NCBI GenBank assembly: GCA_032250835.1
Contig: JAVVEA010000014.1
Location: 28,375-92,374, forward strand
Direction of reading: 5' to 3'
DNA length: 64,000 bases
Origin: a bacterium
Lineage (GTDB): Bacteria; SAR324; XYD2-FULL-50-16
Shown: positions 1 through 64,000 of the stretch, in pieces
Layout: each line of letters begins with the position of its first letter
Position numbering within the stretch: position 1 is the stretch's first letter
Program-made: the position numbers and the translations under genes
Notes under the pieces: model-generated
What the model saw: the letters and a program-made list of their open reading frames with translations, nothing else
What the model was told of the DNA's origin: nothing
The model's database searches: none

Positions 1-8
1 TGATCACC

Positions 9-842
9 TTGGTGGAACGCCGCAAAAGCCGTCGGGGCTTTTATCCCTTTTTGGAGCAAGAGAGCCAGCCCAAACTGGTTAAAGAAACCAGTCCAACCGA
101 GGCCCACCGGGGCCGGATTATGGTGGTTGATGATGAAGTGATCAGCCTGCAAGCGCAGTTGAACCTCTTACAGAACCAGGGTTTTGACGTGATCGCCCTG
201 CAGGATGGGTTTGAGGCCCTAAAGGAACTAGAAAAGGGGTTGCCCGCCTTGATCTTGGTGGATTTAATGATGCCGCGCATGAGCGGTTTGGAGTTGTGTC
301 AGCGGATACGCGAGCTATGGGAGCCCGACGAACTGCCGATCATTGTGGTGACCGCTAAAACCCAGGTGCAGGTCAAGGCCGAGGTCTTTGAGGCCGGCGC
401 CAACGACTATTTAAGCAAACCCTTCGACCCCGTGGAGCTTGTTGCGCGGGTGGATAACCAAATCCGGCTTTGCAATTTAAAGGGGCTGCAAAAGGAATTA
501 GAACAACTGCGTTCGGGCAGCAGCGAACCATTTGACGGCCTCTTGGTGCGGTTGATGGTGCGGGCATTAAATATCTGGGAACTCACCACCGGCCTGGGCA
601 AGGTCGAACTGGCCGAACAGAGCGGGATTTGGAATGTTTACCTAGACGGCTCTACCTATAAAACCCGCACCCTAGACCGCTACCTCTCCACCGCCAAGCT
701 ACCCAAACGCCCCCGCTGGCGCGACGTCTTAGCCACCGCCGAGTTTGTCGCTCTCCAGCCCAATCTCTCACCGGGCCAGCGCGAAGAGCTATCCCAGCTG
801 AAGGCCCAAATCGAAAAACTGGTTTTTAATCAGGTTTCGTGA
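9..842 (+). CDS. C-terminal part of a probable hybrid sensor/response regulator: REC domain plus ChiS-like C-terminal DNA-binding domain (probably truncated by the window edge)
   Basis: REC motifs IMVVDDE, DLMMPRMSG, VTA, YLSKPF. The C-terminus W-ELTTGLGKVELAEQSGIWNVY...TRTLDRYL...LPKRPRW..V..TA.FV resembles the Vibrio ChiS DNA-binding domain. The frame is open to the window start. Confidence 0.75.
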   Translation: MVERRKSRRGFYPFLEQESQPKLVKETSPTEAHRGRIMVVDDEVISLQAQLNLLQNQGFDVIALQDGFEALKELEKGLPALILVDLMMPRMSGLELCQRIRELWEPDELPIIVVTAKTQVQVKAEVFEAGANDYLSKPFDPVELVARVDNQIRLCNLKGLQKELEQLRSGSSEPFDGLLVRLMVRALNIWELTTGLGKVELAEQSGIWNVYLDGSTYKTRTLDRYLSTAKLPKRPRWRDVLATAEFVALQPNLSPGQREELSQLKAQIEKLVFNQVS

Positions 843-1079
843 AAGAGGCGTGCAATTAAGTAAATGCGCGGCTCCAGGAGGGCTCTGGGTATTTATTGGG
901 CAAGTTTTTATAGGCGACCAGCTTACCGACAGGTTTTGGTTGAAACTTGGGGTCGGCGCTTTTTTGGAGTTTGGGGTATACTGGCGGCCCTCGGAACCGA
1001 TCCCTGATCACCTGGACTTTGCATTAGGCACAAAGCCCTGGCACCAGAAAATAGTTGAGCAGGCCTTTAGAGGTAGGCC

Positions 1080-2135
1080 CTATTTCTGGAAGGTTCCGTG
1101 GTCAATCATCTGCTGGAAAAACTCCACTAGAAATTCTTCGGGCTCGCGGTAGGTGAGGCCCAACTCAGTTTTGCTTTTGGTATGGTCTACCTTCCAGGGG
1201 TAGCCAACGTTGCGCCGCACCATTTTGCGCGGCATGCCCACTAGGGGCCCCACCAGCCATACCAACCACTTGGGCAGCTGTTTTTGGGGGAAGGGATAGG
1301 CGTCGCCATAGTGGCTCCGTAGGACTTGGGCCATCTGCAAGACCGTGAGGCTTTTGGCCGAAACAATATGCCGCCCTTGGGCCTTAGGTGTGAATCCCGC
1401 TAAATAGTGGGCCTGGGCCACGTCGCGCACGTCCACCAGACCAATATCCAAGTCGGGCACCCCGGACTTCATGGTCCCGTCGCCCAACTGGCGGAAGATG
1501 TGGAAGCTTTCGGAAGTGCCCCTGGGGTTGATTCCCGGCCCTAAGACCAGCGTGGGATTGATCACCACTAAATCCCACCGGTTTTGGGCTCGGTTGAGGT
1601 GCCAGGCCTCCTTTTCGGCCAAGGTTTTCGAAAAACTATAGGGCTGGTGGGTCAAGCTAGAGGTGCTATTCCAGTGTTCCTCGGTGGCGGTGCCATTGGG
1701 TAAAGAAAGCAGGTCAACCGTATCGCCCAAAACGGCGGCGCAGCTGCTGGTCAAGACCACCCGCTTGACCGTCGGGGTCCGCTCGACGGACCCTAAAACG
1801 TTGCGGGTGCCCAACAGGGCCGGGTCGATCAGGTCCTTTTGGGCATCTTTGAATTGCAGGGAAAAGGGCGAGGCCGTATGGAAGACCAGTTCGCAGCCTT
1901 TCATGGCCTCATCATAGCTACCTCCGTCTAGTAGATCGGCCTCAAAGAAGCGGATCTGGCCCGGCAGTTCTTCGGCTAGTTGGCGCAGAAAGCGGGTTTT
2001 GTCCAGGTTGTTTGGGTCGCGGACCGGGGCGTGGACCGTTAAGCCCGCTTCAAGCAACCGGTTGACCAAACGACCGGCAACGTAGCCCGTTGCCCCGGTG
2101 ACTAGTACCGGCATTTTTTTGTTGATTTGGGTCAT
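1080..2135 (-). CDS. NAD(P)-dependent aldehyde reductase / dihydroflavonol-reductase-like extended SDR
   Basis: VTGATGYVA Rossmann motif, FHTASP, VLTSS, YSFSK catalytic YxxxK. Confidence 0.9.
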   Translation of the reverse strand: MTQINKKMPVLVTGATGYVAGRLVNRLLEAGLTVHAPVRDPNNLDKTRFLRQLAEELPGQIRFFEADLLDGGSYDEAMKGCELVFHTASPFSLQFKDAQKDLIDPALLGTRNVLGSVERTPTVKRVVLTSSCAAVLGDTVDLLSLPNGTATEEHWNSTSSLTHQPYSFSKTLAEKEAWHLNRAQNRWDLVVINPTLVLGPGINPRGTSESFHIFRQLGDGTMKSGVPDLDIGLVDVRDVAQAHYLAGFTPKAQGRHIVSAKSLTVLQMAQVLRSHYGDAYPFPQKQLPKWLVWLVGPLVGMPRKMVRRNVGYPWKVDHTKSKTELGLTYREPEEFLVEFFQQMIDHGTFQK

Positions 2136-2393
2136 CGTCTGTCCTGCGGTTGGTGGGATTTTAAAGTAGGTATGCCAAGCCGTAATTTGTGCGCATCCTA
2201 ATAGGGTCTAGTATAAACTATTTGGGGCCAGCGTATACAGACATTTAGTCCCCATTTTTCAAAGAGATGTTTGGGTTTGGGGCGGGGCGTCGGTTTACCC
2301 CGGCTCGGCGGGGATTGGATTGGAGATTTATTTTTTTAACTCTTCTGTTAAGCTGGTGCCGTCCCCCTGAAAATTACGCTTTGGAGACTTCTT

Positions 2394-3965
2394 TTGTCCA
2401 ACCCAGAACAGCTGGATTATGATTTTGTGGTCATCGGCAGCGGCTTCGGCGGCTCTGTCTCGGCGTTGCGGCTCGCCGAAAAGGGGCACCGCGTCTTGGT
2501 CTTGGAGCAAGGCAAGGCCTTAGGCGCTAAGGACATGCCCAAGACCAACTGGAACCTACGGCGCTGGCTGTGGCTGCCGGGTCTTAAGTTTTTTGGGCTC
2601 TTTAAGATGACTTTTTTTAAGCATGTGACGGTGATTTCGGGTGTCGGCGTCGGTGGGGGGTCTTTGGTCTACGCCAACACGCTGCCGGTGCCTAAGTCGG
2701 TTTTTTTTAAGGCCGCCTCCTGGGCGCATTTGGCGGACTGGGAAGCGGAACTTAAGCCCTATTACACCACGGCCTTGAAGATGCTGGGGGCCACCGAGAA
2801 TCCCAAATTGCAGGTCGGCGACTTGGCCCTAAAAGAGCTGGGCCGCCGCCTGGGCCGCGAAGAGTACTTTGAGCCCACCCAGGTGGCGGTCTTTTTTGGT
2901 AAGCCTGAGGTTACCGTCGAGGACCCCTATTTTGGCGGTGAAGGGATCGAGCGGGCAGGCTGCCGGTTTTGTGGCTCTTGCATGACCGGCTGCCCCCATA
3001 ACGCCAAAAACACGCTGGATAAAAACTACCTGCACTTTGCCCAAAAGCGCGGAGCGCGGGTCCAGGCCGAATCCGAAGTGGTCGATGTGACGCCTTTGGA
3101 CGGGGCCGAGGGGGCCAGCGGGTATTTGGTCAAATGGCGGCGCAGCACAAGCTTCTGGGGGCCTTCGGGCGAGGTCCGCGCCGGGGCGGTGGTTTTCTCG
3201 GGCGGCGTTTTGGGGACCTTGAAACTGTTGCTTAAATTAAAAACCAGCAGCCTACCGCAGCTTTCGGACCGCTTGGGATACGGGGTGCGCACCAATTCAG
3301 AAAGCCTGACCTTCAGCACCACCTATGACGCAGGCCAAGACTTTTCCGAGGGCATTGCCATCGGCGCGCTGCTCGAAACGGATGAAAACAGCCATTTGGA
3401 GATTGTGCGCTACGGCGCGGGCTCCGGATTTTGGCGGCTGCTGTCTGGGCCGATGGTGCAGGGAGGCAATCTGGGGGTTCGCTTGTGGAAATTGCTGTGG
3501 GACATGGTCCGCCACCCGGTCTTGAATTTTAGGGCCCTGAGTGTCAAAGACTGGGCCCGCTCGACCCATGTTTTGCTCTTCATGCAAAGCCTAGACAGCC
3601 GCCTGCGCTTCAAGCGCGGCCTCTTTGGCGGGTTGTCTTCGAGCATGGAACAAGGAGCGCCCCCCACCGCCTTGATGCCTGAGGCCGCCGCTTTGGCCCA
3701 AGAATACGCCGAGCTGACCAACGCCAAACCCATGGCCTTGGTCCTAGAAAGCCTCCTAGGCATCCCCAGCACCGCCCATATCTTGGGCGGAGCCTGCATG
3801 GGGCGAGATGCGACAGAAGGAGTGATCGATCAAAACAACCGCGTCTTCGGCTACCAAAACCTCTGGATCTGCGACGGCTCCATGATCTCCGCCAACATCG
3901 GCGTCAACCCCAGCCTAACGATCACCGCCCTAACCGAACGGGCGATGGATAAGATTCCACCCTAA
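2394..3965 (+). CDS. GMC-family FAD oxidoreductase, cholesterol oxidase (ChoD-like)
   Basis: VIGSGFGG FAD motif, GVGVGGGSLVYA, CRFCGSCMTGCPHNAKNTLDKNYL, TAHILGG, GVNPSLTITAL. Confidence 0.88.
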   Translation: MSNPEQLDYDFVVIGSGFGGSVSALRLAEKGHRVLVLEQGKALGAKDMPKTNWNLRRWLWLPGLKFFGLFKMTFFKHVTVISGVGVGGGSLVYANTLPVPKSVFFKAASWAHLADWEAELKPYYTTALKMLGATENPKLQVGDLALKELGRRLGREEYFEPTQVAVFFGKPEVTVEDPYFGGEGIERAGCRFCGSCMTGCPHNAKNTLDKNYLHFAQKRGARVQAESEVVDVTPLDGAEGASGYLVKWRRSTSFWGPSGEVRAGAVVFSGGVLGTLKLLLKLKTSSLPQLSDRLGYGVRTNSESLTFSTTYDAGQDFSEGIAIGALLETDENSHLEIVRYGAGSGFWRLLSGPMVQGGNLGVRLWKLLWDMVRHPVLNFRALSVKDWARSTHVLLFMQSLDSRLRFKRGLFGGLSSSMEQGAPPTALMPEAAALAQEYAELTNAKPMALVLESLLGIPSTAHILGGACMGRDATEGVIDQNNRVFGYQNLWICDGSMISANIGVNPSLTITALTERAMDKIPP

Positions 3966-4061
3966 AACCGGCAAAGAACCTTGGACAAAGCAGGGCCCTT
4001 TGAGTTCAGCTAAGGGTTCAGCGAAGTTTTCCGCCATTGTTTTACCTCTTGTTCAGCCGCT

Positions 4062-4751
4062 ATGTCCCTGCCGATCCGCCGTAAATTCCAGCCCAAAGGC
4101 ATCACCATACTTTATGACGACGCCGATATTTTGGTGATCGATAAGTCGGCCGGTTTGTTGACCATCGGGACCGATAAGGAGCGTTTTAGGACCGCCTATG
4201 CCCTGATGACCGACTATGTCAAAAAGGGGACCGCTAAGTCCAAGGCCCGGTTGTGGATTGTCCACCGTCTGGATCAGGACACTTCGGGGGTCTTGGTGTT
4301 GGCTAAGTCCGAGTCGGTTAAGCTTCAGCTGCAAAATAACTGGGACCAAGTAACCAAAAAATATCTGGCCATTGCCCACGGAAAGTTTGTTTCCCAAAGT
4401 GGCGAATTCCGCAGCTACTTGACCGAAAACCAATATTTCAAAGTCTTCTCAACCAACGACACCAGCCTGGGCAAACTGGCGGTCACTAAGTTTGTGGTTA
4501 AAGAGGAGCACGAAGGGTTGAGTTTGTTGGAGCTTGAGTTGGTCACCGGCCGCAAACACCAGATCCGTGCCCACCTGGCCGAGTCGGGCCACCCGATCTA
4601 CGGCGATACGCGTTACGGTCAGCCTGACCCGGCGGCCAAGCGTATGGCTCTACATGCCCAGTCGATCACCTTGATACATCCTAGAACCAAAGAATCCATG
4701 ACCTTCGAAGCCAAGACGCCGGGCATCTTCCAGCACCTTATGGGCCGCTGA
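4062..4751 (+). CDS. RluA/RluD-family RNA pseudouridine synthase
   Basis: DKSAGL, HRLDQDTSG catalytic Asp motif, TGRKHQIRAHL, PIYGDTRY, LHA. Confidence 0.93.
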   Translation: MSLPIRRKFQPKGITILYDDADILVIDKSAGLLTIGTDKERFRTAYALMTDYVKKGTAKSKARLWIVHRLDQDTSGVLVLAKSESVKLQLQNNWDQVTKKYLAIAHGKFVSQSGEFRSYLTENQYFKVFSTNDTSLGKLAVTKFVVKEEHEGLSLLELELVTGRKHQIRAHLAESGHPIYGDTRYGQPDPAAKRMALHAQSITLIHPRTKESMTFEAKTPGIFQHLMGR

Positions 4752-5020
4752 ATCCAAGCCCCCCAACAGATTTTGACTAAGTTTCATCGGCGTTATCCAT
4801 CGGGCCCTGTTGACCAAGGATCGAGCAAACTAACTACCCGTTGCCAAGTCCCTAGATTACTGACAGTTTACAGGGTAGGTCGAATGGAACAGAGCTTAAT
4901 TCGGGGGAAGCCTGTTTTGCTGGTTTAGGCAAGCGATTGCCCAATGAATGCAACAGGACGGATTAAAGATGTTCAAGGTTATAACAAGGGTCCGGCCGGC
5001 GGCTGTCGGAGGGGGACACC

Positions 5021-7384
5021 TTGTTTGATGGGCTAAAAACTGGATTGCCACCTTTGAGGCTATGGGGCCGGACCTTCTCCTGCTGGGTTTGGGTGTTTTT
5101 TTGGGTTTCGCTGGTGCCGCTGCAGGCGCTGCCTGAAACCCCCCGGCTGGATTTGGACAGCGGCTGGGAATACCGCTGGGGCGACTCGCCCTTTAAAGAG
5201 GGACGACCGCTCTGGACCCAAAATCCAGACCCCCAAGCCTGGACCCCCATAGATTTTCCTTCCAACCCGCTACAGCGCGACGGACGCACCAACGTCTGGT
5301 ACCGCATCCTGCTGCCCGAGCGGCCCGATCTGGGCAGTTCGCTCTTTGTGCTCAGCATTGACTTGATCGCCGAGGTCTATTTTGAAGACCAAAAGATTTA
5401 TGAGTACGGAACCTTTGCCGCCGACGGAACGGGCAAATTCGAAGGTTGGCCCTGGCACCTGATCCCCCTGCCGCGCCACTATCCCGGCCACTACCTATAC
5501 TTTCGGGTCTATTCGGATTACCCGGATATTGGTCTTTGGGGGGAGGTGACTCTGGGTAATGAAGGCGGCCATATCCAGAAAATCATCCAAAACGATCTGG
5601 CCAGTGCTTCGGTGGGCCTATTCTTTATCTTTTTTGGGCTGTTGTTGCTGGGGTTAGCGCTCTACCGCTTGAGCGGCGGCGTGTTTTTGATGGGCCTCTT
5701 CCTAGTGGATTTGGGCGTCATGCCCATCCACGGAACGCACCTCAAGCAGCTGATTTATTTTGATCCCCTCGGCTGGCAGTATGTGGGCGCGCTCAGCTAC
5801 TTCTTTTTGCCCGTCGCCATGGCGGCTTTGGTGCAGGTCCTGACCGGTGCCGGGAAATGGAAGTTACACGCTCGGGTTTGGCAGCTGCATCTGGCCTTTT
5901 TAGGCTATGCCCTGATCTTTTCCTGGGCCGGATGGGTTAATTTATCCAGTACCTACATCCATTTTGACCTGCTCGCGACGGCCACGTTGTTAGCCTTGAC
6001 CCTGTCGCTGCATCTGCGCGCCCGCATGGGCAGCTTCAACCAAAAGCTGTTGGCCCTGGGCTTTTGGGTGATGTATTTGATCCTGCTTTATAATGGCTTG
6101 GTCGCCCATGACCTACTGCCCTTTACGCCCAGTTCGGAATATGTGGGGCCTATCTTCCTGGCCTTTTGTTTTGGGCTGATTATGCTTCGTGATTACAACT
6201 CGCTGCGTCAGGGGCTTAAGGCCCGCACCCGCCAGCTAGAAGACCTCAATCAAAATCTGGAACTAAAGGTCAGCGAACGTACCGAAGCGCTGCAGCGCAG
6301 CAACGAAACCAAGGACAAGTTTTTTTCGATTATCGCCCATGACCTGCGCGGCCCGGTAAGCAGCCTCGCTACGCTGTTCAATCAGGTCTTTAAAACCCCG
6401 GCCGATCTCGACCAACTCACCTTTAACAGTATCGCCCAAACTACCCGCAACACCGCCGAACTGTTAGACAACCTATTGACTTGGTCCTCAAACCAAAGCG
6501 GGCAGATGGAATTCCACCCCGCCACCTTCCGCCTGTCCGAGTCGGTGGCGGAAGCTATCGAGGGGCTGGGGAGCCAAGGCGCGGTCAAGCAGATCCAGGT
6601 TGTTTTTGAGGAAATGACCGAAGATTGGGTGTTCGGCGACCGGAACATGATCGCCACGGTGGTACGCAACCTGTTGGGCAATGCCATCAAGTTTACTGCT
6701 GATGGGGGTCGGGTGGAAATTAGGCTTAGCTTTGAAGGCAACTGGGTTCAACTGTTGGTTTCTGACAATGGGGTGGGGATTGAACCGGCAACGTTAAATC
6801 AATTGTTTGTACCGGAGGTTAAGCCCGCCACGAGGCTCGGTACCCGTAAAGAAAAGGGAACCGGCTTAGGCTTATTGCTCTGCACTGAATTTGTCCGCCG
6901 CAACGGAGGGAAGCTTTGGGCCGACAGCACCCCTGGCCAAGGTAGCCAGTTTTACTTGCAACTGCCTCGGGGCAAAAGCCCAACGGCTGAAGCCCCAGGG
7001 ATATTAAAAACCCTGCCCAAAGGGTTCCAGAGGTTTTTGCTGGTGGAAGATAACGGGCTGCACCAACGCGCGGTCACGCATTTGATGCAAGAGCTACAAG
7101 GGCAAGTCTGGGTGGTCTCTAACGGTACCGAAGCCCTGGCCCGGGTCTCTAAACAGGTGGTCGACTTGGTCTTGATGGACATCGACCTACCGGGTATGAA
7201 CGGCATCGAGACGACCAAGCAACTACGCGCACTCTACCCGCACCTTCGGGTGGTGGCGCTTTCGAGTTATAGCCGCCAGGAAATCTTAGAGATCAGCCCC
7301 GTCGATCCCTTTGACGGCTACCTAGGCAAGCCCTTGGAGAGCGGTCCTTTCTTACGTTTGCTCGCCGACCTTGCGGCCCCTTAG
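5021..7384 (+). CDS. Multi-TM hybrid sensor histidine kinase (periplasmic domain, about 7 TM, HisKA, HATPase, REC)
   Basis: H-box IIAHDLRGP, N-box NLLGNAIKF, DNGVG, GTGLGL, REC LLVEDN/DIDLP. Start codon uncertain. Confidence 0.9.
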   Translation: MFDGLKTGLPPLRLWGRTFSCWVWVFFWVSLVPLQALPETPRLDLDSGWEYRWGDSPFKEGRPLWTQNPDPQAWTPIDFPSNPLQRDGRTNVWYRILLPERPDLGSSLFVLSIDLIAEVYFEDQKIYEYGTFAADGTGKFEGWPWHLIPLPRHYPGHYLYFRVYSDYPDIGLWGEVTLGNEGGHIQKIIQNDLASASVGLFFIFFGLLLLGLALYRLSGGVFLMGLFLVDLGVMPIHGTHLKQLIYFDPLGWQYVGALSYFFLPVAMAALVQVLTGAGKWKLHARVWQLHLAFLGYALIFSWAGWVNLSSTYIHFDLLATATLLALTLSLHLRARMGSFNQKLLALGFWVMYLILLYNGLVAHDLLPFTPSSEYVGPIFLAFCFGLIMLRDYNSLRQGLKARTRQLEDLNQNLELKVSERTEALQRSNETKDKFFSIIAHDLRGPVSSLATLFNQVFKTPADLDQLTFNSIAQTTRNTAELLDNLLTWSSNQSGQMEFHPATFRLSESVAEAIEGLGSQGAVKQIQVVFEEMTEDWVFGDRNMIATVVRNLLGNAIKFTADGGRVEIRLSFEGNWVQLLVSDNGVGIEPATLNQLFVPEVKPATRLGTRKEKGTGLGLLLCTEFVRRNGGKLWADSTPGQGSQFYLQLPRGKSPTAEAPGILKTLPKGFQRFLLVEDNGLHQRAVTHLMQELQGQVWVVSNGTEALARVSKQVVDLVLMDIDLPGMNGIETTKQLRALYPHLRVVALSSYSRQEILEISPVDPFDGYLGKPLESGPFLRLLADLAAP

Positions 7385-10101
7385 CCGGTATTTTTTAAGC
7401 CCGAAGCGATGGCGTTGACGGTGATCAAAAGGTCTTCAAGCAGCGACTCCTCTTCGGGCTTTTCGCGCCATAAAGCAAGCAGTTCGATTTGCTGTAGGTG
7501 CAACTGCCGCAACCCGTCACTTCGGATTTCCATGGACCAACGGAAGCGTTGTAGCGAATCGGAAACGATGCCTTGATAGAGTTCGTTGAGGCCCGTCAAG
7601 GTTCGCTCGTATTCGGCTAAAATTTTGCCTAGCTGGGCTTGGCGCAGTTCGGGATTGCTCACCAATTGCGCATAGAGACCCATGACCTCGGGGTCCGCTA
7701 GGGTCAAAGCGCGGCGGATGTTTTGCAATAGGTAGTCTAATCCCCGCTGGTTGACGCTGGCCTTGAGCCGTTCCCAGTCTTCAGGATTCTGCGTTTTGAG
7801 GGCCTCGAAAGCGGAGCCTACCCCATACCAAGAAGGCAAAAGAAAACGGGATTGGTTCCAGGCAAAAACCCAGGGGATGGCCCGTAAGTCTTGTATGCTG
7901 GCCTTGCCGGTGCGCCGGGCCGGGCGCGAGCCGATCCTAGAATGTTCCAGCAGGTCGATGGGGGTTGCTTGGCGGAAGAATTCAAAAAAACCGGGGTCCT
8001 TAACCAAGGCTTCGTAGGCCTCCCCAGAGTCCCGGGCCATTTTTTCCATCACCGACTCCACCAATCCCAAATCTGGTGCCGAGCTGGCGTTGGCAAAGCC
8101 CTGGAAACTAACGCCCGCCATCAGGAGTTCTAGGTTGTAGAGCGCGGTGGTCCGGTAGCCGTATTTCTGGTTGATTGACTCCCCCTGTTCGGTCATGCGG
8201 AAGCTGCCCTTTAGGCTACTCGGCGGGAGGGCTTCTAAGAAGCTTTTGGTCGGGCCTGCTCCCCGGCCGATGGAGCCACCTCGGCCATGGAAGAAGCGGA
8301 TCATGACGTCCCGCTGGTCACCGATCAAGGCCATTTCTTGCTGTGCCTTATAGAGGTTCCATTGGCTGGCCAAGATGCCGCCGTCTTTATTGGAGTCCGA
8401 ATAACCCACCATCACCTGCTGCACCTTGCGGCTGCGGCGTTTGTCTTGTTGGATTAGGGTCAAGCTGGCTTGGGTTAAGGGGTGGTCCAAGAAGGCCGAC
8501 AGAATCGCCCCGCCGCCTTGTAAATCCTCGATGGTTTCCAGCAAAGGCACCACCGTCAGGGGACAGGCCAACCCTTCGTCAGTACGCACCAACAACCCCG
8601 CCTCGCGGGCCAGCAAATAGACCGATAGCAGGTCCGAGAGGCTTCGGGTCATCGAAACAATATAGGCCCCAAAGGCGTTGATGCCATATTTACGGTTGTA
8701 GTCGGCGATCACCCCAAAGGTGGCGCGGAGGTTGTCGGCTTCCTTACCGGCAGACTGTTCGGGCCGCAAAAAGGGGCGTAGACTGGTTAGTTCTTGGTTT
8801 AAAAAATCTAACCGCCGCGCCTCGACCCACTCGGCGAATTGGTCCCCCTCGGGGACGCCTGCCTGGGAAAGGATTTGGGCGATGCCTTGGTCGTGGTAGT
8901 CGGAATTTTGGCGGATGTCCAAAGCCGCCAAATGAAACCCAAAGGTTTTGATCAGGCGGTAGGGGTGGCGGACTTCGGTCCGGGCGATCCCTTGAGCCCC
9001 AATCTGGCAGAGCGCATCGTAAAGCAGCTTAAGGTCCGCTAGCAGTTCCACGGAGCTGTGGTAGGCCGATGGGTGGTCTTGAAGCAGTAAGGCCCCTTCG
9101 CGTTCAATCAGCGGTAACTTAGCCATCATGAGGTTAACAAACTGCCGCCAAGGTTCTCCGGGGTTGCCGCCCATGGCGTGGGTACCGGGCAGCCCTAACT
9201 GATGGACCAACGCGCCCATGCGCTGTTCTAAAGGATCGGGGATTTTTTGCAGGCTCGCGGCCATGCCCAGTTTTCCGCCCAACGCCTTGAGTTGATCCCA
9301 AATGGAACAGAGCGCCAAACGCCGCATCTCTAACAGAGTCTTTTGGGTGAATCCGTCGGTCACTAGCGGATGCCCGTCCCGGTCGCCACCGACCCAGTTG
9401 CCGAAACTCAGCCGGGGGTAACGGGCGAGGTCGTCGATCCAGTCTTCGTCTCCACCGGCCTGGCTCCAGGCCCAGACCAGACGTTGGTCGAGCATCTGGA
9501 GGACTTCAGGGAAGATGCGGGTGAGGTAAAAGAGGATGTTGTGGAACTCCTTTTCTAGCGTAGGCTTTTGGGCGTATAGCTCGCCAGTGCGCCAGATCCG
9601 CTCGATCACCGAAAGTAGGCGCAGGTGCAAGTCCCGCTTTTCTGCTTGACTGCGCAGGGGGTTTTCAAGTTCCTTTAAATCCCGAAAGAGGTCGCGGTGG
9701 AATTCGAGGATGGTGATCCGCTTGGCCTCGGTGGGGTGCGCGGTCAACACGGGTTCCACATGGATTTCGCCCCATAGGGGGCGTAGCTGTTTGAGGTCGA
9801 TCCCCCGTTCCCCTAGGCGATAAAAGACATCGGCCCAAAGCCCCGGGATGCGCTCGCTTTCGTTTTCGCGCTGGCGGCGTAGGCGGGCGTAGTAGTTTTC
9901 TTCGGCAATGGTGAAGAGTTGGAAACTGACCGAATAAAACTGGGCCTTCTGGTAAGCCGAAACCTTACGCTTGGGCGCTTCACCTAGACGCCAAGGAAGC
10001 AATTCGGCCAATTCGGGCTCGCCGATTTGCTCCAGCATTTCTTTAAAGAATTTAGTCAGTTGTTCAACTTCTTGGCGCAATAGTGCCAGTTGCTCGATCA
10101 T
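7381..10101 (-). CDS. ppc: Phosphoenolpyruvate carboxylase
   Basis: VLTAHPTE, WVGGDRDG, QVMVGYSDSNKDGG, FHGRGGSIGRG, LRAIPWVFAW, C-terminal KNTG. The ORF extends to 10179; ATG at 10101 is the more plausible start. Confidence 0.97.
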   Translation of the reverse strand: MIEQLALLRQEVEQLTKFFKEMLEQIGEPELAELLPWRLGEAPKRKVSAYQKAQFYSVSFQLFTIAEENYYARLRRQRENESERIPGLWADVFYRLGERGIDLKQLRPLWGEIHVEPVLTAHPTEAKRITILEFHRDLFRDLKELENPLRSQAEKRDLHLRLLSVIERIWRTGELYAQKPTLEKEFHNILFYLTRIFPEVLQMLDQRLVWAWSQAGGDEDWIDDLARYPRLSFGNWVGGDRDGHPLVTDGFTQKTLLEMRRLALCSIWDQLKALGGKLGMAASLQKIPDPLEQRMGALVHQLGLPGTHAMGGNPGEPWRQFVNLMMAKLPLIEREGALLLQDHPSAYHSSVELLADLKLLYDALCQIGAQGIARTEVRHPYRLIKTFGFHLAALDIRQNSDYHDQGIAQILSQAGVPEGDQFAEWVEARRLDFLNQELTSLRPFLRPEQSAGKEADNLRATFGVIADYNRKYGINAFGAYIVSMTRSLSDLLSVYLLAREAGLLVRTDEGLACPLTVVPLLETIEDLQGGGAILSAFLDHPLTQASLTLIQQDKRRSRKVQQVMVGYSDSNKDGGILASQWNLYKAQQEMALIGDQRDVMIRFFHGRGGSIGRGAGPTKSFLEALPPSSLKGSFRMTEQGESINQKYGYRTTALYNLELLMAGVSFQGFANASSAPDLGLVESVMEKMARDSGEAYEALVKDPGFFEFFRQATPIDLLEHSRIGSRPARRTGKASIQDLRAIPWVFAWNQSRFLLPSWYGVGSAFEALKTQNPEDWERLKASVNQRGLDYLLQNIRRALTLADPEVMGLYAQLVSNPELRQAQLGKILAEYERTLTGLNELYQGIVSDSLQRFRWSMEIRSDGLRQLHLQQIELLALWREKPEEESLLEDLLITVNAIASGLKNTG

Positions 10102-10498
10102 GACATCAGCGGGGGGTCGGGTTTTAGCATCCCAACATTGGGGAAGGGGCGCTTTGGCCACAGTATCGCACAGCTTCAAAATGGGTGGTATCCCAAAGAT
10201 TGGTTAAGGAGCGGTAAAAAACCCCTATATTGGCTTACTCAGGGACCTTGGGAGGGGGCTGCTGGATTTGGGTGGATGGAAATTTAAAAAACCTCTTTTA
10301 AGGCCGACGCCCCCTTGCGCGCTCATCTTCACCCCGGCGGCTCTGTATCTATTCCAAACAGGCGTCAAGCGCCGGCACCCCAAGTCCTGGCTGCGCTGGT
10401 TGGGGGAGTCTTTGGGACCTTGGCGCTTGGTTTCTTAGCTCAGCGCTGCTAGCTTTAGGCCCAAGTAACCCAACGCGCCAACCTTAGCTTCGAATCCT

Positions 10499-10972
10499 GT
10501 GGACGATCTGGCCCCCTTTACTTTGTACATCGACGGAGACGCCTGCCCCAGGGCCGTCAAAGAAGTGATCTTTAAGGCCTGTATCAAGCGGCGCGTACCG
10601 GTCTGTTTGGTCGCCAACCGGATGGTGGAGATCCCGAAGATCCGTTGGATCGAAGCGGTGGTGGTTGAGGCTGGGCCTGATGTGGCGGACGCCTATATTG
10701 CAGAAAAGATCGGCCCCGGCGACCTGTCCGTGACCGCCGACATCCCCCTAGCGGCCCAGATTTTGGCCAAAGGGGCCATGGCCATCGACCACCGGGGCCG
10801 CGAGTTCACCCAGTCCAATATCCGCGAACGCCTCTCGATCCGCGACTTTTCGGCGGAACTGCGCGAGGCGGGCACCCAGACCGGCGGGCCCAAGGCCTTT
10901 GGCCCTAAAGAGCGCGAGGCTTTTGCCAACGCGCTAGATCGTTGCCTGACCCGCCGTTTCAACGCAAATTAA
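10499..10972 (+). CDS. YaiI/YqxD (UPF0178) family protein
   Basis: IDGDACP, GPDVAD, VTADIPLA, TGGPKAF, FANALD. Confidence 0.92.
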   Translation: MDDLAPFTLYIDGDACPRAVKEVIFKACIKRRVPVCLVANRMVEIPKIRWIEAVVVEAGPDVADAYIAEKIGPGDLSVTADIPLAAQILAKGAMAIDHRGREFTQSNIRERLSIRDFSAELREAGTQTGGPKAFGPKEREAFANALDRCLTRRFNAN

Positions 10973-11150
10973 ACCCCACCCCGAAAGGATTCTCCCTTCC
11001 TTTGGCGCTTCGGCCTCCCCTTCGGCAAGCTCACCCGCACAATAAGTTGCGCCCTTTCCTACAAACTTAAAGGGCAATCCCTGATTTCTTCGGACCGCGA
11101 CAAGGGTTAAGCTAGGCTCAAGAATAAACCCATAGTTTCTTCGAGGAGGC

Positions 11151-11558
11151 ATGATGAACCGACCCCATACTTTTGCTAAAACAAATAATTCTGTGCCATT
11201 AGCTTCGGTCCACCCGGAACCGGCTAATGAAGACAACCACCGTCTGCGGCAATTGGTGGTGCTGAGCATGCACCTTTCTTCGATTCTCTGGCGCAAAGCA
11301 TCCCAGCGGGGCCGCGCCGAATTAGCCATGGAGTCCGGCCTGTGGACCGTGATCGCCCAGGTGGGTGGAAAGTTGTTGACCCAAACGATGGACCGACACT
11401 TTTCCCTAGTGACCTTGCCGGTAGAGCCAAACTACCGTTCGGTGATTTTGACGGCAAAATATGTGCTGCGCGCCGCCGAGGGCCTATCTTGGAGTGAAGA
11501 GGCCGAAAAACTGGAATTGGTTTGTTCCGAGTTGGAGCGTCGGCTCAAGGGCTTTTAA
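11151..11558 (+). CDS. Stand-alone ChiS-DBD-like protein
   Basis: W...SQRGRAELAMESGLWTV...TQTMDRHFS...LPVEPNY..VILTAKYVL aligns with the C-terminus of 9..842 and with 24476..24919. GGAGG RBS before the ATG. Confidence 0.65.
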   Translation: MMNRPHTFAKTNNSVPLASVHPEPANEDNHRLRQLVVLSMHLSSILWRKASQRGRAELAMESGLWTVIAQVGGKLLTQTMDRHFSLVTLPVEPNYRSVILTAKYVLRAAEGLSWSEEAEKLELVCSELERRLKGF

Positions 11559-11570
11559 ACCCAAAGGTAG

Positions 11571-12026
11571 TTGATGGAGTTCTCTCGTTGGATAGGACAA
11601 GCGCGGCCCATAGAGCAGATGGGGGTGGTGGAGTTTGATGCACAATACCGCAGGGTGGCGGGTCTGGCCAAACTACTAGAGCGCAGTTTTAAAAGCCCCC
11701 AAACGGCTCTCCTGGTCCCTTTACTGTTTGAAAACTTAAGGCTTTGTGCCCTGCGCTACTTTCGGTTTGAAGAAAAATTGTTGCTCTGCTTTAGGCCTGA
11801 AGAACAGCAGGAACACTTGCTGGACCATGACTACTTGCAACGCAGCCTGAGCGAGCTCAGTCAAGCCTCTCCCCATCTCCCCTCCGGCCAGCTTGAAACC
11901 CGCAGTTTGGAGATCTTCGAATATTGGATCTACCAGCATATGGAACGCAAAGACCGGGCATTAGCCCAATGGCTCTGCGACCAAAATAAATTTTGCCAGC
12001 TCTACCTCCCCGTTCTCTGCGATTAG
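11571..12026 (+). CDS. Hemerythrin-like protein with atypical ligands
   Basis: GVVEFDAQY, YFRFEEKLL, EHLLDH, WIYQHMERKD follow the bacteriohemerythrin pattern, with Tyr at two His positions. Confidence 0.7.
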   Translation: MMEFSRWIGQARPIEQMGVVEFDAQYRRVAGLAKLLERSFKSPQTALLVPLLFENLRLCALRYFRFEEKLLLCFRPEEQQEHLLDHDYLQRSLSELSQASPHLPSGQLETRSLEIFEYWIYQHMERKDRALAQWLCDQNKFCQLYLPVLCD

Positions 12027-12054
12027 CGGACGCAAACCGCTAGCTGCCCCTTAG
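11827..12054 (+). repeat. 228-bp direct repeat, left copy (3' end of the hemerythrin-like gene plus 28 bp downstream)
   Basis: Colinear with 17626-17853; 6 mismatches by eye. Confidence 0.95.
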
Positions 12055-12081
12055 AATCAGAATCAGGTGACAGGAATCAAT

Positions 12082-12161
12082 AATCAGGTGGCAGTATGCT
12101 GATTTCCGATCAAATTTTAGGAACTGCACTGTTGCAAAAATAGGCATACTGCCACCCTATT
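12082..12161. repeat. 80-bp imperfect-palindrome element (REPIN/MITE-like), copy A
   Basis: Arms AATCAGGTGGCAGTATGC and GCATACTGCCACCCTATT; about 80% identical and gap-free to 17546-17625. Confidence 0.85.
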
Positions 12162-12438
12162 ACTATTGGTTTCATTCGCTGGGAGTGGGATTTTTATATT
12201 GATTAAAGATAACAAAAGAATAAATTCACTACCCCGTACCGGAACCGCCACCGAACTTTTTTTTGACATTTCCAAAGCTTTTGTGGAAACATCTGCCCTA
12301 GGGAAAATAGCCTATTCCTGATAAGGATAATTCTTAATTTTACTTTTAAAGCGCCCAGGAAAAGCCGATTCCCTTGAAATAGCCGTTAAATCAACCGTTT
12401 TCTGTTAGGTGGACCATCTGTGTGAGGTGAGAAAATGA

Positions 12439-13950
12439 ATGCTTTTTATCCATTGGGTTTCGATAATGTTTTGGGTTACCTCCTGCGGCAACGCAAACCA
12501 GGGGGACCAAGGGACCGCTGCAAGCAGCGGGTATGAAGGGGGCAGCGGTGAAGACCACGAAGGCAGCGACGGCGGAACCGGCTCGACCCAAGGCACCAGT
12601 GAAGACCTTGCCGAACGGGGTAGCGAGTTGGGCGGAGCCGGAAACCTCCCGGCGGATGTTTTGCCCCGGTTGGTGAAAACCAAAGGCCCGATGAACAAGG
12701 TCTACTTCCACCCCAACCACATCCAAACGGCCTCGATGATCACCGACGCCGATGGCCGGGTGCAAGCCCGCATCCGCCACTTGCCTTACGGTGAGGTAGA
12801 CGTGCAAACGACGGTGGACGAAAAGCAATCGGCGACCCAATACGCCGCCTTCACGGGCCAGGAGATGGACGATTCTACGGGCTTGATCTACTACAACGCC
12901 CGTTATTACGACCCCAGCATCGGCCGCTTCATCAGCCCCGATTCGGTCATCGACGGCGACGGAACGGCGGCGATCCATTTCAACCGCTACGCCTACGTAG
13001 CCAACAATCCGATCAACTACAACGACCCGACGGGGCACAACCTAGTGAAGTTCCAATTTTATAACGGAGGGACCGAATATGCGGTAACCCAAGCGCAATT
13101 GAGTAGTTATAACGAATATTATAGAATCGATGGTAGGGGTGTCACAAAATCAGCGAATTGTTGGGGATGGAGTAGCTATTGTGAGTTGCTCTGGAGCGAT
13201 TACCAGTCTGCCCTAGCCCAGGCCGAAGCCGACGCTCAGGCCGCTGAAGAAGCCGCAGCGGCAGCAGCTGCCGCCGCCGAAGCGGAAGCCGAGGCCCAAG
13301 CCGCAGCCGAAGAAGCCGCCCGCCTCGCCGAGTTGGAGCGCATCCGCTTAGAGCTGATCCGCCAAGGCAAGATAGACGCGGCCAACGCCTTTAAGGCCAA
13401 CTACAAAACGCTGTTGCACAGTGGTACGGACCTTTCGCAGTACTCCGCCAGTTCGGAGACTCAAGGTACTTACGAAGGCTCCGAGGGAGTAAAGCCTTCT
13501 GGTGATTTCAGGGACGCGGCCCGCACTTCAGAGTTTTGGTTAGCAGTTGCTGTTGTTGTCGCGGTGGTAATAATATTTTTCTGCGCTCCGTGTGCTGCCG
13601 CTATTGGCCCGACTTTTCTTGGTACCGTGGGCGGTGCAATTGGCGGAGCCGTGTATGGTTGGGGGAGCGGAATCAACGTGAAGCACTATAGCGGAGAAGA
13701 TTTATCGAATTACATAACAGAAAATGCGTTGATCGGAGCTTCTATCGGCGGGTTGTATGATGCTGGTTTTGCAGTAAAAGGCTTGATGAAAGACGGATTT
13801 CCTCTCTGGGAAAGTGTAGCCAGCGTTGGTATTTCCGGCTACTTGAAAGGTAAAGTGGCATCTGCTTCTTCTTTGCATCACAACGCTGCGAGTGCTGTCA
13901 GCTCGGCTGGCAGCACTATAAAGAGTGCAGGTAAAGCACTGGGTTTTTAA
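12439..13950 (+). CDS. Short RHS repeat-associated core protein with lipoprotein-like N-terminus and hydrophobic glycine-zipper C-terminus (candidate polymorphic toxin)
   Basis: YFHPNHIQT, FTGQEMDDSTGLIYYNARYYDPSIGRFISPD, NRYAYVANNPINYNDPTG (PxxxxDPxG cleavage motif); N-terminal FWVTSC; GAGGTG RBS. Confidence 0.85.
   Translation: MLFIHWVSIMFWVTSCGNANQGDQGTAASSGYEGGSGEDHEGSDGGTGSTQGTSEDLAERGSELGGAGNLPADVLPRLVKTKGPMNKVYFHPNHIQTASMITDADGRVQARIRHLPYGEVDVQTTVDEKQSATQYAAFTGQEMDDSTGLIYYNARYYDPSIGRFISPDSVIDGDGTAAIHFNRYAYVANNPINYNDPTGHNLVKFQFYNGGTEYAVTQAQLSSYNEYYRIDGRGVTKSANCWGWSSYCELLWSDYQSALAQAEADAQAAEEAAAAAAAAAEAEAEAQAAAEEAARLAELERIRLELIRQGKIDAANAFKANYKTLLHSGTDLSQYSASSETQGTYEGSEGVKPSGDFRDAARTSEFWLAVAVVVAVVIIFFCAPCAAAIGPTFLGTVGGAIGGAVYGWGSGINVKHYSGEDLSNYITENALIGASIGGLYDAGFAVKGLMKDGFPLWESVASVGISGYLKGKVASASSLHHNAASAVSSAGSTIKSAGKALGF
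12740..13687 (+). repeat. 948-bp near-identical repeat, copy 1 (RHS core to conserved TM region)
   Basis: Matches 14711-15658 at offset 1971; only a few substitutions near the 5' end. Confidence 0.95.
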
Positions 13951-14046
13951 TACCCGAGCTTGATTAATGGAACCTATGCGAGGAATCGCATAGGTTCTTG
14001 AACGCAACTTACCTTGTGTTTAAGCCTATTTGCAAAGGAACAGAAT

Positions 14047-14682
14047 ATGGAAAGGGTCAAAACGGAACAACAAATGGCCAAAATGTTTCAGACACTACGG
14101 TGCTGGGCCTATAAATATGCTGGGGCTGCTTTCTATGTAATAATGTTTGTTGGCTGTGCGCAGGTGTCGGACATTTACATGAATTACGATATGAAGAAGC
14201 CAAAAAGCGAAATCTGCACCCTGTTCACAAAGGGACAAAAAACTGTCAGAACGGATGTAAACCAATTTTTTGGAGTCGACTTGATTGCTGTAGATGGCCA
14301 ACTCATGCGGAACAGCAAGTTAATTCGAAAGGGAGAAACTAGTCCTCGGTATATTTCGGAACAAGACCCCTATATCCTCTATGGTGGCAAACAATATGAG
14401 TTTTCGATTGTGGAGGCCAGACTTACCCCTGGTATTCATGATTTGGAAGTTCAATATCTTACAAATGGATTGCTTCCCGGACAGTTTCTGTATGCTAAAG
14501 TCAAGTTTATCAATTGGGAATGCAAGGCTGGGGAGCGGTACTACATATACAGTTCCAACGATGAGGTATTCAACCATTGGGGCGAACACAGATATTGGAT
14601 AGAGGACGAGAATCAGGTTCTTTGGGAAGGCTGGAAATATCGATCAATAAATGAATTTACTTTTGATTTGTCCGGCCCCTAG
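14047..14682 (+). CDS. Lipoprotein, paralogue 1 (candidate immunity protein)
   Basis: Lipobox MFVGC; homologous to 16181..16807 and 16872..17501; follows the RHS gene. Start uncertain (ORF open from 14014). Confidence 0.75.
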   Translation: MERVKTEQQMAKMFQTLRCWAYKYAGAAFYVIMFVGCAQVSDIYMNYDMKKPKSEICTLFTKGQKTVRTDVNQFFGVDLIAVDGQLMRNSKLIRKGETSPRYISEQDPYILYGGKQYEFSIVEARLTPGIHDLEVQYLTNGLLPGQFLYAKVKFINWECKAGERYYIYSSNDEVFNHWGEHRYWIEDENQVLWEGWKYRSINEFTFDLSGP

Positions 14683-14710
14683 GCATCTTCTAGAGTTCAG
14701 ATTAGAGTCT

Positions 14711-15948
14711 TCACCGACGCCGATGGCTGGGTGCAGGCCCGCATCCGCCACTTGCCTTACGGTGAGGTAGACGTGCAAACGACGGTAGACCAGAAGCAAT
14801 CGGCGACCCAATACGCCGCCTTCACGGGCCAGGAGATGGACGATTCTACGGGCTTGATCTACTACAACGCCCGTTATTACGACCCCAGCATCGGCCGCTT
14901 CATCAGCCCCGATTCGGTCATCGACGGCGACGGAACGGCGGCGATCCATTTCAACCGCTACGCCTACGTAGCCAACAATCCGATCAACTACAACGACCCG
15001 ACGGGGCACAACCTAGTGAAGTTCCAATTTTATAACGGAGGGACCGAATATGCGGTAACCCAAGCGCAATTGAGTAGTTATAACGAATATTATAGAATCG
15101 ATGGTAGGGGTGTCACAAAATCAGCGAATTGTTGGGGATGGAGTAGCTATTGTGAGTTGCTCTGGAGCGATTACCAGTCTGCCCTAGCCCAGGCCGAAGC
15201 CGACGCTCAGGCCGCTGAAGAAGCCGCAGCGGCAGCAGCTGCCGCCGCCGAAGCGGAAGCCGAGGCCCAAGCCGCAGCCGAAGAAGCCGCCCGCCTCGCC
15301 GAGTTGGAGCGCATCCGCTTAGAGCTGATCCGCCAAGGCAAGATAGACGCGGCCAACGCCTTTAAGGCCAACTACAAAACGCTGTTGCACAGTGGTACGG
15401 ACCTTTCGCAGTACTCCGCCAGTTCGGAGACTCAAGGTACTTACGAAGGCTCCGAGGGAGTAAAGCCTTCTGGTGATTTCAGGGACGCGGCCCGCACTTC
15501 AGAGTTTTGGTTAGCAGTTGCTGTTGTTGTCGCGGTGGTAATAATATTTTTCTGCGCTCCGTGTGCTGCCGCTATTGGCCCGACTTTTCTTGGTACCGTG
15601 GGCGGTGCAATTGGCGGAGCCGTGTATGGTTGGGGGAGCGGAATCAACGTGAAGCACTTAAGTGGGGAGGAGTTGAGTGCTTACATAGTTGAAAACGCGA
15701 TGATCGGGGCATCGATTGGTGGGCTATACGATGGATATAAAGCGATTGAAGGGGGGAGTACCATTGCGTATGAACTGATGAAAGGTTACGTGAACGGAGG
15801 CATAGTTGCTGGCTCGGCTCTGCAGCAAAACCTTACGAGCGGGGCTACGGCAGTCGGAAAGACAATAGGAAGTGTGGGGAAGTCATCTGTAAGCAGCGTT
15901 GGGGGTGGAGTTTCTCCAGTGAAGGATTTAATCAAAAACTTAATGTAA
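14711..15948 (+). pseudogene. Orphan (start-less) RHS core/C-terminal cassette with an alternative C-terminal tip
   Basis: Begins abruptly in mid-core at 14711 with no obvious RBS (the ORF track uses GTG 14731); near-identical to copy 1 up to 15658, then diverges. Confidence 0.75.
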
Positions 15949-16180
15949 GTGGCTTAACCCGAAGCCGATAGCAGTGTTGGCTATCCTGATTTGCCTTTCG
16001 CTTCATTGAGGATGTATTTTGGAGTGATTTTAGAAATTATTCTCATAAAACTGAGGACCCGATCAACCTGTTGCCCTCAATGTGATTTAGATGAAGTAGG
16101 CGTTATTTAGGTGCTTTCGGTTTCGAAAGTAAAAAACGTTGGGGTTTACGCTAAAAACTCTTTTAAAATGGATTGCAGCA

Positions 16181-16807
16181 ATGACCCATCAGGCCAATAG
16201 ACGACTTCAGCCGAATAGTGTTTTTCATTTCATTGCAGCATCGTTGCTTTGCTTGGTGACTTCCTGCATGGCTCCGGTTTCGGATACTTATTTGAATTAT
16301 CCAGAACCAAAAGCCGATAGCGAAGTCTGCATCGTCAAAACCTCACCGGGAGAGCAGACTGTTAGGACCGATGTGAAATCGGTACAAAACGGGGAGTTTT
16401 ATTCGGTAGATAGTCAGTTGATGCGTACCAGCAAACTGGTTCGATATGGGGAGACTTTGCCGAGAAATATTTCTGAAAGTGACCCCCAACTTTGGACCTA
16501 CGAAGGCACCAAACATCCCTATCATGTTTATAAATTGAAATTAACCCCTGGAAGGTACCAATTAGTTGCCATTTTTCCCTACGAGTTAGACTCTATCCTA
16601 GAGCATAAATTGCATGATAAAATCACCCTTAAAAACTTTGATTGCAAAGCAGGGGAGAGCTATCGTTTGTTTTATTCGTTGGATAAATTTCCTGAAAAGG
16701 AGGGCATGCGTCTTTTTTGGATGGAAGGGGAGCAGGGGGTAATTTGGGAAAGATGGAAACACAAAACTCAACGCGAAGCCTTGTTTGATCTCTCAGATGT
16801 TAAATAG
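16181..16807 (+). CDS. Lipoprotein, paralogue 2 (candidate immunity protein)
   Basis: Lipobox LVTSC; shared motifs SD.Y.NY, TVRTDV, QLMR.S.L.R.GET.PR.ISE.DP, LTPG, CKAG. ORF open from 16139. Confidence 0.75.
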   Translation: MTHQANRRLQPNSVFHFIAASLLCLVTSCMAPVSDTYLNYPEPKADSEVCIVKTSPGEQTVRTDVKSVQNGEFYSVDSQLMRTSKLVRYGETLPRNISESDPQLWTYEGTKHPYHVYKLKLTPGRYQLVAIFPYELDSILEHKLHDKITLKNFDCKAGESYRLFYSLDKFPEKEGMRLFWMEGEQGVIWERWKHKTQREALFDLSDVK

Positions 16808-16871
16808 ATTATTTGAGGACGCAAATTGAGGCCACAAACAGAGCGAATTCATGGTGAAATGAGCCAAAAAA

Positions 16872-17501
16872 ATGGATATGCAAAAGTTAAAAGAAAAGTT
16901 GGTTAGGAGCGGTTCCTATACGGGTATGGCCCTCTTGTTTGCGGTCCTTTCGGCTTGCTCGCCGGTTTCGGATATTTACCTCAACTATGATGGGACCAAG
17001 CCGAAAAGTGAGGTATGCACCCTGCGGACTCAAGGAACCCACAGCATAAGAACGGATGTGGACCGGAAATATGGCATGAAGCTCATCGCTGTGGACGGTC
17101 AATTGATGCGCGATAGCCAGTTGATCCGGGTTGGAGAAACCACGCCGCGGTATATTTCAGAAAATGATCCCTATTTTGTTCAAGGTGGAGAACGACATTA
17201 CCTTGTGACGGTTGTCGAAGCTCGGCTAACGCCAGGAAAGCACGATTTTGAAGTAGCCAACTTCACCGGTGGAAGCGGACCTCTCCCTGGGCAAATAGCG
17301 ATCGACCACATAAAGTTTCTTAATTGGAATTGTAAAGCAGGCGTTACCTACCAAGTATTTTATTCCAACGACGAAGTTTTCGGTCATTTGCGTGAGTACA
17401 AATATTGGATTGAGGACGAAAACCGAGTTCTTTGGGAAGGGTGGAAACGTCTTTCGGTCCAAAATGTTACCTATGATTTGAGCAAAATTAAGGCACCTTG
17501 A
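16872..17501 (+). CDS. Lipoprotein, paralogue 3 (candidate orphan immunity protein)
   Basis: Lipobox VLSAC; strongly similar to 14047..14682 (LIAVDGQLMR, VEARLTPG.HD.EV, YWIEDEN.VLWEGWK). Confidence 0.78.
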   Translation: MDMQKLKEKLVRSGSYTGMALLFAVLSACSPVSDIYLNYDGTKPKSEVCTLRTQGTHSIRTDVDRKYGMKLIAVDGQLMRDSQLIRVGETTPRYISENDPYFVQGGERHYLVTVVEARLTPGKHDFEVANFTGGSGPLPGQIAIDHIKFLNWNCKAGVTYQVFYSNDEVFGHLREYKYWIEDENRVLWEGWKRLSVQNVTYDLSKIKAP

Positions 17502-17545
17502 ACGGGCCAACATGTTTTACCTGCTTGTCATCGGGTGCCCAAAAA

Positions 17546-17625
17546 AATTAGGTGACAGCATACTGATTTCCGATCAAATTTCATGAACTGCGTTGTCGAG
17601 AAAATAGGCATGCTGTCGCCTGATT
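17546..17625. repeat. 80-bp imperfect-palindrome element (REPIN/MITE-like), copy B
   Basis: Arms AATTAGGTGACAGCATAC and GCATGCTGTCGCCTGATT; directly abuts the right 228-bp repeat. Confidence 0.85.
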
Positions 17626-17853
17626 ATGACTACTTACAACGCAGCCTGAGCGAGCTCAGTCAAGCCTCTTCCCATCTCCCCTCCGGCCAGCTAGAAACCC
17701 GCAGTTTGGAGATCTTCGAATATTGGATCTACCAGCATATGAACCACAAAGACCGGGCATTAGCCCAATGGCTCTGCGACCAAAATAAATTTTGCCAGCT
17801 CTACCTCCCCGTTCTCTGCGATTAGCGGACGCAAACCGCTAGCTGCCCCTTAG
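17626..17853 (+). repeat. 228-bp direct repeat, right copy (duplicated 3' fragment of the hemerythrin-like gene; gives the fragment ORF 17583..17825)
   Basis: Near-identical to 11827-12054. Confidence 0.95.
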
Positions 17854-18135
17854 GCCCTCAAATGATAAACGGACGCTTTGGCTTCTTGGCTAAGCTTTCT
17901 TCATCCCCCATCCAAAAGGCTCCACCGGGCCGTCTGTGGGCCTGCCCAAACACCTACTGACGGGTCTTTGATCTGATCTTAAAGGAGGTTGTCCGGCTAT
18001 CACCCGCTCTTTGTGGGGATACCTTTTGGGTTAGCTTGGCAAAGGGGTCAAATAGTGGTGAAATCTGGACATATTTCTGACATACTCACCGGGGTAAACA
18101 GGCGAACAGCGTGGGATCATAGGAAGAGTAGGGAC

Positions 18136-21143
<3,008 letters not shown>

Positions 21144-21147
<4 letters not shown>

Positions 21148-21683
21148 GGCGTCTGCTCTGTGGGCTGGGCCTGCTTTGGTTGCTCGCTGCTTGCAGCCAC
21201 CCAATGCCGCCCGAGCCGGTTCCCTTGAGCCGCGGCGCTTCCTTTGAGTTGATGCCGCCCGCTTCTTACGGGGCCGATTTAGCGGTGCAACATCAAGTCA
21301 CGTTGATTCAAGCAGATCAAGAGCGCCAGTGGGTGGTGCTCTTGGAAATTGAGGGGGATCAACTGGCTATGGCGGCTTTGGGGCCCATGGGGCAGCCTTT
21401 ACTGAGCTTGACTTGGGGGCCCGAAGGCTTAAGCGAGCAGAGCCCCTTGCCGTTGCCCGTGGAAGGGCGCTTCGTTTTGGCGGACCTGCAACTGGCCCTT
21501 TGGCCTCACCTAAGTGGCTTGAAGGGGCTGCATCTGGAAGAAAGTGCCACCGAACGCCGATTTTTTTCAGCCCAAAAGGAACTGATACGGATCACCTACT
21601 ATCCCCAACGCGTGGGTTTTAAGTGGCTTCAAATCCAACACTTTGAGCGGAACTACCGGCTCAAGATTACCGCCTTAGACTAG
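21144..21683 (+). CDS. DUF3261-family lipoprotein (usually found in aryl-polyene/fatty-acid clusters)
   Basis: Lipobox [16 protein letters not shown] motif; C-terminal NYRLKI. Confidence 0.75.
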
Positions 21684-22405
21684 GTCAAGCCGCCGTCTAA
21701 AGAAATCACTTGCCCGGTCAGATAGCCTGCTTGGGGGCTGAATAAATAAGACACCAAAGCGGCCACCTCTTCGGGCTGGCCCAGCCTCCCGGCGGGGATT
21801 TGTTTGAGCAACAGGCTTAGGTCCAACCCTTCGATCATTTCCGTCTCAATCAAGCCCGGAGCCACGGCGTTGACGGTGATCTTGCGGCTCGCCAATTCTA
21901 AAGCCAAGCTTTTGACTAAGCCGATCAGGCCCGCCTTGCTGGCCCCATAGTTGGCTTGGCCTTTGTTGCCCTTAAGGGCGGTCACCGAAGAAAGCGCCAC
22001 AATGCGCCCGCCCTGGCGGGTTTTGATCATCGGCAGGATCAAGGGATGCAAGACGTTATAAGCGCCGCCTAGGTTGGTGCCCAAGACCCGGTCCCAATCT
22101 TCGCCCGGCATAGCCGCAAAAAGGCCATCGGCAGCAATACCCGCCGAAAGCAGCACCCCATAAAAAGCCCCATGTTCGGCTAGGAAACGCTCCAGGGCGG
22201 CCCGGCAGGCCTGACGGTCACTGACATCAAAAGCCAGCAGTTGGGCTTGGCCCCCGGCGGCTTGGATCTCTGCGGCCACCTGGGCTGCTTGGTCTTGGTT
22301 TTGGCGGCAGTTTAGGGCCACCGAAAATCCGTCTGCCGCCAACCGGCGGGCGGCGGCTGCGCCGATTCCCCGGCTGGCACCGGTGATCAATACCCAAAGA
22401 GTCAT
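21680..22405 (-). CDS. fabG: 3-oxoacyl-ACP reductase (FabG/ApeQ-like)
   Basis: TGASRGIG, AGIAADG, NYGASK, NAVAPGLIET; ATG 22405 overlaps the upstream stop. Confidence 0.88.
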   Translation of the reverse strand: MTLWVLITGASRGIGAAAARRLAADGFSVALNCRQNQDQAAQVAAEIQAAGGQAQLLAFDVSDRQACRAALERFLAEHGAFYGVLLSAGIAADGLFAAMPGEDWDRVLGTNLGGAYNVLHPLILPMIKTRQGGRIVALSSVTALKGNKGQANYGASKAGLIGLVKSLALELASRKITVNAVAPGLIETEMIEGLDLSLLLKQIPAGRLGQPEEVAALVSYLFSPQAGYLTGQVISLDGGLT

Positions 22406-23814
22406 CGTCTTTTTCTCCCCATTAAAGAAACCCGCCGGACTACCTGGGGGTCTAGTAAGTCCCAAGCCGGACCCCGGTAGCCTCGCTCAAAGAGCTGGTT
22501 GAGTAGAGCTTGGTTCGGTGCCGGTCCCAATCCGGGGACCTGCCAAAAAGAATCGCCTTGGGCTAGTTGCTGCAACCGGGCTCGAACTGGCTCTTGGCCG
22601 ATCTTAGGTGAAAGATAAAAACGTGGTTCACGCAGGTCGTCGGTCCGGTCAATCAAGCCATCGGCAAGGGCGCGTTGGGCGAGTTGCGTGTTGGGGAAGA
22701 TGCGGGGCCCCAAAAAGGCAATGGCGGCGGTGGGGCGGTGTTGTTCAAAAAGTTCCAAGGTGGCTTCAAAGCTTTCTTCGTCTTCGTCTGGACCCATAAA
22801 AATCAGGTAATGTGCCGCCGGTAGACCGGCCTGATTGCAGGCCTCGATGCTGCGGCGGATGTCTTGGGGGCTGAAGTCTTTTTGCAGGCCCGCTAGCGTC
22901 TTGGGGTGGGCCGCATCGGTGCCAAATTCCAAGCCGAGACAGCCGCTTTCTCGGAATAGTTCGGCTAGTCTTTGGTCGAAGCCCCGGGGGCTGGCAAAGG
23001 CGTACCAGCCAATATCCAGCCGGGCCTTGATGAGCGCCTGGGCCAGTTCGGCCGCCTGATGGGTGGGGTGGTTGAAGACATCATCCACAAAAAACACCGG
23101 CCCCTTGAGCCCCCGCTCCTTCAGTGCGGCCAAATCCCGCACCACCGAAGCGGTCGGACGGGTCGAAGTCGCGGTGCCGCTGATCGCCGGGTAGGTGCAG
23201 TAGGAACATTTAAAGGGGCATCCTCGTTTGGTCAAGACGTTGACCAGCCCGCGCCGGGCCTCGTATTGTTCTAGGTCAATCAAGCCATAGCCCGCCGGTT
23301 GGTCAAAGGCGGCGGCGGTTTTGGGGTTTTGGTGCCAGGTCTCTCCTTCTATCCAGCAAAGCCCCGGCACCTGGGTCATGGGTTGGTTTTGGGCCAGGGC
23401 GTCTAAAAAGCTCAAGATCGACCCTTCCCCCGGTCCGACCACCCCCCACTGGGCCCCCGAAAGCTGCAAGATCAACTGAGGCATGATGGAAAACCCACTG
23501 CCGCCCAAGATACGCGGTGCGGGCGATAACTGCCCACAAAGCTGGATCAGCCGGAGGATCCGGGGTAGGTAGTGGGTTTGTTGGATCAAGGAGACATTGT
23601 CAATATTGCGGATAGAAAAGGCGACCACCTGGGGCTCCAAGTCGGTGATGGCTGCTTCGAGCTCTGCCGCGCCCTCCCCTGGGGCAAAACAGAGGTCTAA
23701 AAAAGTAAGCTCGTGGCCCGCCGAGGCGACGGCCTGACCGATGTAGGAGGCACCTAAAGGTGGCACAGGGTAGGGGAAGTGCTCGTTGTTGACGGCGACT
23801 AAAAGAACTTTCAT
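22402..23814 (-). CDS. B12-binding radical SAM protein, lipid-biosynthesis-associated type
   Basis: N-terminal PYPVPPLG..Y and SIRNIDN cobalamin-binding domain; KRGCPFKCSYC CxxxCxxC; FVDDVFN. Confidence 0.85.
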   Translation of the reverse strand: MKVLLVAVNNEHFPYPVPPLGASYIGQAVASAGHELTFLDLCFAPGEGAAELEAAITDLEPQVVAFSIRNIDNVSLIQQTHYLPRILRLIQLCGQLSPAPRILGGSGFSIMPQLILQLSGAQWGVVGPGEGSILSFLDALAQNQPMTQVPGLCWIEGETWHQNPKTAAAFDQPAGYGLIDLEQYEARRGLVNVLTKRGCPFKCSYCTYPAISGTATSTRPTASVVRDLAALKERGLKGPVFFVDDVFNHPTHQAAELAQALIKARLDIGWYAFASPRGFDQRLAELFRESGCLGLEFGTDAAHPKTLAGLQKDFSPQDIRRSIEACNQAGLPAAHYLIFMGPDEDEESFEATLELFEQHRPTAAIAFLGPRIFPNTQLAQRALADGLIDRTDDLREPRFYLSPKIGQEPVRARLQQLAQGDSFWQVPGLGPAPNQALLNQLFERGYRGPAWDLLDPQVVRRVSLMGRKRR

Positions 23815-24413
23815 GGCTGCCGTTCGCTTGCCGAAAAAAGGGCTTGTTCGGCCGAGGTGGGTTGGGCCAGCTCCGTGACGCCGCTAAAGCGGATCGTTGT
23901 TTGGCCGCCTTTGGCTTCGGTGAGTTGAACCTCAACCAGCCGGTCCTGCGGGTCCAGCCGCACCTGCAATTGGTCTAGCTGGGCGGCCAGACCGGGGTCT
24001 TTGGGCCGGGCGGTCAATTGACGTCCTGTCTTAAGGGGCTTCCATTGTAGCTCAAACCGCTCGGCTAGATCCATCAGCTGGCCACTGAAGAGCGGTAACA
24101 AAAGGCCCGCCACCAGGGCTTGACCGGCCTGGGGCGAGATCAGGGGGCTGCGCTCGCCAGCGTCGAGCTTGAACAATCCTTGCGGATTGATCAACAGGAC
24201 CTGGGCCAGCGGTTTCTCGGTGGTCCAGAGGATGCCCTGGCCCTGCCAAAAGACCATCTGGCCTTGGCTACGGAAGGGCCGCTTCAAAAAAGGTTGGCTT
24301 CGTTCTTGGGTGAACTGCGCCCGGTAGCTGGGCAGGGAGGAAGTGGCTTGGGCCACTAGAGGCTGGACCCAAAGGCCCAGTAGCCACAGTAAAGAAAGCA
24401 TGAGGCAGCGCAT
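23811..24413 (-). CDS. LolA-family outer-membrane lipoprotein carrier-like protein
   Basis: Signal peptide; AQFTQER, S.G...F, GILW..EKP, GG.T.I.F. Confidence 0.8.
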   Translation of the reverse strand: MRCLMLSLLWLLGLWVQPLVAQATSSLPSYRAQFTQERSQPFLKRPFRSQGQMVFWQGQGILWTTEKPLAQVLLINPQGLFKLDAGERSPLISPQAGQALVAGLLLPLFSGQLMDLAERFELQWKPLKTGRQLTARPKDPGLAAQLDQLQVRLDPQDRLVEVQLTEAKGGQTTIRFSGVTELAQPTSAEQALFSASERQP

Positions 24414-24475
24414 CAGCAGACCCTAAAGGAATTTCCTCTAAGGTAGCAGCCGTGCCCAAACAAGTAAACTAGGGC

Positions 24476-24919
24476 TTACAGGCTGGCAAAGCCCTGTTGC
24501 ATTTGCTCGACCAAGTGGCGTAGCTGTTCGAGCTTTGACTCGGCGACGCGGCCCCGGGTGTGGCGGATCACATAACTACCGGTCTGCATCAATACATGCC
24601 AGCGGGGCCGGTTGGGTAAGCTAGACAGATTGAGGTATTTATCGAAGGTCCGCAAGCGGCAGGTGCCGGTGGTTTCGATGGTCACCGTCCACAGACCCGA
24701 TTCGAGGGCTAAGTCGATTTTGTCTTTGCCCGTACCTTGCTCCCAAAGGTCCAAGGCTTCCCGCAGCAACTCGACACAGAGGCCGCGCATCCATTGGAGG
24801 TGGTCTTCGGGGTTCTGCTGTTTCCGATTTGGTTCACCGAAGAGTTCGCGCGAAAACGAGGGCTTGCTGAAAGGCACTTGCGGGTGGGTCCTATTCATGG
24901 TTCCTCCGGGGTTGATCAT
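24476..24919 (-). CDS. Stand-alone ChiS-DBD-like protein
   Basis: ALDLWEQGTGKDKIDLALESGLWTV...RLRTFDKYLNLSSLPNRPRWH....TG.YV; GGAGG RBS before the alternative ATG at 24898. Confidence 0.75.
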   Translation of the reverse strand: MINPGGTMNRTHPQVPFSKPSFSRELFGEPNRKQQNPEDHLQWMRGLCVELLREALDLWEQGTGKDKIDLALESGLWTVTIETTGTCRLRTFDKYLNLSSLPNRPRWHVLMQTGSYVIRHTRGRVAESKLEQLRHLVEQMQQGFASL

Positions 24920-25083
24920 TAGGTTGCCTAAGAAGATAGTCTCAAAGGAGGGGGGAGACTGTAAGAGGCGGGTTCCGCATTGTTTGTGGGTTTTTTCCCT
25001 TCTTTTATAAAAATCCGTCCCTTTCCTATGACCTATCTACGGCAGTAAGCTCGCTAGTTCTTTTGTTGATCAGTTTATATGGA

Positions 25084-25101
25084 TGTAGGAAAAGACCTAC
25101 A
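25084..25101. promoter_or_regulatory. Palindrome TGTAGG-N6-CCTACA with perfectly complementary arms, candidate NarL/GacA-type regulator box
   Basis: Lies in the divergent intergenic region; same geometry as the GacA box TGTAAG-N6-CTTACA. Confidence 0.5.
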
Positions 25102-25194
25102 GAGAATAGGGGTGAAGGATACCTTGCAGATCGACTCAACAGGGAAGATAATAAGTGAAGCCAGTGGCTTTGGGTAAATTATACAGGTGAAGAA

Positions 25195-25845
25195 ATGAAA
25201 AACGAAAAAATTAAAGTAGCCGTTGCCGACGACCACCCGGTGATCCGCAAAGGGGTCCAGGCCATCTTGGGGCAGTCGCCGGAGATTGAACTGGTCGCCG
25301 AATATGTTGGAGCCGTAGACGTCATGACGCACCTCAAGGACCGTCCTTGGGCAGTGTTGGTTTTAGATATCAACCTAAAAGACGGGAACGGCGTGGAGCT
25401 GACCCAGCAGATCATTGCCTTGCAGCCCCAGGCTCGTATCTTGATCCTGAGTATCTATCCCGAAGACCAATACGCCATGCGCGCCTTACGCGCCGGGGCG
25501 ATGGGGTATCTTAACAAAGACAGCATCCCAGATAAACTAGTTGACGCGGTGACGCGGATCGGGCGAGGCAAGCGCTTCATTAGTGAGGCCTTGGCCGATA
25601 TTTTGGCGCAGCAGGCCTTGGTCGGTGATAGCTCCGGGGCGCTACACAGCCGCCTTTCGGACCGGGAGTTTCAGGTGCTCTGCCTTTTTGCAGCCGGCAA
25701 GGCCAATCAAGAGATCGCATCCCACATGCATGTAAGCCCCAAAACGGTCAGCACCTACCGCGCCAGAATTTTAGAGAAGTTGGGGCTAAAAACCACCGCC
25801 GATTTGATCGGCTATGCCTTGTTGCACAATCTCAACCAGAATTAA
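25195..25845 (+). CDS. NarL/UvrY-family response regulator (REC plus LuxR HTH)
   Basis: VADDHPVIR, LDINL, LSDREFQVL, SPKTVSTYRARILEKL. Confidence 0.95.
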   Translation: MKNEKIKVAVADDHPVIRKGVQAILGQSPEIELVAEYVGAVDVMTHLKDRPWAVLVLDINLKDGNGVELTQQIIALQPQARILILSIYPEDQYAMRALRAGAMGYLNKDSIPDKLVDAVTRIGRGKRFISEALADILAQQALVGDSSGALHSRLSDREFQVLCLFAAGKANQEIASHMHVSPKTVSTYRARILEKLGLKTTADLIGYALLHNLNQN

Positions 25846-25967
25846 CGGCCTACTTTTTCAGTCAATCCTTGACCGATTAGGGCGCGTTTAGTCTAGACTG
25901 CATCGGTAGTCTGGGCCTCTAGGCCCCAAAACCGGCGCGGGGGCGGAACCGGTGGACCAGGACAAAG

Positions 25968-27905
25968 ATGCCCTTAATTTGGCTGATTCTCATTTTGTGG
26001 GCTTCGCCTTTGGCGGCCAGCGAACTGCCAACTCTAGATCAGGTACCTTTGGGCCCTTATCTAGAGTTGGCCGAAGACGCTGGGGCAGATTGGGACCTCA
26101 AGGCCGCTCAAGACGCCTATGTAGCGGGAGCCTTTAAGCCCAGCACCGGAGCGCAACCTAACTTCGGCTACGGCCCGCAGGCCATCTGGGCCCGCCTGGA
26201 ATTAGGCAACTCTACCGACCGAGTCCAGCGCCGTCTGCTGGAATTAGACAACCATTACCTAAACCAATATACCCTTTGGCAGATCAACCCTGAGGGTCTT
26301 GTGGAAACCCAACTGGGCGACCATTTGCCCTTTGCCCAGCGCCCGGTTCTTTACCGCAACTTTTTGGTTCCCCTGGATTTTAAGCCCGGCGAACAAAAGA
26401 TCCTCTGGGCCCGCATCGCGTCAAACAGCCGTCTGCGGATTAGCTTCAACCTCTGGAAGCTACCGCCCTTCGGGGCCCTGTTACAGCGCGAGTACCTAGC
26501 CTTTGGGCTCTATTTTGGTCTGATTGCGGTGATGGTCTGCTACAATCTCTTTCTTTACGGCGCGGTGGGCGACCGGGCTTACCTGTGGTACAGTGCTTAT
26601 ATCGCCAGCTTTGGGTTGGCATCGGCGGGTATTTCGGGGTTGTCTTATCAGTACCTATGGCCACAGAGCCTCTGGTGGAATGAACGGGCCATCTTTGTGG
26701 CCATGGAAGCGACGGAATTATGTCTGGTCTTGTTTACCCGCCGCTTTCTGTTTACCGCCCAGGACTTACCCCGTTGGGACCGGGTATTGTTGGCCTATGC
26801 GGTCTTCAATGGCTTGAGTGCCCTGTTGCCACTGTTGCCGTCAGACTACTGGTCCCCCACCTTCTTTTTGATCACCTGCTTCCCTAGCAGCCTGCTCTGC
26901 ATTGCTACGGCGGTCTATCGGTACCGTCGTGGATACCGCCCGGCCCGTTATTTCCTGCTGGCCTTTGTGTTGTTTTTTAGTGGTGTTTTGTTGTTTATCA
27001 GTGGTTCGTTGGGTCTGTTCGACGACGGTCCGCTGGTGCGTGGATTTATCTATATTGGCTCCGCTTTAGAGGTGGTGCTGTTGGCCTTCTCATTGGCTGA
27101 CCGGATCAACCTGCTACGCCAGGAAAAGGACTTAGCCCAAGGTGAAGTGGTGGCGTTGATGGAGCGGCAAACCGAGGAGCTCGAAACCTTGGTGGCCGAA
27201 CGAACCCAAGACTTAGCCGACAGCAACCGACAGCTGCAGCGGCTAGATGAAGAAAAAAGTCAGTTCTTGAGCATTGCCGCCCACGACCTAAAGACCCCTT
27301 TGGTGGGCGTAAACAGCTTCGCTGCGTTATTGCAGACTCAACTGCCCCCAGAGATGGCCGAATGCCGCGAATATGTGGATTATATCCGCCGCAGCTCGGC
27401 CGAGATGGGCGCACTGATCAGCAGTTTGCTCGACTTGGCCCGCATCGAGGATCAGGTCCAAAGGGAACCCGGGTTTGTAGCGGTAGCCATAGAGCATCAG
27501 GTAGCCGCGGCGGTAGAGCGGATCAAGCCCCAATGCCAGTTGGCCGGGGTGGGGATCGAGGTGGTTGGTTTGGTGCCAGAACAGACTTGGTACGGGCGGC
27601 CCGAATGGGTGGGTGAGGTGTTGGGTAATCTGCTCTCCAATGGGCTGAAGTTCGCGCCCCTGGGGAGCCAACTGAAAATCACGGTCCAATCCAAGGGGCC
27701 CATGTTGCGTTTGGCGGTTATCGACCAGGGCCCCGGAGTGCCGCCCGAGAAGGTAGCACATCTGTTTGAGCGCTTTTCCACTCCCGGCGGGGGACTGGGC
27801 TTGTATATCGTTAAATTGCTGGCTCAGCGGATGGACGCCGAAGTGGGCTACGAGGCGGTCCCACAAGGGGGAGCTTGTTTTTGGGTCCAGTGGCAAGCCT
27901 GCTGA
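25968..27905 (+). CDS. 7TM-DISMED2/7TM-DISM sensor histidine kinase
   Basis: NFGY...IWAR, GD.LPF..RP, YNLFLY, IAAHDLKTP, NLLSNGLKF, DQGPG, GGLGL. Confidence 0.9.
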   Translation: MPLIWLILILWASPLAASELPTLDQVPLGPYLELAEDAGADWDLKAAQDAYVAGAFKPSTGAQPNFGYGPQAIWARLELGNSTDRVQRRLLELDNHYLNQYTLWQINPEGLVETQLGDHLPFAQRPVLYRNFLVPLDFKPGEQKILWARIASNSRLRISFNLWKLPPFGALLQREYLAFGLYFGLIAVMVCYNLFLYGAVGDRAYLWYSAYIASFGLASAGISGLSYQYLWPQSLWWNERAIFVAMEATELCLVLFTRRFLFTAQDLPRWDRVLLAYAVFNGLSALLPLLPSDYWSPTFFLITCFPSSLLCIATAVYRYRRGYRPARYFLLAFVLFFSGVLLFISGSLGLFDDGPLVRGFIYIGSALEVVLLAFSLADRINLLRQEKDLAQGEVVALMERQTEELETLVAERTQDLADSNRQLQRLDEEKSQFLSIAAHDLKTPLVGVNSFAALLQTQLPPEMAECREYVDYIRRSSAEMGALISSLLDLARIEDQVQREPGFVAVAIEHQVAAAVERIKPQCQLAGVGIEVVGLVPEQTWYGRPEWVGEVLGNLLSNGLKFAPLGSQLKITVQSKGPMLRLAVIDQGPGVPPEKVAHLFERFSTPGGGLGLYIVKLLAQRMDAEVGYEAVPQGGACFWVQWQAC

Positions 27906-28006
27906 ATTGGACTTTTACTGGTTCTTTACCTAAGATGAAGCTAGGCCACGCGGACATGCCCCCTTTTCGTTCCCAAGTTGTGGTGAATTTTAGTCCCGTC
28001 CCCCCA

Positions 28007-29713
28007 ATGCAAACAGGTTTCAGTCCAAGGGAAAATAGCCTGCTCGAACGAGTGCGTCAGCGCCTGAGCGGTATCTACGGCATCGAAGACACCTATCAGG
28101 TGGTCATGCCACGCTTGCTCCAATTGCTGCGCCTTTACCGCCAAGCGACGCCCGAGGCGCACAAGGAGCGCTGGGACCAGCATGACTGCTTCCTGATCAC
28201 CTACGGCGACAGCCTCCACCAGCCCGATCAGGCTCCGCTAGCTAGCCTGCAACAGTTTTTGGGCCGCCATCTCAAAGCGGTGATCAGCACCATACACATC
28301 CTGCCCTTCTTCCCCTATAGCTCCGACGATGGCTTTTCGGTGATCGATTACCGCTTGGTCAAGCCCGACCTGGGCGAGTGGGACGACATTGCCCAAATTG
28401 GGAAGGATTTTGATTTGATGATGGACTTGGTACTAAACCATATCTCGCGCAAAAGCCTTTGGTTTCATGACTTTAAGTCAGGTCTGGAGCCCTACAATAA
28501 TTATTTTATTGAAGTCTCGCCCGACGAGGACCTAAGCCAAGTGGTCCGCCCCCGGCCCCATCCCTTGCTAGTGGAAGTTTTGACCCATCAGGAGGTCAAA
28601 CACCTCTGGGCGACCTTCTCGGTGGACCAGATCGACCTGAACTATAAATGCCCCCAGGTCTTTTTGGAATTTGTGGATATTTTGATGCGTTATTATGCTA
28701 TGGGGGCCCGGGTTGTCCGCCTGGATGCAGTGGCTTTTTTGTGGAAGGAATTGGGCACGCCCTGTATCCACCTCCCCCAAACCCATGAGTTGATCAAAGC
28801 CTTCCGCGACCTCTTCGAGTTGATCGACCCCGAAGGGTTGATCTTGACCGAAACCAACGTACCGCACGAAGAGAATGTCTCTTACTTCGGTCAAGGCGAC
28901 GAAGCCCATTTGGTCTATCAATTTGCGCTCCCCCCATTGCTGCTGCACGCCTTTTGGAGCGGCAAGGGGCAATATTTAAGCTCCTGGGCCAAAGACCTCA
29001 AGGCACCGCCCGAGGGCTGTAGCTTCATGAACTTTACGGCCTCACATGACGGCATCGGTCTGCGCGGTGCTGAAGGGATCTTGCCACTTGAAGAGCGTGA
29101 CTTGCTTTTGGCGGCCATGCGCTCTAGAGGTGGTTTTGTCAGTATGCGCTCCGTAGGTGAAGCCATGGAGCCCTATGAGATCAATATTGCCTATTACAGC
29201 GCCTTGGCCGAAGACCACGAGGGGCACCCTGAGTTACAAAGGGAAAGATTCATGGCCAGCCAAGCGGCGATGTTGTCTTTTAAAGGTATCCCGGCGATTT
29301 ATTTCAACAGTATGGTGGCCACTGAAAACGACATGTTGGGTGTGGAACTGACCGGGCGGACGCGGTCGATTAACCGCAAGAAGTGGCTCCTACCGGAGCT
29401 TGAGTCCCTGCTAGCGGACCCCCAAAGCCCCCAGGCCCAGGTGTTTGAAGGGCTCAAGCGGTTGCTGGCGGTACGCAAACAGCAACCGGCTTTCCATCCC
29501 GACGGCGAACAGGAGGTCTGGGACTTGGGCTCTTCTTTCTTGGCTTTGCTGCGCCGGGCCCCCCAAAGCGATCAGGTATTGTTGGCCTTGATCAACCTAA
29601 CCCCACATCCTCAGGCTTGGCCCGAGTTCTCCGGGGAGTGGGATGACCTGTTGGGCTCAGCGCCGGGCGCGGCGCTTAAGCCCTATCAGGTCTGTTGGTT
29701 GGTGCGGCGTTAG
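28007..29713 (+). CDS. GH13 sucrose-phosphorylase family enzyme, probably glucosylglycerate phosphorylase
   Basis: LITYGDS, HILPFFPYSSDDGF, RLDAVAFLWKE, TETNVP, ASHDGIG, YEIN, R.INR. ORF open from 27875. Confidence 0.88.
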   Translation: MQTGFSPRENSLLERVRQRLSGIYGIEDTYQVVMPRLLQLLRLYRQATPEAHKERWDQHDCFLITYGDSLHQPDQAPLASLQQFLGRHLKAVISTIHILPFFPYSSDDGFSVIDYRLVKPDLGEWDDIAQIGKDFDLMMDLVLNHISRKSLWFHDFKSGLEPYNNYFIEVSPDEDLSQVVRPRPHPLLVEVLTHQEVKHLWATFSVDQIDLNYKCPQVFLEFVDILMRYYAMGARVVRLDAVAFLWKELGTPCIHLPQTHELIKAFRDLFELIDPEGLILTETNVPHEENVSYFGQGDEAHLVYQFALPPLLLHAFWSGKGQYLSSWAKDLKAPPEGCSFMNFTASHDGIGLRGAEGILPLEERDLLLAAMRSRGGFVSMRSVGEAMEPYEINIAYYSALAEDHEGHPELQRERFMASQAAMLSFKGIPAIYFNSMVATENDMLGVELTGRTRSINRKKWLLPELESLLADPQSPQAQVFEGLKRLLAVRKQQPAFHPDGEQEVWDLGSSFLALLRRAPQSDQVLLALINLTPHPQAWPEFSGEWDDLLGSAPGAALKPYQVCWLVRR

Positions 29714-30930
29714 GCATTGTCCCGCTCTACGGCTAGTACTAGCTTAGAACCAATCTCCGGTGCCGCCGAAAAGACCCGGTTCCAGCTGGGCATGAAGGGG
29801 AGCTCATGTTGGGTGTTCGGGGGATCGAAAAACTGGCTCGCCGCCACGCTTAGGTTGTGGGCGAAGAGTTCCACCATCTTCTCTTCCTGGTGCCGGTCCA
29901 GTTGCAGACCGTTTAGTGCGGCATCGTTGGCATAGAGTTCCACGAAATCCAGGGCGATGCGCAGGTAGGTGGCGCGGATGGTGCGGAAGGTTTCGGTGGT
30001 GAAGACCTCGCCGAAGGTGGCCAGCTTGCGGAAGATCGCCGCAGAGATGTCGATGCTCATTTTGTTGAGCCCTTTACTCCGGTCCTCGGGATTAACGGTC
30101 TGGTGTTTGTGTTCGTAAGAATCAGCAATATCCACTTGGCAGATGCGGCCATAAGAATAGCTGCGTTGCACCTCGCTTAAAATCCCAATTTCTAAGCCCC
30201 AGTCGCTAGGGATGCGGATGTCTTTGACCACGTCCGAGTGCATGGCGAATTCCCCGGCAAGAGCGTAACGGAAGCTGTCGAGGTATTCTAAAAACTCGTG
30301 GTGGCCAAAAACCTTCTGCAAGGCACGGATCAAAGGAGTGACCAGCAACCGGCAGACCCGTCCGTTGAGCTTGCCGCTGTGGGCGCGGTAATAATAACCC
30401 TTGGCGAATTTGTAGTTAAAGTTGGGGTGGACGATAGGGTAGACCAGCCGGGCTAAGAGGCTACGGTTGTAGTCCACAATGTCGCAGTCGTGCAGCGCGA
30501 TGGCTTTGGCGCGGCCCTGGGCCAGTAGGTAGCCATAACAACCCCAGACATTGCGGCCCTTTCCCGGTTCACGCGGAGACAACTGTAACTCGGCCAACTC
30601 GCCCCAGACCTCCTGAAGGCGCGGGCCGTCGTTCCATAAGATGCTGTGTGGTTGGTTTAGCTTGGCGAAAAACTCCCGGGCAAATTCATATTGCCGTTCG
30701 TCGGCCTGATCTAAGCCGATCACGATTTCATCTAGATATTGGACCTTGGATAGTTCCTCAATAATCCTCGGCAGGGCGTCGCCTTCAAGCTCGCTAAAGA
30801 GGCTGGGCAGCAACAGGCCAATGGGGCGCTTTTTTCGGTAGCGCATCAAGTCGGCTTCGAGGTCTTCGGTGGGCCGCTGGCTGAGGTTGTGCATGGTGGC
30901 GATCACGCCATTTTGGAAAAAATCACCCAT
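29710..30930 (-). CDS. gpgS: Glucosyl-3-phosphoglycerate synthase (long GpgS-type glycosyltransferase)
   Basis: MGDFFQNG, PSLFSELEG, GKGRNVW, LHDCDI, GRVCRL, YALAGE, DWGLEIG. Confidence 0.85.
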   Translation of the reverse strand: MGDFFQNGVIATMHNLSQRPTEDLEADLMRYRKKRPIGLLLPSLFSELEGDALPRIIEELSKVQYLDEIVIGLDQADERQYEFAREFFAKLNQPHSILWNDGPRLQEVWGELAELQLSPREPGKGRNVWGCYGYLLAQGRAKAIALHDCDIVDYNRSLLARLVYPIVHPNFNYKFAKGYYYRAHSGKLNGRVCRLLVTPLIRALQKVFGHHEFLEYLDSFRYALAGEFAMHSDVVKDIRIPSDWGLEIGILSEVQRSYSYGRICQVDIADSYEHKHQTVNPEDRSKGLNKMSIDISAAIFRKLATFGEVFTTETFRTIRATYLRIALDFVELYANDAALNGLQLDRHQEEKMVELFAHNLSVAASQFFDPPNTQHELPFMPSWNRVFSAAPEIGSKLVLAVERDNA

Positions 30931-30945
30931 AAAGGCTCTCCTTTT

Positions 30946-31731
30946 TTAAAATCCAAAGTATTGTTGCATTGCCTGACACCACCCCGTTGGCCCCGCCCCT
31001 TCGGGGCGCAAAACCTGCCCGGAATGGTGCAATTTTAAGGGGGCATTTTCCTGGGCACTTAAAACCACCGCCACGTTGGCCGCTTCGAGCATGCCAATAT
31101 CATTGGGGCTGTCGCCCAAGGCGATGGTGACCGGTTTTTGGTCCCACATCTTTTGGTATCTACCGCTTAAAGAAATCAGGGCTCCGGCTTTATCGGTGGG
31201 GCCCATTAGGTGCCAAAACCGCCCGCCCCGGACCAGCTTGTAGCCCGCCACTTGGGCTGCATGGGCCAATTCTTTGGCCGCCTCGGGGCGGTCTTGCCAT
31301 AACAAAGGCTCGCTAAATTCACGCTCTTTGGCCTGTTGGGCTCGCTCGAGCGGAAGCCCGGTGGATTGGGCGACTTCTTCGGCAGACATACGGTCAAAAC
31401 CCACAAATTTGTATTGGTCATAATAAGGAGCAATGAAATCCAACAATTCCGCCCTAGTGGCCCCTAAGGTTTCGGCTCGCAAGGGACCTCGGCGGCCCTC
31501 GAAATAGCCTTCGGGGAGGTAGATGCCCCCGCCGTTTTCGCTAACAAAGGGGTGTTGTAGGTCCAATTCTTGTTGCAGGTCCTTCATTTCCGAAGCCGTC
31601 TTGCTGCTCACCAGCACCACCGGGATCGATTGGCTAGCGAGCCAATCTAAGGCGGGACGGGCGGCTTGGTAAGAATAGCTATGGTGGTCTAAGAGGGTCC
31701 CGTCTAAATCGGTGAAGATCAGGTGGTTCAT
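30946..31731 (-). CDS. HAD-IIB mannosyl/glucosyl-3-phosphoglycerate phosphatase
   Basis: FTDLDGTLL, SSKT, ENGG, REFSEP, GGRF.H, ALGDSPND. Confidence 0.9.
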   Translation of the reverse strand: MNHLIFTDLDGTLLDHHSYSYQAARPALDWLASQSIPVVLVSSKTASEMKDLQQELDLQHPFVSENGGGIYLPEGYFEGRRGPLRAETLGATRAELLDFIAPYYDQYKFVGFDRMSAEEVAQSTGLPLERAQQAKEREFSEPLLWQDRPEAAKELAHAAQVAGYKLVRGGRFWHLMGPTDKAGALISLSGRYQKMWDQKPVTIALGDSPNDIGMLEAANVAVVLSAQENAPLKLHHSGQVLRPEGAGPTGWCQAMQQYFGF

Positions 31732-32600
31732 TTAGACCCCCATTGGGGCAAGCCCGGCATGTGGTCTGCGGTGACCGGAACCACCACGTCGGCTACCTGA
31801 GGCAGGTCTGTTAACATCCACTGGGTCAGGCGCTGGTAATGGGCGATAAATCGTTCAAGCTGGGCATCGTCCATCCCTCGCTTGCCTGTGTTGGTCTCCA
31901 TACGACGCTCCTGATGGGTTCGCCAGGCCTTGACCTGAGTGAAACTGTCGGGCTTAAGTAAGATCAAGCCGTCTAGTTGAGAAAACAACTGGGCGTAGAC
32001 GCCTTTTAGTTGCTGATTGGCCCAGGCTCGCCAGATCCCCTCGGGGTCTTCTTGGGCTTCTAGCTGATTGACTGGCTGGCTAAGGTCCGCTTCGGGCTGG
32101 GGACGAGCCCCGACGCACCAACCCTCAAGGATCAACAAATCTAAATCCGGCCCCACTTCGGGCCAAAAGCGTCCCTCGGCGCGGTCATCGGCGAGTTTGT
32201 CAAAGCGAGGCAACCGGACGGCACCACCGCGGCGCAGGGCCAAGATCAGTTGGACCCCTAAGGCTAGGTCATGGGTTCCGGGCACGCCCCTGGTGGCAAA
32301 AAGCGGGTGGTGCGTTTCGGCCAGCAACTGGCGTTCCGCCTTGGTTTTGTAGAGGTCGTCTATGCTGAGGCAGGCTGCCTTTTTGCCGCGAAGTTCTTCG
32401 GCGAGCAGGCGCAGGATTTCGGCGGTGGTGCTTTTACCGGTGCCTTGGGCTCCGTTGATCCCCAGCAGGATGGGGCGCTTTGGGCCTAGCCCCAAGGCCC
32501 AGTCCAATAAGGGGAGGTATAGTTGGTCGGTCAGTTGGGCCAGCTCGGCGGGCAGTTGTTCTCTTTGCAAATGGTCGGCGAGCAGCCTTTGGGCATTCAT
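31728..32600 (-). CDS. D-glycerate 3-kinase-like P-loop kinase
   Basis: GINGAQGTGKST, SIDDLY, RGVPGTHD, PRFDK..DDR, EGWCVG. ORF open to 32645. Confidence 0.85.
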   Translation of the reverse strand: MNAQRLLADHLQREQLPAELAQLTDQLYLPLLDWALGLGPKRPILLGINGAQGTGKSTTAEILRLLAEELRGKKAACLSIDDLYKTKAERQLLAETHHPLFATRGVPGTHDLALGVQLILALRRGGAVRLPRFDKLADDRAEGRFWPEVGPDLDLLILEGWCVGARPQPEADLSQPVNQLEAQEDPEGIWRAWANQQLKGVYAQLFSQLDGLILLKPDSFTQVKAWRTHQERRMETNTGKRGMDDAQLERFIAHYQRLTQWMLTDLPQVADVVVPVTADHMPGLPQWGSK

Positions 32601-32825
32601 GTCAAAGGGGGGAAAAAGTTCTTTGCTCCAACATACCCCAACCAAGTTCTTTTGTCACCCAAGGCAAAATTAAGAGAATGGCTCATGACTTTGTGGTGGG
32701 CGGTCCCTTGGCGGAAAGGGCCCATTCTTTTTTCAGGTTGCGATAAATATTTGAATAGGCATATATTCGAAGCAATTCTGTCCCCAGGCCTCGCCTGAGT
32801 AGCAACCTGTAGCCCCCAATTATCT

Positions 32826-34016
32826 ATGGCCGCTTCGATCTTTTCCGCCGAATACGAGCGGATCTTTAAAAAAACCTGGCCGCCGATCACCGGAGCGGTG
32901 CTGTTGGCGGTTGCCAGCATTTATATGTATATGTTTATGCGCCCCTGGGGCGTTTATGACGGGATCGTGAACTGGGGGGACAATGTATTTGCTGCCTTGG
33001 GCTTAATCGAGGGGCCGATCACGCCGCCCATGCAATTTTCCACTAGCATCAGCTGCATCGGGCTTTTCGCCGGGGCGGTGGTCGCCGCGTTGCTGGCCTC
33101 TAAGGGCGGTATCCATCTGGTACGGCCTCGCGATTATGCCTTCGGCATCGTTGGCGGGGCCTTGATGGGCTTTGGCGGTACGCTGGCGCGCGGTTGCAAC
33201 GTGGGCGGCTTTTACACCTCATTCGCCGCCTTTTCGGCCGCTGCACCCTTGATGATGATCGGCCTCTTCGCCGGGGCTTATTTAGGCACCCATTTTTACC
33301 TCTTTGACCTAGGCAACCACCCGCGCCCACCTGCCGGTTACTCTAGTAAATCCTTTTTCGCTGGGGCGACTTCAAAGAAGATCCAGCCGCTTTTAGGCTT
33401 AGGCCTGTTGGTAGCTCTGCTGTTTTGGGCGCTTAGCGACGACTTTGACGTAAGTTATGAGGGCATTTCGGCCAAGCGGGGCTTGTTTTTTCTGATTGCG
33501 GCCTTCATGGGCTTTGTGATGCACCGCAGCCATTTTTGCTTTGCCCGCGCCTTCCGTGAGCCCTTCATGAGCGGTGACGGAAAGATGAGCCGCGCGGTGG
33601 CGGTATCGCTGTTGCTGGTCTTTATGGGCGGTTTGATGATCAAAGGGACGGACCTCGAAGACCTTCGCTACGCCAGCTTCTTTGTGAACCCTTCGGTCTG
33701 GGCGGGCAGCTTGGTTGGGGGCCTGATCTTTGGTTTTGGGATGGTGGTTGCCGGGGGCTGCGCCTCGGGCAGTATCTGGCGTGCTGCCGAAGGGCAGATT
33801 CGCTTAATTCTGGCGCTGGTCGCCTTTGCCTTGGTTTCGGCGGCGACCCAGCGCTGGCTTGCCGCAGAAGACCTGATGGGGCTGTTGGGAAAGGCGGTCT
33901 TCATTCCCGACCTGATGGGTTGGGGCTTAGGGATCGCGCTGTTCTTGGCCATCCCAGTGGTTTGGTACTTTCTGACGTTATACAACGAAAAGCACAATAC
34001 CTTTGTGATCGACTGA
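32826..34016 (+). CDS. YeeE/YedE thiosulfate/sulfur-compound transporter
   Basis: Multi-TM; ARGCNVGG, HFCF and AGGCASG conserved Cys motifs. Confidence 0.9.
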   Translation: MAASIFSAEYERIFKKTWPPITGAVLLAVASIYMYMFMRPWGVYDGIVNWGDNVFAALGLIEGPITPPMQFSTSISCIGLFAGAVVAALLASKGGIHLVRPRDYAFGIVGGALMGFGGTLARGCNVGGFYTSFAAFSAAAPLMMIGLFAGAYLGTHFYLFDLGNHPRPPAGYSSKSFFAGATSKKIQPLLGLGLLVALLFWALSDDFDVSYEGISAKRGLFFLIAAFMGFVMHRSHFCFARAFREPFMSGDGKMSRAVAVSLLLVFMGGLMIKGTDLEDLRYASFFVNPSVWAGSLVGGLIFGFGMVVAGGCASGSIWRAAEGQIRLILALVAFALVSAATQRWLAAEDLMGLLGKAVFIPDLMGWGLGIALFLAIPVVWYFLTLYNEKHNTFVID

Positions 34017-34038
34017 TCCCAATCGATTGGGCCCCAAT

Positions 34039-34078
34039 AAAAAAGCCCTCCCCCCGCATTGCGGGAGGAGGGCTTTTC
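34039..34078. terminator. Bidirectional intrinsic terminator
   Basis: AAAAGCCCTCC...GGAGGGCTTTT hairpin with A/T tails between convergent genes. Confidence 0.8.
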
Positions 34079-34105
34079 TGTTGGTATCCTGCTACCGAGT
34101 CTAGG

Positions 34106-34735
34106 TTATTTGACCACCGTCAGACCCAAAGATTCCCAAGACTGCATCCCGCCTCGGTAATATTTGATCTTAGAGGCCGGGTAGCCGAATTTGAGCAGGG
34201 TACGGATGGCGGCAGGCGACTGCCCGCACCAAGCCCCGTTGCAGAACATCACCAGGGTCTTGGCCTTACTGAAGTCGTGTAACATAGCGTCTTCGGTCAC
34301 CCCGGCGGTTTCTAAAAAGTCCATGGCCCCGGCGGCGTCGCCGCGCAGGGTGGTGTAGGGCACGTTGATGCTGCCCGGAATGGTGCCTTTTTCGACCCAA
34401 TCCGGCGTACGGCTGTCGATCACCAGGATATTAGAATCCTTTTCTTTAGCTACCAAGAACTGTAACATCTCCAACTCGCCGATGGTCTCAATCGCATGGG
34501 GCGCAAAGGGATTCATCGGGGCGATTACGCCCCGCCCGGTGGGCTGGTAGGCCGCATTGATTAGGTTCTTGGGGTTTTGGTTGCGCTTGATTTCGACCTT
34601 TTTCCCCTGATGGGTGACGGTCACTGAATAGAGTTCACTGGCTTTGTCGATCCAAACCTTGTCTGCCGCAAAGGCGGGCGAAGACAACACAAAACCAACC
34701 ACCAAAGAGAGCAACAACTGTTTCATCGAATCCAC
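34106..34735 (-). CDS. Periplasmic rhodanese-like sulfurtransferase
   Basis: Signal peptide; DSRTPDW..GTIPGS.N.P, FCNGAWCGQS, YYRGGM..W. Confidence 0.9.
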   Translation of the reverse strand: MDSMKQLLLSLVVGFVLSSPAFAADKVWIDKASELYSVTVTHQGKKVEIKRNQNPKNLINAAYQPTGRGVIAPMNPFAPHAIETIGELEMLQFLVAKEKDSNILVIDSRTPDWVEKGTIPGSINVPYTTLRGDAAGAMDFLETAGVTEDAMLHDFSKAKTLVMFCNGAWCGQSPAAIRTLLKFGYPASKIKYYRGGMQSWESLGLTVVK

Positions 34736-34755
34736 TCCATCAAGATTATAAAAGG

Positions 34756-35217
34756 TTAGAGTCCCCTGGCCGCAGCAATTCGCTGGTCCAAGTCACCCCA
34801 ATAAAAATCAGCCCCGTTAAAGCCGATCAGCGGTTCGGGACTGGTTTTCCCTTGGGGGTCTAAAAAGACCACCGTGGGGGTGACCGAAATTTTGTACTGG
34901 TCGACTAGGTCTTTGTACAAAATGTTTTGTCCCTCTGCGCCTTTGGCTCTTGTTGCGGGACGGTCAAAGGCGACCATCCGCACCACCGCCTGGGGAGCAT
35001 ATTCCCCGCTAGCCCGCATGGGGCCGAGGATTTGCTCTTCTAAGGCGACACAAAAGGGGCAGTCATCGGCCACGAAGACCAAGACCACCGCCTGATTCCG
35101 GTTTGAAGCCGCTTTTAAATCGGCCTTTAGGTCTGTTAAGGGGGGGAAGCTGTGTTCCACCGCCAGAGCTGGATTGGCCCAAAAAAGTAAGGCCAAAAAA
35201 ATCCAAGACCTCTTCAT
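34756..35217 (-). CDS. Periplasmic thioredoxin-fold protein (SoxW/SoxS-like)
   Basis: Signal peptide, CPFC, VTPTVVF; within the sox operon. Confidence 0.8.
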   Translation of the reverse strand: MKRSWIFLALLFWANPALAVEHSFPPLTDLKADLKAASNRNQAVVLVFVADDCPFCVALEEQILGPMRASGEYAPQAVVRMVAFDRPATRAKGAEGQNILYKDLVDQYKISVTPTVVFLDPQGKTSPEPLIGFNGADFYWGDLDQRIAAARGL

Positions 35218-35219
35218 CT

Positions 35220-36164
35220 TTAAAACTCCCGCTCTTCAACTTCTAGATAAGAGAGGCTCAGGTGCTTGCCAAAACCGGTGTCAAACTCGCGCCAGTCTTG
35301 GTAGGCCGACATGGCCTCCAATACCTTAGGTTTCATGCTTAATTGGTCTTCGCCTTCCCGGAAACGGTCGATCACCACTCGCAGCAAGTCGTTATAATAA
35401 TTGGCGCAGTCCTGGGCTATTTCGCGGCCCCCTGAAGGGCCGTGTCCGGGGATCATGACCGGCGCGCCGGTGTCCAAGGCCACCTGCATGGCATCGCGGG
35501 CCCCATAAAAGGAGCCATCGTCCATCCGCCCGACGGACTTGAAGCTACAGGTGTCCGACAAAAACAACGCGCCTTCTTCAACGATCTGCACCATCAAGTC
35601 CCCTTCGGTGTGGGATTTTTCGGGGTGGATCGTTTGGAAAGTCAAACCGCCGATCTTGACTGATTGGCCCGGCTCAATAGCCGTGGTGGGGCCCACCAGC
35701 TTAGTGGACTTGATGGTGCCTTCGGTTAGGCCCATAAATCGGTCGTACCACTCCTTTCCCTTGCCGCCTTTAAAGGCCTTGATCATGGTCGCATCGGCGT
35801 AGATCGGGGCCTTGGGGTAGGCCCGGGCAAAGGCATCATTCCCCATCCAATGGTCGGCGTGGTAGTGGCTGTTAAAGACCGCCACCACCGGCAACTTGGT
35901 CAGTTTTTTGATCTGGCGTAAGATCATCTCGCCAGCACCGAGGCTACCGCCGGGATCGATCACCACCACCCCCTCACGGGTCAGGACCACTACTGGGTTG
36001 TTGGTGAAGGAACCGTTGGTCTTATTGGGCAGCGAGCGGGGCCCTTGGATCACATAGACCCTATCGGTCAATTTGGTCGGGGCGGTATCGGGCACCGGCG
36101 TATCGGCGTAAAGTGGGGCCGCAGCCAAGTAAAGGCACAATGCAGCCGTTAGCCATCCTTTCAT
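35220..36164 (-). CDS. soxH: SoxH-like metallo-beta-lactamase-fold protein
   Basis: NSHYHADH, HTEGD, IPGHG; signal peptide from ATG 36164; sox context. Confidence 0.75.
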   Translation of the reverse strand: MKGWLTAALCLYLAAAPLYADTPVPDTAPTKLTDRVYVIQGPRSLPNKTNGSFTNNPVVVLTREGVVVIDPGGSLGAGEMILRQIKKLTKLPVVAVFNSHYHADHWMGNDAFARAYPKAPIYADATMIKAFKGGKGKEWYDRFMGLTEGTIKSTKLVGPTTAIEPGQSVKIGGLTFQTIHPEKSHTEGDLMVQIVEEGALFLSDTCSFKSVGRMDDGSFYGARDAMQVALDTGAPVMIPGHGPSGGREIAQDCANYYNDLLRVVIDRFREGEDQLSMKPKVLEAMSAYQDWREFDTGFGKHLSLSYLEVEEREF

Positions 36165-36745
36165 GGTATCTCTTGGGTACAAGGCGCCATACAAGCGCGG
36201 TTGTGGGTATCGGGCCGGGGGTCGGGCACAAAGCCCCGGCGGTTGGGCATTTCTATCTGGGCCAGATTTTTCGGGCCTAGGGGCTGGTCGATCGGGACCA
36301 AGTCATTTAGGTACAACACATAAGCGGTCACCGCATAAGTTTCGTTGGGGCTCAACGATTGGGGGGCGTCGAAGGGCATGGTGCGGCGGATGTAGTCAAA
36401 GAGCGTGGTCGTATAGGGCCAAAAGCTGCCTACGCTGCGCACCGGGGCCGTGGTCCCCAGGCTGCCGATACCGCCGATTAAACTGCCATAGGGAAAGACA
36501 CCTTCCCCAAATTCCCCGTGGCACTGGGCACAACGTTCCATATATAACGACTCCCCCTGGTTGGCTTGCCCCGAACCGGGCGGTAGGCCGGTCCCATCGG
36601 GGGCCACATCTAGGTCCCAGGGGGCCCACTCGGCTGGGCTGAGGTTTTGCCCCAACCCGTAGTATCCCGCTTCCGGCTTGCTGGCGGCGGTATGACAGCC
36701 CGCCAACAGCGTCAAGGCTATGGCCCAGAGGCTAAACCTGTGCAT
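36161..36745 (-). CDS. soxD: SoxD cytochrome c (single-heme form)
   Basis: PDGTGLPPGSG, CAQCH, VGSFWPY.TTLFDYIRR.MP, MPNR.GF; ATG 36745 overlaps the soxC end. Confidence 0.9.
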   Translation of the reverse strand: MHRFSLWAIALTLLAGCHTAASKPEAGYYGLGQNLSPAEWAPWDLDVAPDGTGLPPGSGQANQGESLYMERCAQCHGEFGEGVFPYGSLIGGIGSLGTTAPVRSVGSFWPYTTTLFDYIRRTMPFDAPQSLSPNETYAVTAYVLYLNDLVPIDQPLGPKNLAQIEMPNRRGFVPDPRPDTHNRACMAPCTQEIP

Positions 36746-37976
36746 TGCGGACCTCCCCTTGGTTGGTGACTTCCCAGGTTTGGATGGCGTTTTTGTGGTA
36801 AAAGCTAGCCGTACCTCGGGCGGCAACCAACTGGTCCAGGCGGGGCTGCACATAGCCTGTCTCGTCGATACAGCGGCTCTGCAAAAGCTGCCGCTGGCCC
36901 TCAAAACGCCAAGGTAGGGTGAAGCGGGTCAAGCAGAAGGGCAGGACCGGCCCTTCTAGCTGCGCTAATTCCCAACGTTGGCCTCCGTCGCGGCTGACCT
37001 GGACTTCGGCCACCTTGCCCCGTCCGCTCCAGGCGAGTCCGCGGATTTCATGGAAGCCGGTCTGATCTAGCTTCATGCCGCCCGAAGGGCTTAAAATCAC
37101 CGAGTTGGCCTCCTGGACAAAGGTGAATTGCCGGGCCGTTCCATCGGGCATAAAATCGCTGTAGCGGGCCGTTTCCTCGCGGGTCTGCCAGGGCTGTTCG
37201 CCTAATTCGAGGCGGCGTAGCCATTTGATTTGCAGGTTCCCTTCCCAGCCGGGGACCACCAACCGCAAGGGATAACCCTGCTCGGGCCGTAGGGCTTCGC
37301 CGTTTTGGCCCCAAGCGACGATGATGTCGTCTAAAGCCTTTTCGATGGGGATGGAGCGGGTCATGGTGGCGGCGTCGGCTCCTTCGGCTAAGAGCCATTT
37401 GGCCCTGGGCTTGACGCCTACCTCACCCAGTAAAGTCGAAAGTTTGACGCCCGTCCACTCGGAGCAACTCAGCATCCCATGGGTGTGTTGGGCCGTCTCT
37501 AATTGTACGCCCTTCCACTCTAAGCCCCCATTGGCGGCGCATTCGATAAAATGAATCCGGCTGACCGAAGGGAAGCGGGTCAGTTCCTCCATAGAAAAGC
37601 GCAAGGGCCGCTCCACTAGGCCGTGGATCACCAATTCATGTTGGTCGGGGTCAATGGCGGGGATGCCGCCGTGGTGGCGTTCGAAGTGTAGCCCGCTGGG
37701 GGTGAGGATGCCTTTTTGGTGTTGCAGCGGCGTGAAGTTGACGGCACTTTCGGGGACCCGGGCCATCCAACTGAGCTGGCGGCGGACCACCTGTTTTTCG
37801 AACTCCGAGGGCAGGCCGTAAGTCCCGTCTCCCGCCGGACGCCCCAATTGGCGGGTCCAATCGGGAACCTTTAAAGGCTGGGCCACCAACGGCCTTGCGG
37901 CAAAGGCCACCGAACCCCAGAGACTTGCTTTAAGCAAGCCACGGCGCAGGGGCTGATGGGGTCGGCGCTCAGACAT
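36732..37976 (-). CDS. soxC: SoxC sulfane dehydrogenase molybdoprotein
   Basis: Tat-like RR; TP.GLHFERHH, FIECAAN, RPEQGYPLRL, SRC.DETGY.QP. Confidence 0.95.
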   Translation of the reverse strand: MSERRPHQPLRRGLLKASLWGSVAFAARPLVAQPLKVPDWTRQLGRPAGDGTYGLPSEFEKQVVRRQLSWMARVPESAVNFTPLQHQKGILTPSGLHFERHHGGIPAIDPDQHELVIHGLVERPLRFSMEELTRFPSVSRIHFIECAANGGLEWKGVQLETAQHTHGMLSCSEWTGVKLSTLLGEVGVKPRAKWLLAEGADAATMTRSIPIEKALDDIIVAWGQNGEALRPEQGYPLRLVVPGWEGNLQIKWLRRLELGEQPWQTREETARYSDFMPDGTARQFTFVQEANSVILSPSGGMKLDQTGFHEIRGLAWSGRGKVAEVQVSRDGGQRWELAQLEGPVLPFCLTRFTLPWRFEGQRQLLQSRCIDETGYVQPRLDQLVAARGTASFYHKNAIQTWEVTNQGEVRNAQV

Positions 37977-37984
37977 AAGGTACC

Positions 37985-38416
37985 TTAAGGTCGGATGTAA
38001 GCGTATCCTTGGCGCTGCAATTCCACAATGCGCGCGAGGCCATAAGGCACCACCTCGACGTCTTCAAGTAATTTGGGCCGCTGGTGTTGCGAAGCTTCGA
38101 TACTCGATAAGGTAAAACCGCAGACGCTGAACTTAACGTATTGGAGTTGCAAACCCTTGATCCGATCGGCGACGCCGCCCTTTTCGGTCATCATCCAAAT
38201 CCCGCCTGCATAGGTCACGATCTCGATACCCACCTCGTCCATACCGTAGGCTTTGATCAAATTAACGGTGTTGGTCAGGACCCGCTTAAACAATTCGGGG
38301 TCGTTGTCGCTGACCTGCAAGACCACTTTTATTTCCGGCTCGAACATCCGCTCTTCGGCCCAAAGAGGCTGAGTGCAGGCGAGTAAGACCCAAAGGATCA
38401 ACCAAGCCTTTTTCAT
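37985..38416 (-). CDS. Exported DsrE-family protein
   Basis: VVLQVSD, IEIVTYAGG, F.VC..T, G...IVELQ..GYAYIRP. Confidence 0.85.
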   Translation of the reverse strand: MKKAWLILWVLLACTQPLWAEERMFEPEIKVVLQVSDNDPELFKRVLTNTVNLIKAYGMDEVGIEIVTYAGGIWMMTEKGGVADRIKGLQLQYVKFSVCGFTLSSIEASQHQRPKLLEDVEVVPYGLARIVELQRQGYAYIRP

Positions 38417-40134
38417 TGCAGTACCATGCCCGGATTGCCGTCAACGCCCAGGATTTTGGGCTGGTTGAGTTTAACGGACTGGATATGCTTTTGGCTACGC
38501 AGATAATCAGCCACCACGTCCCAGACCGGGCGGCCTTCGATAGGCGCGGCGACCGCCGCCCAACCGGCGACGGGGTAGTTTTTGCGTAGGTCTAAGGGCT
38601 TACCGTCTAAGGTCATGTCCACAATCCGCTCGCCAATCTTGCGCTCAGGCCAGATGCCATATTCCAGGCCCCCCACGCGGACCATATCGCCGCCTTGCTG
38701 GTAATAGGGGTCTTGGTTAAACAGGTTGTCGGCGACGTCCTCTAAAATGGCCTTGATCTGGCTGCCGGGCATGACGTTGCGGGTTACCGTCGGGTAGGTG
38801 ATGGCCGTTTGGGTCATCACCTCCTCAAAGGTGATCGGCTGCCCGGCGGGCAGGCTAACGCCCCAACGGAAACCAGGGGAGAAGGCTAGCGGCGCGTCCA
38901 GCTCTTTCATCAGCGCATCTAAGATGACCTGATCAAAGGTGCCGTTGAAGTTGCCGCGCCGGTATAAAGTCTCGTCAGTAACCGCCAGCTTTTCGTTTAG
39001 TTTGTCTAAATAAGGGGCCCGGACCTGGGTGATCAAGCGGGACATCTCGGGGTCTGCCGCCAATAGGTTCGAGAAGACCGGCAAGAGGCGGTACTGGTAG
39101 CCGGTGACCTTGCCACCTTTGACCTCAAAGTCTAGGACACTCAGGAACTTGCCGTTGCTGCCCGCATTGGTGACTAAGGTAGTGCCCCCCGCGTTTTTCA
39201 CCTCCACCGGGCGGGGGATGGCGTCGTGGGTGTGGCCGCCCATGATGGCGTCTAAGCCGGTGACCCGGCTGGCTAACTTGAGGTCTACGTCCATCCCGTT
39301 GTGGCTTAAGAGCACCACCACCTCGGCCCCTTCGTCTCTGGCCCTTTGGATGGTTTCCTGTAATTGGTCTTCGCGAATGCCGAAGCTCCAGTCGGGGATC
39401 ATGTAGCGCGGGTTGGCGATGGGCGTATAGGGGAAGGCTTGGCCGATCACGGCCACCTGGTTGCCGCCCATTTCGCGGATCGTATATGGCTTAAAGACCG
39501 GATCACCGAAGCCGGTATCAAAGACGTTTTGGGCCACAAAATCAATGCCCGCCTTTTGGTAGTCCTTTTCGATCACCTCTTTGACGCGGTCCGCCCCATA
39601 GGTAAATTCCCAGTGGCCCGTGGCGACGTCTACGCCCAGGGCGATCTGCGCGTCTACCATGTCTTGGGCATGGGTCCAAAGCGAAGTGGCCGAGCCCTGC
39701 CAGGTATCGCCACCGTCGAGCAATAAGGAGTTGGGGCGCACCGCCCGCAACTGATTGAGTAGCGTCTTTAAATGCGCAAAACCGCCGACCTTGCCATATT
39801 GGGCCGCAGCTTGCTCGTAGTCTAGATAGGTGAAGGCATGTTGCAAGATGCCCTTTTTGGGCAAGCCAAAATGCTCTAAGAAGGCGTCACCCACCAAATG
39901 GGGCGGGTTGCCTTGCATCGAACCCACGCCCAAGTTGATGTGGGGTTCTCTAAAATAGATCGGCAACAGCTGCGCGTGGCAGTCCGTATAATGTAGGATC
40001 GACAGATTGCCAAACTTGGGGACGTCGTACAGGTTTTCCGGCTGGTTTGAAAGACCCAGGCCGGCGGACCGGGAACATCCGGCCAGATAGGCAACGGCCA
40101 ACATCTGGACAAATTCTCTACGCGAAAGCTGCAT
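38413..40134 (-). CDS. soxB: SoxB thiosulfohydrolase
   Basis: Tat SRREF; HYTDCHAQL, DGGDTWQG, LSHNG, GGHTHD, YQQGGDMVR. Confidence 0.97.
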   Translation of the reverse strand: MQLSRREFVQMLAVAYLAGCSRSAGLGLSNQPENLYDVPKFGNLSILHYTDCHAQLLPIYFREPHINLGVGSMQGNPPHLVGDAFLEHFGLPKKGILQHAFTYLDYEQAAAQYGKVGGFAHLKTLLNQLRAVRPNSLLLDGGDTWQGSATSLWTHAQDMVDAQIALGVDVATGHWEFTYGADRVKEVIEKDYQKAGIDFVAQNVFDTGFGDPVFKPYTIREMGGNQVAVIGQAFPYTPIANPRYMIPDWSFGIREDQLQETIQRARDEGAEVVVLLSHNGMDVDLKLASRVTGLDAIMGGHTHDAIPRPVEVKNAGGTTLVTNAGSNGKFLSVLDFEVKGGKVTGYQYRLLPVFSNLLAADPEMSRLITQVRAPYLDKLNEKLAVTDETLYRRGNFNGTFDQVILDALMKELDAPLAFSPGFRWGVSLPAGQPITFEEVMTQTAITYPTVTRNVMPGSQIKAILEDVADNLFNQDPYYQQGGDMVRVGGLEYGIWPERKIGERIVDMTLDGKPLDLRKNYPVAGWAAVAAPIEGRPVWDVVADYLRSQKHIQSVKLNQPKILGVDGNPGMVLQ

Positions 40135-40153
40135 AACTGCTCGGTGCGGGGTA

Positions 40154-40179
40154 CCCGCCGGTCTCTAAAGACCGGCGGG
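40154..40179. other. Intergenic GC-rich hairpin between soxK and soxB
   Basis: CCCGCCGGTCT-CTAA-AGACCGGCGGG perfect 11-bp stem; possible terminator or mRNA-stability element. Confidence 0.6.
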
Positions 40180-40205
40180 CAAAGTTGCCAATAAGCCGGG
40201 ACCTG

Positions 40206-40559
40206 CTAGAAGCGCGGGCCTGCGTTTTTGTTGTCTTCGTATTGGCGGTAAGCCATTACGCCTTGTAACAGCCCGGCATGGGCGTCTTTGCAGGCTTCGT
40301 CAAAGCGGCCTTGACCGGCCAATTCCTTGGCGGTGTCGATCTCTTTGGCGGTGTTGACCCACTCGTGACCCACCGACCTGGCTTTAGCTAGCGCCGCCTC
40401 GGCCTCGCCGATATATTTGTCGAAGGTTTCTTTATTACAGTCTACAGAACCGACCTTGGCCTTGGTAACCATCGGCTTGTCGGCCTCTTTCTTTTTCGTC
40501 TCGCAAGCGCCTAAAGTTAGGACCATGGCGCTCAGGAGCAACAAGGAAAAGCGTTTCAT
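40206..40559 (-). CDS. soxK: SoxAX-binding protein (SoxK-like) lipoprotein
   Basis: Lipobox LGAC; A...KA.SVG.EW..T; C-terminal NAGPRF; located between soxA and soxB. Confidence 0.75.
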   Translation of the reverse strand: MKRFSLLLLSAMVLTLGACETKKKEADKPMVTKAKVGSVDCNKETFDKYIGEAEAALAKARSVGHEWVNTAKEIDTAKELAGQGRFDEACKDAHAGLLQGVMAYRQYEDNKNAGPRF

Positions 40560-40568
40560 CAGGTCTCC

Positions 40569-41402
40569 TTATTTGCGTGCGCCGGGGCCGTTATAGGGCA
40601 GCCCATTGCTCATGTAGGTAAGAAAAAATTCTAGGTTGCTGTATTCTTTGCCCTGCGCTTTAAAAGGCTTGGCCCGGATGTTATTGTTACAACCCCCAAA
40701 ACGGCGGTGCAGACTTCCCATGGCGTCCCACTTAGAGCGGTATACCGGGAAGTGGCTGGGGTGACCCAAGCCGGGGCTTAAGACATCCGCGCGGACGTTG
40801 TTGCCGGCATTGTAGATGTGGCAATCGGCGCAGGACATGTTGAGCTGGCCACGCTTGGCGTAATAAAACTGTTTGCCTTCGGCGTATGCTGCTTTGGCGT
40901 CAGCCCCTTCGATCTGCACTTTGATCAACTTGCCGCGGCTTTGGAAGGAAACATAGGCCGAAAGATCCACCAATTTGCCTTTCTTCCATCCGAAGGCTTC
41001 TTCACCGTTAGCTTCGCGGCACTCGTTTAAGGCGCGCTCTAGGGTAACCACCATCTTTCGCTCTGCGTCGAAGTAGGGGTAGTGCTGGCGCAAGCCTTCA
41101 GCCACAGGCCACTTAAAGCAAGACTGATAGGTCTTGCCATTAGCAAAGGGGGTATTCCATTCGGTCTCGCCCTTTTCGATGGCGATTTCATAGGGAGGGA
41201 ACTCCTCAATCGCTTCCCATTGGGCGCGGCCTTCGGGGTCGATGGCGTAGACGCCGTTGGTGAATTCTTTTAACGGCACTTCTTTAAAGGCTTCGGTGAA
41301 GTGTTTCTGGTATGCCTGGCGGTCTTGCTCGGGGTTCACATCGGCGGCGAAAGCAACCGCCGAGGTGAGCAGCAAGGCCCAGGTCAGAATCAAGTATTTC
41401 AT
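40569..41402 (-). CDS. soxA: SoxA (single-heme type)
   Basis: FPPYE, RGQLNMSCADCH, FPVYRSKW, RF.GC, LE.FLTYMSNG; first heme motif degenerate (SCFK). Confidence 0.95.
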   Translation of the reverse strand: MKYLILTWALLLTSAVAFAADVNPEQDRQAYQKHFTEAFKEVPLKEFTNGVYAIDPEGRAQWEAIEEFPPYEIAIEKGETEWNTPFANGKTYQSCFKWPVAEGLRQHYPYFDAERKMVVTLERALNECREANGEEAFGWKKGKLVDLSAYVSFQSRGKLIKVQIEGADAKAAYAEGKQFYYAKRGQLNMSCADCHIYNAGNNVRADVLSPGLGHPSHFPVYRSKWDAMGSLHRRFGGCNNNIRAKPFKAQGKEYSNLEFFLTYMSNGLPYNGPGARK

Positions 41403-41424
41403 CTTCTATTCCCTGGTTTTTTGG

Positions 41425-41733
41425 TTAGCGGACCTTGGTAGAGCCGTTAAAGGTTTGTCCCTGGTTGTCTACGGCGACCAATTCCACCTGATCCCCCGAT
41501 TTGCCGTTATATTCAAAGGCGAGGTAGGGGTTTTTGCTGATTGCACCGCCCCAATAGGCCTCAAAAACCACCTTGCCGTTGGCCTTAGCGGTAACCGTTT
41601 GGATGAAGTGCGCCGGGATTTTATTCCCCTTTTTGTCTTTGCGCTGCCCCGTTTCCATGGGGTGTTCCATGAGTGCTTTTACTTCTACAACGCCCTGATC
41701 TTGGCGGGCACGAATCCGAATTTTATCTGCCAT
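41425..41733 (-). CDS. soxZ: SoxZ
   Basis: HPMETG.RKD..G..IPAHFI, ISKNPY. Confidence 0.97.
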   Translation of the reverse strand: MADKIRIRARQDQGVVEVKALMEHPMETGQRKDKKGNKIPAHFIQTVTAKANGKVVFEAYWGGAISKNPYLAFEYNGKSGDQVELVAVDNQGQTFNGSTKVR

Positions 41734-41736
41734 GGT

Positions 41737-42195
41737 CTAACCTCCACATCCGCCAATGGTGACTTTAATTTCCTGGTGAGTTGCATAGAGCTTTCCTTTT
41801 GCCTTAACCACCGCATAGAGGTTAGAGGTCTTAGCCATCTTGATGCGCGTCGAGATGTTCTGCTTGGCGCCCAGCAAGATGAAGCTGCCAATCAGCGGCG
41901 TCGGGTTGTTCTCGACGAAGATGCTGATGCTCTCGGCTCCGTCGATTTCCGAAGAAATTGAGATGGGGACGACCGCGCCATTTTCGGCAATGTTTGGTGC
42001 CGTGATTTTGATCTGGTCGGATTCGGTGGTCTCAGCGGTGCCATAATAGGCCTTCATGGCGTCGGCCATTTTGTTGGACTCGAAGGCTTCCTTGTTGTAG
42101 GCGGCCAAAAGAGCCTTGGGCAGACTGCTAGCGAAGGCAAACATCGCTGTGGTAGCAAGCATACCCTTGGCGAACATGCGGCGGGAAAGATTCAT
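41737..42195 (-). CDS. soxY: SoxY sulfur carrier
   Basis: Tat SRR; IAENGAVVP; C-terminal VTIGGCGG. Confidence 0.98.
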   Translation of the reverse strand: MNLSRRMFAKGMLATTAMFAFASSLPKALLAAYNKEAFESNKMADAMKAYYGTAETTESDQIKITAPNIAENGAVVPISISSEIDGAESISIFVENNPTPLIGSFILLGAKQNISTRIKMAKTSNLYAVVKAKGKLYATHQEIKVTIGGCGG

Positions 42196-42210
42196 TGTGG
42201 GTCTCCTAAT

Positions 42211-42555
42211 CTATAGGGAGTGGATGTAATCGACGACCGCTTCCAGCTCGGCGTCGCTCAAGATACCGTGCCGACCAAAGGGGGGCATCATGCTGTTGGG
42301 ATTGGCGGCGGTAGAGTCGTAAATCTGGGCCCAGAGGGTTTGGCGGTCTTCGAAGCGCTGTTTCATAGCCACCAGCGGAGGACCCACCGTACCGGCGAGC
42401 TCGCCACCTTCAATCTGGTGGCAAGCGAGACAGTTTCCCTTCTTGCGATCAAAGGCAATCTCTTTGCCCTTTTCGATATCCGCGGCCCAGACAGCCGAGG
42501 TCGATAGGGCCAAGCCTATCAAGACTAAAGCAATTTGTTTCTTCATGGGTGCCAT
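42211..42555 (-). CDS. soxX: SoxX cytochrome c
   Basis: KKGNCLACH, GPPL, MPPFG. Confidence 0.95.
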   Translation of the reverse strand: MAPMKKQIALVLIGLALSTSAVWAADIEKGKEIAFDRKKGNCLACHQIEGGELAGTVGPPLVAMKQRFEDRQTLWAQIYDSTAANPNSMMPPFGRHGILSDAELEAVVDYIHSL

Positions 42556-42917
42556 CTGCTAACCGTTGTTCTTAAGGGGCAAAATTACAATTGTTTGCTG
42601 CATTATGTAACTTTAGCTGCCAAATAGTGCAAGAAAATGTTTGCGGGCATTTCCCGCATTGCCGGTTAATTATTTGAAACCAAAGGCATTAAAAATTAAA
42701 AAATTTAGATATTCAAACAATCTGATAACTAAAGTCGCCTTGGGGGTTATTTAGCTAAGAAGCGGCCCATGGCTGATCTACGGCTCGATTAAAAGGGCTT
42801 TTAGGTGGGGTCTCGCCAGAATAAACCAAAGATTGGCGCTTGTCGCTTAGAGCAGGGCAGGTTAGATTAACCTAGAAAAACAGCCGGCCCCTGCCCCAAC
42901 CGCGTTGCTGCAAATCC

Positions 42918-43286
42918 ATGACCTTAAGCGAAGAAGAACAATTACGCCAAAAAAGCGCCCGATTGGTGGCCCTGCTCGACCAATTTGCTTCGGAAGTAGA
43001 ACTCTACGATACCCAAGCCTTAGCCGGAGTACGCCAGCAGGAGCTGGGCGTTTTTTATGATTACCGGATTGGGATGGAAAAGGTGTACCGGCTCCAGCGG
43101 GTCTATTCTGAAGGCGACGGGCGGGTGGACATCATGGGCTCGCGGCGCAGCCTGACCACCGTGTTGTTTGGGTTGACCAAAAAGCTGGACCGGCTTTTTG
43201 CAGAGGATCAGGGCCTGGATGTGGTGGTGGACCCGGCCGGAATGGGCCGGGTTTCGATCACCTTGTACTTTAGTCTGGAATATTAG
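42918..43286 (+). CDS. Hypothetical protein
   Basis: 122-aa ATG ORF with host-like codon use filling the gap; no family recognised. Confidence 0.55.
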   Translation: MTLSEEEQLRQKSARLVALLDQFASEVELYDTQALAGVRQQELGVFYDYRIGMEKVYRLQRVYSEGDGRVDIMGSRRSLTTVLFGLTKKLDRLFAEDQGLDVVVDPAGMGRVSITLYFSLEY

Positions 43287-43352
43287 ACAGCCCTTATAAA
43301 GGGATAGAGCCGGACACCAAAGCTAACCCCATCAATATTGACAGGCTCCTTG

Positions 43353-46300
43353 TCATTTTTGGTCTAGAGAGGCCAGCAACTGGTCAAAGAGCTTTAGTTC
43401 CTTTTGGAATCCAGAAAGATTTAATCCCTCTAGATGCCCCACTAAAGCGGCAAACCACCGCATCAGCCCTTCTTCACGGAATCGCCCCGATAAAACGGCC
43501 AGTTCGCTCAACAAGCGGCGGGCCTGGGCGTGACTAGGCGAACTCTGGGCCGAAAGCTTGGGCCCAATCCGCTGGCCCAATTCGGCTTTGAGTTGGGCCA
43601 ATTCTTCAGCGCTGAGGGTTTTAAACTGGCCTTGGCTGACCGCTTCTAGCAATTCGGTGGGTCGGTAGTGGACCAGAAATTCGCTCAGTTCGATAAACAA
43701 GGCATTGGCATCTACCGGTTTGGGTAGATAGCCATCGCAGGTTTCCAATATCTCTTTGCGGTCCTCTTGCAGTACCTTGGCGGTCACGGCGATCACCGGT
43801 ATGTTGTCCAGCCCCGGTAAGGTCCGAATCTTCTGGGTCGCTTCCAGGCCGCCCATATTGGGCATCTTCATGTCCATCAAGATCACATCAGGGTTGACCT
43901 GCTTTGCCTGTTCGATCCCTGTGACGCCGTCGGCGGCTTCGAAGATTTGCAAAAAGCTATAAAATTCCAAAAATCCATGCAAGACCAGTCGGTTGGTCTG
44001 GTCGTCATCGACAATCAAGATCTTAGCGGCGTCAAAGACCCGTACCGGCAGGAATTTCAGCCCAGTTGAGACGTCTTCTTCGAGCGAAACCCGCTTGATC
44101 GCCGGTAAGTTTACGGTGAATTCACTACCCACCAGATGCTTGCTGGTTAGGCTGATGTCCCCGCCCATGATCTCACAAAGGCGCTTGCAGATAGCCAAAC
44201 CCAATCCGGTGCCTTCGGTGTTGCCCGAGTTGTGATTGCGCTGTTCAAAGGGGTTAAACACGACGGATAAGTCATCGGCTTGTATCCCGGTGCCCGTATC
44301 GGTGATGCAGAAAGTCAGGTCAACTCTCTTGGGCTCTTGTTCAGTCGGCTGGGCTGAAACCTCCAACTTGACCGCGCCGGACTTGGTGAATTTGATGGCA
44401 TTCGACAGCAGGTTGGTTAAAATCTGTTTGATCCGTTCGCGGTCGAGCAACAATCCGGGCGGAATCTGGTCTGAGACGATGCAATCAAATTCCAGCCCCT
44501 TCCCCTTGGCGGTAGGCCCAAAGTAGTCGGATAGTTCCAACACCAGCGCGCTCAGATCGACGGGCCCATAGTGCATTTGCAGCTTGCCTGCTTCGACCTT
44601 AGATAGGTCCAAGATGTCGTCGATTAAGGCCAATAAAGAGCGCCCGCTTTTGCGGATCAGTTCAAAGGGTTTGACTTGAGCTTCGCTGTGTTCTTCGCGC
44701 AGCAGGATGTCCGAAAAGCCTAGAATAGCGTTGAGCGGGGTGCGGATGTCGTGGCTGATATTGGCCAAAAAGTGGCTTTTGGTTCGGTTGGCGATCTCGG
44801 CCTGTTCTTTGGCGGCGGTTAGCTGGGCCTCGGCCTCCTTTTGCTCGTTGATGTTGAGTACCTGAGCCAAGAAATATAGCGGCCTGTCTTCTTCGTCTTT
44901 AACCAGCGAAACGGCCAAGTGCCCCCATAGGTGACTACCGTCTTTCTTGAGGTAACGTTTGTGCATATTGTAGGACTCAATCTCGCCCGATAACAACTGA
45001 TGGGCCTGCTGGACGTCTAGTTCCAGGTCGTCTGGGTGGGTGATGTCCTGAAATTTAAGCCGCAACAATTCGTCTTCTTTGTAGCCAGTCATCTCGCACA
45101 TGGCGCGGTTGGCTTTTAAGAAGTGCCCCTCGGGCGACACCAAGCAGAAGCCATGCACCGCGTCTTCAAAGACACTACGGAACCGGGCCTCGCTGAGCGT
45201 TAGGCTCTCGACGCTTTCATGCTCCACCGTTACGTCTTGCATGATCACGGCGACCAACTCCGGGACCGGCTGATAGGCGAGCAGATTAAACCACTTGCCC
45301 AGACTATCTATATAAAACTCAAACCGATGACCTTTTGCATGATGGATCACGGTCAGCATATGATCCCAAAGAATTGACCGTTCTTTCTCAGTCAAGCTGA
45401 GCTGTTTCAGCCGTTTACCTACCGTAGGTTCGCCACGGCCAAAGAGATGGTTGAAGGCCGGGTTGGTCTCGATCAACTCAAAGTCTTCAGGTACCTTGGC
45501 TTCCAGGGGGAGCTGCTGGAACACCCCAATGGCGTCGGCCATATTGGCGAAGAGGGCGCGGTATTGGGCCTCGCGCCGGGCTAAGGTTAACTGGGTGGTT
45601 TTTTCGGTGGTGATGTTGCGCAGCACACCGTAAATCTGTTGGTGCTTTCCCTCGTCGGTAGCGAAGACGCGCCCGGACATGCTGATCCACTGCGGTGCTT
45701 CGTCGTCATGGAGGCGATATTCAACGGTAAAAGGCCGTTCGGCGGTAATCGAGCCCTCTAGGGCGCTGCGCACCTTGGCTTGATCCGTATCCACAACCCG
45801 CCCCAAGAAATCCCCCAAGCTCATATCCGAGCGCCCGAGGCTAGAAAAGAGCGGCAAAAGGGAGTCCGCAAAATGGAAGCGGTCCAATTCCAAATCAAAG
45901 GACCAACTCCCTAGTTGGGCCGCCATATGGGCCATTTGGGAGCGTTCCTCGGCGACCCTCAGAGACTCTAGGTTCCGCTTGGTGCTGTCGATGTCCACAA
46001 AGGACAAGACCACGCCATCAAAGGTTTGTTGGTTGATGCGGTAAGGCAAGACCCGCATTTGAAACCATTTGCCCTCAAGGGTTTTGACTTCCTTTTGGAT
46101 CGGCTGGTTGGTGCGGATCACCTCTTGGGCTAAATGGGAGGGGTCACAGTCGACTAGGTTGCTGTTGATGTGTCCTAAGGGACGGCCCAGGTCGGTTTCG
46201 ATGATCCGGTACACCTCGGTAATCGGCGGGGTGAATTTGCGGATCGCCAGTTCGGCGTCCAAAAACAGGGTGGCGATTTGAGTGCTGGTTAAGAGGTTGT

Positions 46301-48464
46301 TGACGTCGTTGTTTAACTCACTGAGCTCTACGATCTTGCGCTGGTGCTCGGCGTTGACCGTATACAGTTCCTCGTTGACGGACTGTAACTCCTCGTTGGT
46401 GCTTTGTAACTCTTCGTTACTAGCCAGCAATTCCTCGTTGGTTGCCTGCAATTCTTCGTTGCTCGTTTCCAACTCTTCGATGGTCGCCTGTAGGTTTTCG
46501 CGGTTGAACTGAAGCTCTTGCTCTAGGTCCATAATCCGCTGTTCGGCCGCTTCGTCTAAGTTGAAATGAGTGACTTCTCCGGTCCGCTCCAGGGTGTCTA
46601 CTTCGGAACTGAGCGTGACCATAGCCAACGGTTCTACGTTACGGCGCAGTTGCAGGAGGTCGATTTCGGCGCGGTAGTAGCGCGGGTCTTGGCCGGGGAC
46701 CTCTAGGCGGATGTTGCGGTAGGTGACGGGGTCCCCGTTCTTAAAGACGCTGATCAAGCCCGTATTGACCGGAATCAGCAGCGGACGCACCAACATTTTT
46801 GAAAGGTGGGACTCGATCTTACCTGAAGGCACCTGAAGGATGTCGCCTGCGTTGTCGCCTAAGTTAAAGAGTACCTCCAATTCTTGGTTGATCAACAAAA
46901 CATGGCTCTCTTTCTTACGCGCCAGACTGTTGATCAATTCTATCAGGACCTGCTCCTCGCGGTGTGAGGTGGAGTAATAGCCGCGCGATGGCCGGTTGGT
47001 TGGAACACCGGATTGCTCGTTGCGGGTCTCTGAATTTGATGAAATGCCGACAATCTTCTTTTTACCCTGGGAGCGGAAGATTTTATTCTTCTGGCTTAAG
47101 ACCTCAAAGGCATCAACCGCCTCGCCCAAAGACTCACTACCGCCGAGCAGCAAGACCCCGCCTTGGTTTAAAGAAAAATTAAAGAAGTCCAAAACCTTGC
47201 GCTGCAAGACCGGCTGAAGGTAGATCATCAGGTTGCGGCAGCTAACAAAGTCGATATTGGTGAAGGGGGCGTCTTTGACCAAGTTGTGGTGGGCAAACAC
47301 GATCATCTCACGGATATGCGGAACAATCTGGTAGCTGTCGGACTTGACGATAAAGTACTTGCTTAAGAGCGTCGGCGAGAGGTCTGCGGCGATGGACTCC
47401 GTAAAGACCCCCGAGCTGGCCTTAACAATCGCCTCTTGGTCGATGTCGGTGGCGAAGATTTTGATCTGTACTGGGCTGTTGGTTTTTGCCTTGGCTTCAT
47501 GCAGGGCGATGGCCAAGGAATAGGCTTCCTCACCGGTGGAACATCCGGCCACCCAGGCCCGCAATTCGCCCGAATGTGCCCGCTCTAAGAGCTTCGGTAA
47601 CCAGACTTCGCTCAGTTCTTCAAAGGCTTCTTTGTCGCGGAAGAAATTGGTCACCCCGATCAATAGGTCCCGGTAAAGCGCCATGATCTCGGCGGGCTGG
47701 TTTTCCAGCAACAAGACATAGTCGCGCAGTTCATGGACTTGGTTGATCGACATGCGCCGCTCGATCCGGCGGATCACGGTGCTGGGCTTATAGTAAGTAA
47801 AATCTACTTTGGTCTTGCCGCGCAATAGGCTAAATATTCGGGCGATGCCGTCTTCGTCGGTGAAGAGTTTGGTCTCCTGGTCGGCTTTGTATAGCGTCCC
47901 TTTAGACAGATTGCGGATCTGTTCGGGCATTTCGTCTGGGGCTAAGACAAAATCAGCCAAGCCCGTTGAAAGAGCGGCGCGTGGCATGCCGTCGAATTTG
48001 GCGGTTTCTTCGGACTGGACCATCACCACCCCGCCGTGCTCTTTGATCGCCCGCACCCCGCGCATTCCGTCTGAGCCGGTTCCTGAGAGGATCACGCCCA
48101 AGGAATGTTCCCCTTGGTCTTCGGCCAAAGAACGCAAGAAAACGTCAATCGGCAGGTTCACGCCCCGGCTGTGGTCCTGCTCAATCAAGGACAAACAACC
48201 CTTGGAGATCAACAGGTTTTTCTTGGGCGGAATTAAATAAATGGCGTTGGCCATGACCTTCATGCCCTCTTCGGCACGGTGCACCGAAAGGCAAGTTTTT
48301 TTGGTCAGCAACTCGACCATCATCGACTTGTAGTCCGGCGAAAGGTGCTGGACCACAATATAAGCGATGTTGTCGCGATCTTGGAGTTGCTCGACAAAGG
48401 CCTCAATCGCCTCTAACCCGCCAGCGGAAGCGCCGATGCCCACAAATAAGGATGGTACTGCCAT
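43353..48464 (-). CDS. CheB/CheR fusion with PAS domains, histidine kinase and REC
   Basis: GASAGG/QHL/GSDG CheB triad; [21 protein letters not shown] CheR motifs; ELQSTNEE heptads; SHDIRTP; GTGLGL; DMKMP. Confidence 0.95.
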
Positions 48465-48658
48465 AGGACTAACGTGAAGGTCGGTTGCGGTGACCAGAAA
48501 AGCTTACAGAGGCCTTAAAGATGAACGCATCATAACCAATAGGTCCATAAAAACCAAATCGAATTTATGGCCAAAAGACTAAAAAAACCATATAGGCATT
48601 TTAATGCTGGTTGGCCTTTGCTCCTAAGATAATACCCCAGAGGGTTGAAAAGGTAGGC

Positions 48659-48960
48659 TCAGTACTTGAGCTTAAACAGGCGGTGCTTGGCGGTGATTTC
48701 GGCGGCTTCGCCTAGGTGTTTGACACCCTTGGCGGCCAGCAGGGGGATCAGGCGTAAAAAAACCAGGGCGGTCATTTTGGCGTCTCCTAAGGCTTGGTGC
48801 CGGTTGCTTGGGGTCGATGCCAAACCGGCGGGCTAGGTCTTCAAGGCCCCATTCGCTGTCTAAGCAAAATTCGGCCAAACAGAGGCTGTCGAGCACCGGC
48901 ATCTACTGCAAATTCCAATAACTGGGGCCAACGGGACGTCAAGGGCGGTTGGCGTTTAAG
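48659..48960 (-). pseudogene. Duplicated, frameshifted 3' remnant of the exonuclease gene 53444..54766
   Basis: 48661-48893 is about 95% identical to 53446-53677 (about 10 substitutions and 1 extra base by eye); 48905-48960 encodes the diverged peptide LKRQPPLTSRWPQLLEFA versus LTNEPTLASHWPKFLEFA. Confidence 0.88.
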
Positions 48961-49048
48961 ACTTGTGCACAATATTGTGACCACTCCATTTTAAATATCT
49001 ATTGCAAATTGATGGAAGTTAGCTTGGCAGATATTAAGGGGGAGGTCA

Positions 49049-50773
49049 CTAAGGCTCGTTGAGCGCAAGAAAATAAAAGGGTTCCCTTTTACTGTTGGTC
49101 CAGTATTGGACTGACCCTTTGATTTGGATTTCCAACTCGACCGATGCCCTGTTTAGGTCCGATAAATTTGATTGATCGACCAGATAGGCCGCCTGTAGTG
49201 GGGACCATTCCCCATCGGTTGGGGAAGAAAAATGGAAAATACTTTGATTTGCCTCCGCAGTTTTTAAAATAATAGTGACACTTTCTTGTTTTTGAGACAA
49301 CCGCGGGTATACGATCCAGTCAAACTGCCGGAGAGTTCCCAGCTGCATTTTGACACGAATCACCCCATTTTGTTGCAGGTCAGTCGGCGTATAAAAGCCC
49401 CATGTAGCACTCTTGTTAGGTTGGTAGGTCAGGTTTTGGGTGCTCAAAACTTCTACTTTAGGAGCCCCTTCTGGGCTGTCAAACCAGCCTGCTGTATAAA
49501 GAGGCAGCCAGTCTATCACGTTAGAAAACTGGTCGGCAACTTGTTCGACCGGCAACAGGGGATTTGGCTGGATTGCGCTAGCAAGTTTAGGGGTTTGCCG
49601 GATGGTTTCGTACACCTCCTTGGCAAGTAAGTAGTTCCCGTAGCGGCTAAAATGGACAGAGTCAGAATAGACTCGGTACATCGTTCCCTTTTTCTGAGTT
49701 TCCCTATCAAATAAGGCTTGAGGGTCTACCAGCGGAATTTGCTCACTGCGGGCCAGTCGTTGGTTGATATCAGGTAAGAGCACACGCCCTGACCGGTAGA
49801 TCCAAAGAAACTCATTGCTGATGTTGTGGCCCCGACTCTTTTCCTCGGCTACGCTCGTATCACCTTTGACGATCCAAGGATAATTGACCAAAACCACCGG
49901 GATGCCCTTTTGCTTGCGCTCTTTGATGAGTACCTTCATGTTTTCTTCAAAACCTATATAGGTCAGTCGCTGATTCACGTCCTCCACCTGACTCTCATTC
50001 AGGTTTTGGTTTTCAATGTCTTGCGGCGTAGCCTGGTGAGAGTTCATTTTAGTTACCAGCCACTTCCCGCTGCTATCCATGACACGCCCAATTCCAGTTT
50101 GTCGTACCCAGCTACCTACTTCCCGTAGCATGCTTGGTTTTCGGTTCAACAACGCTGTGAGTGCAGCTTCCCGGTTGGCGCTCATTTGTTGTAGGTCTGT
50201 TCTTGATTGCCGCATCGCCCCAACTACGTCATTGAGCCCCATCATAAAGACATACAAATCGGGATCAAGGGCATCTAACTCGGAACTAGTGCGGAGACGA
50301 TGATGCCAGCTATTATATCCAAACACCCCGGCATTGATTACTTCGACTCGCTTACCTCCGACCGTTTCCGCTTTGGAAAAAAGCTGCTCTAAAATAGCGG
50401 GGTAAGTTAAATGATCCCCGCCTGCATTGGACCCGATGGTGGTAGAGCCACCGATACAGATGATACGAAATACGCCCGGCGGCTTTTTTTCTTCAAAATC
50501 AGGGCCCCGAAAGCCCAAGGAGTTAAAATGATACTCCGCCACGGAATGGTTCCTCTTCAGTCGATAACCCAAAACCGGGTCGACTTCCGCATATACCGAA
50601 TCCTTGAAACCCGTATCTATTACGTTCAGGGCGCGCTGATCGATTCCTACAGATGGAGCGTCTGATTTTGTTAAAAATAAAGCCACTCTCGCCGTTCCCT
50701 CAATAAATCCTAGAAAAAAAACAAAAAGAACCAGGGAATAAATCAGTTTTCTACTTAGACTGCGAGGATGCAT
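49049..50773 (-). CDS. Membrane-anchored SGNH/GDSL hydrolase family protein
   Basis: N-terminal TM; NSLGFRG, IGGSTT, INAGV.GY, GLND, DSVH...GN. Confidence 0.85.
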   Translation of the reverse strand: MHPRSLSRKLIYSLVLFVFFLGFIEGTARVALFLTKSDAPSVGIDQRALNVIDTGFKDSVYAEVDPVLGYRLKRNHSVAEYHFNSLGFRGPDFEEKKPPGVFRIICIGGSTTIGSNAGGDHLTYPAILEQLFSKAETVGGKRVEVINAGVFGYNSWHHRLRTSSELDALDPDLYVFMMGLNDVVGAMRQSRTDLQQMSANREAALTALLNRKPSMLREVGSWVRQTGIGRVMDSSGKWLVTKMNSHQATPQDIENQNLNESQVEDVNQRLTYIGFEENMKVLIKERKQKGIPVVLVNYPWIVKGDTSVAEEKSRGHNISNEFLWIYRSGRVLLPDINQRLARSEQIPLVDPQALFDRETQKKGTMYRVYSDSVHFSRYGNYLLAKEVYETIRQTPKLASAIQPNPLLPVEQVADQFSNVIDWLPLYTAGWFDSPEGAPKVEVLSTQNLTYQPNKSATWGFYTPTDLQQNGVIRVKMQLGTLRQFDWIVYPRLSQKQESVTIILKTAEANQSIFHFSSPTDGEWSPLQAAYLVDQSNLSDLNRASVELEIQIKGSVQYWTNSKREPFYFLALNEP

Positions 50774-50788
50774 TTGTGTGATCTAACT

Positions 50789-50941
50789 TTAAAATAGGGT
50801 ATAAATAAAAGGAGCAATTGCCGAACCTTGAGTAAGTACCAGCAACCCGCCTAATAACAGCAGGGTTAAAATGATGGGGGCGAGCCAAAACTTTTTACTT
50901 TCTTTTAAGAATCCAAAGAGGTCTTTGATTAAATCTAACAT
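50789..50941 (-). CDS. SxtK/DUF5989-family small membrane protein (50 aa; absent from the ORF track)
   Basis: MLDLIKDLFGFLKESKKFWLAPIILTLLLLGGLLVLTQGSAIAPFIYTLF; the start overlaps the stop of the SxtJ-family gene. Confidence 0.88.
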   Translation of the reverse strand: MLDLIKDLFGFLKESKKFWLAPIILTLLLLGGLLVLTQGSAIAPFIYTLF

Positions 50942-51345
50942 TAGTAAGGCCGTTCAAAATGGGTTTTATCTTTAAGCTTAGACTGGGTCCAATGGCTTTT
51001 TGTGTTTGGTTTCAAGTGGAGATGATCGCGCCCAAGGAGCTTCATCGATAGCCCTAAAGGGACCATTAATCCGTAATAGATGATTCCTAAAATGATCTTG
51101 CTGTTGACCCATCCAGCCCAATGACCAAAGGTCATCCAGCCTTTATATACTGGGCGCAACGCTTGAGGTAAAACCAAGCCTACCCCAACCAAAGGGGCAA
51201 CTATATACCAAGGCCAAACAGGCCAAGGTTTATCAAGCACCCAAGGCAGCAAAAGACCAAACAGACCACCGATGATGCTGCCAGTGCTCAACCCAAACTT
51301 TCTCAACTCAGCATTATTGAGTTGTTGAATTTCTAATTTTTGCAT
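50941..51345 (-). CDS. SxtJ-family membrane protein
   Basis: LRKFG, P..L.P.Y..WM..G...G..NS.IILG..Y....P.G, C-terminal FERPY. Confidence 0.85.
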   Translation of the reverse strand: MQKLEIQQLNNAELRKFGLSTGSIIGGLFGLLLPWVLDKPWPVWPWYIVAPLVGVGLVLPQALRPVYKGWMTFGHWAGWVNSKIILGIIYYGLMVPLGLSMKLLGRDHLHLKPNTKSHWTQSKLKDKTHFERPY

Positions 51346-51347
51346 GG

Positions 51348-53183
51348 CTAATCCAATTCAAATTCGTTGCGCCAATCACCCTGTTCTTTCCAGGCCGGTT
51401 GAGCTGACTTTTCCAATAGGTAATTTTCTACAACCAAATAGTCCATCTCTGTGCGCATAAAGCAACGGTAGGCATCTTCGGGACTGCTGACAATCGGCTC
51501 ACCGCGGACATTAAAAGAGGTGTTGATCAACACCGGGCACCCGGTTTTGTTTTCAAACTGCTCTAATAGGCCGTAAAAGGCAGGATTGGTCTCTTGGTGC
51601 ACTGTTTGTAATCGAGCCGAGTAGTCCACATGGGTAACCGCCGGGATATCCGAGCGAGGAACGTTCAACTTCTCGATCCCAAAAAGGCCCATTTGCGCTT
51701 CGGTCATAGGTAGTTGTTTGTCTTTTTTTACCTCAGCAACCATCAGCATATAGGGGCTGACCCCTTCATACTCGAACCATTCACTCACTTTTTCTGCCCG
51801 CACAGCGGGAGCAAAGGGACGAAAAGACTCTCGATATTTGATCTTAAGGTTCATCACGGATTGCATCTTTTGGCTTCTCGGATCACCGATAATCGAACGA
51901 CCACCCAAGGCGCGAGGACCAAATTCCATCCGCCCTTGAAACCAGCCAACTACCTTTTCATCAGCCAATATCTCGGCGAGACGTTGGTGCATATCTTGGG
52001 ATTCTAGCACCTGGTACTGTGCTTGAAGGTTGTCTAGGGTTCGAGCAATCTGTTCAGCAGAATACTGGGGGCCAAGATAAGCGCCTTTCATTTGGTCTTG
52101 CCCCGACTGGCGGGGGTTTTCTAAGTATTCGTACCAAACTGAAAGGGCCGCACCCAAAGCACCTCCGGCATCACCTGAGGCAGGCTGAATCCAAATCTCA
52201 TCAAAGATCTTTTCTTTCCAAAGCTTGCCATTGGCTACGCAGTTTAATGCAACCCCTCCGGCCAAACATAAATGCTTTACGCCCAGCTCTTGTTTCACCT
52301 GGGTCGCCAACCGGATCACGGCCTTTTCGGTGACCACCTGTACCGAAGCGGCCATGTCCATCTCCCGCTGGGTTACTTCGGATTCACCTTTTCGCGGAGG
52401 TCCACCGAAAAGCTGATCAAAGGCCCGGTTGGTCATGGTCAAGCCGGTCGCAAAATTGAAATACTTCATGTTGAGCTGAAAGCTGCCATCTTCATGCAGA
52501 TGGATCAGATTTTTTTCGATTTGCTCCACATATTTTGGTTCGCCGTAAGGAGCCAAACCCATCAATTTGTATTCACCAGAGTTGACCTTAAAACCACAGT
52601 AATAGGTAAAAGCCGAGTACAGCAGGCCCAAGGAATGGGGGAAGCGGATTTCTTTGACCGCTTTAACTTGGTTGCCTTGGCCATGCCAGACCGACGCGGT
52701 AGCCCACTCACCAACGCCGTCCAAACAGAGCACAGCTGCTTCTTCAAAGGGGCTCGGGAAAAAGGCGCTGGCTGCGTGAGCGTGATGGTGTTCGTCAAAC
52801 AAGAGCGGCGGCAAAGCGGCGCGCTTGATTCCGGCTAGCTGGCTCAGGTCGCGCTTTAGTTGGTCTTTCAAATAAAGCTTTTCCTTGAGCCAAATGGGCA
52901 TGGCGGTAACAAAGCTACGGAACCCCTGTGGGGCAAATGCAAGGTAGGTTTCTAATAGACGTTCAAACTTGACCAGAGGCTTATCGTAAAAAACAACGTA
53001 GTCTATCTCCTCTAGCTTTACATTGGCTACATTTAAGCAATATTTGATCGCTTCAGACGGAAAACCTGGATCATGTTTCTTTCTGGTGAAGCGCTCCTCT
53101 TGAGCGGCCGCAACGATATCCCCGTCTAAGACTAAGGCGGCAGCGCTGTCGTGGTAAAAGGCGGAAATTCCCAAGATTAACAA
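51348..53183 (-). CDS. O-carbamoyltransferase (CmcH/NodU/SxtI family)
   Basis: LGISAFYHDSAA, AQEERF.R.KH, EHH..HA.SAF, EYKLMGLAPYG, GGVALNC, EFGPRALG, NTSFN. Confidence 0.95.
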   Translation of the reverse strand: MLILGISAFYHDSAAALVLDGDIVAAAQEERFTRKKHDPGFPSEAIKYCLNVANVKLEEIDYVVFYDKPLVKFERLLETYLAFAPQGFRSFVTAMPIWLKEKLYLKDQLKRDLSQLAGIKRAALPPLLFDEHHHAHAASAFFPSPFEEAAVLCLDGVGEWATASVWHGQGNQVKAVKEIRFPHSLGLLYSAFTYYCGFKVNSGEYKLMGLAPYGEPKYVEQIEKNLIHLHEDGSFQLNMKYFNFATGLTMTNRAFDQLFGGPPRKGESEVTQREMDMAASVQVVTEKAVIRLATQVKQELGVKHLCLAGGVALNCVANGKLWKEKIFDEIWIQPASGDAGGALGAALSVWYEYLENPRQSGQDQMKGAYLGPQYSAEQIARTLDNLQAQYQVLESQDMHQRLAEILADEKVVGWFQGRMEFGPRALGGRSIIGDPRSQKMQSVMNLKIKYRESFRPFAPAVRAEKVSEWFEYEGVSPYMLMVAEVKKDKQLPMTEAQMGLFGIEKLNVPRSDIPAVTHVDYSARLQTVHQETNPAFYGLLEQFENKTGCPVLINTSFNVRGEPIVSSPEDAYRCFMRTEMDYLVVENYLLEKSAQPAWKEQGDWRNEFELD

Positions 53184-53443
53184 AACAATCCTATATTTAT
53201 TAGTTTTATATAGCTGTTTCCAGGCTGTTTTCGAAATATATATTGAATTTTCTACAGCAGTTGCATTACTCTTCGCAACGATTAATAGATATTGAATTTG
53301 ATGAACCGATCAAGTTATTTATAATCAAGATATTACAGTTTTGAATCCGCGTTGGAGATTGGCGAAAACTCTCTAGCCATCTAACATCAGCACCAATTGA
53401 AACTGCCCTGCCGATATAAATAATACTCAACGAGCAGTTTAAT

Positions 53444-54766
53444 TTAGTACTTAAGCTTAAACAGGCGGTGCTTGGCGGTGAGTTCGGCGGCTTCGCCTAG
53501 GTGTTTGACGCCCTTGGCGGCCAGCAGGGGGATCAGACGTAAAAAAACCAGCGCCGTCATTTTGGCGTCTCCTAAGGCTTGGTGCCGGTTGCCTGGGTCG
53601 ATGCCAAAGCGGCGGGCTAAGTCTTCAAGGCCCCATTCGCTGTCTAAGCAAAATTCGGCTAAACAGAGGCTGTCGAGTATGGGCACCGGGGGAGTAAAAT
53701 CCAATTGCTGGCGGAAAAAGGCCAGATCAAAGGCCAGATTGTGACCCAGCCAGACGGCTTGGTCCGCGAATTCTAGAAACTTAGGCCAATGGGACGCTAA
53801 GGTTGGTTCATTGGTTAGCTGGTCGATGGTGATGCCGTGTATGTTGGTGGATTCTGGTGAAATGGGGCAGCCCGGCCGGAAGCGCTGGAGGTATTGTTCG
53901 CCTTCTAACAAGCGCCGCCCGGTCAGCCGCAGGGCCCCCAACTCGATCACCTGATCCCCCTTGGAGGGGTTGAGCCCGGTGGTTTCTGTGTCCAGGCAGC
54001 AATAGGGCAAGTCGCTTAAGCGGCACGCCCCCCAATCAGCGGGGTCTTCGGGTAGGCCAGCAAAATGAGGCGCAAAAACCAGGGGGGAAGGTTCACAGGG
54101 CTGGCCGTCTGGTTTGGCTTGAGGGCCGCACTTAAGCCACTTCCAAGGGAGCCCTTCGGGCTGGGCAAGCGGTAGGGTTTCCAAGGGCTTTGGTAGCGCC
54201 TCTGCTCCCGAGGGCAGCGGGCGGCCCAGTTGCAGGCCTTGGATTTGCTGGAGCGCTGGTTCGTTGTATAACAAGACCCGATTTTTGGGCCCCAATAGCA
54301 GTTGGGCCCGGTGGTCGGCGCAGAAGAGGCGGTTGAGTACTAGGGCTTCTTCGGCGGCCAGTTCGCCCCGGTCCTCGTGGCCCCAGCGGTTTAAGTAAGC
54401 CTGTTCGGCGGCGTATTGGTTGATCACTTCGGCTAGAGCACGGGCCTCGGGGCTGCCTTCGGGCAATATTTTGTGGCTCACGTTGCCTTCGTGGATCCAG
54501 CGGGTTTGGTCCGCTAATTTGAGTAGCGGGAGGATATAGGCGTGGTAAACCTGGGCCGAAAGGCTGTGCATCAACAGGCCAAACAAAACCCCGCCGCCTA
54601 GCAAAAAGGGGAAGGCTTTATGCCAACGTTGCAGCAGCCAAGCCTGTTCTTCTGGCGAAAAGGCGCGGTAGCTCAGGTAGAGCGTTAAGGCCCCAATCGC
54701 CCAAACGGCCAAGGTGGACAGGATCACATAGACCACATGCCGCCGCCATTTCCGCCGCCAGCTCAT
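53444..54766 (-). CDS. Membrane-anchored DnaQ-like 3'-5' exonuclease
   Basis: Two N-terminal TMs; DTETTGL, GHNLAFD, RHQALGDA DEDDh motifs. Confidence 0.88.
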   Translation of the reverse strand: MSWRRKWRRHVVYVILSTLAVWAIGALTLYLSYRAFSPEEQAWLLQRWHKAFPFLLGGGVLFGLLMHSLSAQVYHAYILPLLKLADQTRWIHEGNVSHKILPEGSPEARALAEVINQYAAEQAYLNRWGHEDRGELAAEEALVLNRLFCADHRAQLLLGPKNRVLLYNEPALQQIQGLQLGRPLPSGAEALPKPLETLPLAQPEGLPWKWLKCGPQAKPDGQPCEPSPLVFAPHFAGLPEDPADWGACRLSDLPYCCLDTETTGLNPSKGDQVIELGALRLTGRRLLEGEQYLQRFRPGCPISPESTNIHGITIDQLTNEPTLASHWPKFLEFADQAVWLGHNLAFDLAFFRQQLDFTPPVPILDSLCLAEFCLDSEWGLEDLARRFGIDPGNRHQALGDAKMTALVFLRLIPLLAAKGVKHLGEAAELTAKHRLFKLKY

Positions 54767-56202
54767 CGGACCCCACCGGCATATTGGGAGAGTAGCGCCT
54801 CTTGCCCCTGTTGGATCGTTTTAAATACCTGCTTGAGGGTGCCTTGTTCGATTTCGGTTAAGTCGCCGGGAGCAATCCAGTTGTCTGGGGCTTTGCCTGC
54901 CTCGATTTGGGTTAATTGGTGGCGCAGCCTCAGGTCGGTGAGGGTCTCCAAGGCTTCGCGCAGTTCGCGAAAGAGCGGGCGCTTACGCTCGGCCTCTAAA
55001 GCCCGCAGACGGGCCAGGGTATTGCGCGGGCGCAAGCGGTCGATCAAACAAAAAGCGCGGGCGAGGTCGGTGATCAATGCGGTGCCCTTTTCTTTGATGT
55101 CTAGGGCCTTGGCGTGGTCACCCTCGCCGGTCTTGAAGCCGCCAAAGAGCCCCAAAGGCGGTTTGGCCTGTACCGCCGCCTGGGCTAAGTTGGCCGGGAA
55201 GGGACCGGCCTTGGGCAAGATCGAAAAGAGGTGGTCTTCTAATTGCGCCACTAAAGACAATTCACCGTATACGCCACGGAAGTCAAAAAAGATATTGGCC
55301 CGTAGGATTTCCTCGGCTGCCGGGCGCTGGACCCAAAGGCTGAATTGGTCTTTCCATTGCCCAATCGAAAGGTTCCAACGGGGATTTTGGGCCATGATCT
55401 CGCCGGGGCAGTAGGGGTAGCCAATCTGGTCGAGCATGCGGCAGAGCTTGCGGGCATACTCCATAAACCATTCCTTGGCGGCGGTATCTTCGGGATCCAG
55501 CTCGGCGTGGATGAGGGCGTTGTCTTGGTCGGTTTTAAAGGTCTGCTCGCCGCGGCCTTCACTACCTAAGACCATCACCGCAAAGGGCACCGGTGGCGGG
55601 CTGGGCATCTGCAATTTGGCCAGTTTCCCGGCGCGGCGCATCATCCAATCGTTGATCCCGCTGATGATCGGGCCTACGCGCTCGACCGAGAGCCCCTCAG
55701 CCAGCAGGCCGCGCATAGCCGATGGCAGCTTGTTGAAGATGCGTTGTAATTCTTCGGGGGAACCGGCTTCTTGGATGCGTCCGGCAAAAAAGAGGGGCGA
55801 ATAGGTCCGCTCGGCGATGAAGTCTTCTTTGGTGGCCAAAGCCAACAGACGGCCTTGATCCACGATCACCAAATGGTGCCGTTTCTTGGCGATCATCTGC
55901 AACAGCCCGTCTGAGCGGGTGGCGGTGACTTCTAAGGCCTCGATGGGACCCGACATGATCCGGCTGACGGGCTCTAAGGGGCTCAAGCCCTCGGCTAGCG
56001 CTTTTTTGCGGAAGTCTCGGTCGGTTATGATGCCCCGTAATGCTCCGGCCTCGACGACAATCGCCGCATCCCATCCACCGGCTTCCATCTGCTTGGCTGC
56101 TTCTTGTAGGCTGGTCTCGGGGGAGACACACAGAGGCTCAAGCCGCCCAAAACCTTTTAAGTCACGGGCAAAGAGGGGGATCGGGGCGTTGGGGTCGGAC
56201 AT
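54763..56202 (-). CDS. CBS plus DUF294 nucleotidyltransferase-like protein
   Basis: GIITDRD CBS motif; LGSEGRGEQ..KTDQDNAL, CPGEIMA.NP.W, IFFDFR. ATG 56202 preferred over 56382. Confidence 0.9.
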   Translation of the reverse strand: MSDPNAPIPLFARDLKGFGRLEPLCVSPETSLQEAAKQMEAGGWDAAIVVEAGALRGIITDRDFRKKALAEGLSPLEPVSRIMSGPIEALEVTATRSDGLLQMIAKKRHHLVIVDQGRLLALATKEDFIAERTYSPLFFAGRIQEAGSPEELQRIFNKLPSAMRGLLAEGLSVERVGPIISGINDWMMRRAGKLAKLQMPSPPPVPFAVMVLGSEGRGEQTFKTDQDNALIHAELDPEDTAAKEWFMEYARKLCRMLDQIGYPYCPGEIMAQNPRWNLSIGQWKDQFSLWVQRPAAEEILRANIFFDFRGVYGELSLVAQLEDHLFSILPKAGPFPANLAQAAVQAKPPLGLFGGFKTGEGDHAKALDIKEKGTALITDLARAFCLIDRLRPRNTLARLRALEAERKRPLFRELREALETLTDLRLRHQLTQIEAGKAPDNWIAPGDLTEIEQGTLKQVFKTIQQGQEALLSQYAGGVR

Positions 56203-56206
56203 GGCG

Positions 56207-56710
56207 TCACTCCTGCCAGATACCTGGCGGCAAATGTTCTTGTAACAGTTGTTTGAGCGCTTCGGTTTTATCTGCGGTGGCGGACTTGGGTACCGAAAAA
56301 CCCTGGGCTTTGGCGAGGTAAAAGAAGAAGTCTTTGGGTCCCTCGGCGACCTTAACAAACCGGCTCCATTCCATCCGCTCACTTCCGCCAGAGCTTTTGC
56401 TGGTCACCCCATTTTCTGTGAAGTGATATTCCAGCCCGCTCCGTAGCAGCCCTTGTTTTTTAAAAAGGGCAACCGAAGACATGGCAAAAAAGAGCGGCAA
56501 GACCGCAAAGTATAAAAGCGGCAGGAGGCCAAAGGCGTAAAAAGTCAGGATCGGGACGTTGGGGTCAAAGAGGCTATAGACCGACGCCGCCACCGCCGCC
56601 AACGAGGCGGCGAAGAAGAGCCGGTCCAGCCTGGGGCTTTGGCCCAGGTGCAGGTGGCGGAGCATCCGCATCAGGTCTGCGGGTTCCATTTTTACCTTTA
56701 CCTGAACCAT
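56207..56710 (-). CDS. YcxB-family membrane protein
   Basis: Two TMs, then Y.F.E.G......S...W.....V.E....F......F.VPK. Confidence 0.7.
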   Translation of the reverse strand: MVQVKVKMEPADLMRMLRHLHLGQSPRLDRLFFAASLAAVAASVYSLFDPNVPILTFYAFGLLPLLYFAVLPLFFAMSSVALFKKQGLLRSGLEYHFTENGVTSKSSGGSERMEWSRFVKVAEGPKDFFFYLAKAQGFSVPKSATADKTEALKQLLQEHLPPGIWQE

Positions 56711-56725
56711 CCGCTTGACTCCTAG

Positions 56726-58507
56726 TTAGTGCGCTGCTGAAGCTTCACCAGCACCACGGGGGTACCGGATCGACTCGACCATCTCTTGCACTTCAAGCGG
56801 CGGAGCCGGTGTGAAGCGAGAGATAACGAGGCAGCAGGTGAAGTTGATCAACATCCCAACGGTGCCGATCCCTTCGGGACTAATGCCCATAAACCACCAG
56901 CCCACACCCAGGAATTTGGTCTGGATGATGTACAAGATGGTGAAGCTCATCCCCAACACCATACCGGTGATGGCGGCTTCTTTGGTGGTCGTCTTCGAGA
57001 AAATCCCCATCACGATCACCGGGAAGAAGCTGGAAGCGGCCAAACCAAAGGCGAAGGCCACCACCTGAGCCACAAAGCCCGGCGGGTGGATGCCGAAATA
57101 ACCGGCAATACAAACCGCCACGGCAACCGTCAAGCGAGCAACCATCAGCTTCTTGGCTTCTGAAGCATCCGGGTTGATCAGCTTAGTGTAAAAGTCGTGG
57201 CTGATGGAGCTGGATATCACCAACAACAAACCGGCCGCCGTAGAGAGCGCGGCAGCCAAACCACCCGAGGCAACCAGGGCAATAACCCAGTTAGGCAACT
57301 GAGCGATTTCCGGGTTGGCCAAAACCATGATGTCCCGGTCCACGATCAACTCGTTTTTGGTTACGGGATAACCCTTTTCAGGGTTGCCGTGGGCTTGGTT
57401 TTTCTCGTCGGTCAAGGATTTGATGTTACCGGCGCGGTATTGGATCTTTCCGTCACCGTTGAGGTCTTCCCATTTGATCAGCTTAGTCTCTTGCCAACTA
57501 AAAAACCAATGCCTCTCCATACCCGCCGACGCAGCATCGGTCTTTAGGTCATCGAGGCTCTTTTCGTTGAGCGAGAGGATCATGTTGTATCGAGCGAAAC
57601 TGGCGATGGCCGGAGCGGTCGTGTACAAGATGCCAATGAACACCAAAGCCCAAACGGCCGACCAGCGCGCACCAGCCACGTTAGGCACCGTATAAAAACG
57701 GATGATCACGTGGGGGAGACCGGCGGTACCGACCATCAAGGCGATAGTGATCGCAAAGACGTCGATCATCGACTTCTTCCCGGCCACAAAGGCCCCAGTA
57801 TATTCGGCAAAGCCTAAGTCTCGGCTGATTTCATCTAAGGCTTGCAGCAGATACCGACCATCACTTAAATGACCGCCGAAGCCTAATTGAGGAATAAAGT
57901 TCCCGGTCACCTGATTACTGATCGCTACTGCGGGGATGATGTAGGCAATGATCAACACACAGTACTGGGCCACCTGAGTGTAGGTGATGCCTTTCATGCC
58001 GCCCAAGGTGGCGTAGGTCAAGACGATCACCATACCCAGCAATACGCCGGTAGTAATGTCTACGTTTAAGAAACGCGAGAAGACAATCCCCACACCGCGC
58101 ATCTGGCCAGCAACGTAGGTAAAAGAAACGAAGATCGCGCAAACTGCCGCGACCATACGGGCCGTGTTCGAGTAGTAGCGAGTGCCCACAAAGTCAGGCA
58201 CCGTAAACTGACCGAACTTACGCAAGAAGGGGGCTAGCAGGATCGCCAAAAGGACGTACCCACCAGTCCAACCGAGTAAGTAAATGACCCCGGTATAACC
58301 CATAAAGGAGATCAAACCGGCCATCGAGATGAAGCTAGCCGCCGACATCCAATCTGCGCCGGTAGCCATACCGTTTAATACCGGCGGGACGTTGCCCCCG
58401 GCGACGTAAAAGCTTTTGGTGTCGGCGACTCTAGTCGCGATGGCGATGCCTATATATAAGGCAAAGGTGATGCCGACGATGATATAGGTCCAAGTTAAAA
58501 TGCTCAT
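56726..58507 (-). CDS. actP: Sodium:solute symporter, ActP/VC2705-like subfamily
   Basis: NGMATGADWMSAASF, GWTGGY, GGMKGITYTQV, GTAGLPH...RF, GGLAAALSTA. Confidence 0.85.
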   Translation of the reverse strand: MSILTWTYIIVGITFALYIGIAIATRVADTKSFYVAGGNVPPVLNGMATGADWMSAASFISMAGLISFMGYTGVIYLLGWTGGYVLLAILLAPFLRKFGQFTVPDFVGTRYYSNTARMVAAVCAIFVSFTYVAGQMRGVGIVFSRFLNVDITTGVLLGMVIVLTYATLGGMKGITYTQVAQYCVLIIAYIIPAVAISNQVTGNFIPQLGFGGHLSDGRYLLQALDEISRDLGFAEYTGAFVAGKKSMIDVFAITIALMVGTAGLPHVIIRFYTVPNVAGARWSAVWALVFIGILYTTAPAIASFARYNMILSLNEKSLDDLKTDAASAGMERHWFFSWQETKLIKWEDLNGDGKIQYRAGNIKSLTDEKNQAHGNPEKGYPVTKNELIVDRDIMVLANPEIAQLPNWVIALVASGGLAAALSTAAGLLLVISSSISHDFYTKLINPDASEAKKLMVARLTVAVAVCIAGYFGIHPPGFVAQVVAFAFGLAASSFFPVIVMGIFSKTTTKEAAITGMVLGMSFTILYIIQTKFLGVGWWFMGISPEGIGTVGMLINFTCCLVISRFTPAPPLEVQEMVESIRYPRGAGEASAAH

Positions 58508-58519
58508 GTTCGGATCTCC

Positions 58520-58774
58520 TTATTCGTTTACGTCAAACTTGGCATCCAACTTATGCATGGCTTTGGCGTACCACAAAACCAAGAAAAAGAAGATGATGAT
58601 CGAACCGTTTTGGGCGAACCAAAACCCTAGCGGAAACCCGCCCATATGGATGCTGTTGAGTTGCTCGACAAAGAGAATTGTGGGCACATATCCAAAAAAT
58701 GCCCATAAAGCCATCACCTTAAGGGTCAAACTCAAGGTCGCTTTCCAGTAGTCCTTTTTGTTGTCCTGTTCCAT
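58520..58774 (-). CDS. DUF4212 small membrane partner of the symporter
   Basis: YWK, GGFPLGFWFAQNGSI, LD.KF.V.E; ATG 58774 (ORF open to 58804). Confidence 0.88.
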   Translation of the reverse strand: MEQDNKKDYWKATLSLTLKVMALWAFFGYVPTILFVEQLNSIHMGGFPLGFWFAQNGSIIIFFFLVLWYAKAMHKLDAKFDVNE

Positions 58775-59248
58775 GTTCCCTGGTGGATAGAGGTGAATGT
58801 TCACGTAATCGAGGCGATTGTACTTGACGCAGGGTGGTGAGTAAAGAATTTGTCTATACTAATAGCCGAATATAGGTTGATTATTGATCTGGTAACTTGA
58901 ATAGTTTTCTGAAAATAAATAACTTATAAAATTTTATGGTCCAGAAAAAAATAATTTGCCTACACGAATTTGAGTTCAAAATCTACTTTAAGCTGGCCTA
59001 TCAAAAACCTTAGAGAGCACTTTTATTGATTCTCAAAACCTGAAGTATGTTAAGATGATTTTACAGTTGATAAAAGGGTGAGAGTCTAGGTTTTTCGGAA
59101 AAAGAAATTTGCTAGCTGCCTAAAGGTTAGGCGCGGTGGTAGCGCTTTGCCGTTCCGTAAAGACTGATTGACTTCCCCGGACCCGCCACGGCATCCCGCC
59201 GCCCCACGGGCCCAGCGTTGAAACCAATGGTTTACCGCAGGAGGTCCC

Positions 59249-61336
59249 ATGTCTTTGTTTAAAAATATGACCATTTCGGCCAAGCTGATGCTCTCCTTTG
59301 CGGTGATCATCATCCTGTTGGTCATTCTGGCCCTTTTGCCCTATGTGGGCATGCAGCGGACCTACGACGGCTTTGTGAGCTACCGGAGCCTGGCCCGGGA
59401 CACGAACCTGGCCGGGAGGCTTCAGGCGAACATGTTGATGGTCCGCATGAGCGTTAAAGATTTCTTGATCCGTGGCGACGATAAATCTGTGGCCGGTTAC
59501 GAGGAATACCGGGGACTAATGACCCGATTCCTTGAAGAGGCCCACCAGGAGATCAAGAACCCTGAACGAGCCCAAAAGATCGATTTGATCACCAATCAGG
59601 TGGGGGCTTACGAAAAGTCCTTTGCTGAAGTGGTGGCCTTACGTAGCCAGAGCGAGAAGCTTGAACATGAAGTTTTAGATAAGATCGGTCCCTCGGCCCG
59701 TGCGGACATGACCGAAATCATGCAAAGCGCCTTTAAAGACAAAGACGCAACTTCGGCCTATTACGCGGGGCGCTTACAAGAGCATTTGATGCTTGGCCGG
59801 TTGTATGTCAGTAAGTTTATCGAAACCCGCGAAGTTGCCTATGCCGAGCGGGCCAACCAAGAATTTGCCGACGTCAAACGCAACTACGAGGAGTTGGGTG
59901 CACTGCTGAAAAACCCGCGCCGCCGTCAGTTGTTAGAAGACTTTATCAATAAGGTAAAAACCTACGAGGCGACCTTCGCTAAAATGGTGGAGGCGCTCGA
60001 CAAACATGACCGTCTCGTGGTCAACAGCCTAGATAAAATCGGTCCGGCCATCGCCCAGGCCGCTGAAGACGTTAAGCTGGGGATTAAAGAGGAACAGGAC
60101 ATTTTAGGGCCGCAGGTTAAAGACAACACCGAAATGACTTTAACGGGCCTGATCGGTTTGGGCAGTGCCGCCTTCTTGATCTCGGTGTTGATCGGTGTCT
60201 TCTTGTCCAAATCAATTGGTGGCTTAACCAAGCTGATGAGTGATTTGGTTAACGACTTACTCGGCGCATCAGAGCAAGTAACCAGCGCCAGCGGCCAGAT
60301 CAGCGCTTCGGCCCAACAGCTGAGCCAAGGGGCGGCGGAACAGGCCTCGAGCTTAGAAGAAACCTCCTCGACGATGGAGCAGGTTTCCAGCCAAGCTTCG
60401 AGCAACGCCGAGTCGGCCGACCACGCCGCGATTGGTGTGGCCGAAATGGCTGATTTAGTGACCCGTTCGAATGAAAACGCCCAATCGGCGGCCCAATTGG
60501 CCAGCGAAGCACGTAATTCAGCCGAAGCCGGGGTTGAGTCGATTGGTCGGATCACCCAGGCGATGGCCGAAATCAACGACGCCAGCCAACAGGTGGCCGA
60601 CATCATTGAAGTGATCAACGACATCACCCACCAGACCAAGATGCTCGCCACCAACGCCGCTATTGAGGCAGCGCGTGCCGGTGAACAGGGCAAGGGGTTT
60701 GCGGTGGTCGCCGACGAGGTGAGCAAACTGGCCGAAACCTCTAAATCCAGCGCCAAAGAGATCAGTAAGCTGATCAAAGAAAGCGGTCAGAAGGCCCAAG
60801 CAGGCAACCAATTGGCTATCGAGGGTCAAGCGGTCTTGCAGCAGATCTTCGAGAAGGCCGAAGGCGTGGCCCGGTTGATCCACCAGATCAACGAATATTC
60901 GACCCAACAGTCCCAGGGCATGAAGCAGGTTCAGGGGATGGTCGAGGACATCAAACGGGCCTCTAAGGAACAGGCCAACGGCGTGGGCCAAGTGTCTGCG
61001 GCGATGTCTGAGATGGACAAGGTAACCCAGTCCAACGCCGCCACCGCCGAGGAATCGGCCGCCGCCGCCGAGGAACTGAACAGCCAGGCCGAATCGCTAA
61101 GGTCGCTGATTGCCGAAGTGGGCCGCCACTTTGGGGTGAACACCGCCGCCGGGTCTAAGTCGAAAGATGAGGCCCCCCGCGTAGCGAAGGTGATCCACCA
61201 CCCGGCCCACCCCAACCACCCCTCTAAGTCGGCCCGAGTCGAGCAGGCACCGGCCCGGCGACTGGCCAGCGGCGACGGCCGTTTGGTTAAGCCCAGTCAA
61301 GCGATCCCGATGCGCGAAGACTTTGGCGACTTTTAG
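59249..61336 (+). CDS. Methyl-accepting chemotaxis protein with helical periplasmic sensor
   Basis: Two TMs; [31 protein letters not shown]-terminal pentapeptide DFGDF; GGAGG RBS. Confidence 0.95.
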
Positions 61337-61379
61337 GTTGGCGTAGGCTCCGGTCTCTCCCTCCTTTCATCGGAGCCTT

Positions 61380-61420
61380 AGGGCCCGGTTTCCCTTCGGG
61401 GGAGTCGGGCCCTTTCTTTT
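61380..61420 (+). terminator. Intrinsic terminator after the MCP gene
   Basis: AGGGCCCG...CGGGCCCT stem followed by TTCTTTT. Confidence 0.75.
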
Positions 61421-61509
61421 GGCGCGCTGGTCATTTGGCCCTGTGCCCATTTGAAAAGGGATTGCCAGAAAGCCGCTACAGGGCTAATTTGCCAAAAAAC
61501 CTACAGCAA

Positions 61510-63024
61510 ATGTTGCCCATGTTTTCCGAGCGCCTCCTTACCTCCGCCCAAGGCCCTATCCGAAAGGTAACCGAGTCTTTGGACTACCAAAGTTTCGACT
61601 CCTTTTTTGACACCGTTGCCCAGCGCGGCGTTATTTTGGAGTCTGCCGAAATCGCCCCGATCTATGGCCGGATGAGCCTGATTTTGATCGATCCGCCCTT
61701 GAGTATCCGCGGCAAAGACGAGTCCTTTGAACTGCGCGCCCTCAACGAGCGGGGGGTGAAGCTATTGGGTTTGCTGAAAGACGAACTCTTTGGCTTTGCC
61801 GAAAACTTAACCCGAGACGCCCAAGCCATCCGGGGCCAAGTACCGCGCAAAAACGACTTGCTCGACGAATCCAAGCGCCACAAACAGCCCAACATCAGTT
61901 TTGTGATCAAGGCACTCTTGGCCCATTTCGAAGGCGACGATTCTAGCCTGGGGCTTTACGGGGCCTTTGCCTACGACTTCATCCGGCTCTTTGAAGACAT
62001 CCCCTACAAAGGGGCCGAGGTGGACGTGCCGGACTTTAACCTATTCTTCCCTGACCAGATTATGGTTGCCGACCACTTCAAGGAGAAGTTGGAGCGGCAT
62101 CTTTACGAGTTTTTTGACTTTGAGGTGAGCCCGGAGGCCTTGCTGTTGCGCCGCGAAGCGGACCTCGCTTCACAGCCCAAGCCCGAAGGCCCCAAAACGC
62201 CGATCCTGCGCGACAACGAGATGGACCCAGAGCCCTTTAAGGCTCTGATCGAAAAGGGTAAAGCTGAGATCAAACGGGGGGAAATTTTTGAGATCGTCTT
62301 GAGCCGCAGCCAGTACTTCGACTGCCCCAAACACCCGTTGGACGTCTACCGCCGCTTCCGCAGCGTCAATCCCTCGCCCTACCAGTTTTATATGAACTTC
62401 GGCGACGAAGCGCTGGTCGGCGCTAGCCCCGAAATGTTCTTGCGCATCGAAGGTGACCAAGTGACCACCCGGCCTATCTCGGGCACCATCCACCGGGGCG
62501 CGGATACCTTTGAAGACTATGAAAACATGATGACTTTGCTCAATTCAGTAAAAGAAAAGAGCGAGTTGGATATGCTGATAGATCTGGCCCGTAACGACCT
62601 AAGCCGGGTTTGTAAGCCCGGCGTGAAGGTGACGGACTACCGCTTTGTGGAAAAGTACAGCAAGGTCATGCACACGGTAGCCAACGTCGAAGGCCGCTTG
62701 GACCGCGAGCGCTTTGAACCCTTTGATGCCTTGGTGGCCAGCCTCAACGCAGGCACCTTAACGGGGGCCCCGAAGATCGCCGCCATGCGGTTGATCGAGC
62801 AGTTTGAGAAAAACGCACGGGGTTATTATGGCGGGAACATCGGCTATCTGGCCTTTAACGGGAATCTAGACTTCGGCATCATCATCCGCACCGCCCACAT
62901 CAAGGGCGGCCAAGCCGAGGTCCGTGTCGGTGCGACGATTCTTTACGATTCGGACCCCACCTCAGAGTTCCAAGAAACGCAGAACAAAGGAAACGCCTTC
63001 TTCGCCATCTTGGAGGAAAAATGA
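61510..63024 (+). CDS. trpE: Anthranilate synthase component I
   Basis: ILES, GAFAYD, NPSPY, GASPE, RPISGT, LIDLARND, GTLTGAPK; start at 61510 or 61519. Confidence 0.9.
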   Translation: MLPMFSERLLTSAQGPIRKVTESLDYQSFDSFFDTVAQRGVILESAEIAPIYGRMSLILIDPPLSIRGKDESFELRALNERGVKLLGLLKDELFGFAENLTRDAQAIRGQVPRKNDLLDESKRHKQPNISFVIKALLAHFEGDDSSLGLYGAFAYDFIRLFEDIPYKGAEVDVPDFNLFFPDQIMVADHFKEKLERHLYEFFDFEVSPEALLLRREADLASQPKPEGPKTPILRDNEMDPEPFKALIEKGKAEIKRGEIFEIVLSRSQYFDCPKHPLDVYRRFRSVNPSPYQFYMNFGDEALVGASPEMFLRIEGDQVTTRPISGTIHRGADTFEDYENMMTLLNSVKEKSELDMLIDLARNDLSRVCKPGVKVTDYRFVEKYSKVMHTVANVEGRLDRERFEPFDALVASLNAGTLTGAPKIAAMRLIEQFEKNARGYYGGNIGYLAFNGNLDFGIIIRTAHIKGGQAEVRVGATILYDSDPTSEFQETQNKGNAFFAILEEK

Positions 63025-63602
63025 GCGCGCGCATCTTCATGGTGGACAATTACGACAGCTTCACCTTCAACTTGGTGGAATATTTTAAGCTCAAAGGCGC
63101 TGAAGTGGTGGTCTACCGCAACGACTTAGACCCCCAGTTGATTGAGGACTACCAGCCCGACTTGATCGTCTTAAGCCCCGGTCCCTCGGTGCCTTCAAAT
63201 GCCGGTAACCTGCTCGAAGTGATCCGCCGCTATGCCGGTCAGTTCCCGATCTTCGGGGTCTGTCTGGGGCATCAGGCGATCATCGAGGCGATGGGCGGCG
63301 AGCTGGGCTTTTTGGATTATCCGGTCCACGGCAAGACCAGCCCGATCAGCCATGACGGCCAGGGCCTCTTTGCGGGCCTGCCCCACCCGGTCAACGTAGG
63401 CCGTTACCACAGCCTGATCGGCTCCAAGGTGCCTGACTGCTTAGAAGTTACCGCCCAAACCGACGACGGCATCGTGATGGCGGTACGCCATAAGACCCAA
63501 AAGGTTTTGGGCGTCCAGTTCCACCCCGAGTCCATCCTCACCGCCAAAGGCGACCAGGGCCTACAAATGATCGGCAACCTACTCGATTGGGCTCGCGCCT
63601 AA
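63021..63602 (+). CDS. trpG: Anthranilate synthase component II (glutamine amidotransferase)
   Basis: DNYDSF, SPGP, GVCLGHQ, RYHS, QFHPES. Confidence 0.93.
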   Translation: MSARIFMVDNYDSFTFNLVEYFKLKGAEVVVYRNDLDPQLIEDYQPDLIVLSPGPSVPSNAGNLLEVIRRYAGQFPIFGVCLGHQAIIEAMGGELGFLDYPVHGKTSPISHDGQGLFAGLPHPVNVGRYHSLIGSKVPDCLEVTAQTDDGIVMAVRHKTQKVLGVQFHPESILTAKGDQGLQMIGNLLDWARA

Positions 63603-64000
63603 ACTAGCTTTTGGGGCTTCAAGGAAACCCACCTTCTCCAAACATTCCCTTGGTTTTGTTTCCACCTAGCCTTAGCTTAAGGGAAGCAGCAATAAGGCGC
63701 TGCGAGCCCTAACGGTTTTGCAGGGCTTCAGCCAACGCTTCGCGCTGCCCTTGTACTGCTTTGCCCCTAGTTGAACTCTTCTTTAGAGGGGTCTCAGTAG
63801 CCAGACTCCTGGGTCCCCACCCAAGCCCTTTTGTACTGTCCTCAATCGAGCCGACCGGAGTCCCCAATAGGGCGTCTGTGGGGTTTAAAATATTTAAGCT
63901 TAAGTGGTTGTTATGGTTTGGCTCGATTGTATTAAATCTTAGTCTGCAACGCGTTGCTTTCGGTGGAGCAGAAGGGATGACTTCAAGGGGGGAAGGCGGG

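Follow-up and report, generated by a model that had tools for sequence, protein, structure and literature searches.

The window, a stretch of 64,000 nucleotides analysed as a whole from a contig of a SAR324 bacterium, encodes three copies of the DNA-binding domain (DBD) of the ChiS family, and two of them, here called B and C, make up the entire product of a small gene of their own. B and C represent a new architecture within a known, little-studied family, of which fused forms had already been described. Copy A, the tail of a membrane hybrid kinase, is ordinary; the interest lies in the other two. The features discussed below are the following.

3..842, plus strand: copy A, the C-terminal part of a hybrid kinase, with the receiver at about 117-452 and the ChiS-family DBD at about 522-839
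11143..11149, plus strand: putative ribosome-binding site of copy B, GAGGAGG, read from the sequence
11154..11558, plus strand: copy B, a stand-alone ChiS-family DBD of 134 aa, with a leader of about 22 aa followed by the domain
11574..12026, plus strand: hemerythrin-like gene, 15 nt past copy B (Pfam PF01814, E 0.003, below cut-off)
24476..24898, minus strand: copy C, a stand-alone ChiS-family DBD of 140 aa, with a leader of about 30 aa followed by the domain
24903..24907, minus strand: putative ribosome-binding site of copy C, GGAGG, read from the sequence
25195..25845, plus strand: NarL-type response regulator (Pfam REC and GerE), divergent from copy C over a gap of 296 nt
25968..27905, plus strand: 7TM-DISM histidine kinase, adjoining the NarL-type regulator

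The original prediction had recognized a shared sequence pattern at the end of the frame 9..842 and in the proteins 11151..11558 and 24476..24919, and had assigned it to the ChiS domain. Alignment of the three stretches confirmed the pattern at all three places, and both sequence matches and the predicted fold bear out the assignment. Indeed, PDB entry 7KPO, which is the Vibrio cholerae ChiS DNA-binding domain (reference region, ChiS 1024-1129), was the sole match in phmmer searches with copy A (E 8.9e-22), copy B (E 2e-7) and copy C (E 5e-16), the runner-up entries having E values of 0.68 or more; moreover, each copy spans positions 2/4 to 100/101 of the 102 in a family profile of 39 rows. 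No Pfam or NCBIfam model matches the DBD of the three copies. Copy B is the most divergent of them. The fold test, which concerns copy B only, relied on an AlphaFold2 model (pLDDT 89.5, 58-row alignment) that leans on the family alignment and is as much a picture of the family as of B. The predicted fold is helix-sheet-helix: the Foldseek comparison that had been suggested matched the model to 7KPO (E 7.7e-7), and the two superpose with Z 18.4 and rmsd 1.5 Å over 107/107 residues (VIA), the next chain having Z 6.6. A model built from the single sequence was poor (pLDDT 59.7), and 7KPO was still ranked first (E 0.58).

Frame 9..842 had been taken for a protein of 277 aa; it is instead the end of a kinase of 930 aa (G000:C5:26424-29216), whose start precedes the window by 1,951 nt. 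The domain order is 7TM-DISM, HisKA, HATPase, REC and ChiS-DBD, with the DBD at the C-terminus of a membrane sensor, kinase and receiver protein, and the phospho-His and receiver motifs appear intact from the sequence. As regards the groups catalogued in 2021 (PMC8092284), three kinases of the genome, copy A included, resemble them in having 7TM-DISM, HK, REC and DBD, whereas copy A differs in that it has no room for a PAS domain between REC and DBD; indeed, none was found in this kinase. Copy A is like V. cholerae ChiS, a membrane hybrid kinase ending in the DBD, and all three copies share with ChiS the domain itself, by sequence and, in the modelled copy B, by predicted fold; B and C, in contrast, are the bare domain, lacking a membrane anchor, kinase, receiver and PAS.

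B and C had been predicted to be stand-alone proteins, and the ribosome sites, the coding-like hexamers and the absence of a kinase remnant upstream suggest that they are free-standing genes rather than fragments. The likely starts, 11154 for B and 24898 for C (whose open frame, 24476..24919, sits on the minus strand), each lie 4 nt past a GGAGG, and the database proteins P0005 and P0001 have the same starts; in B an in-frame stop (11133-11135) is found 18 nt ahead of the first ATG. Both N-termini read MNR-x-H. The hexamer coding scores are 0.41 for B and 0.56 for C; the 428 open non-coding frames had a 99th percentile of 0.19, and none came up to either value. Of 488 held-out gene slices, 11% score below B and 28% below C; the leaders alone have non-coding-like scores (-0.49 for B and -0.01 for C). 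Strongly conserved columns are kept at 18/26 positions in B and 22/26 in C, each being less than 50% identical to every relative compared, and neither protein contains any domain besides the DBD. The possibility that B or C is the tail of a frameshifted kinase was rejected, since tblastn with the fused relatives revealed no remnant of a kinase or receiver at either locus (best E 0.018, scattered).

The hemerythrin-like gene is probably co-transcribed with copy B and may go with it functionally; in its product, Tyr stands at two positions where hemerythrins usually have a His ligand. Copy C lies 63 nt ahead of a LolA-like gene, and its divergent layout with respect to the NarL-type regulator makes the latter a candidate that may control the level of C. 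Inspection of promoters and shared upstream words at B and C gave nothing clearly beyond chance (the words were compared without a shuffle control), and the sequence search for a DNA binding site of either protein found none. No orthologs of B or C were found by single-protein search, in genomes including those of the phylum, or among metagenome loci: one of the nine candidates from the single-protein search with copy C was C itself, with no other, and all 14 metagenome loci retrieved with copy C code for long fused proteins. The genus is represented by this genome alone.

The count of three copies holds for the window, but the genome-wide count, carried out as the original prediction had advised, gave seven ChiS-family DBDs (next match E 0.79): four hybrid kinases, three with 7TM-DISM and one a Ser/Thr kinase-GAF-HK protein of about 2,000 aa, together with one REC-DBD protein, B and C. 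This contig carries four of the seven. The proposed expansion of the domain in this lineage is thus correct as to the many copies; however, it is not confined to the lineage but phylum-wide, 44 of the 88 genomes surveyed carrying the domain in up to 16 copies (figures from the matches listed, 150/180). Among these matches every open frame of at most 191 aa, and a selection of longer ones, were examined. Intact stand-alones elsewhere in the phylum number at least eight, in six of the 87 other genomes and all in family f6, with one more that is broken; in the window's own family, all the frames among the matches listed (34/37) are of at least 278 aa, and one further short copy is frameshifted. 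Broken short copies occur in relatives, L042 being frameshifted and L058 having an internal stop. One database labels a stand-alone of 118-121 aa “sensor histidine kinase ChiS”.

Seven of the eight f6 stand-alones form one clade (SH-aLRT 93 in a quick tree of 102 columns), and one syntenic ortholog pair of stand-alones has dN 0.25 and dS 0.93. At four loci of three genomes, one of them broken, a REC-DBD gene is directly followed by one or two stand-alones, whereas several clade members have no such neighbour. The soluble REC-DBD proteins of the phylum, 22 in the comparison set, could well be activators. In the quick tree B and C fall outside the f6 clade, both on long branches, that of B being the longest of all, and their clade-versus-fused profile scores are -6.9 and -19.3, against +6 to +81 for the clade members. 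A tree holding all ten stand-alones together was not rejected (p-AU 0.49), nor were the other groupings, namely B+C (p 0.65), C+C3+L030 (0.50) and B+C+C3+L030 (0.56); as to the origin of B and C, the trees neither reject nor show any grouping tested. Outside the phylum, the best 80 of 416 genome loci, a biased sample from a query that favoured Vibrionales and Rhodospirillales, contained no clean stand-alone, 79 being fused and one cut by the contig end. Short proteins in the best 150 of 988 profile hits were left out of the stand-alone count, because most of those checked sit on contigs near 1 kb. An Aliidongia protein of 137 aa (P0026) was rejected as a stand-alone, as it lies in an open frame of 239 codons and resembles a broken fusion.

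Five residues critical for binding by ChiS were defined in the available text of PMC8092284, where the R1074Q change abolished DNA binding. With the ChiS numbering transferred via the 7KPO alignments, copy A keeps all four basic residues, the equivalents of R1074, K1078 (as R), R1090 and R1092, and copy C three of them (R1074, K1078 and R1090, with R1092H). Copy B departs from ChiS at R1074 (Q) and R1090 (N), so that two of four are kept, K1078R being still basic and R1092 retained. The fused domains used for comparison numbered 103; loci supplied 26 of them, and the other 77 came from proteins of at least 400 aa among the best 150 profile hits. Shorter hits, which may be contig-edge fragments, were dropped. 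Ten of the 103 domains have Q1074; two of the three core basic residues are missing from 3/103, as from copy B, and one of these three is an intact relative of 1,106 aa that has the same Q1074/N1090 pair. Because fused relatives show the same losses, copy B is placed at the weak end yet within natural variation. The suggestion that the 11151 copy is a non-binding modulator thus gains from R1074Q and R1090N, but loses from the frequency of Q1074 in fused domains, from the 1,106-aa protein and from a fold that is predicted to be intact. Counts over the ten stand-alones are not independent, because seven belong to one clade: with this limit, R or K at R1090 is found in 3/10 (versus 99/103 fused domains), Glu at R1092 in 6/10, and M, L or T at the E1057 equivalent in 8/10, including B and C (versus E, Q or D in 95/103).

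A lead on the sites that B and C may recognize comes from the beta-hairpin of the domain, through a match noticed post hoc, after inspection of the alignment. Among 144 family domains, the hairpin of copy C is closest to that of the C3 kinase, a 7TM-DISM hybrid kinase of the same genome (G000:C3:27875-31054), with a value of 52, and to its ortholog L030 in G003 (43; next 35); the same two are closest to the hairpin of copy B (32 and 30; next 22). In sliding windows the C3 signal was restricted to the hairpin, beyond which this kinase takes rank 27 with C and rank 121 with B, and the same top hit was obtained with only 1/141 other domains. According to the available text of PMC8092284, the sheet of the ChiS DBD is proposed to lie in the major groove, where R1068 may give specificity; the hairpin of B and C is one residue longer than that of ChiS. 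The C3 kinase is also the nearest paralog of copy C (42% at the amino acid level), the DNA identity being 68% over 136 nt. The possibility that the C3 kinase locus had been copied and split to give the locus of copy C was rejected, the kinase and NarL neighbours not being closest to those of C3.

The reading preferred here, which has a little less than an even chance of being correct, is that B and C are soluble, sensor-less DNA binders that occupy the sites of a tethered paralog without activating. Both are very probably translated; C probably binds DNA, and for B the chances appear balanced that it binds weakly or with changed specificity. Since the hairpins match that of the C3 kinase best, the sites of B and C may overlap those of this kinase, where the untethered proteins would repress or compete rather than activate; their activity would be set by their amount, and the divergent NarL-type system may set the level of C. 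The available text on ChiS reports that the bare DBD and soluble ChiS fragments bind the promoter and fail to activate (bioRxiv 10.1101/2020.01.10.902320), and that membrane re-tethering restores activation (PMC13316777, PMC11856585), a need for tethering that is demonstrated for ChiS alone. As soluble ChiS fragments bind without activating, B and C are, by analogy, likely to be soluble competitors or repressors. Between the two roles that had been proposed for them, antagonist is, because of the ChiS genetics, a better bet than transcription factor.

The failure of soluble ChiS fragments to activate also weighs against a reading in which B and C are second-tier regulators similar to MarA and SoxS, having their own regulons that they activate and repress, with synthesis under a neighbouring system, which for C would be the NarL-type pair. 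MarA and SoxS are described in the available text of PMC10268841 as devoid of sensing domains and controlled by their level, and the likeness consists in a sensor-less DNA-binding domain, presumably controlled by amount. The divergent regulator gene and kinase adjacent to copy C, and the three of four conserved basic residues that it retains, agree with such a role. However, the hairpin that B and C have in common with a kinase of the same genome suggests sites used by both rather than private ones, and this reading is unlikely. The fold differs from that of MarA and SoxS, as B and C contain no dual helix-turn-helix AraC domain, having no Pfam or NCBIfam match and, in the model of B, matching 7KPO; the regulons of MarA and SoxS, with activation and repression, are proven, and B and C are likened to them by logic alone.

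It is quite improbable that B and the stand-alone clade found elsewhere bind DNA weakly or not at all and serve as partner subunits of a REC-DBD or kinase paralog, acting through protein contact by heteromer formation or by sequestration. The equivalents of R1090, R1092 and E1057 are mostly changed in stand-alones compared with fused domains, and the position of stand-alones directly past a REC-DBD gene would suit a partnership; however, seven of the ten stand-alones are kin in one clade, several of its members lack the REC-DBD neighbour, B and C do not adjoin a paralog, the Q/N pair of B is present in an intact long protein, and the ChiS DBD crystal contains one chain per asymmetric unit, as reported in the available text of PMC8092284. 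Reading frames open over the whole domain, each with a ribosome site and coding-like hexamers, conserved columns retained far beyond the overall identity, and the absence of any remainder of a kinase nearby make it very unlikely that B, C or both are non-functional leftovers of partially duplicated kinase tails, despite the lack of orthologs in single-protein and metagenome searches, the long branches of B and C and the broken short copies in relatives.

Whether regarded as competitors, as preferred here, or otherwise, B and C extend the forms in which the domain has been described. The available text of PMC8092284 places it “exclusively at the C terminus”, often with sensory domains, and its Data Set S1 defines eight assigned groups, none of them stand-alone or plain REC-DBD. 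The same data set lists 254 unassigned accessions, without lengths or architectures, including several per genome from Ca. Lambdaproteobacteria that pass unremarked in that text; stand-alones could be hidden among them. The literature search on ChiS-family DBDs, as far as the available texts go, found no publication on stand-alone members.

A stand-alone form of an output domain that is usually fused to a receiver has a precedent in GerE of Bacillus subtilis, although this is a LuxR-type HTH and not a helix-sheet-helix domain. A wider proposal, rather doubtful at present, is that the ChiS-family domain is a main output of the phylum that has repeatedly shed its sensor to give soluble decoys, B and C keeping the DNA-reading hairpin of one tethered kinase and shutting off its targets through occupation away from the membrane, as a natural off-switch for transcription factors that are tethered there. 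Pfam and NCBIfam do not detect the domain, so that in this phylum as many as 16 regulators per genome are left unannotated. B and C are small and soluble, and therefore suited to the ChiS DBD's DNA-bound structure, which the available text of PMC8092284 (2021) named as missing. ChiS serves as the model of a kinase binding DNA from the membrane; natural members made of the domain alone test whether tethering is general to the family and whether untethered copies are used as brakes.

A conserved class of proteins of about 200 amino acids, in which a coiled-coil-like N terminus precedes a DNA-binding domain (DBD) of the ChiS family, was found at seven loci (L014, L017, L020, L021, L059, L060 and L061); its members form a single clade (n=7) and have all four conserved DBD binding residues basic, and the one member scanned gave no Pfam match. 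The DBD is also joined to cNMP-binding, FliM/FliG and Tll0287-PAS domains and, in many proteins, to a plain REC domain (L033/L050, P0006, P0092, P0048); these four fusions are absent from the groups assigned in the 2021 study (PMC8092284). At L037, L038, L057 and L058 a recurrent operon is present, in which the gene immediately after a REC-DBD gene, or each of the next two, encodes a stand-alone DBD.

The 7TM-DISM hybrid kinase of contig C3, which ends in a DBD, has a NarL-type regulator upstream and divergent from it, both in the source genome and in its relative G003 (L001, L180). In the source genome the kinase is followed by a polar amino-acid ABC transporter operon, ectoine-like by reading of the sequence, which is a candidate target. 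Directly 3′ of copy C, a stand-alone DBD gene, lies a gene set that we take to be similar to one section of an aryl-polyene-type cluster:

window 21144-24413, lipoprotein-like, FabG-like, radical-SAM-like and LolA-like genes (the LolA-like gene alone domain-scanned)

Copy B, also stand-alone, is followed by a hemerythrin-like gene (window 11574), whose 3′ half is duplicated by the first of two repeat pairs:

window 11827-12054 and 17626-17853, 228-nt direct repeat, 97%
window 12079-12162 and 17543-17626, two 84-nt imperfect palindromes, 80% alike

The block between them holds a pair of near-identical RHS-like genes, along with three related lipoprotein-like genes, and resembles an inserted cassette whose ends are att-like. 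Partial copies of the palindrome occur on contigs C14 and C41.

Of the seven DBD genes of the source genome, three have a hemerythrin gene within 2.5 kb; among 146 other kinase/receiver ORFs the number is 6 (Fisher p 0.004, with the threshold set post hoc). The three are:

contig C3, 25236, hemerythrin gene
contig C11, 449362, hemerythrin gene
window 11574, hemerythrin-like gene downstream of copy B

At nine hemerythrin loci in relatives, no DBD was seen nearby. The proximity in the source genome may hint at an oxygen or redox input.

Follow-up and report, generated by a model that had tools for sequence, protein, structure and literature searches.

REP hairpins and a duplicated gene 3' end at the borders of an array of Rhs tips and immunity-like genes in a SAR324 bacterium

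The REPIN-RAYT systems, among them the REPINs of Pseudomonas fluorescens SBW25 and the REP/BIME sequences of Escherichia coli with TnpA_REP, are built, in the accounts cited here, on short imperfect palindromes scattered between genes, inverted doublets of which form hairpins of ~80-110 nt (PMC3116915, PMC3337134, PMC5581495). One Y1/HUH gene per genome, itself between inverted REPs, goes with them, and REP and RAYT are kept together across genera. RAYTs and REPINs are described as cargo-free and vertically inherited.

Orphan Rhs tip arrays were reportedly treated by Koskiniemi et al. in 2014. For displaced Rhs tips, the proposal in the account of Jackson et al. (2009; PMC2935791) is a circle and one homologous crossover; in this "C-terminal displacement" the conserved portion is duplicated, the gene receives the incoming end, and the previous one comes to lie downstream, together with the intervening genes. 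T6SS effector-immunity arrays of Vibrio cholerae have been ascribed, in the part of the literature relevant here, to homology-facilitated illegitimate recombination (Kirchberger et al., 2017; PMC5361080). Some integrative elements leave an island between two copies of a gene end, the gene being kept whole by the element-side copy. At icd, e14 and phage 21 duplicate the 3' end of their target. Tycheposons, as described, do the same at tRNA genes (10.1101/2020.12.28.424599).

Here we describe a locus each part of which belongs to a known kind. It lies in a window of 64,000 nucleotides (contig JAVVEA010000014.1 of assembly GCA_032250835.1, called C5 below), and all window coordinates count from its first base. 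The initial annotation knew of no described system with this architecture. That was too strong, as the parts map onto REPIN/RAYT systems and Rhs-style C-terminal displacement; the difference is that here REPINs bracket cargo and the island ends at their outer feet.

Anatomy of the island

The features are as follows, all on the + strand.

11571-12026, +: gene X, hemerythrin-like, intact, 151 aa (ORF); source of the duplicated 3' end
11827-12054, +: left 228-nt copy, in continuity with the 5' part of X; final 197 coding nt of X with its stop codon, plus 28 nt beyond
12055-12078, +: "stutter", the REP outer foot in three partial tandem copies (AATCAG / AATCAGGTGACAGG / AATCA), read from the sequence
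12079-12162, +: left REPIN; REP(+) arm, 32-nt spacer, REP(-) arm; begins 53 nt past the X stop
12439-13950, +: rhsA, 503 aa, detached Rhs tip (TIGR03696 profile and translation)
12740-13762, +: internal repeat, 1023 nt, 97%, matching 14711-15733; core and proximal tip common to rhsA and rhsB
14014-14682, +: immA, 222 aa, presumed immunity lipoprotein (sequence; no Pfam/NCBIfam family)
14731-15948, +: rhsB, 405 aa, second detached Rhs tip, 5'-truncated relative to rhsA; last ~60 residues differ
16139-16807, +: immB, 222 aa, presumed immunity lipoprotein, paralogue (sequence comparison)
16872-17501, +: immC, 209 aa, third immunity-like paralogue, unpartnered (sequence comparison)
17543-17626, +: right REPIN; begins 42 nt past the immC stop; outer foot of its (-) arm abuts the displaced X end
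17626-17853, +: right 228-nt copy, displaced promoterless X 3' end; followed by GCCCTCAAATG..., a sequence missing after the left copy
17989-21147, +: CHASE-PAS hybrid histidine kinase, right flank; backbone gene outside the island (Pfam)

A repeat search of the window gave the two direct copies, 97% identical over 228 nt, a match far beyond chance. Their six mismatches fall at repeat positions 11, 45, 68, 117, 119 and 121, and the final 107 nt are identical. By BLAST of the 3.66-Mb assembly, each 84-mer hairpin and each 228-mer is present solely at these two loci. The interior (12055-17625, 5571 nt) contains two Rhs C-terminal genes along with three lipoprotein-like paralogues; neither the ORF list nor Pfam and NCBIfam profile searches showed a recombinase gene within it. 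Its GC content is 0.489, against 0.566 and 0.564 in the 5-kb flanks. The initial annotation had recorded the repeat with its six mismatches, a hairpin abutting the right copy, stuttered arm fragments and then a second hairpin after the left copy, and a transposase-less interior of toxin-like and immunity-like genes only. All of these hold, with the hairpins as 84-nt elements, the right one sharing base 17626 with the repeat, and with the interior genes as Rhs tips and presumed immunity genes.

Judged from its sequence, the repeat is the displaced 3' end of X, and the island starts 28 nt behind this gene. X itself scores below the thresholds of its families (Pfam Hemerythrin, 18.5 bits, cut-off 25.3; TIGR02481, 43.4 bits, cut-off 51.75), and no relative in the family exceeds 28% identity. 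Between the two copies of the repeat, 2 changes are synonymous and 4 non-synonymous, counts that do not favour a reading as two alleles.

Two described kinds of element were considered and rejected for the repeat. IS1634/IS1549-type elements make direct repeats of hundreds of bases beside inverted termini, an arrangement like the one seen here, and encode a DDE transposase. The initial annotation had pointed to them, but no DDE (IS4-type) ORF occurs in 12055-17625, and DDE transposases are present in the genome as fragments only (PF01609: two fragments, on C17 and C25). A diversity-generating retroelement was set aside too, with no match to the reverse transcriptase profile PF00078 in the genome and an A in the right copy at just 4 of the 6 differences.

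The product of rhsA consists of the end of a YD shell, an RHS core domain (...NDPTGH), an Ala/Glu-rich linker and, at the C-terminus, a hydrophobic stretch rich in glycine. The core profile TIGR03696 scores 87.5 bits in rhsA and 87.6 bits in the other tip, against a cut-off of 32.5. Residues 7-226 of rhsA are 55% identical to the full-length Rhs gene that opens contig C39, and the rhsA and rhsB tips diverge over their last ~60 residues. As a pair they represent the classical form of Rhs C-terminal displacement. The island repeats the displacement logic internally, the 1023-nt core repeat preceding the second tip.

The imm genes are paralogous to each other (immA is 58% identical to immC and 38% to immB) and sit downstream of the tips, as expected of cognate immunity genes; immA has a lipobox-like VGC motif, read from its translation, and all three are presumed to be immunity lipoproteins. 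They match no known Pfam or NCBIfam family and have no homologues outside this genome. Specifically, immC was found in none of 87 other genomes of the class, and a word search for it among 5.8 billion proteins returned only immC itself and immA.

REP hairpins and a RAYT-like gene

Both hairpins are, to go by their letters, REPINs, inverted doublets of the genome's own 25-nt REP. They are 80% alike and lie in the same orientation, with arms of 25 nt, 84% complementary, around 32 nt. Folded as single-stranded DNA they reach -21.1 and -15.8 kcal/mol (z -3.3 and -3.5). The right one terminates in ...CTGTCGCCTGATT(A), base 17626 being common to hairpin and right repeat. An 18-mer arm core was found at 42 sites of the genome with up to 3 mismatches, against 3 in a shuffled genome, and at 29 sites with up to 2 mismatches, against none for a reversed-pattern control; in the 25-nt consensus, seven more positions are conserved beyond the search pattern. 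Density is about 1 REP per 87 kb, the sites examined all fall between ORFs, and ~9 inverted doublets occur, six of which were aligned, with 22-86 nt between the 18-mer cores. Between the left repeat and the left hairpin, the stutter ends in AATCA(AT). Partial REP copies lie upstream at 8 of the 42 sites genome-wide, and the stutter is therefore a trait of this REP family.

The initial annotation had suggested hairpins of REP type served in trans by a RAYT, and such a gene is present. The only match in the genome (G000) to Y1_Tnp, PF01797, is G000:C43:2516-3175 (42.9 bits; cut-off 23), which lies between inverted 25-nt REPs, REP(+) at C43:2442 and REP(-) at C43:3175. With 63 bits for REP_Tyr_transpos it does not reach the 80-bit equivalog cut-off of NF047646, and it is a distant relative of that curated NCBIfam family. 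Orthologues in two other genera, in genomes G015 (63%) and G017 (55%), are both flanked by the same REP and keep the HUH and RY[VI]ERNP motifs; these two are the only such cases among eight RAYT loci of relatives, the other six being without it. An alignment of nine sequences shows NHIHLL and RYVERNP to be conserved.

In its scattered palindromes, its hairpin-forming doublets and its single REP-flanked Y1/HUH gene, kept with the REP across genera, the family thus resembles described REPIN-RAYT systems. It differs in its score below the equivalog cut-off and in its number of sites, ~40 here against replicon-wide 16-mer counts of 57 and 140 given for RAYT groups 2 and 3. The consensus has neither GTAG nor CGTC, the tags named in one account (PMC3733652), at either end. 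Finally, the REPINs of the cited accounts are free of cargo, whereas here two of them enclose 5.4 kb of genes, with the island ending at their outer feet.

Duplicated gene ends elsewhere in the genome

Duplicated gene 3' ends of 129-233 nt also border at least four more low-GC islands that encode no recombinase; at each of them a gene is made whole by one copy, the other being a fragment.

C17:25916/28217: gene 3'-end duplication, 180 nt, 98%
C5:77035/81820: gene 3'-end duplication within the window, 233 nt, 95%
C9:71691/72972/75040: RelA/SpoT gene end in three copies
C43:52139/53571: gene 3'-end duplication, 129 nt, 93%

Two of these four islands contain no REP and none has hairpins at both inner junctions; strong hairpins in both places are found at the X island alone. 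Cargo GC is below both 5-kb flanks in all eight rows listed, and REPs lie in or at four of the eight duplication-flanked islands on our list. No common motif was seen by eye at the repeat boundaries. At the second island of the window, 8 synonymous and 2 non-synonymous changes separate the copies, a pattern that would be expected of two alleles diverged under selection and not of decay after duplication. Pooled over five repeat blocks, the counts are 11 synonymous against 12 non-synonymous (pN/pS 0.33). ComEC and DprA are present in the genome; they also match in most control genomes and have little bearing on competence.

Possible origins of the island

The initial annotation had taken the 228 nt for a target-like duplication. 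The reading we prefer is a scar left by insertion anchored in X, akin to Rhs C-terminal displacement, rather than a transposase-made target duplication, because two REP-free islands also have duplicated gene ends and four other REP units lack flank duplication. In the five REP units with both arms well kept, there is no flank duplication beyond chance, the longest shared word being 8-10 nt against a shuffled maximum of 10; nor was a second copy of any REP-bounded cargo found.

Our best explanation, with a probability of about 0.5, is insertion of the array anchored by homology in X, with the REPIN foot as an illegitimate breakpoint. The cargo, two Rhs tips and three immunity-like lipoprotein genes, would have come from a related strain, and we infer a conspecific donor. 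The incoming DNA would have carried an X allele, including its 3' end, joined to a REP, the cargo and another REP. After recombination within X, its far end, which lay precisely at the right REPIN's outer foot, would have been joined illegitimately inside the resident X, so that X was completed by the incoming 3' end and the resident 3' end was displaced downstream as a dead copy. The foot might have become the breakpoint if a stable hairpin halts end degradation there, or if the RAYT nicks there. The topology would be that of single-crossover circle integration, as in the model for Rhs displacement, and also that of homology-facilitated illegitimate recombination. Direction and number of insertion events are inferred from one assembly, since an empty site, a donor and a second strain were not found.

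This route differs from Rhs displacement in that the displaced end comes from an unrelated small gene. No full-length rhs lies upstream of the island, where the gene is hemerythrin-like; full-length Rhs ORFs are found on C39 (3-5654) and C14 (42920-48823), both cut by contig ends and neither adjacent. With the V. cholerae arrays, as described, it shares one homologous anchor, one illegitimate joint, an extra orphan immunity gene (here immC) and the lack of an integrase; there, the old effector is replaced and its immunity gene alone kept, whereas here the anchor is partly duplicated and the joint lies at a REP hairpin. Because five recombinase-free islands in one 3.7-Mb genome have displaced-gene-end flanks, we suggest that rhs-type C-terminal displacement serves this lineage as a general way of gaining islands, and that it can place toxin/immunity reserves at a distance from the main rhs genes.

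The inserted DNA ends at REP outer feet on both sides, CCCCTTAG adjoining AATCAG... on the left and ...CCTGATT adjoining ATGACT on the right. Because both island ends fall exactly there, the REPs probably set the breakpoints. The same fact counts against homology-anchored insertion: a transposon model predicts it in one step, whereas anchored insertion needs a donor with a REP already in place. Also pointing against it are the REPs at four of eight islands despite their rarity and a purL-like fragment (124 nt, 86%) that adjoins a REP outer foot (C1:81914/81917).

Such a transposon would be a composite bounded by REPs, in effect a "giant REPIN" carrying cargo; it would be cut at its two outer feet and mobilised in trans by the RAYT, its 228 nt being either made at insertion, for example by joining of the ends to sister duplexes 228 nt apart, or a spare gene end travelling along. 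We think this unlikely, although it survives best among the alternatives. The feet at the island ends stand in the same (+)...(-) order as the REPs around the RAYT gene, and the pair C1:81917(+)/83106(-), the one with the purL-like fragment against its outer foot, encloses a PIN-domain gene. The arms of the two hairpins differ compensatorily at two positions, a signal that is not significant with two sequences, being reached in 108 of 500 shuffles. Besides the well-kept units without flank duplication and the four islands discussed above, the composite faces the single copy of both the X-island unit and the REP-PIN-REP unit, no second copy of either being found in this genome or in 18 family genomes. 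In G015, 90 REP sites in 20 stretches gave two flank duplications at a REPIN foot, neither a clear analogue. Y1 (IS200/IS605-type) transposition is moreover known to make no target duplication, and it cleaves within a few nt of the hairpin, which counts against the composite.

Slightly more doubtful is a broader idea, that REP pairs may bracket kilobases of cargo, such as the toxin/immunity array or the PIN gene, and that cleavage at the outer feet could seed or move such units to gene ends with a spare end, the interrupted gene staying whole: a gene-end-restoring insertion by a "domesticated" transposase. The REP feet at the island ends and the second fragment at a REP foot would offer a concrete place to ask whether gene acquisition takes its breakpoints from REP hairpins or from RAYT nicks. 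Should the REPs simply be resident elements of 3' UTRs, the locus would be an ordinary mosaic of parts already known.

It is also improbable, somewhat more so, that no transfer took place and that cargo already behind X gained the 228 nt by a template switch or an unequal sister exchange at a REPIN stall or break. The joint does lie exactly at the foot of a stable hairpin, and the interior holds a tandem duplication, of period 1971 nt, whose divergence is similar to that of the 228-nt repeat (97.1% against 97.4%). However, a template with the X end directly before GCCCTC... is the empty allele, so this account reduces to recombination of an occupied chromosome with an empty one, and it leaves unexplained the low cargo GC and the similar scars at other foreign-looking cargo.

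We regard as less probable still a site-specific recombinase, acting in trans or since lost, with the 228 nt as an att-type duplication around an integrase-less, cis-mobilisable relic. The 3'-end repeats fit such an element, as does the identity of their final 107 nt, and integrative elements, in the account cited, leave one host and one element att copy (10.1101/2020.12.28.424599). Just past the third gene-end copy of the RelA/SpoT locus, at the contig end, there is a gene for a XerC-like recombinase. An island driven by its own integrase was rejected, however, with no tyrosine or serine recombinase at the island end: the assembly has six matches to PF00589, none of them on contig C5, and none to PF00239. 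Several specificities would be needed for five different target genes without a visible boundary motif, and 129-233 nt is long for att cores. A stitching of two strain variants of the X end around the island is very improbable: this is a draft assembly, in 43 contigs and containing runs of N, and both full-length Rhs genes break at contig ends, but this contig has no N, the six differences let an assembler separate the copies, the joint between REPIN and ATGACT overlaps no other path able to create it, and four similar structures occur elsewhere in the assembly. At this joint, an 80-codon ORF (17583-17825) starts in the spacer of the right REPIN and runs in frame into the displaced X end.

Anatomy of the RHS island

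The initial annotation reported a 228-nt direct repeat and two hairpins, and these observations were confirmed. The features, in window positions, are as follows.

11571-12026, + strand: X, an intact 151-aa hemerythrin-like ORF (domain matches below threshold)
11827-12054 and 17626-17853: the 228-nt direct repeat, copies 97% identical
12079-12162 and 17543-17626: two 84-nt imperfect palindromes in the same orientation, 80% alike
12055-17625, between the repeat copies: five genes, rhsA (503 aa), rhsB (405 aa) and the three small paralogues immA, immB and immC (209-222 aa)

The repeat comprises the last 197 coding nt of X, its stop codon and 28 downstream nt; the left copy completes X and the right copy is a fragment. 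All six mismatches between the copies lie within the first 121 nt. Two finer points of the annotation also held: three incomplete copies of the outer arm (the "stuttered" arm fragments) fill the 24 nt that separate the left repeat from the left palindrome, and the right hairpin abuts the right repeat so closely that the last base of the palindrome is the first base of the repeat. Both palindromes fold better than their shuffles (z -3.3 and -3.5), and two compensatory arm changes distinguish them, genuine differences that fall short of significance when just two sequences are compared. In a BLAST search of the whole assembly, the 84-mers and 228-mers matched only these two places. An Rfam scan of 11000-18500 gave nothing above threshold (one sub-threshold Histone3 match, E 0.85), and a promoter and terminator scan gave counts not above those in shuffles.

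Both rhsA and rhsB encode an RHS-associated core domain (TIGR03696, 87 bits each), an Ala/Glu-rich linker and a hydrophobic, glycine-rich end. They have a 1023-nt stretch in common at 97% and then diverge, which is the usual layout of displaced Rhs tips. The Rhs tip had no match among longer proteins, and look-ups of a protein atlas returned no named family. The three small paralogues are 38-58% identical and have lipoprotein-like N-termini; it is gene position that suggests their immunity role, and searches of family profiles, genomes and proteins gave neither a family nor relatives beyond this genome. GC content is lower in the cargo (0.489) than in the flanks (0.566 and 0.564). The genome has two full-length Rhs ORFs, C39:3-5654 (-, >1880 codons) and C14:42920-48823 (+, >1960 codons); both leave their contig just past the core motif, so that the assembly lacks the tips and immunity genes that belong to them.

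Directly 5' of X lies a 135-aa ORF (11151-11558) without a family match. By tblastn the genome has six more sequences like it, at 27-43% identity; three are on contig C5, which carries the window at 28375-92374.

Hairpin arms as REP sequences and their transposase

The hairpin arm, 24-25 nt long, is a dispersed motif that BLAST missed. Its 18-mer core, AATCAGGTGACAGTATAC, occurs at 42 sites in the genome when up to 3 mismatches are allowed, whereas a shuffled genome has 3; at up to 2 mismatches the count is 29, and a reversed-pattern control has none. The 42 aligned sites yield a REP consensus, (A/T)AATCAGGTGACAG(T/C)ATAC(C/T)nATTT, in which conservation extends past the letters searched; there is none outside it. 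About nine REP sites in the genome are themselves inverted doublets with short spacers. Eight of the 42 carry partial tandem copies upstream, which makes the stutter a trait of the REP family. Rfam gave nothing above threshold on 12 REP loci (one cspA match reached 34.7 bits, the gathering score being 78). The 19-nt word in the hairpin spacer had no matches in public genome contigs, and its nine matches in public metagenome contigs are read as chance because none has the arms.

An inverted REP pair on contig C43, at 2442(+) and 3175(-), encloses a 219-aa ORF (C43:2516-3175) that is the sole match in the genome to PF01797, the IS200-like Y1 transposase family. Among NCBIfam families it matches "REP-associated tyrosine transposase" best, at 63 bits where the cut-off is 80; the ORF is called RAYT here. 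Y1 homologues were found in 16 of the 41 genomes searched, this one counted, and the HUH and RY[VI]ERNP motifs are conserved across nine aligned sequences. The two closest, each from another genus, are 63% identical (G015) and 55% identical over a partial match (G017). The same 18-mer flanks these two, but not the Y1 loci of six other relatives. G015 has 88 sites of the 18-mer at up to 2 mismatches, mostly in tight doublets 34 nt apart, and the sequence fetched from it is about 41-42% GC. An identical 18-mer, set against a RAYT at 63% and a different GC content, implies that the REP is far better conserved than either the enzyme or base composition.

The annotation's suggestion of REP-type hairpins is thereby upheld, and a RAYT exists in trans. 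The hairpins are REPINs, and the arrangement fits the published definition of a REP/REPIN-RAYT system. A Tn7-like end and a cyanobacterial MITE were also considered; both readings were given up when the motif of the arms pointed to the Y1 gene and sigma-54 activator genes had been seen.

At least five places (C39:76991-77590, C22:329300-329910, and on C14, C41 and C43) share a repeat about 0.5 kb long that is GC-rich and internally palindromic. It usually has a REP singlet ahead of it, oriented alike, and at C39 one behind it as well; the repeat has no Rfam match.

Duplicated gene ends and the origin of the repeat

Comparison of the genome with itself revealed several more direct repeats flanking kilobases of DNA. 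In four, an intact gene has one copy as its 3' end, while the second copy is a fragment lying past inserted genes.

Other islands of this genome flanked by a duplicated gene 3' end
C17:25916/28217: target a 164-aa ORF; cargo includes a GNAT acetyltransferase gene
C5:77035/81820 (window 48661-48901 and 53446-53685): target an RNase_T-domain gene (53444-54766, - strand), its last ~231 nt duplicated 4.8 kb off at 95% with one 1-nt indel; cargo of GDSL-lipase-like, SxtJ-like and carbamoyltransferase genes, GC 0.469
C9:71691/72972/75040: target RelA/SpoT, three copies of the gene 3' end
C43:52139/53571: target the NiFe-hydrogenase large subunit

The extra RelA/SpoT ends (C9:71647-76354) are 97.5% and 88% identical to the in-gene copy, and the copies separate two small cassettes, one with DUF2335 and one with a methyltransferase and DUF1848. 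Immediately beyond the last copy, where the contig ends, is a gene for a XerC-like tyrosine recombinase; no recombinase was found inside any of the four islands, and the RNase_T island also contains no REP. In all eight island rows, cargo GC is below that of both 5-kb flanks. No common motif was seen by eye at the repeat boundaries examined. Strong hairpins at both inner junctions occur only in the RHS island (z -5.4 and -3.5, against -2.05 to +1.2 elsewhere).

The simplest account for all five islands is homology-anchored insertion in a conserved gene, with the resident end shunted downstream. For the RHS island, we put at about 0.5 the probability that the 228-nt repeat is a gene end displaced in this way, with REP feet as breakpoints. 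Because all the island evidence comes from one draft assembly (3.66 Mb, 43 contigs), we infer the order of events, the donor and the enzyme. Incoming DNA would anchor by homology in X, and the resident end of X would be moved downstream of the cargo. The donor would be a close relative, because its X allele was 97% identical and it also had the lineage-specific REP. The left boundary would require a REP already 28 nt behind X in the donor; the right joint would require donor DNA that tends to end at a REPIN foot, where the hairpin might block end degradation or RAYT might nick. The empty site would be expected to read ...CCCCTTAG followed directly by GCCCTC.... Searches of 40 relatives for an empty site or second strain found no match to the X-region DNA, and the family relatives of the X protein are at most 28% identical.

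The same topology as suggested for these five islands was proposed for rhs tips by Jackson et al., who invoke a circle with a core fragment and tip and one homologous crossover (PMC2935791). Kirchberger et al. reach it through homology-facilitated illegitimate recombination (PMC5361080). In the RNase_T island, 8 synonymous and 2 nonsynonymous changes separate the copies, the pattern of two selected alleles. The X copies, with 2 synonymous and 4 nonsynonymous differences, are uninformative or mildly contrary for a two-allele reading. Pooled over five blocks, the counts are 11 and 12 (pN/pS 0.33).

The initial annotation instead saw a hairpin-bounded, non-autonomous unit moved in trans, with the repeat as a target-like duplication. 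The REPIN and RAYT identities stand, but the repeat is more likely a displaced gene end, similar scars occurring without REPs, and we regard mobilization by the RAYT as improbable. Both ends of the inserted DNA are indeed REP outer feet, arranged (+)...(-) as around the RAYT gene. Y1 transposition, however, is not known to make a target duplication, which counts against a RAYT-made one. The five REP units whose two arms are well preserved, the RAYT unit among them, show no flank duplication beyond chance. On C1 (81793-84721), a PIN-domain gene stands between REPs at 81917(+) and 83106(-). A 124-nt purL-like fragment, 86% identical to the neighbouring gene, lies against the outer foot of this REP pair, ending 2 nt before it; the intact purL-like gene is 2.7 kb from the fragment, with HTH and DUF6932 genes between the unit and that gene. 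No other copy of this REP-PIN-REP unit turned up in 18 family genomes, and no REP-bounded cargo was found to have a second copy. On C17, a degenerate REP foot, GTCGGCCTGATC, read by eye and unscored, lies 11 nt from the displaced fragment. REPs occur in or at four of the eight duplication-flanked islands listed, against about one REP per 87 kb overall, a co-occurrence that REP-rich accessory DNA could partly cause. Two of the four other 3'-end duplications have no REP. Finally, 90 REP sites in 20 fetched stretches of G015 gave two cases in which a flank duplication meets a REPIN foot. One is an 87-nt gene 5' region and the other a 119-nt repeat with REP-like ends; neither is a displaced 3' end or a clear analogue.

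An IS1634-type transposase, which the annotation had also named, is rejected as the source, as the assembly gave just two PF01609 fragments (one rve fragment was also found), and a DGR reading is rejected on comparison of the repeat copies and a genome with no reverse transcriptase. The genome has six tyrosine-recombinase matches, none on contig C5, and no serine recombinase; such absences weigh little, because insertion sequences may drop out of a draft assembly where its contigs end.

A further direct repeat, of 391 nt and 99.5% identity (C38:197517-197907 and 205302-205692), flanks 7.4 kb. It is intergenic rather than a gene end, and encloses two paralogous 691-aa lipoprotein-like genes.
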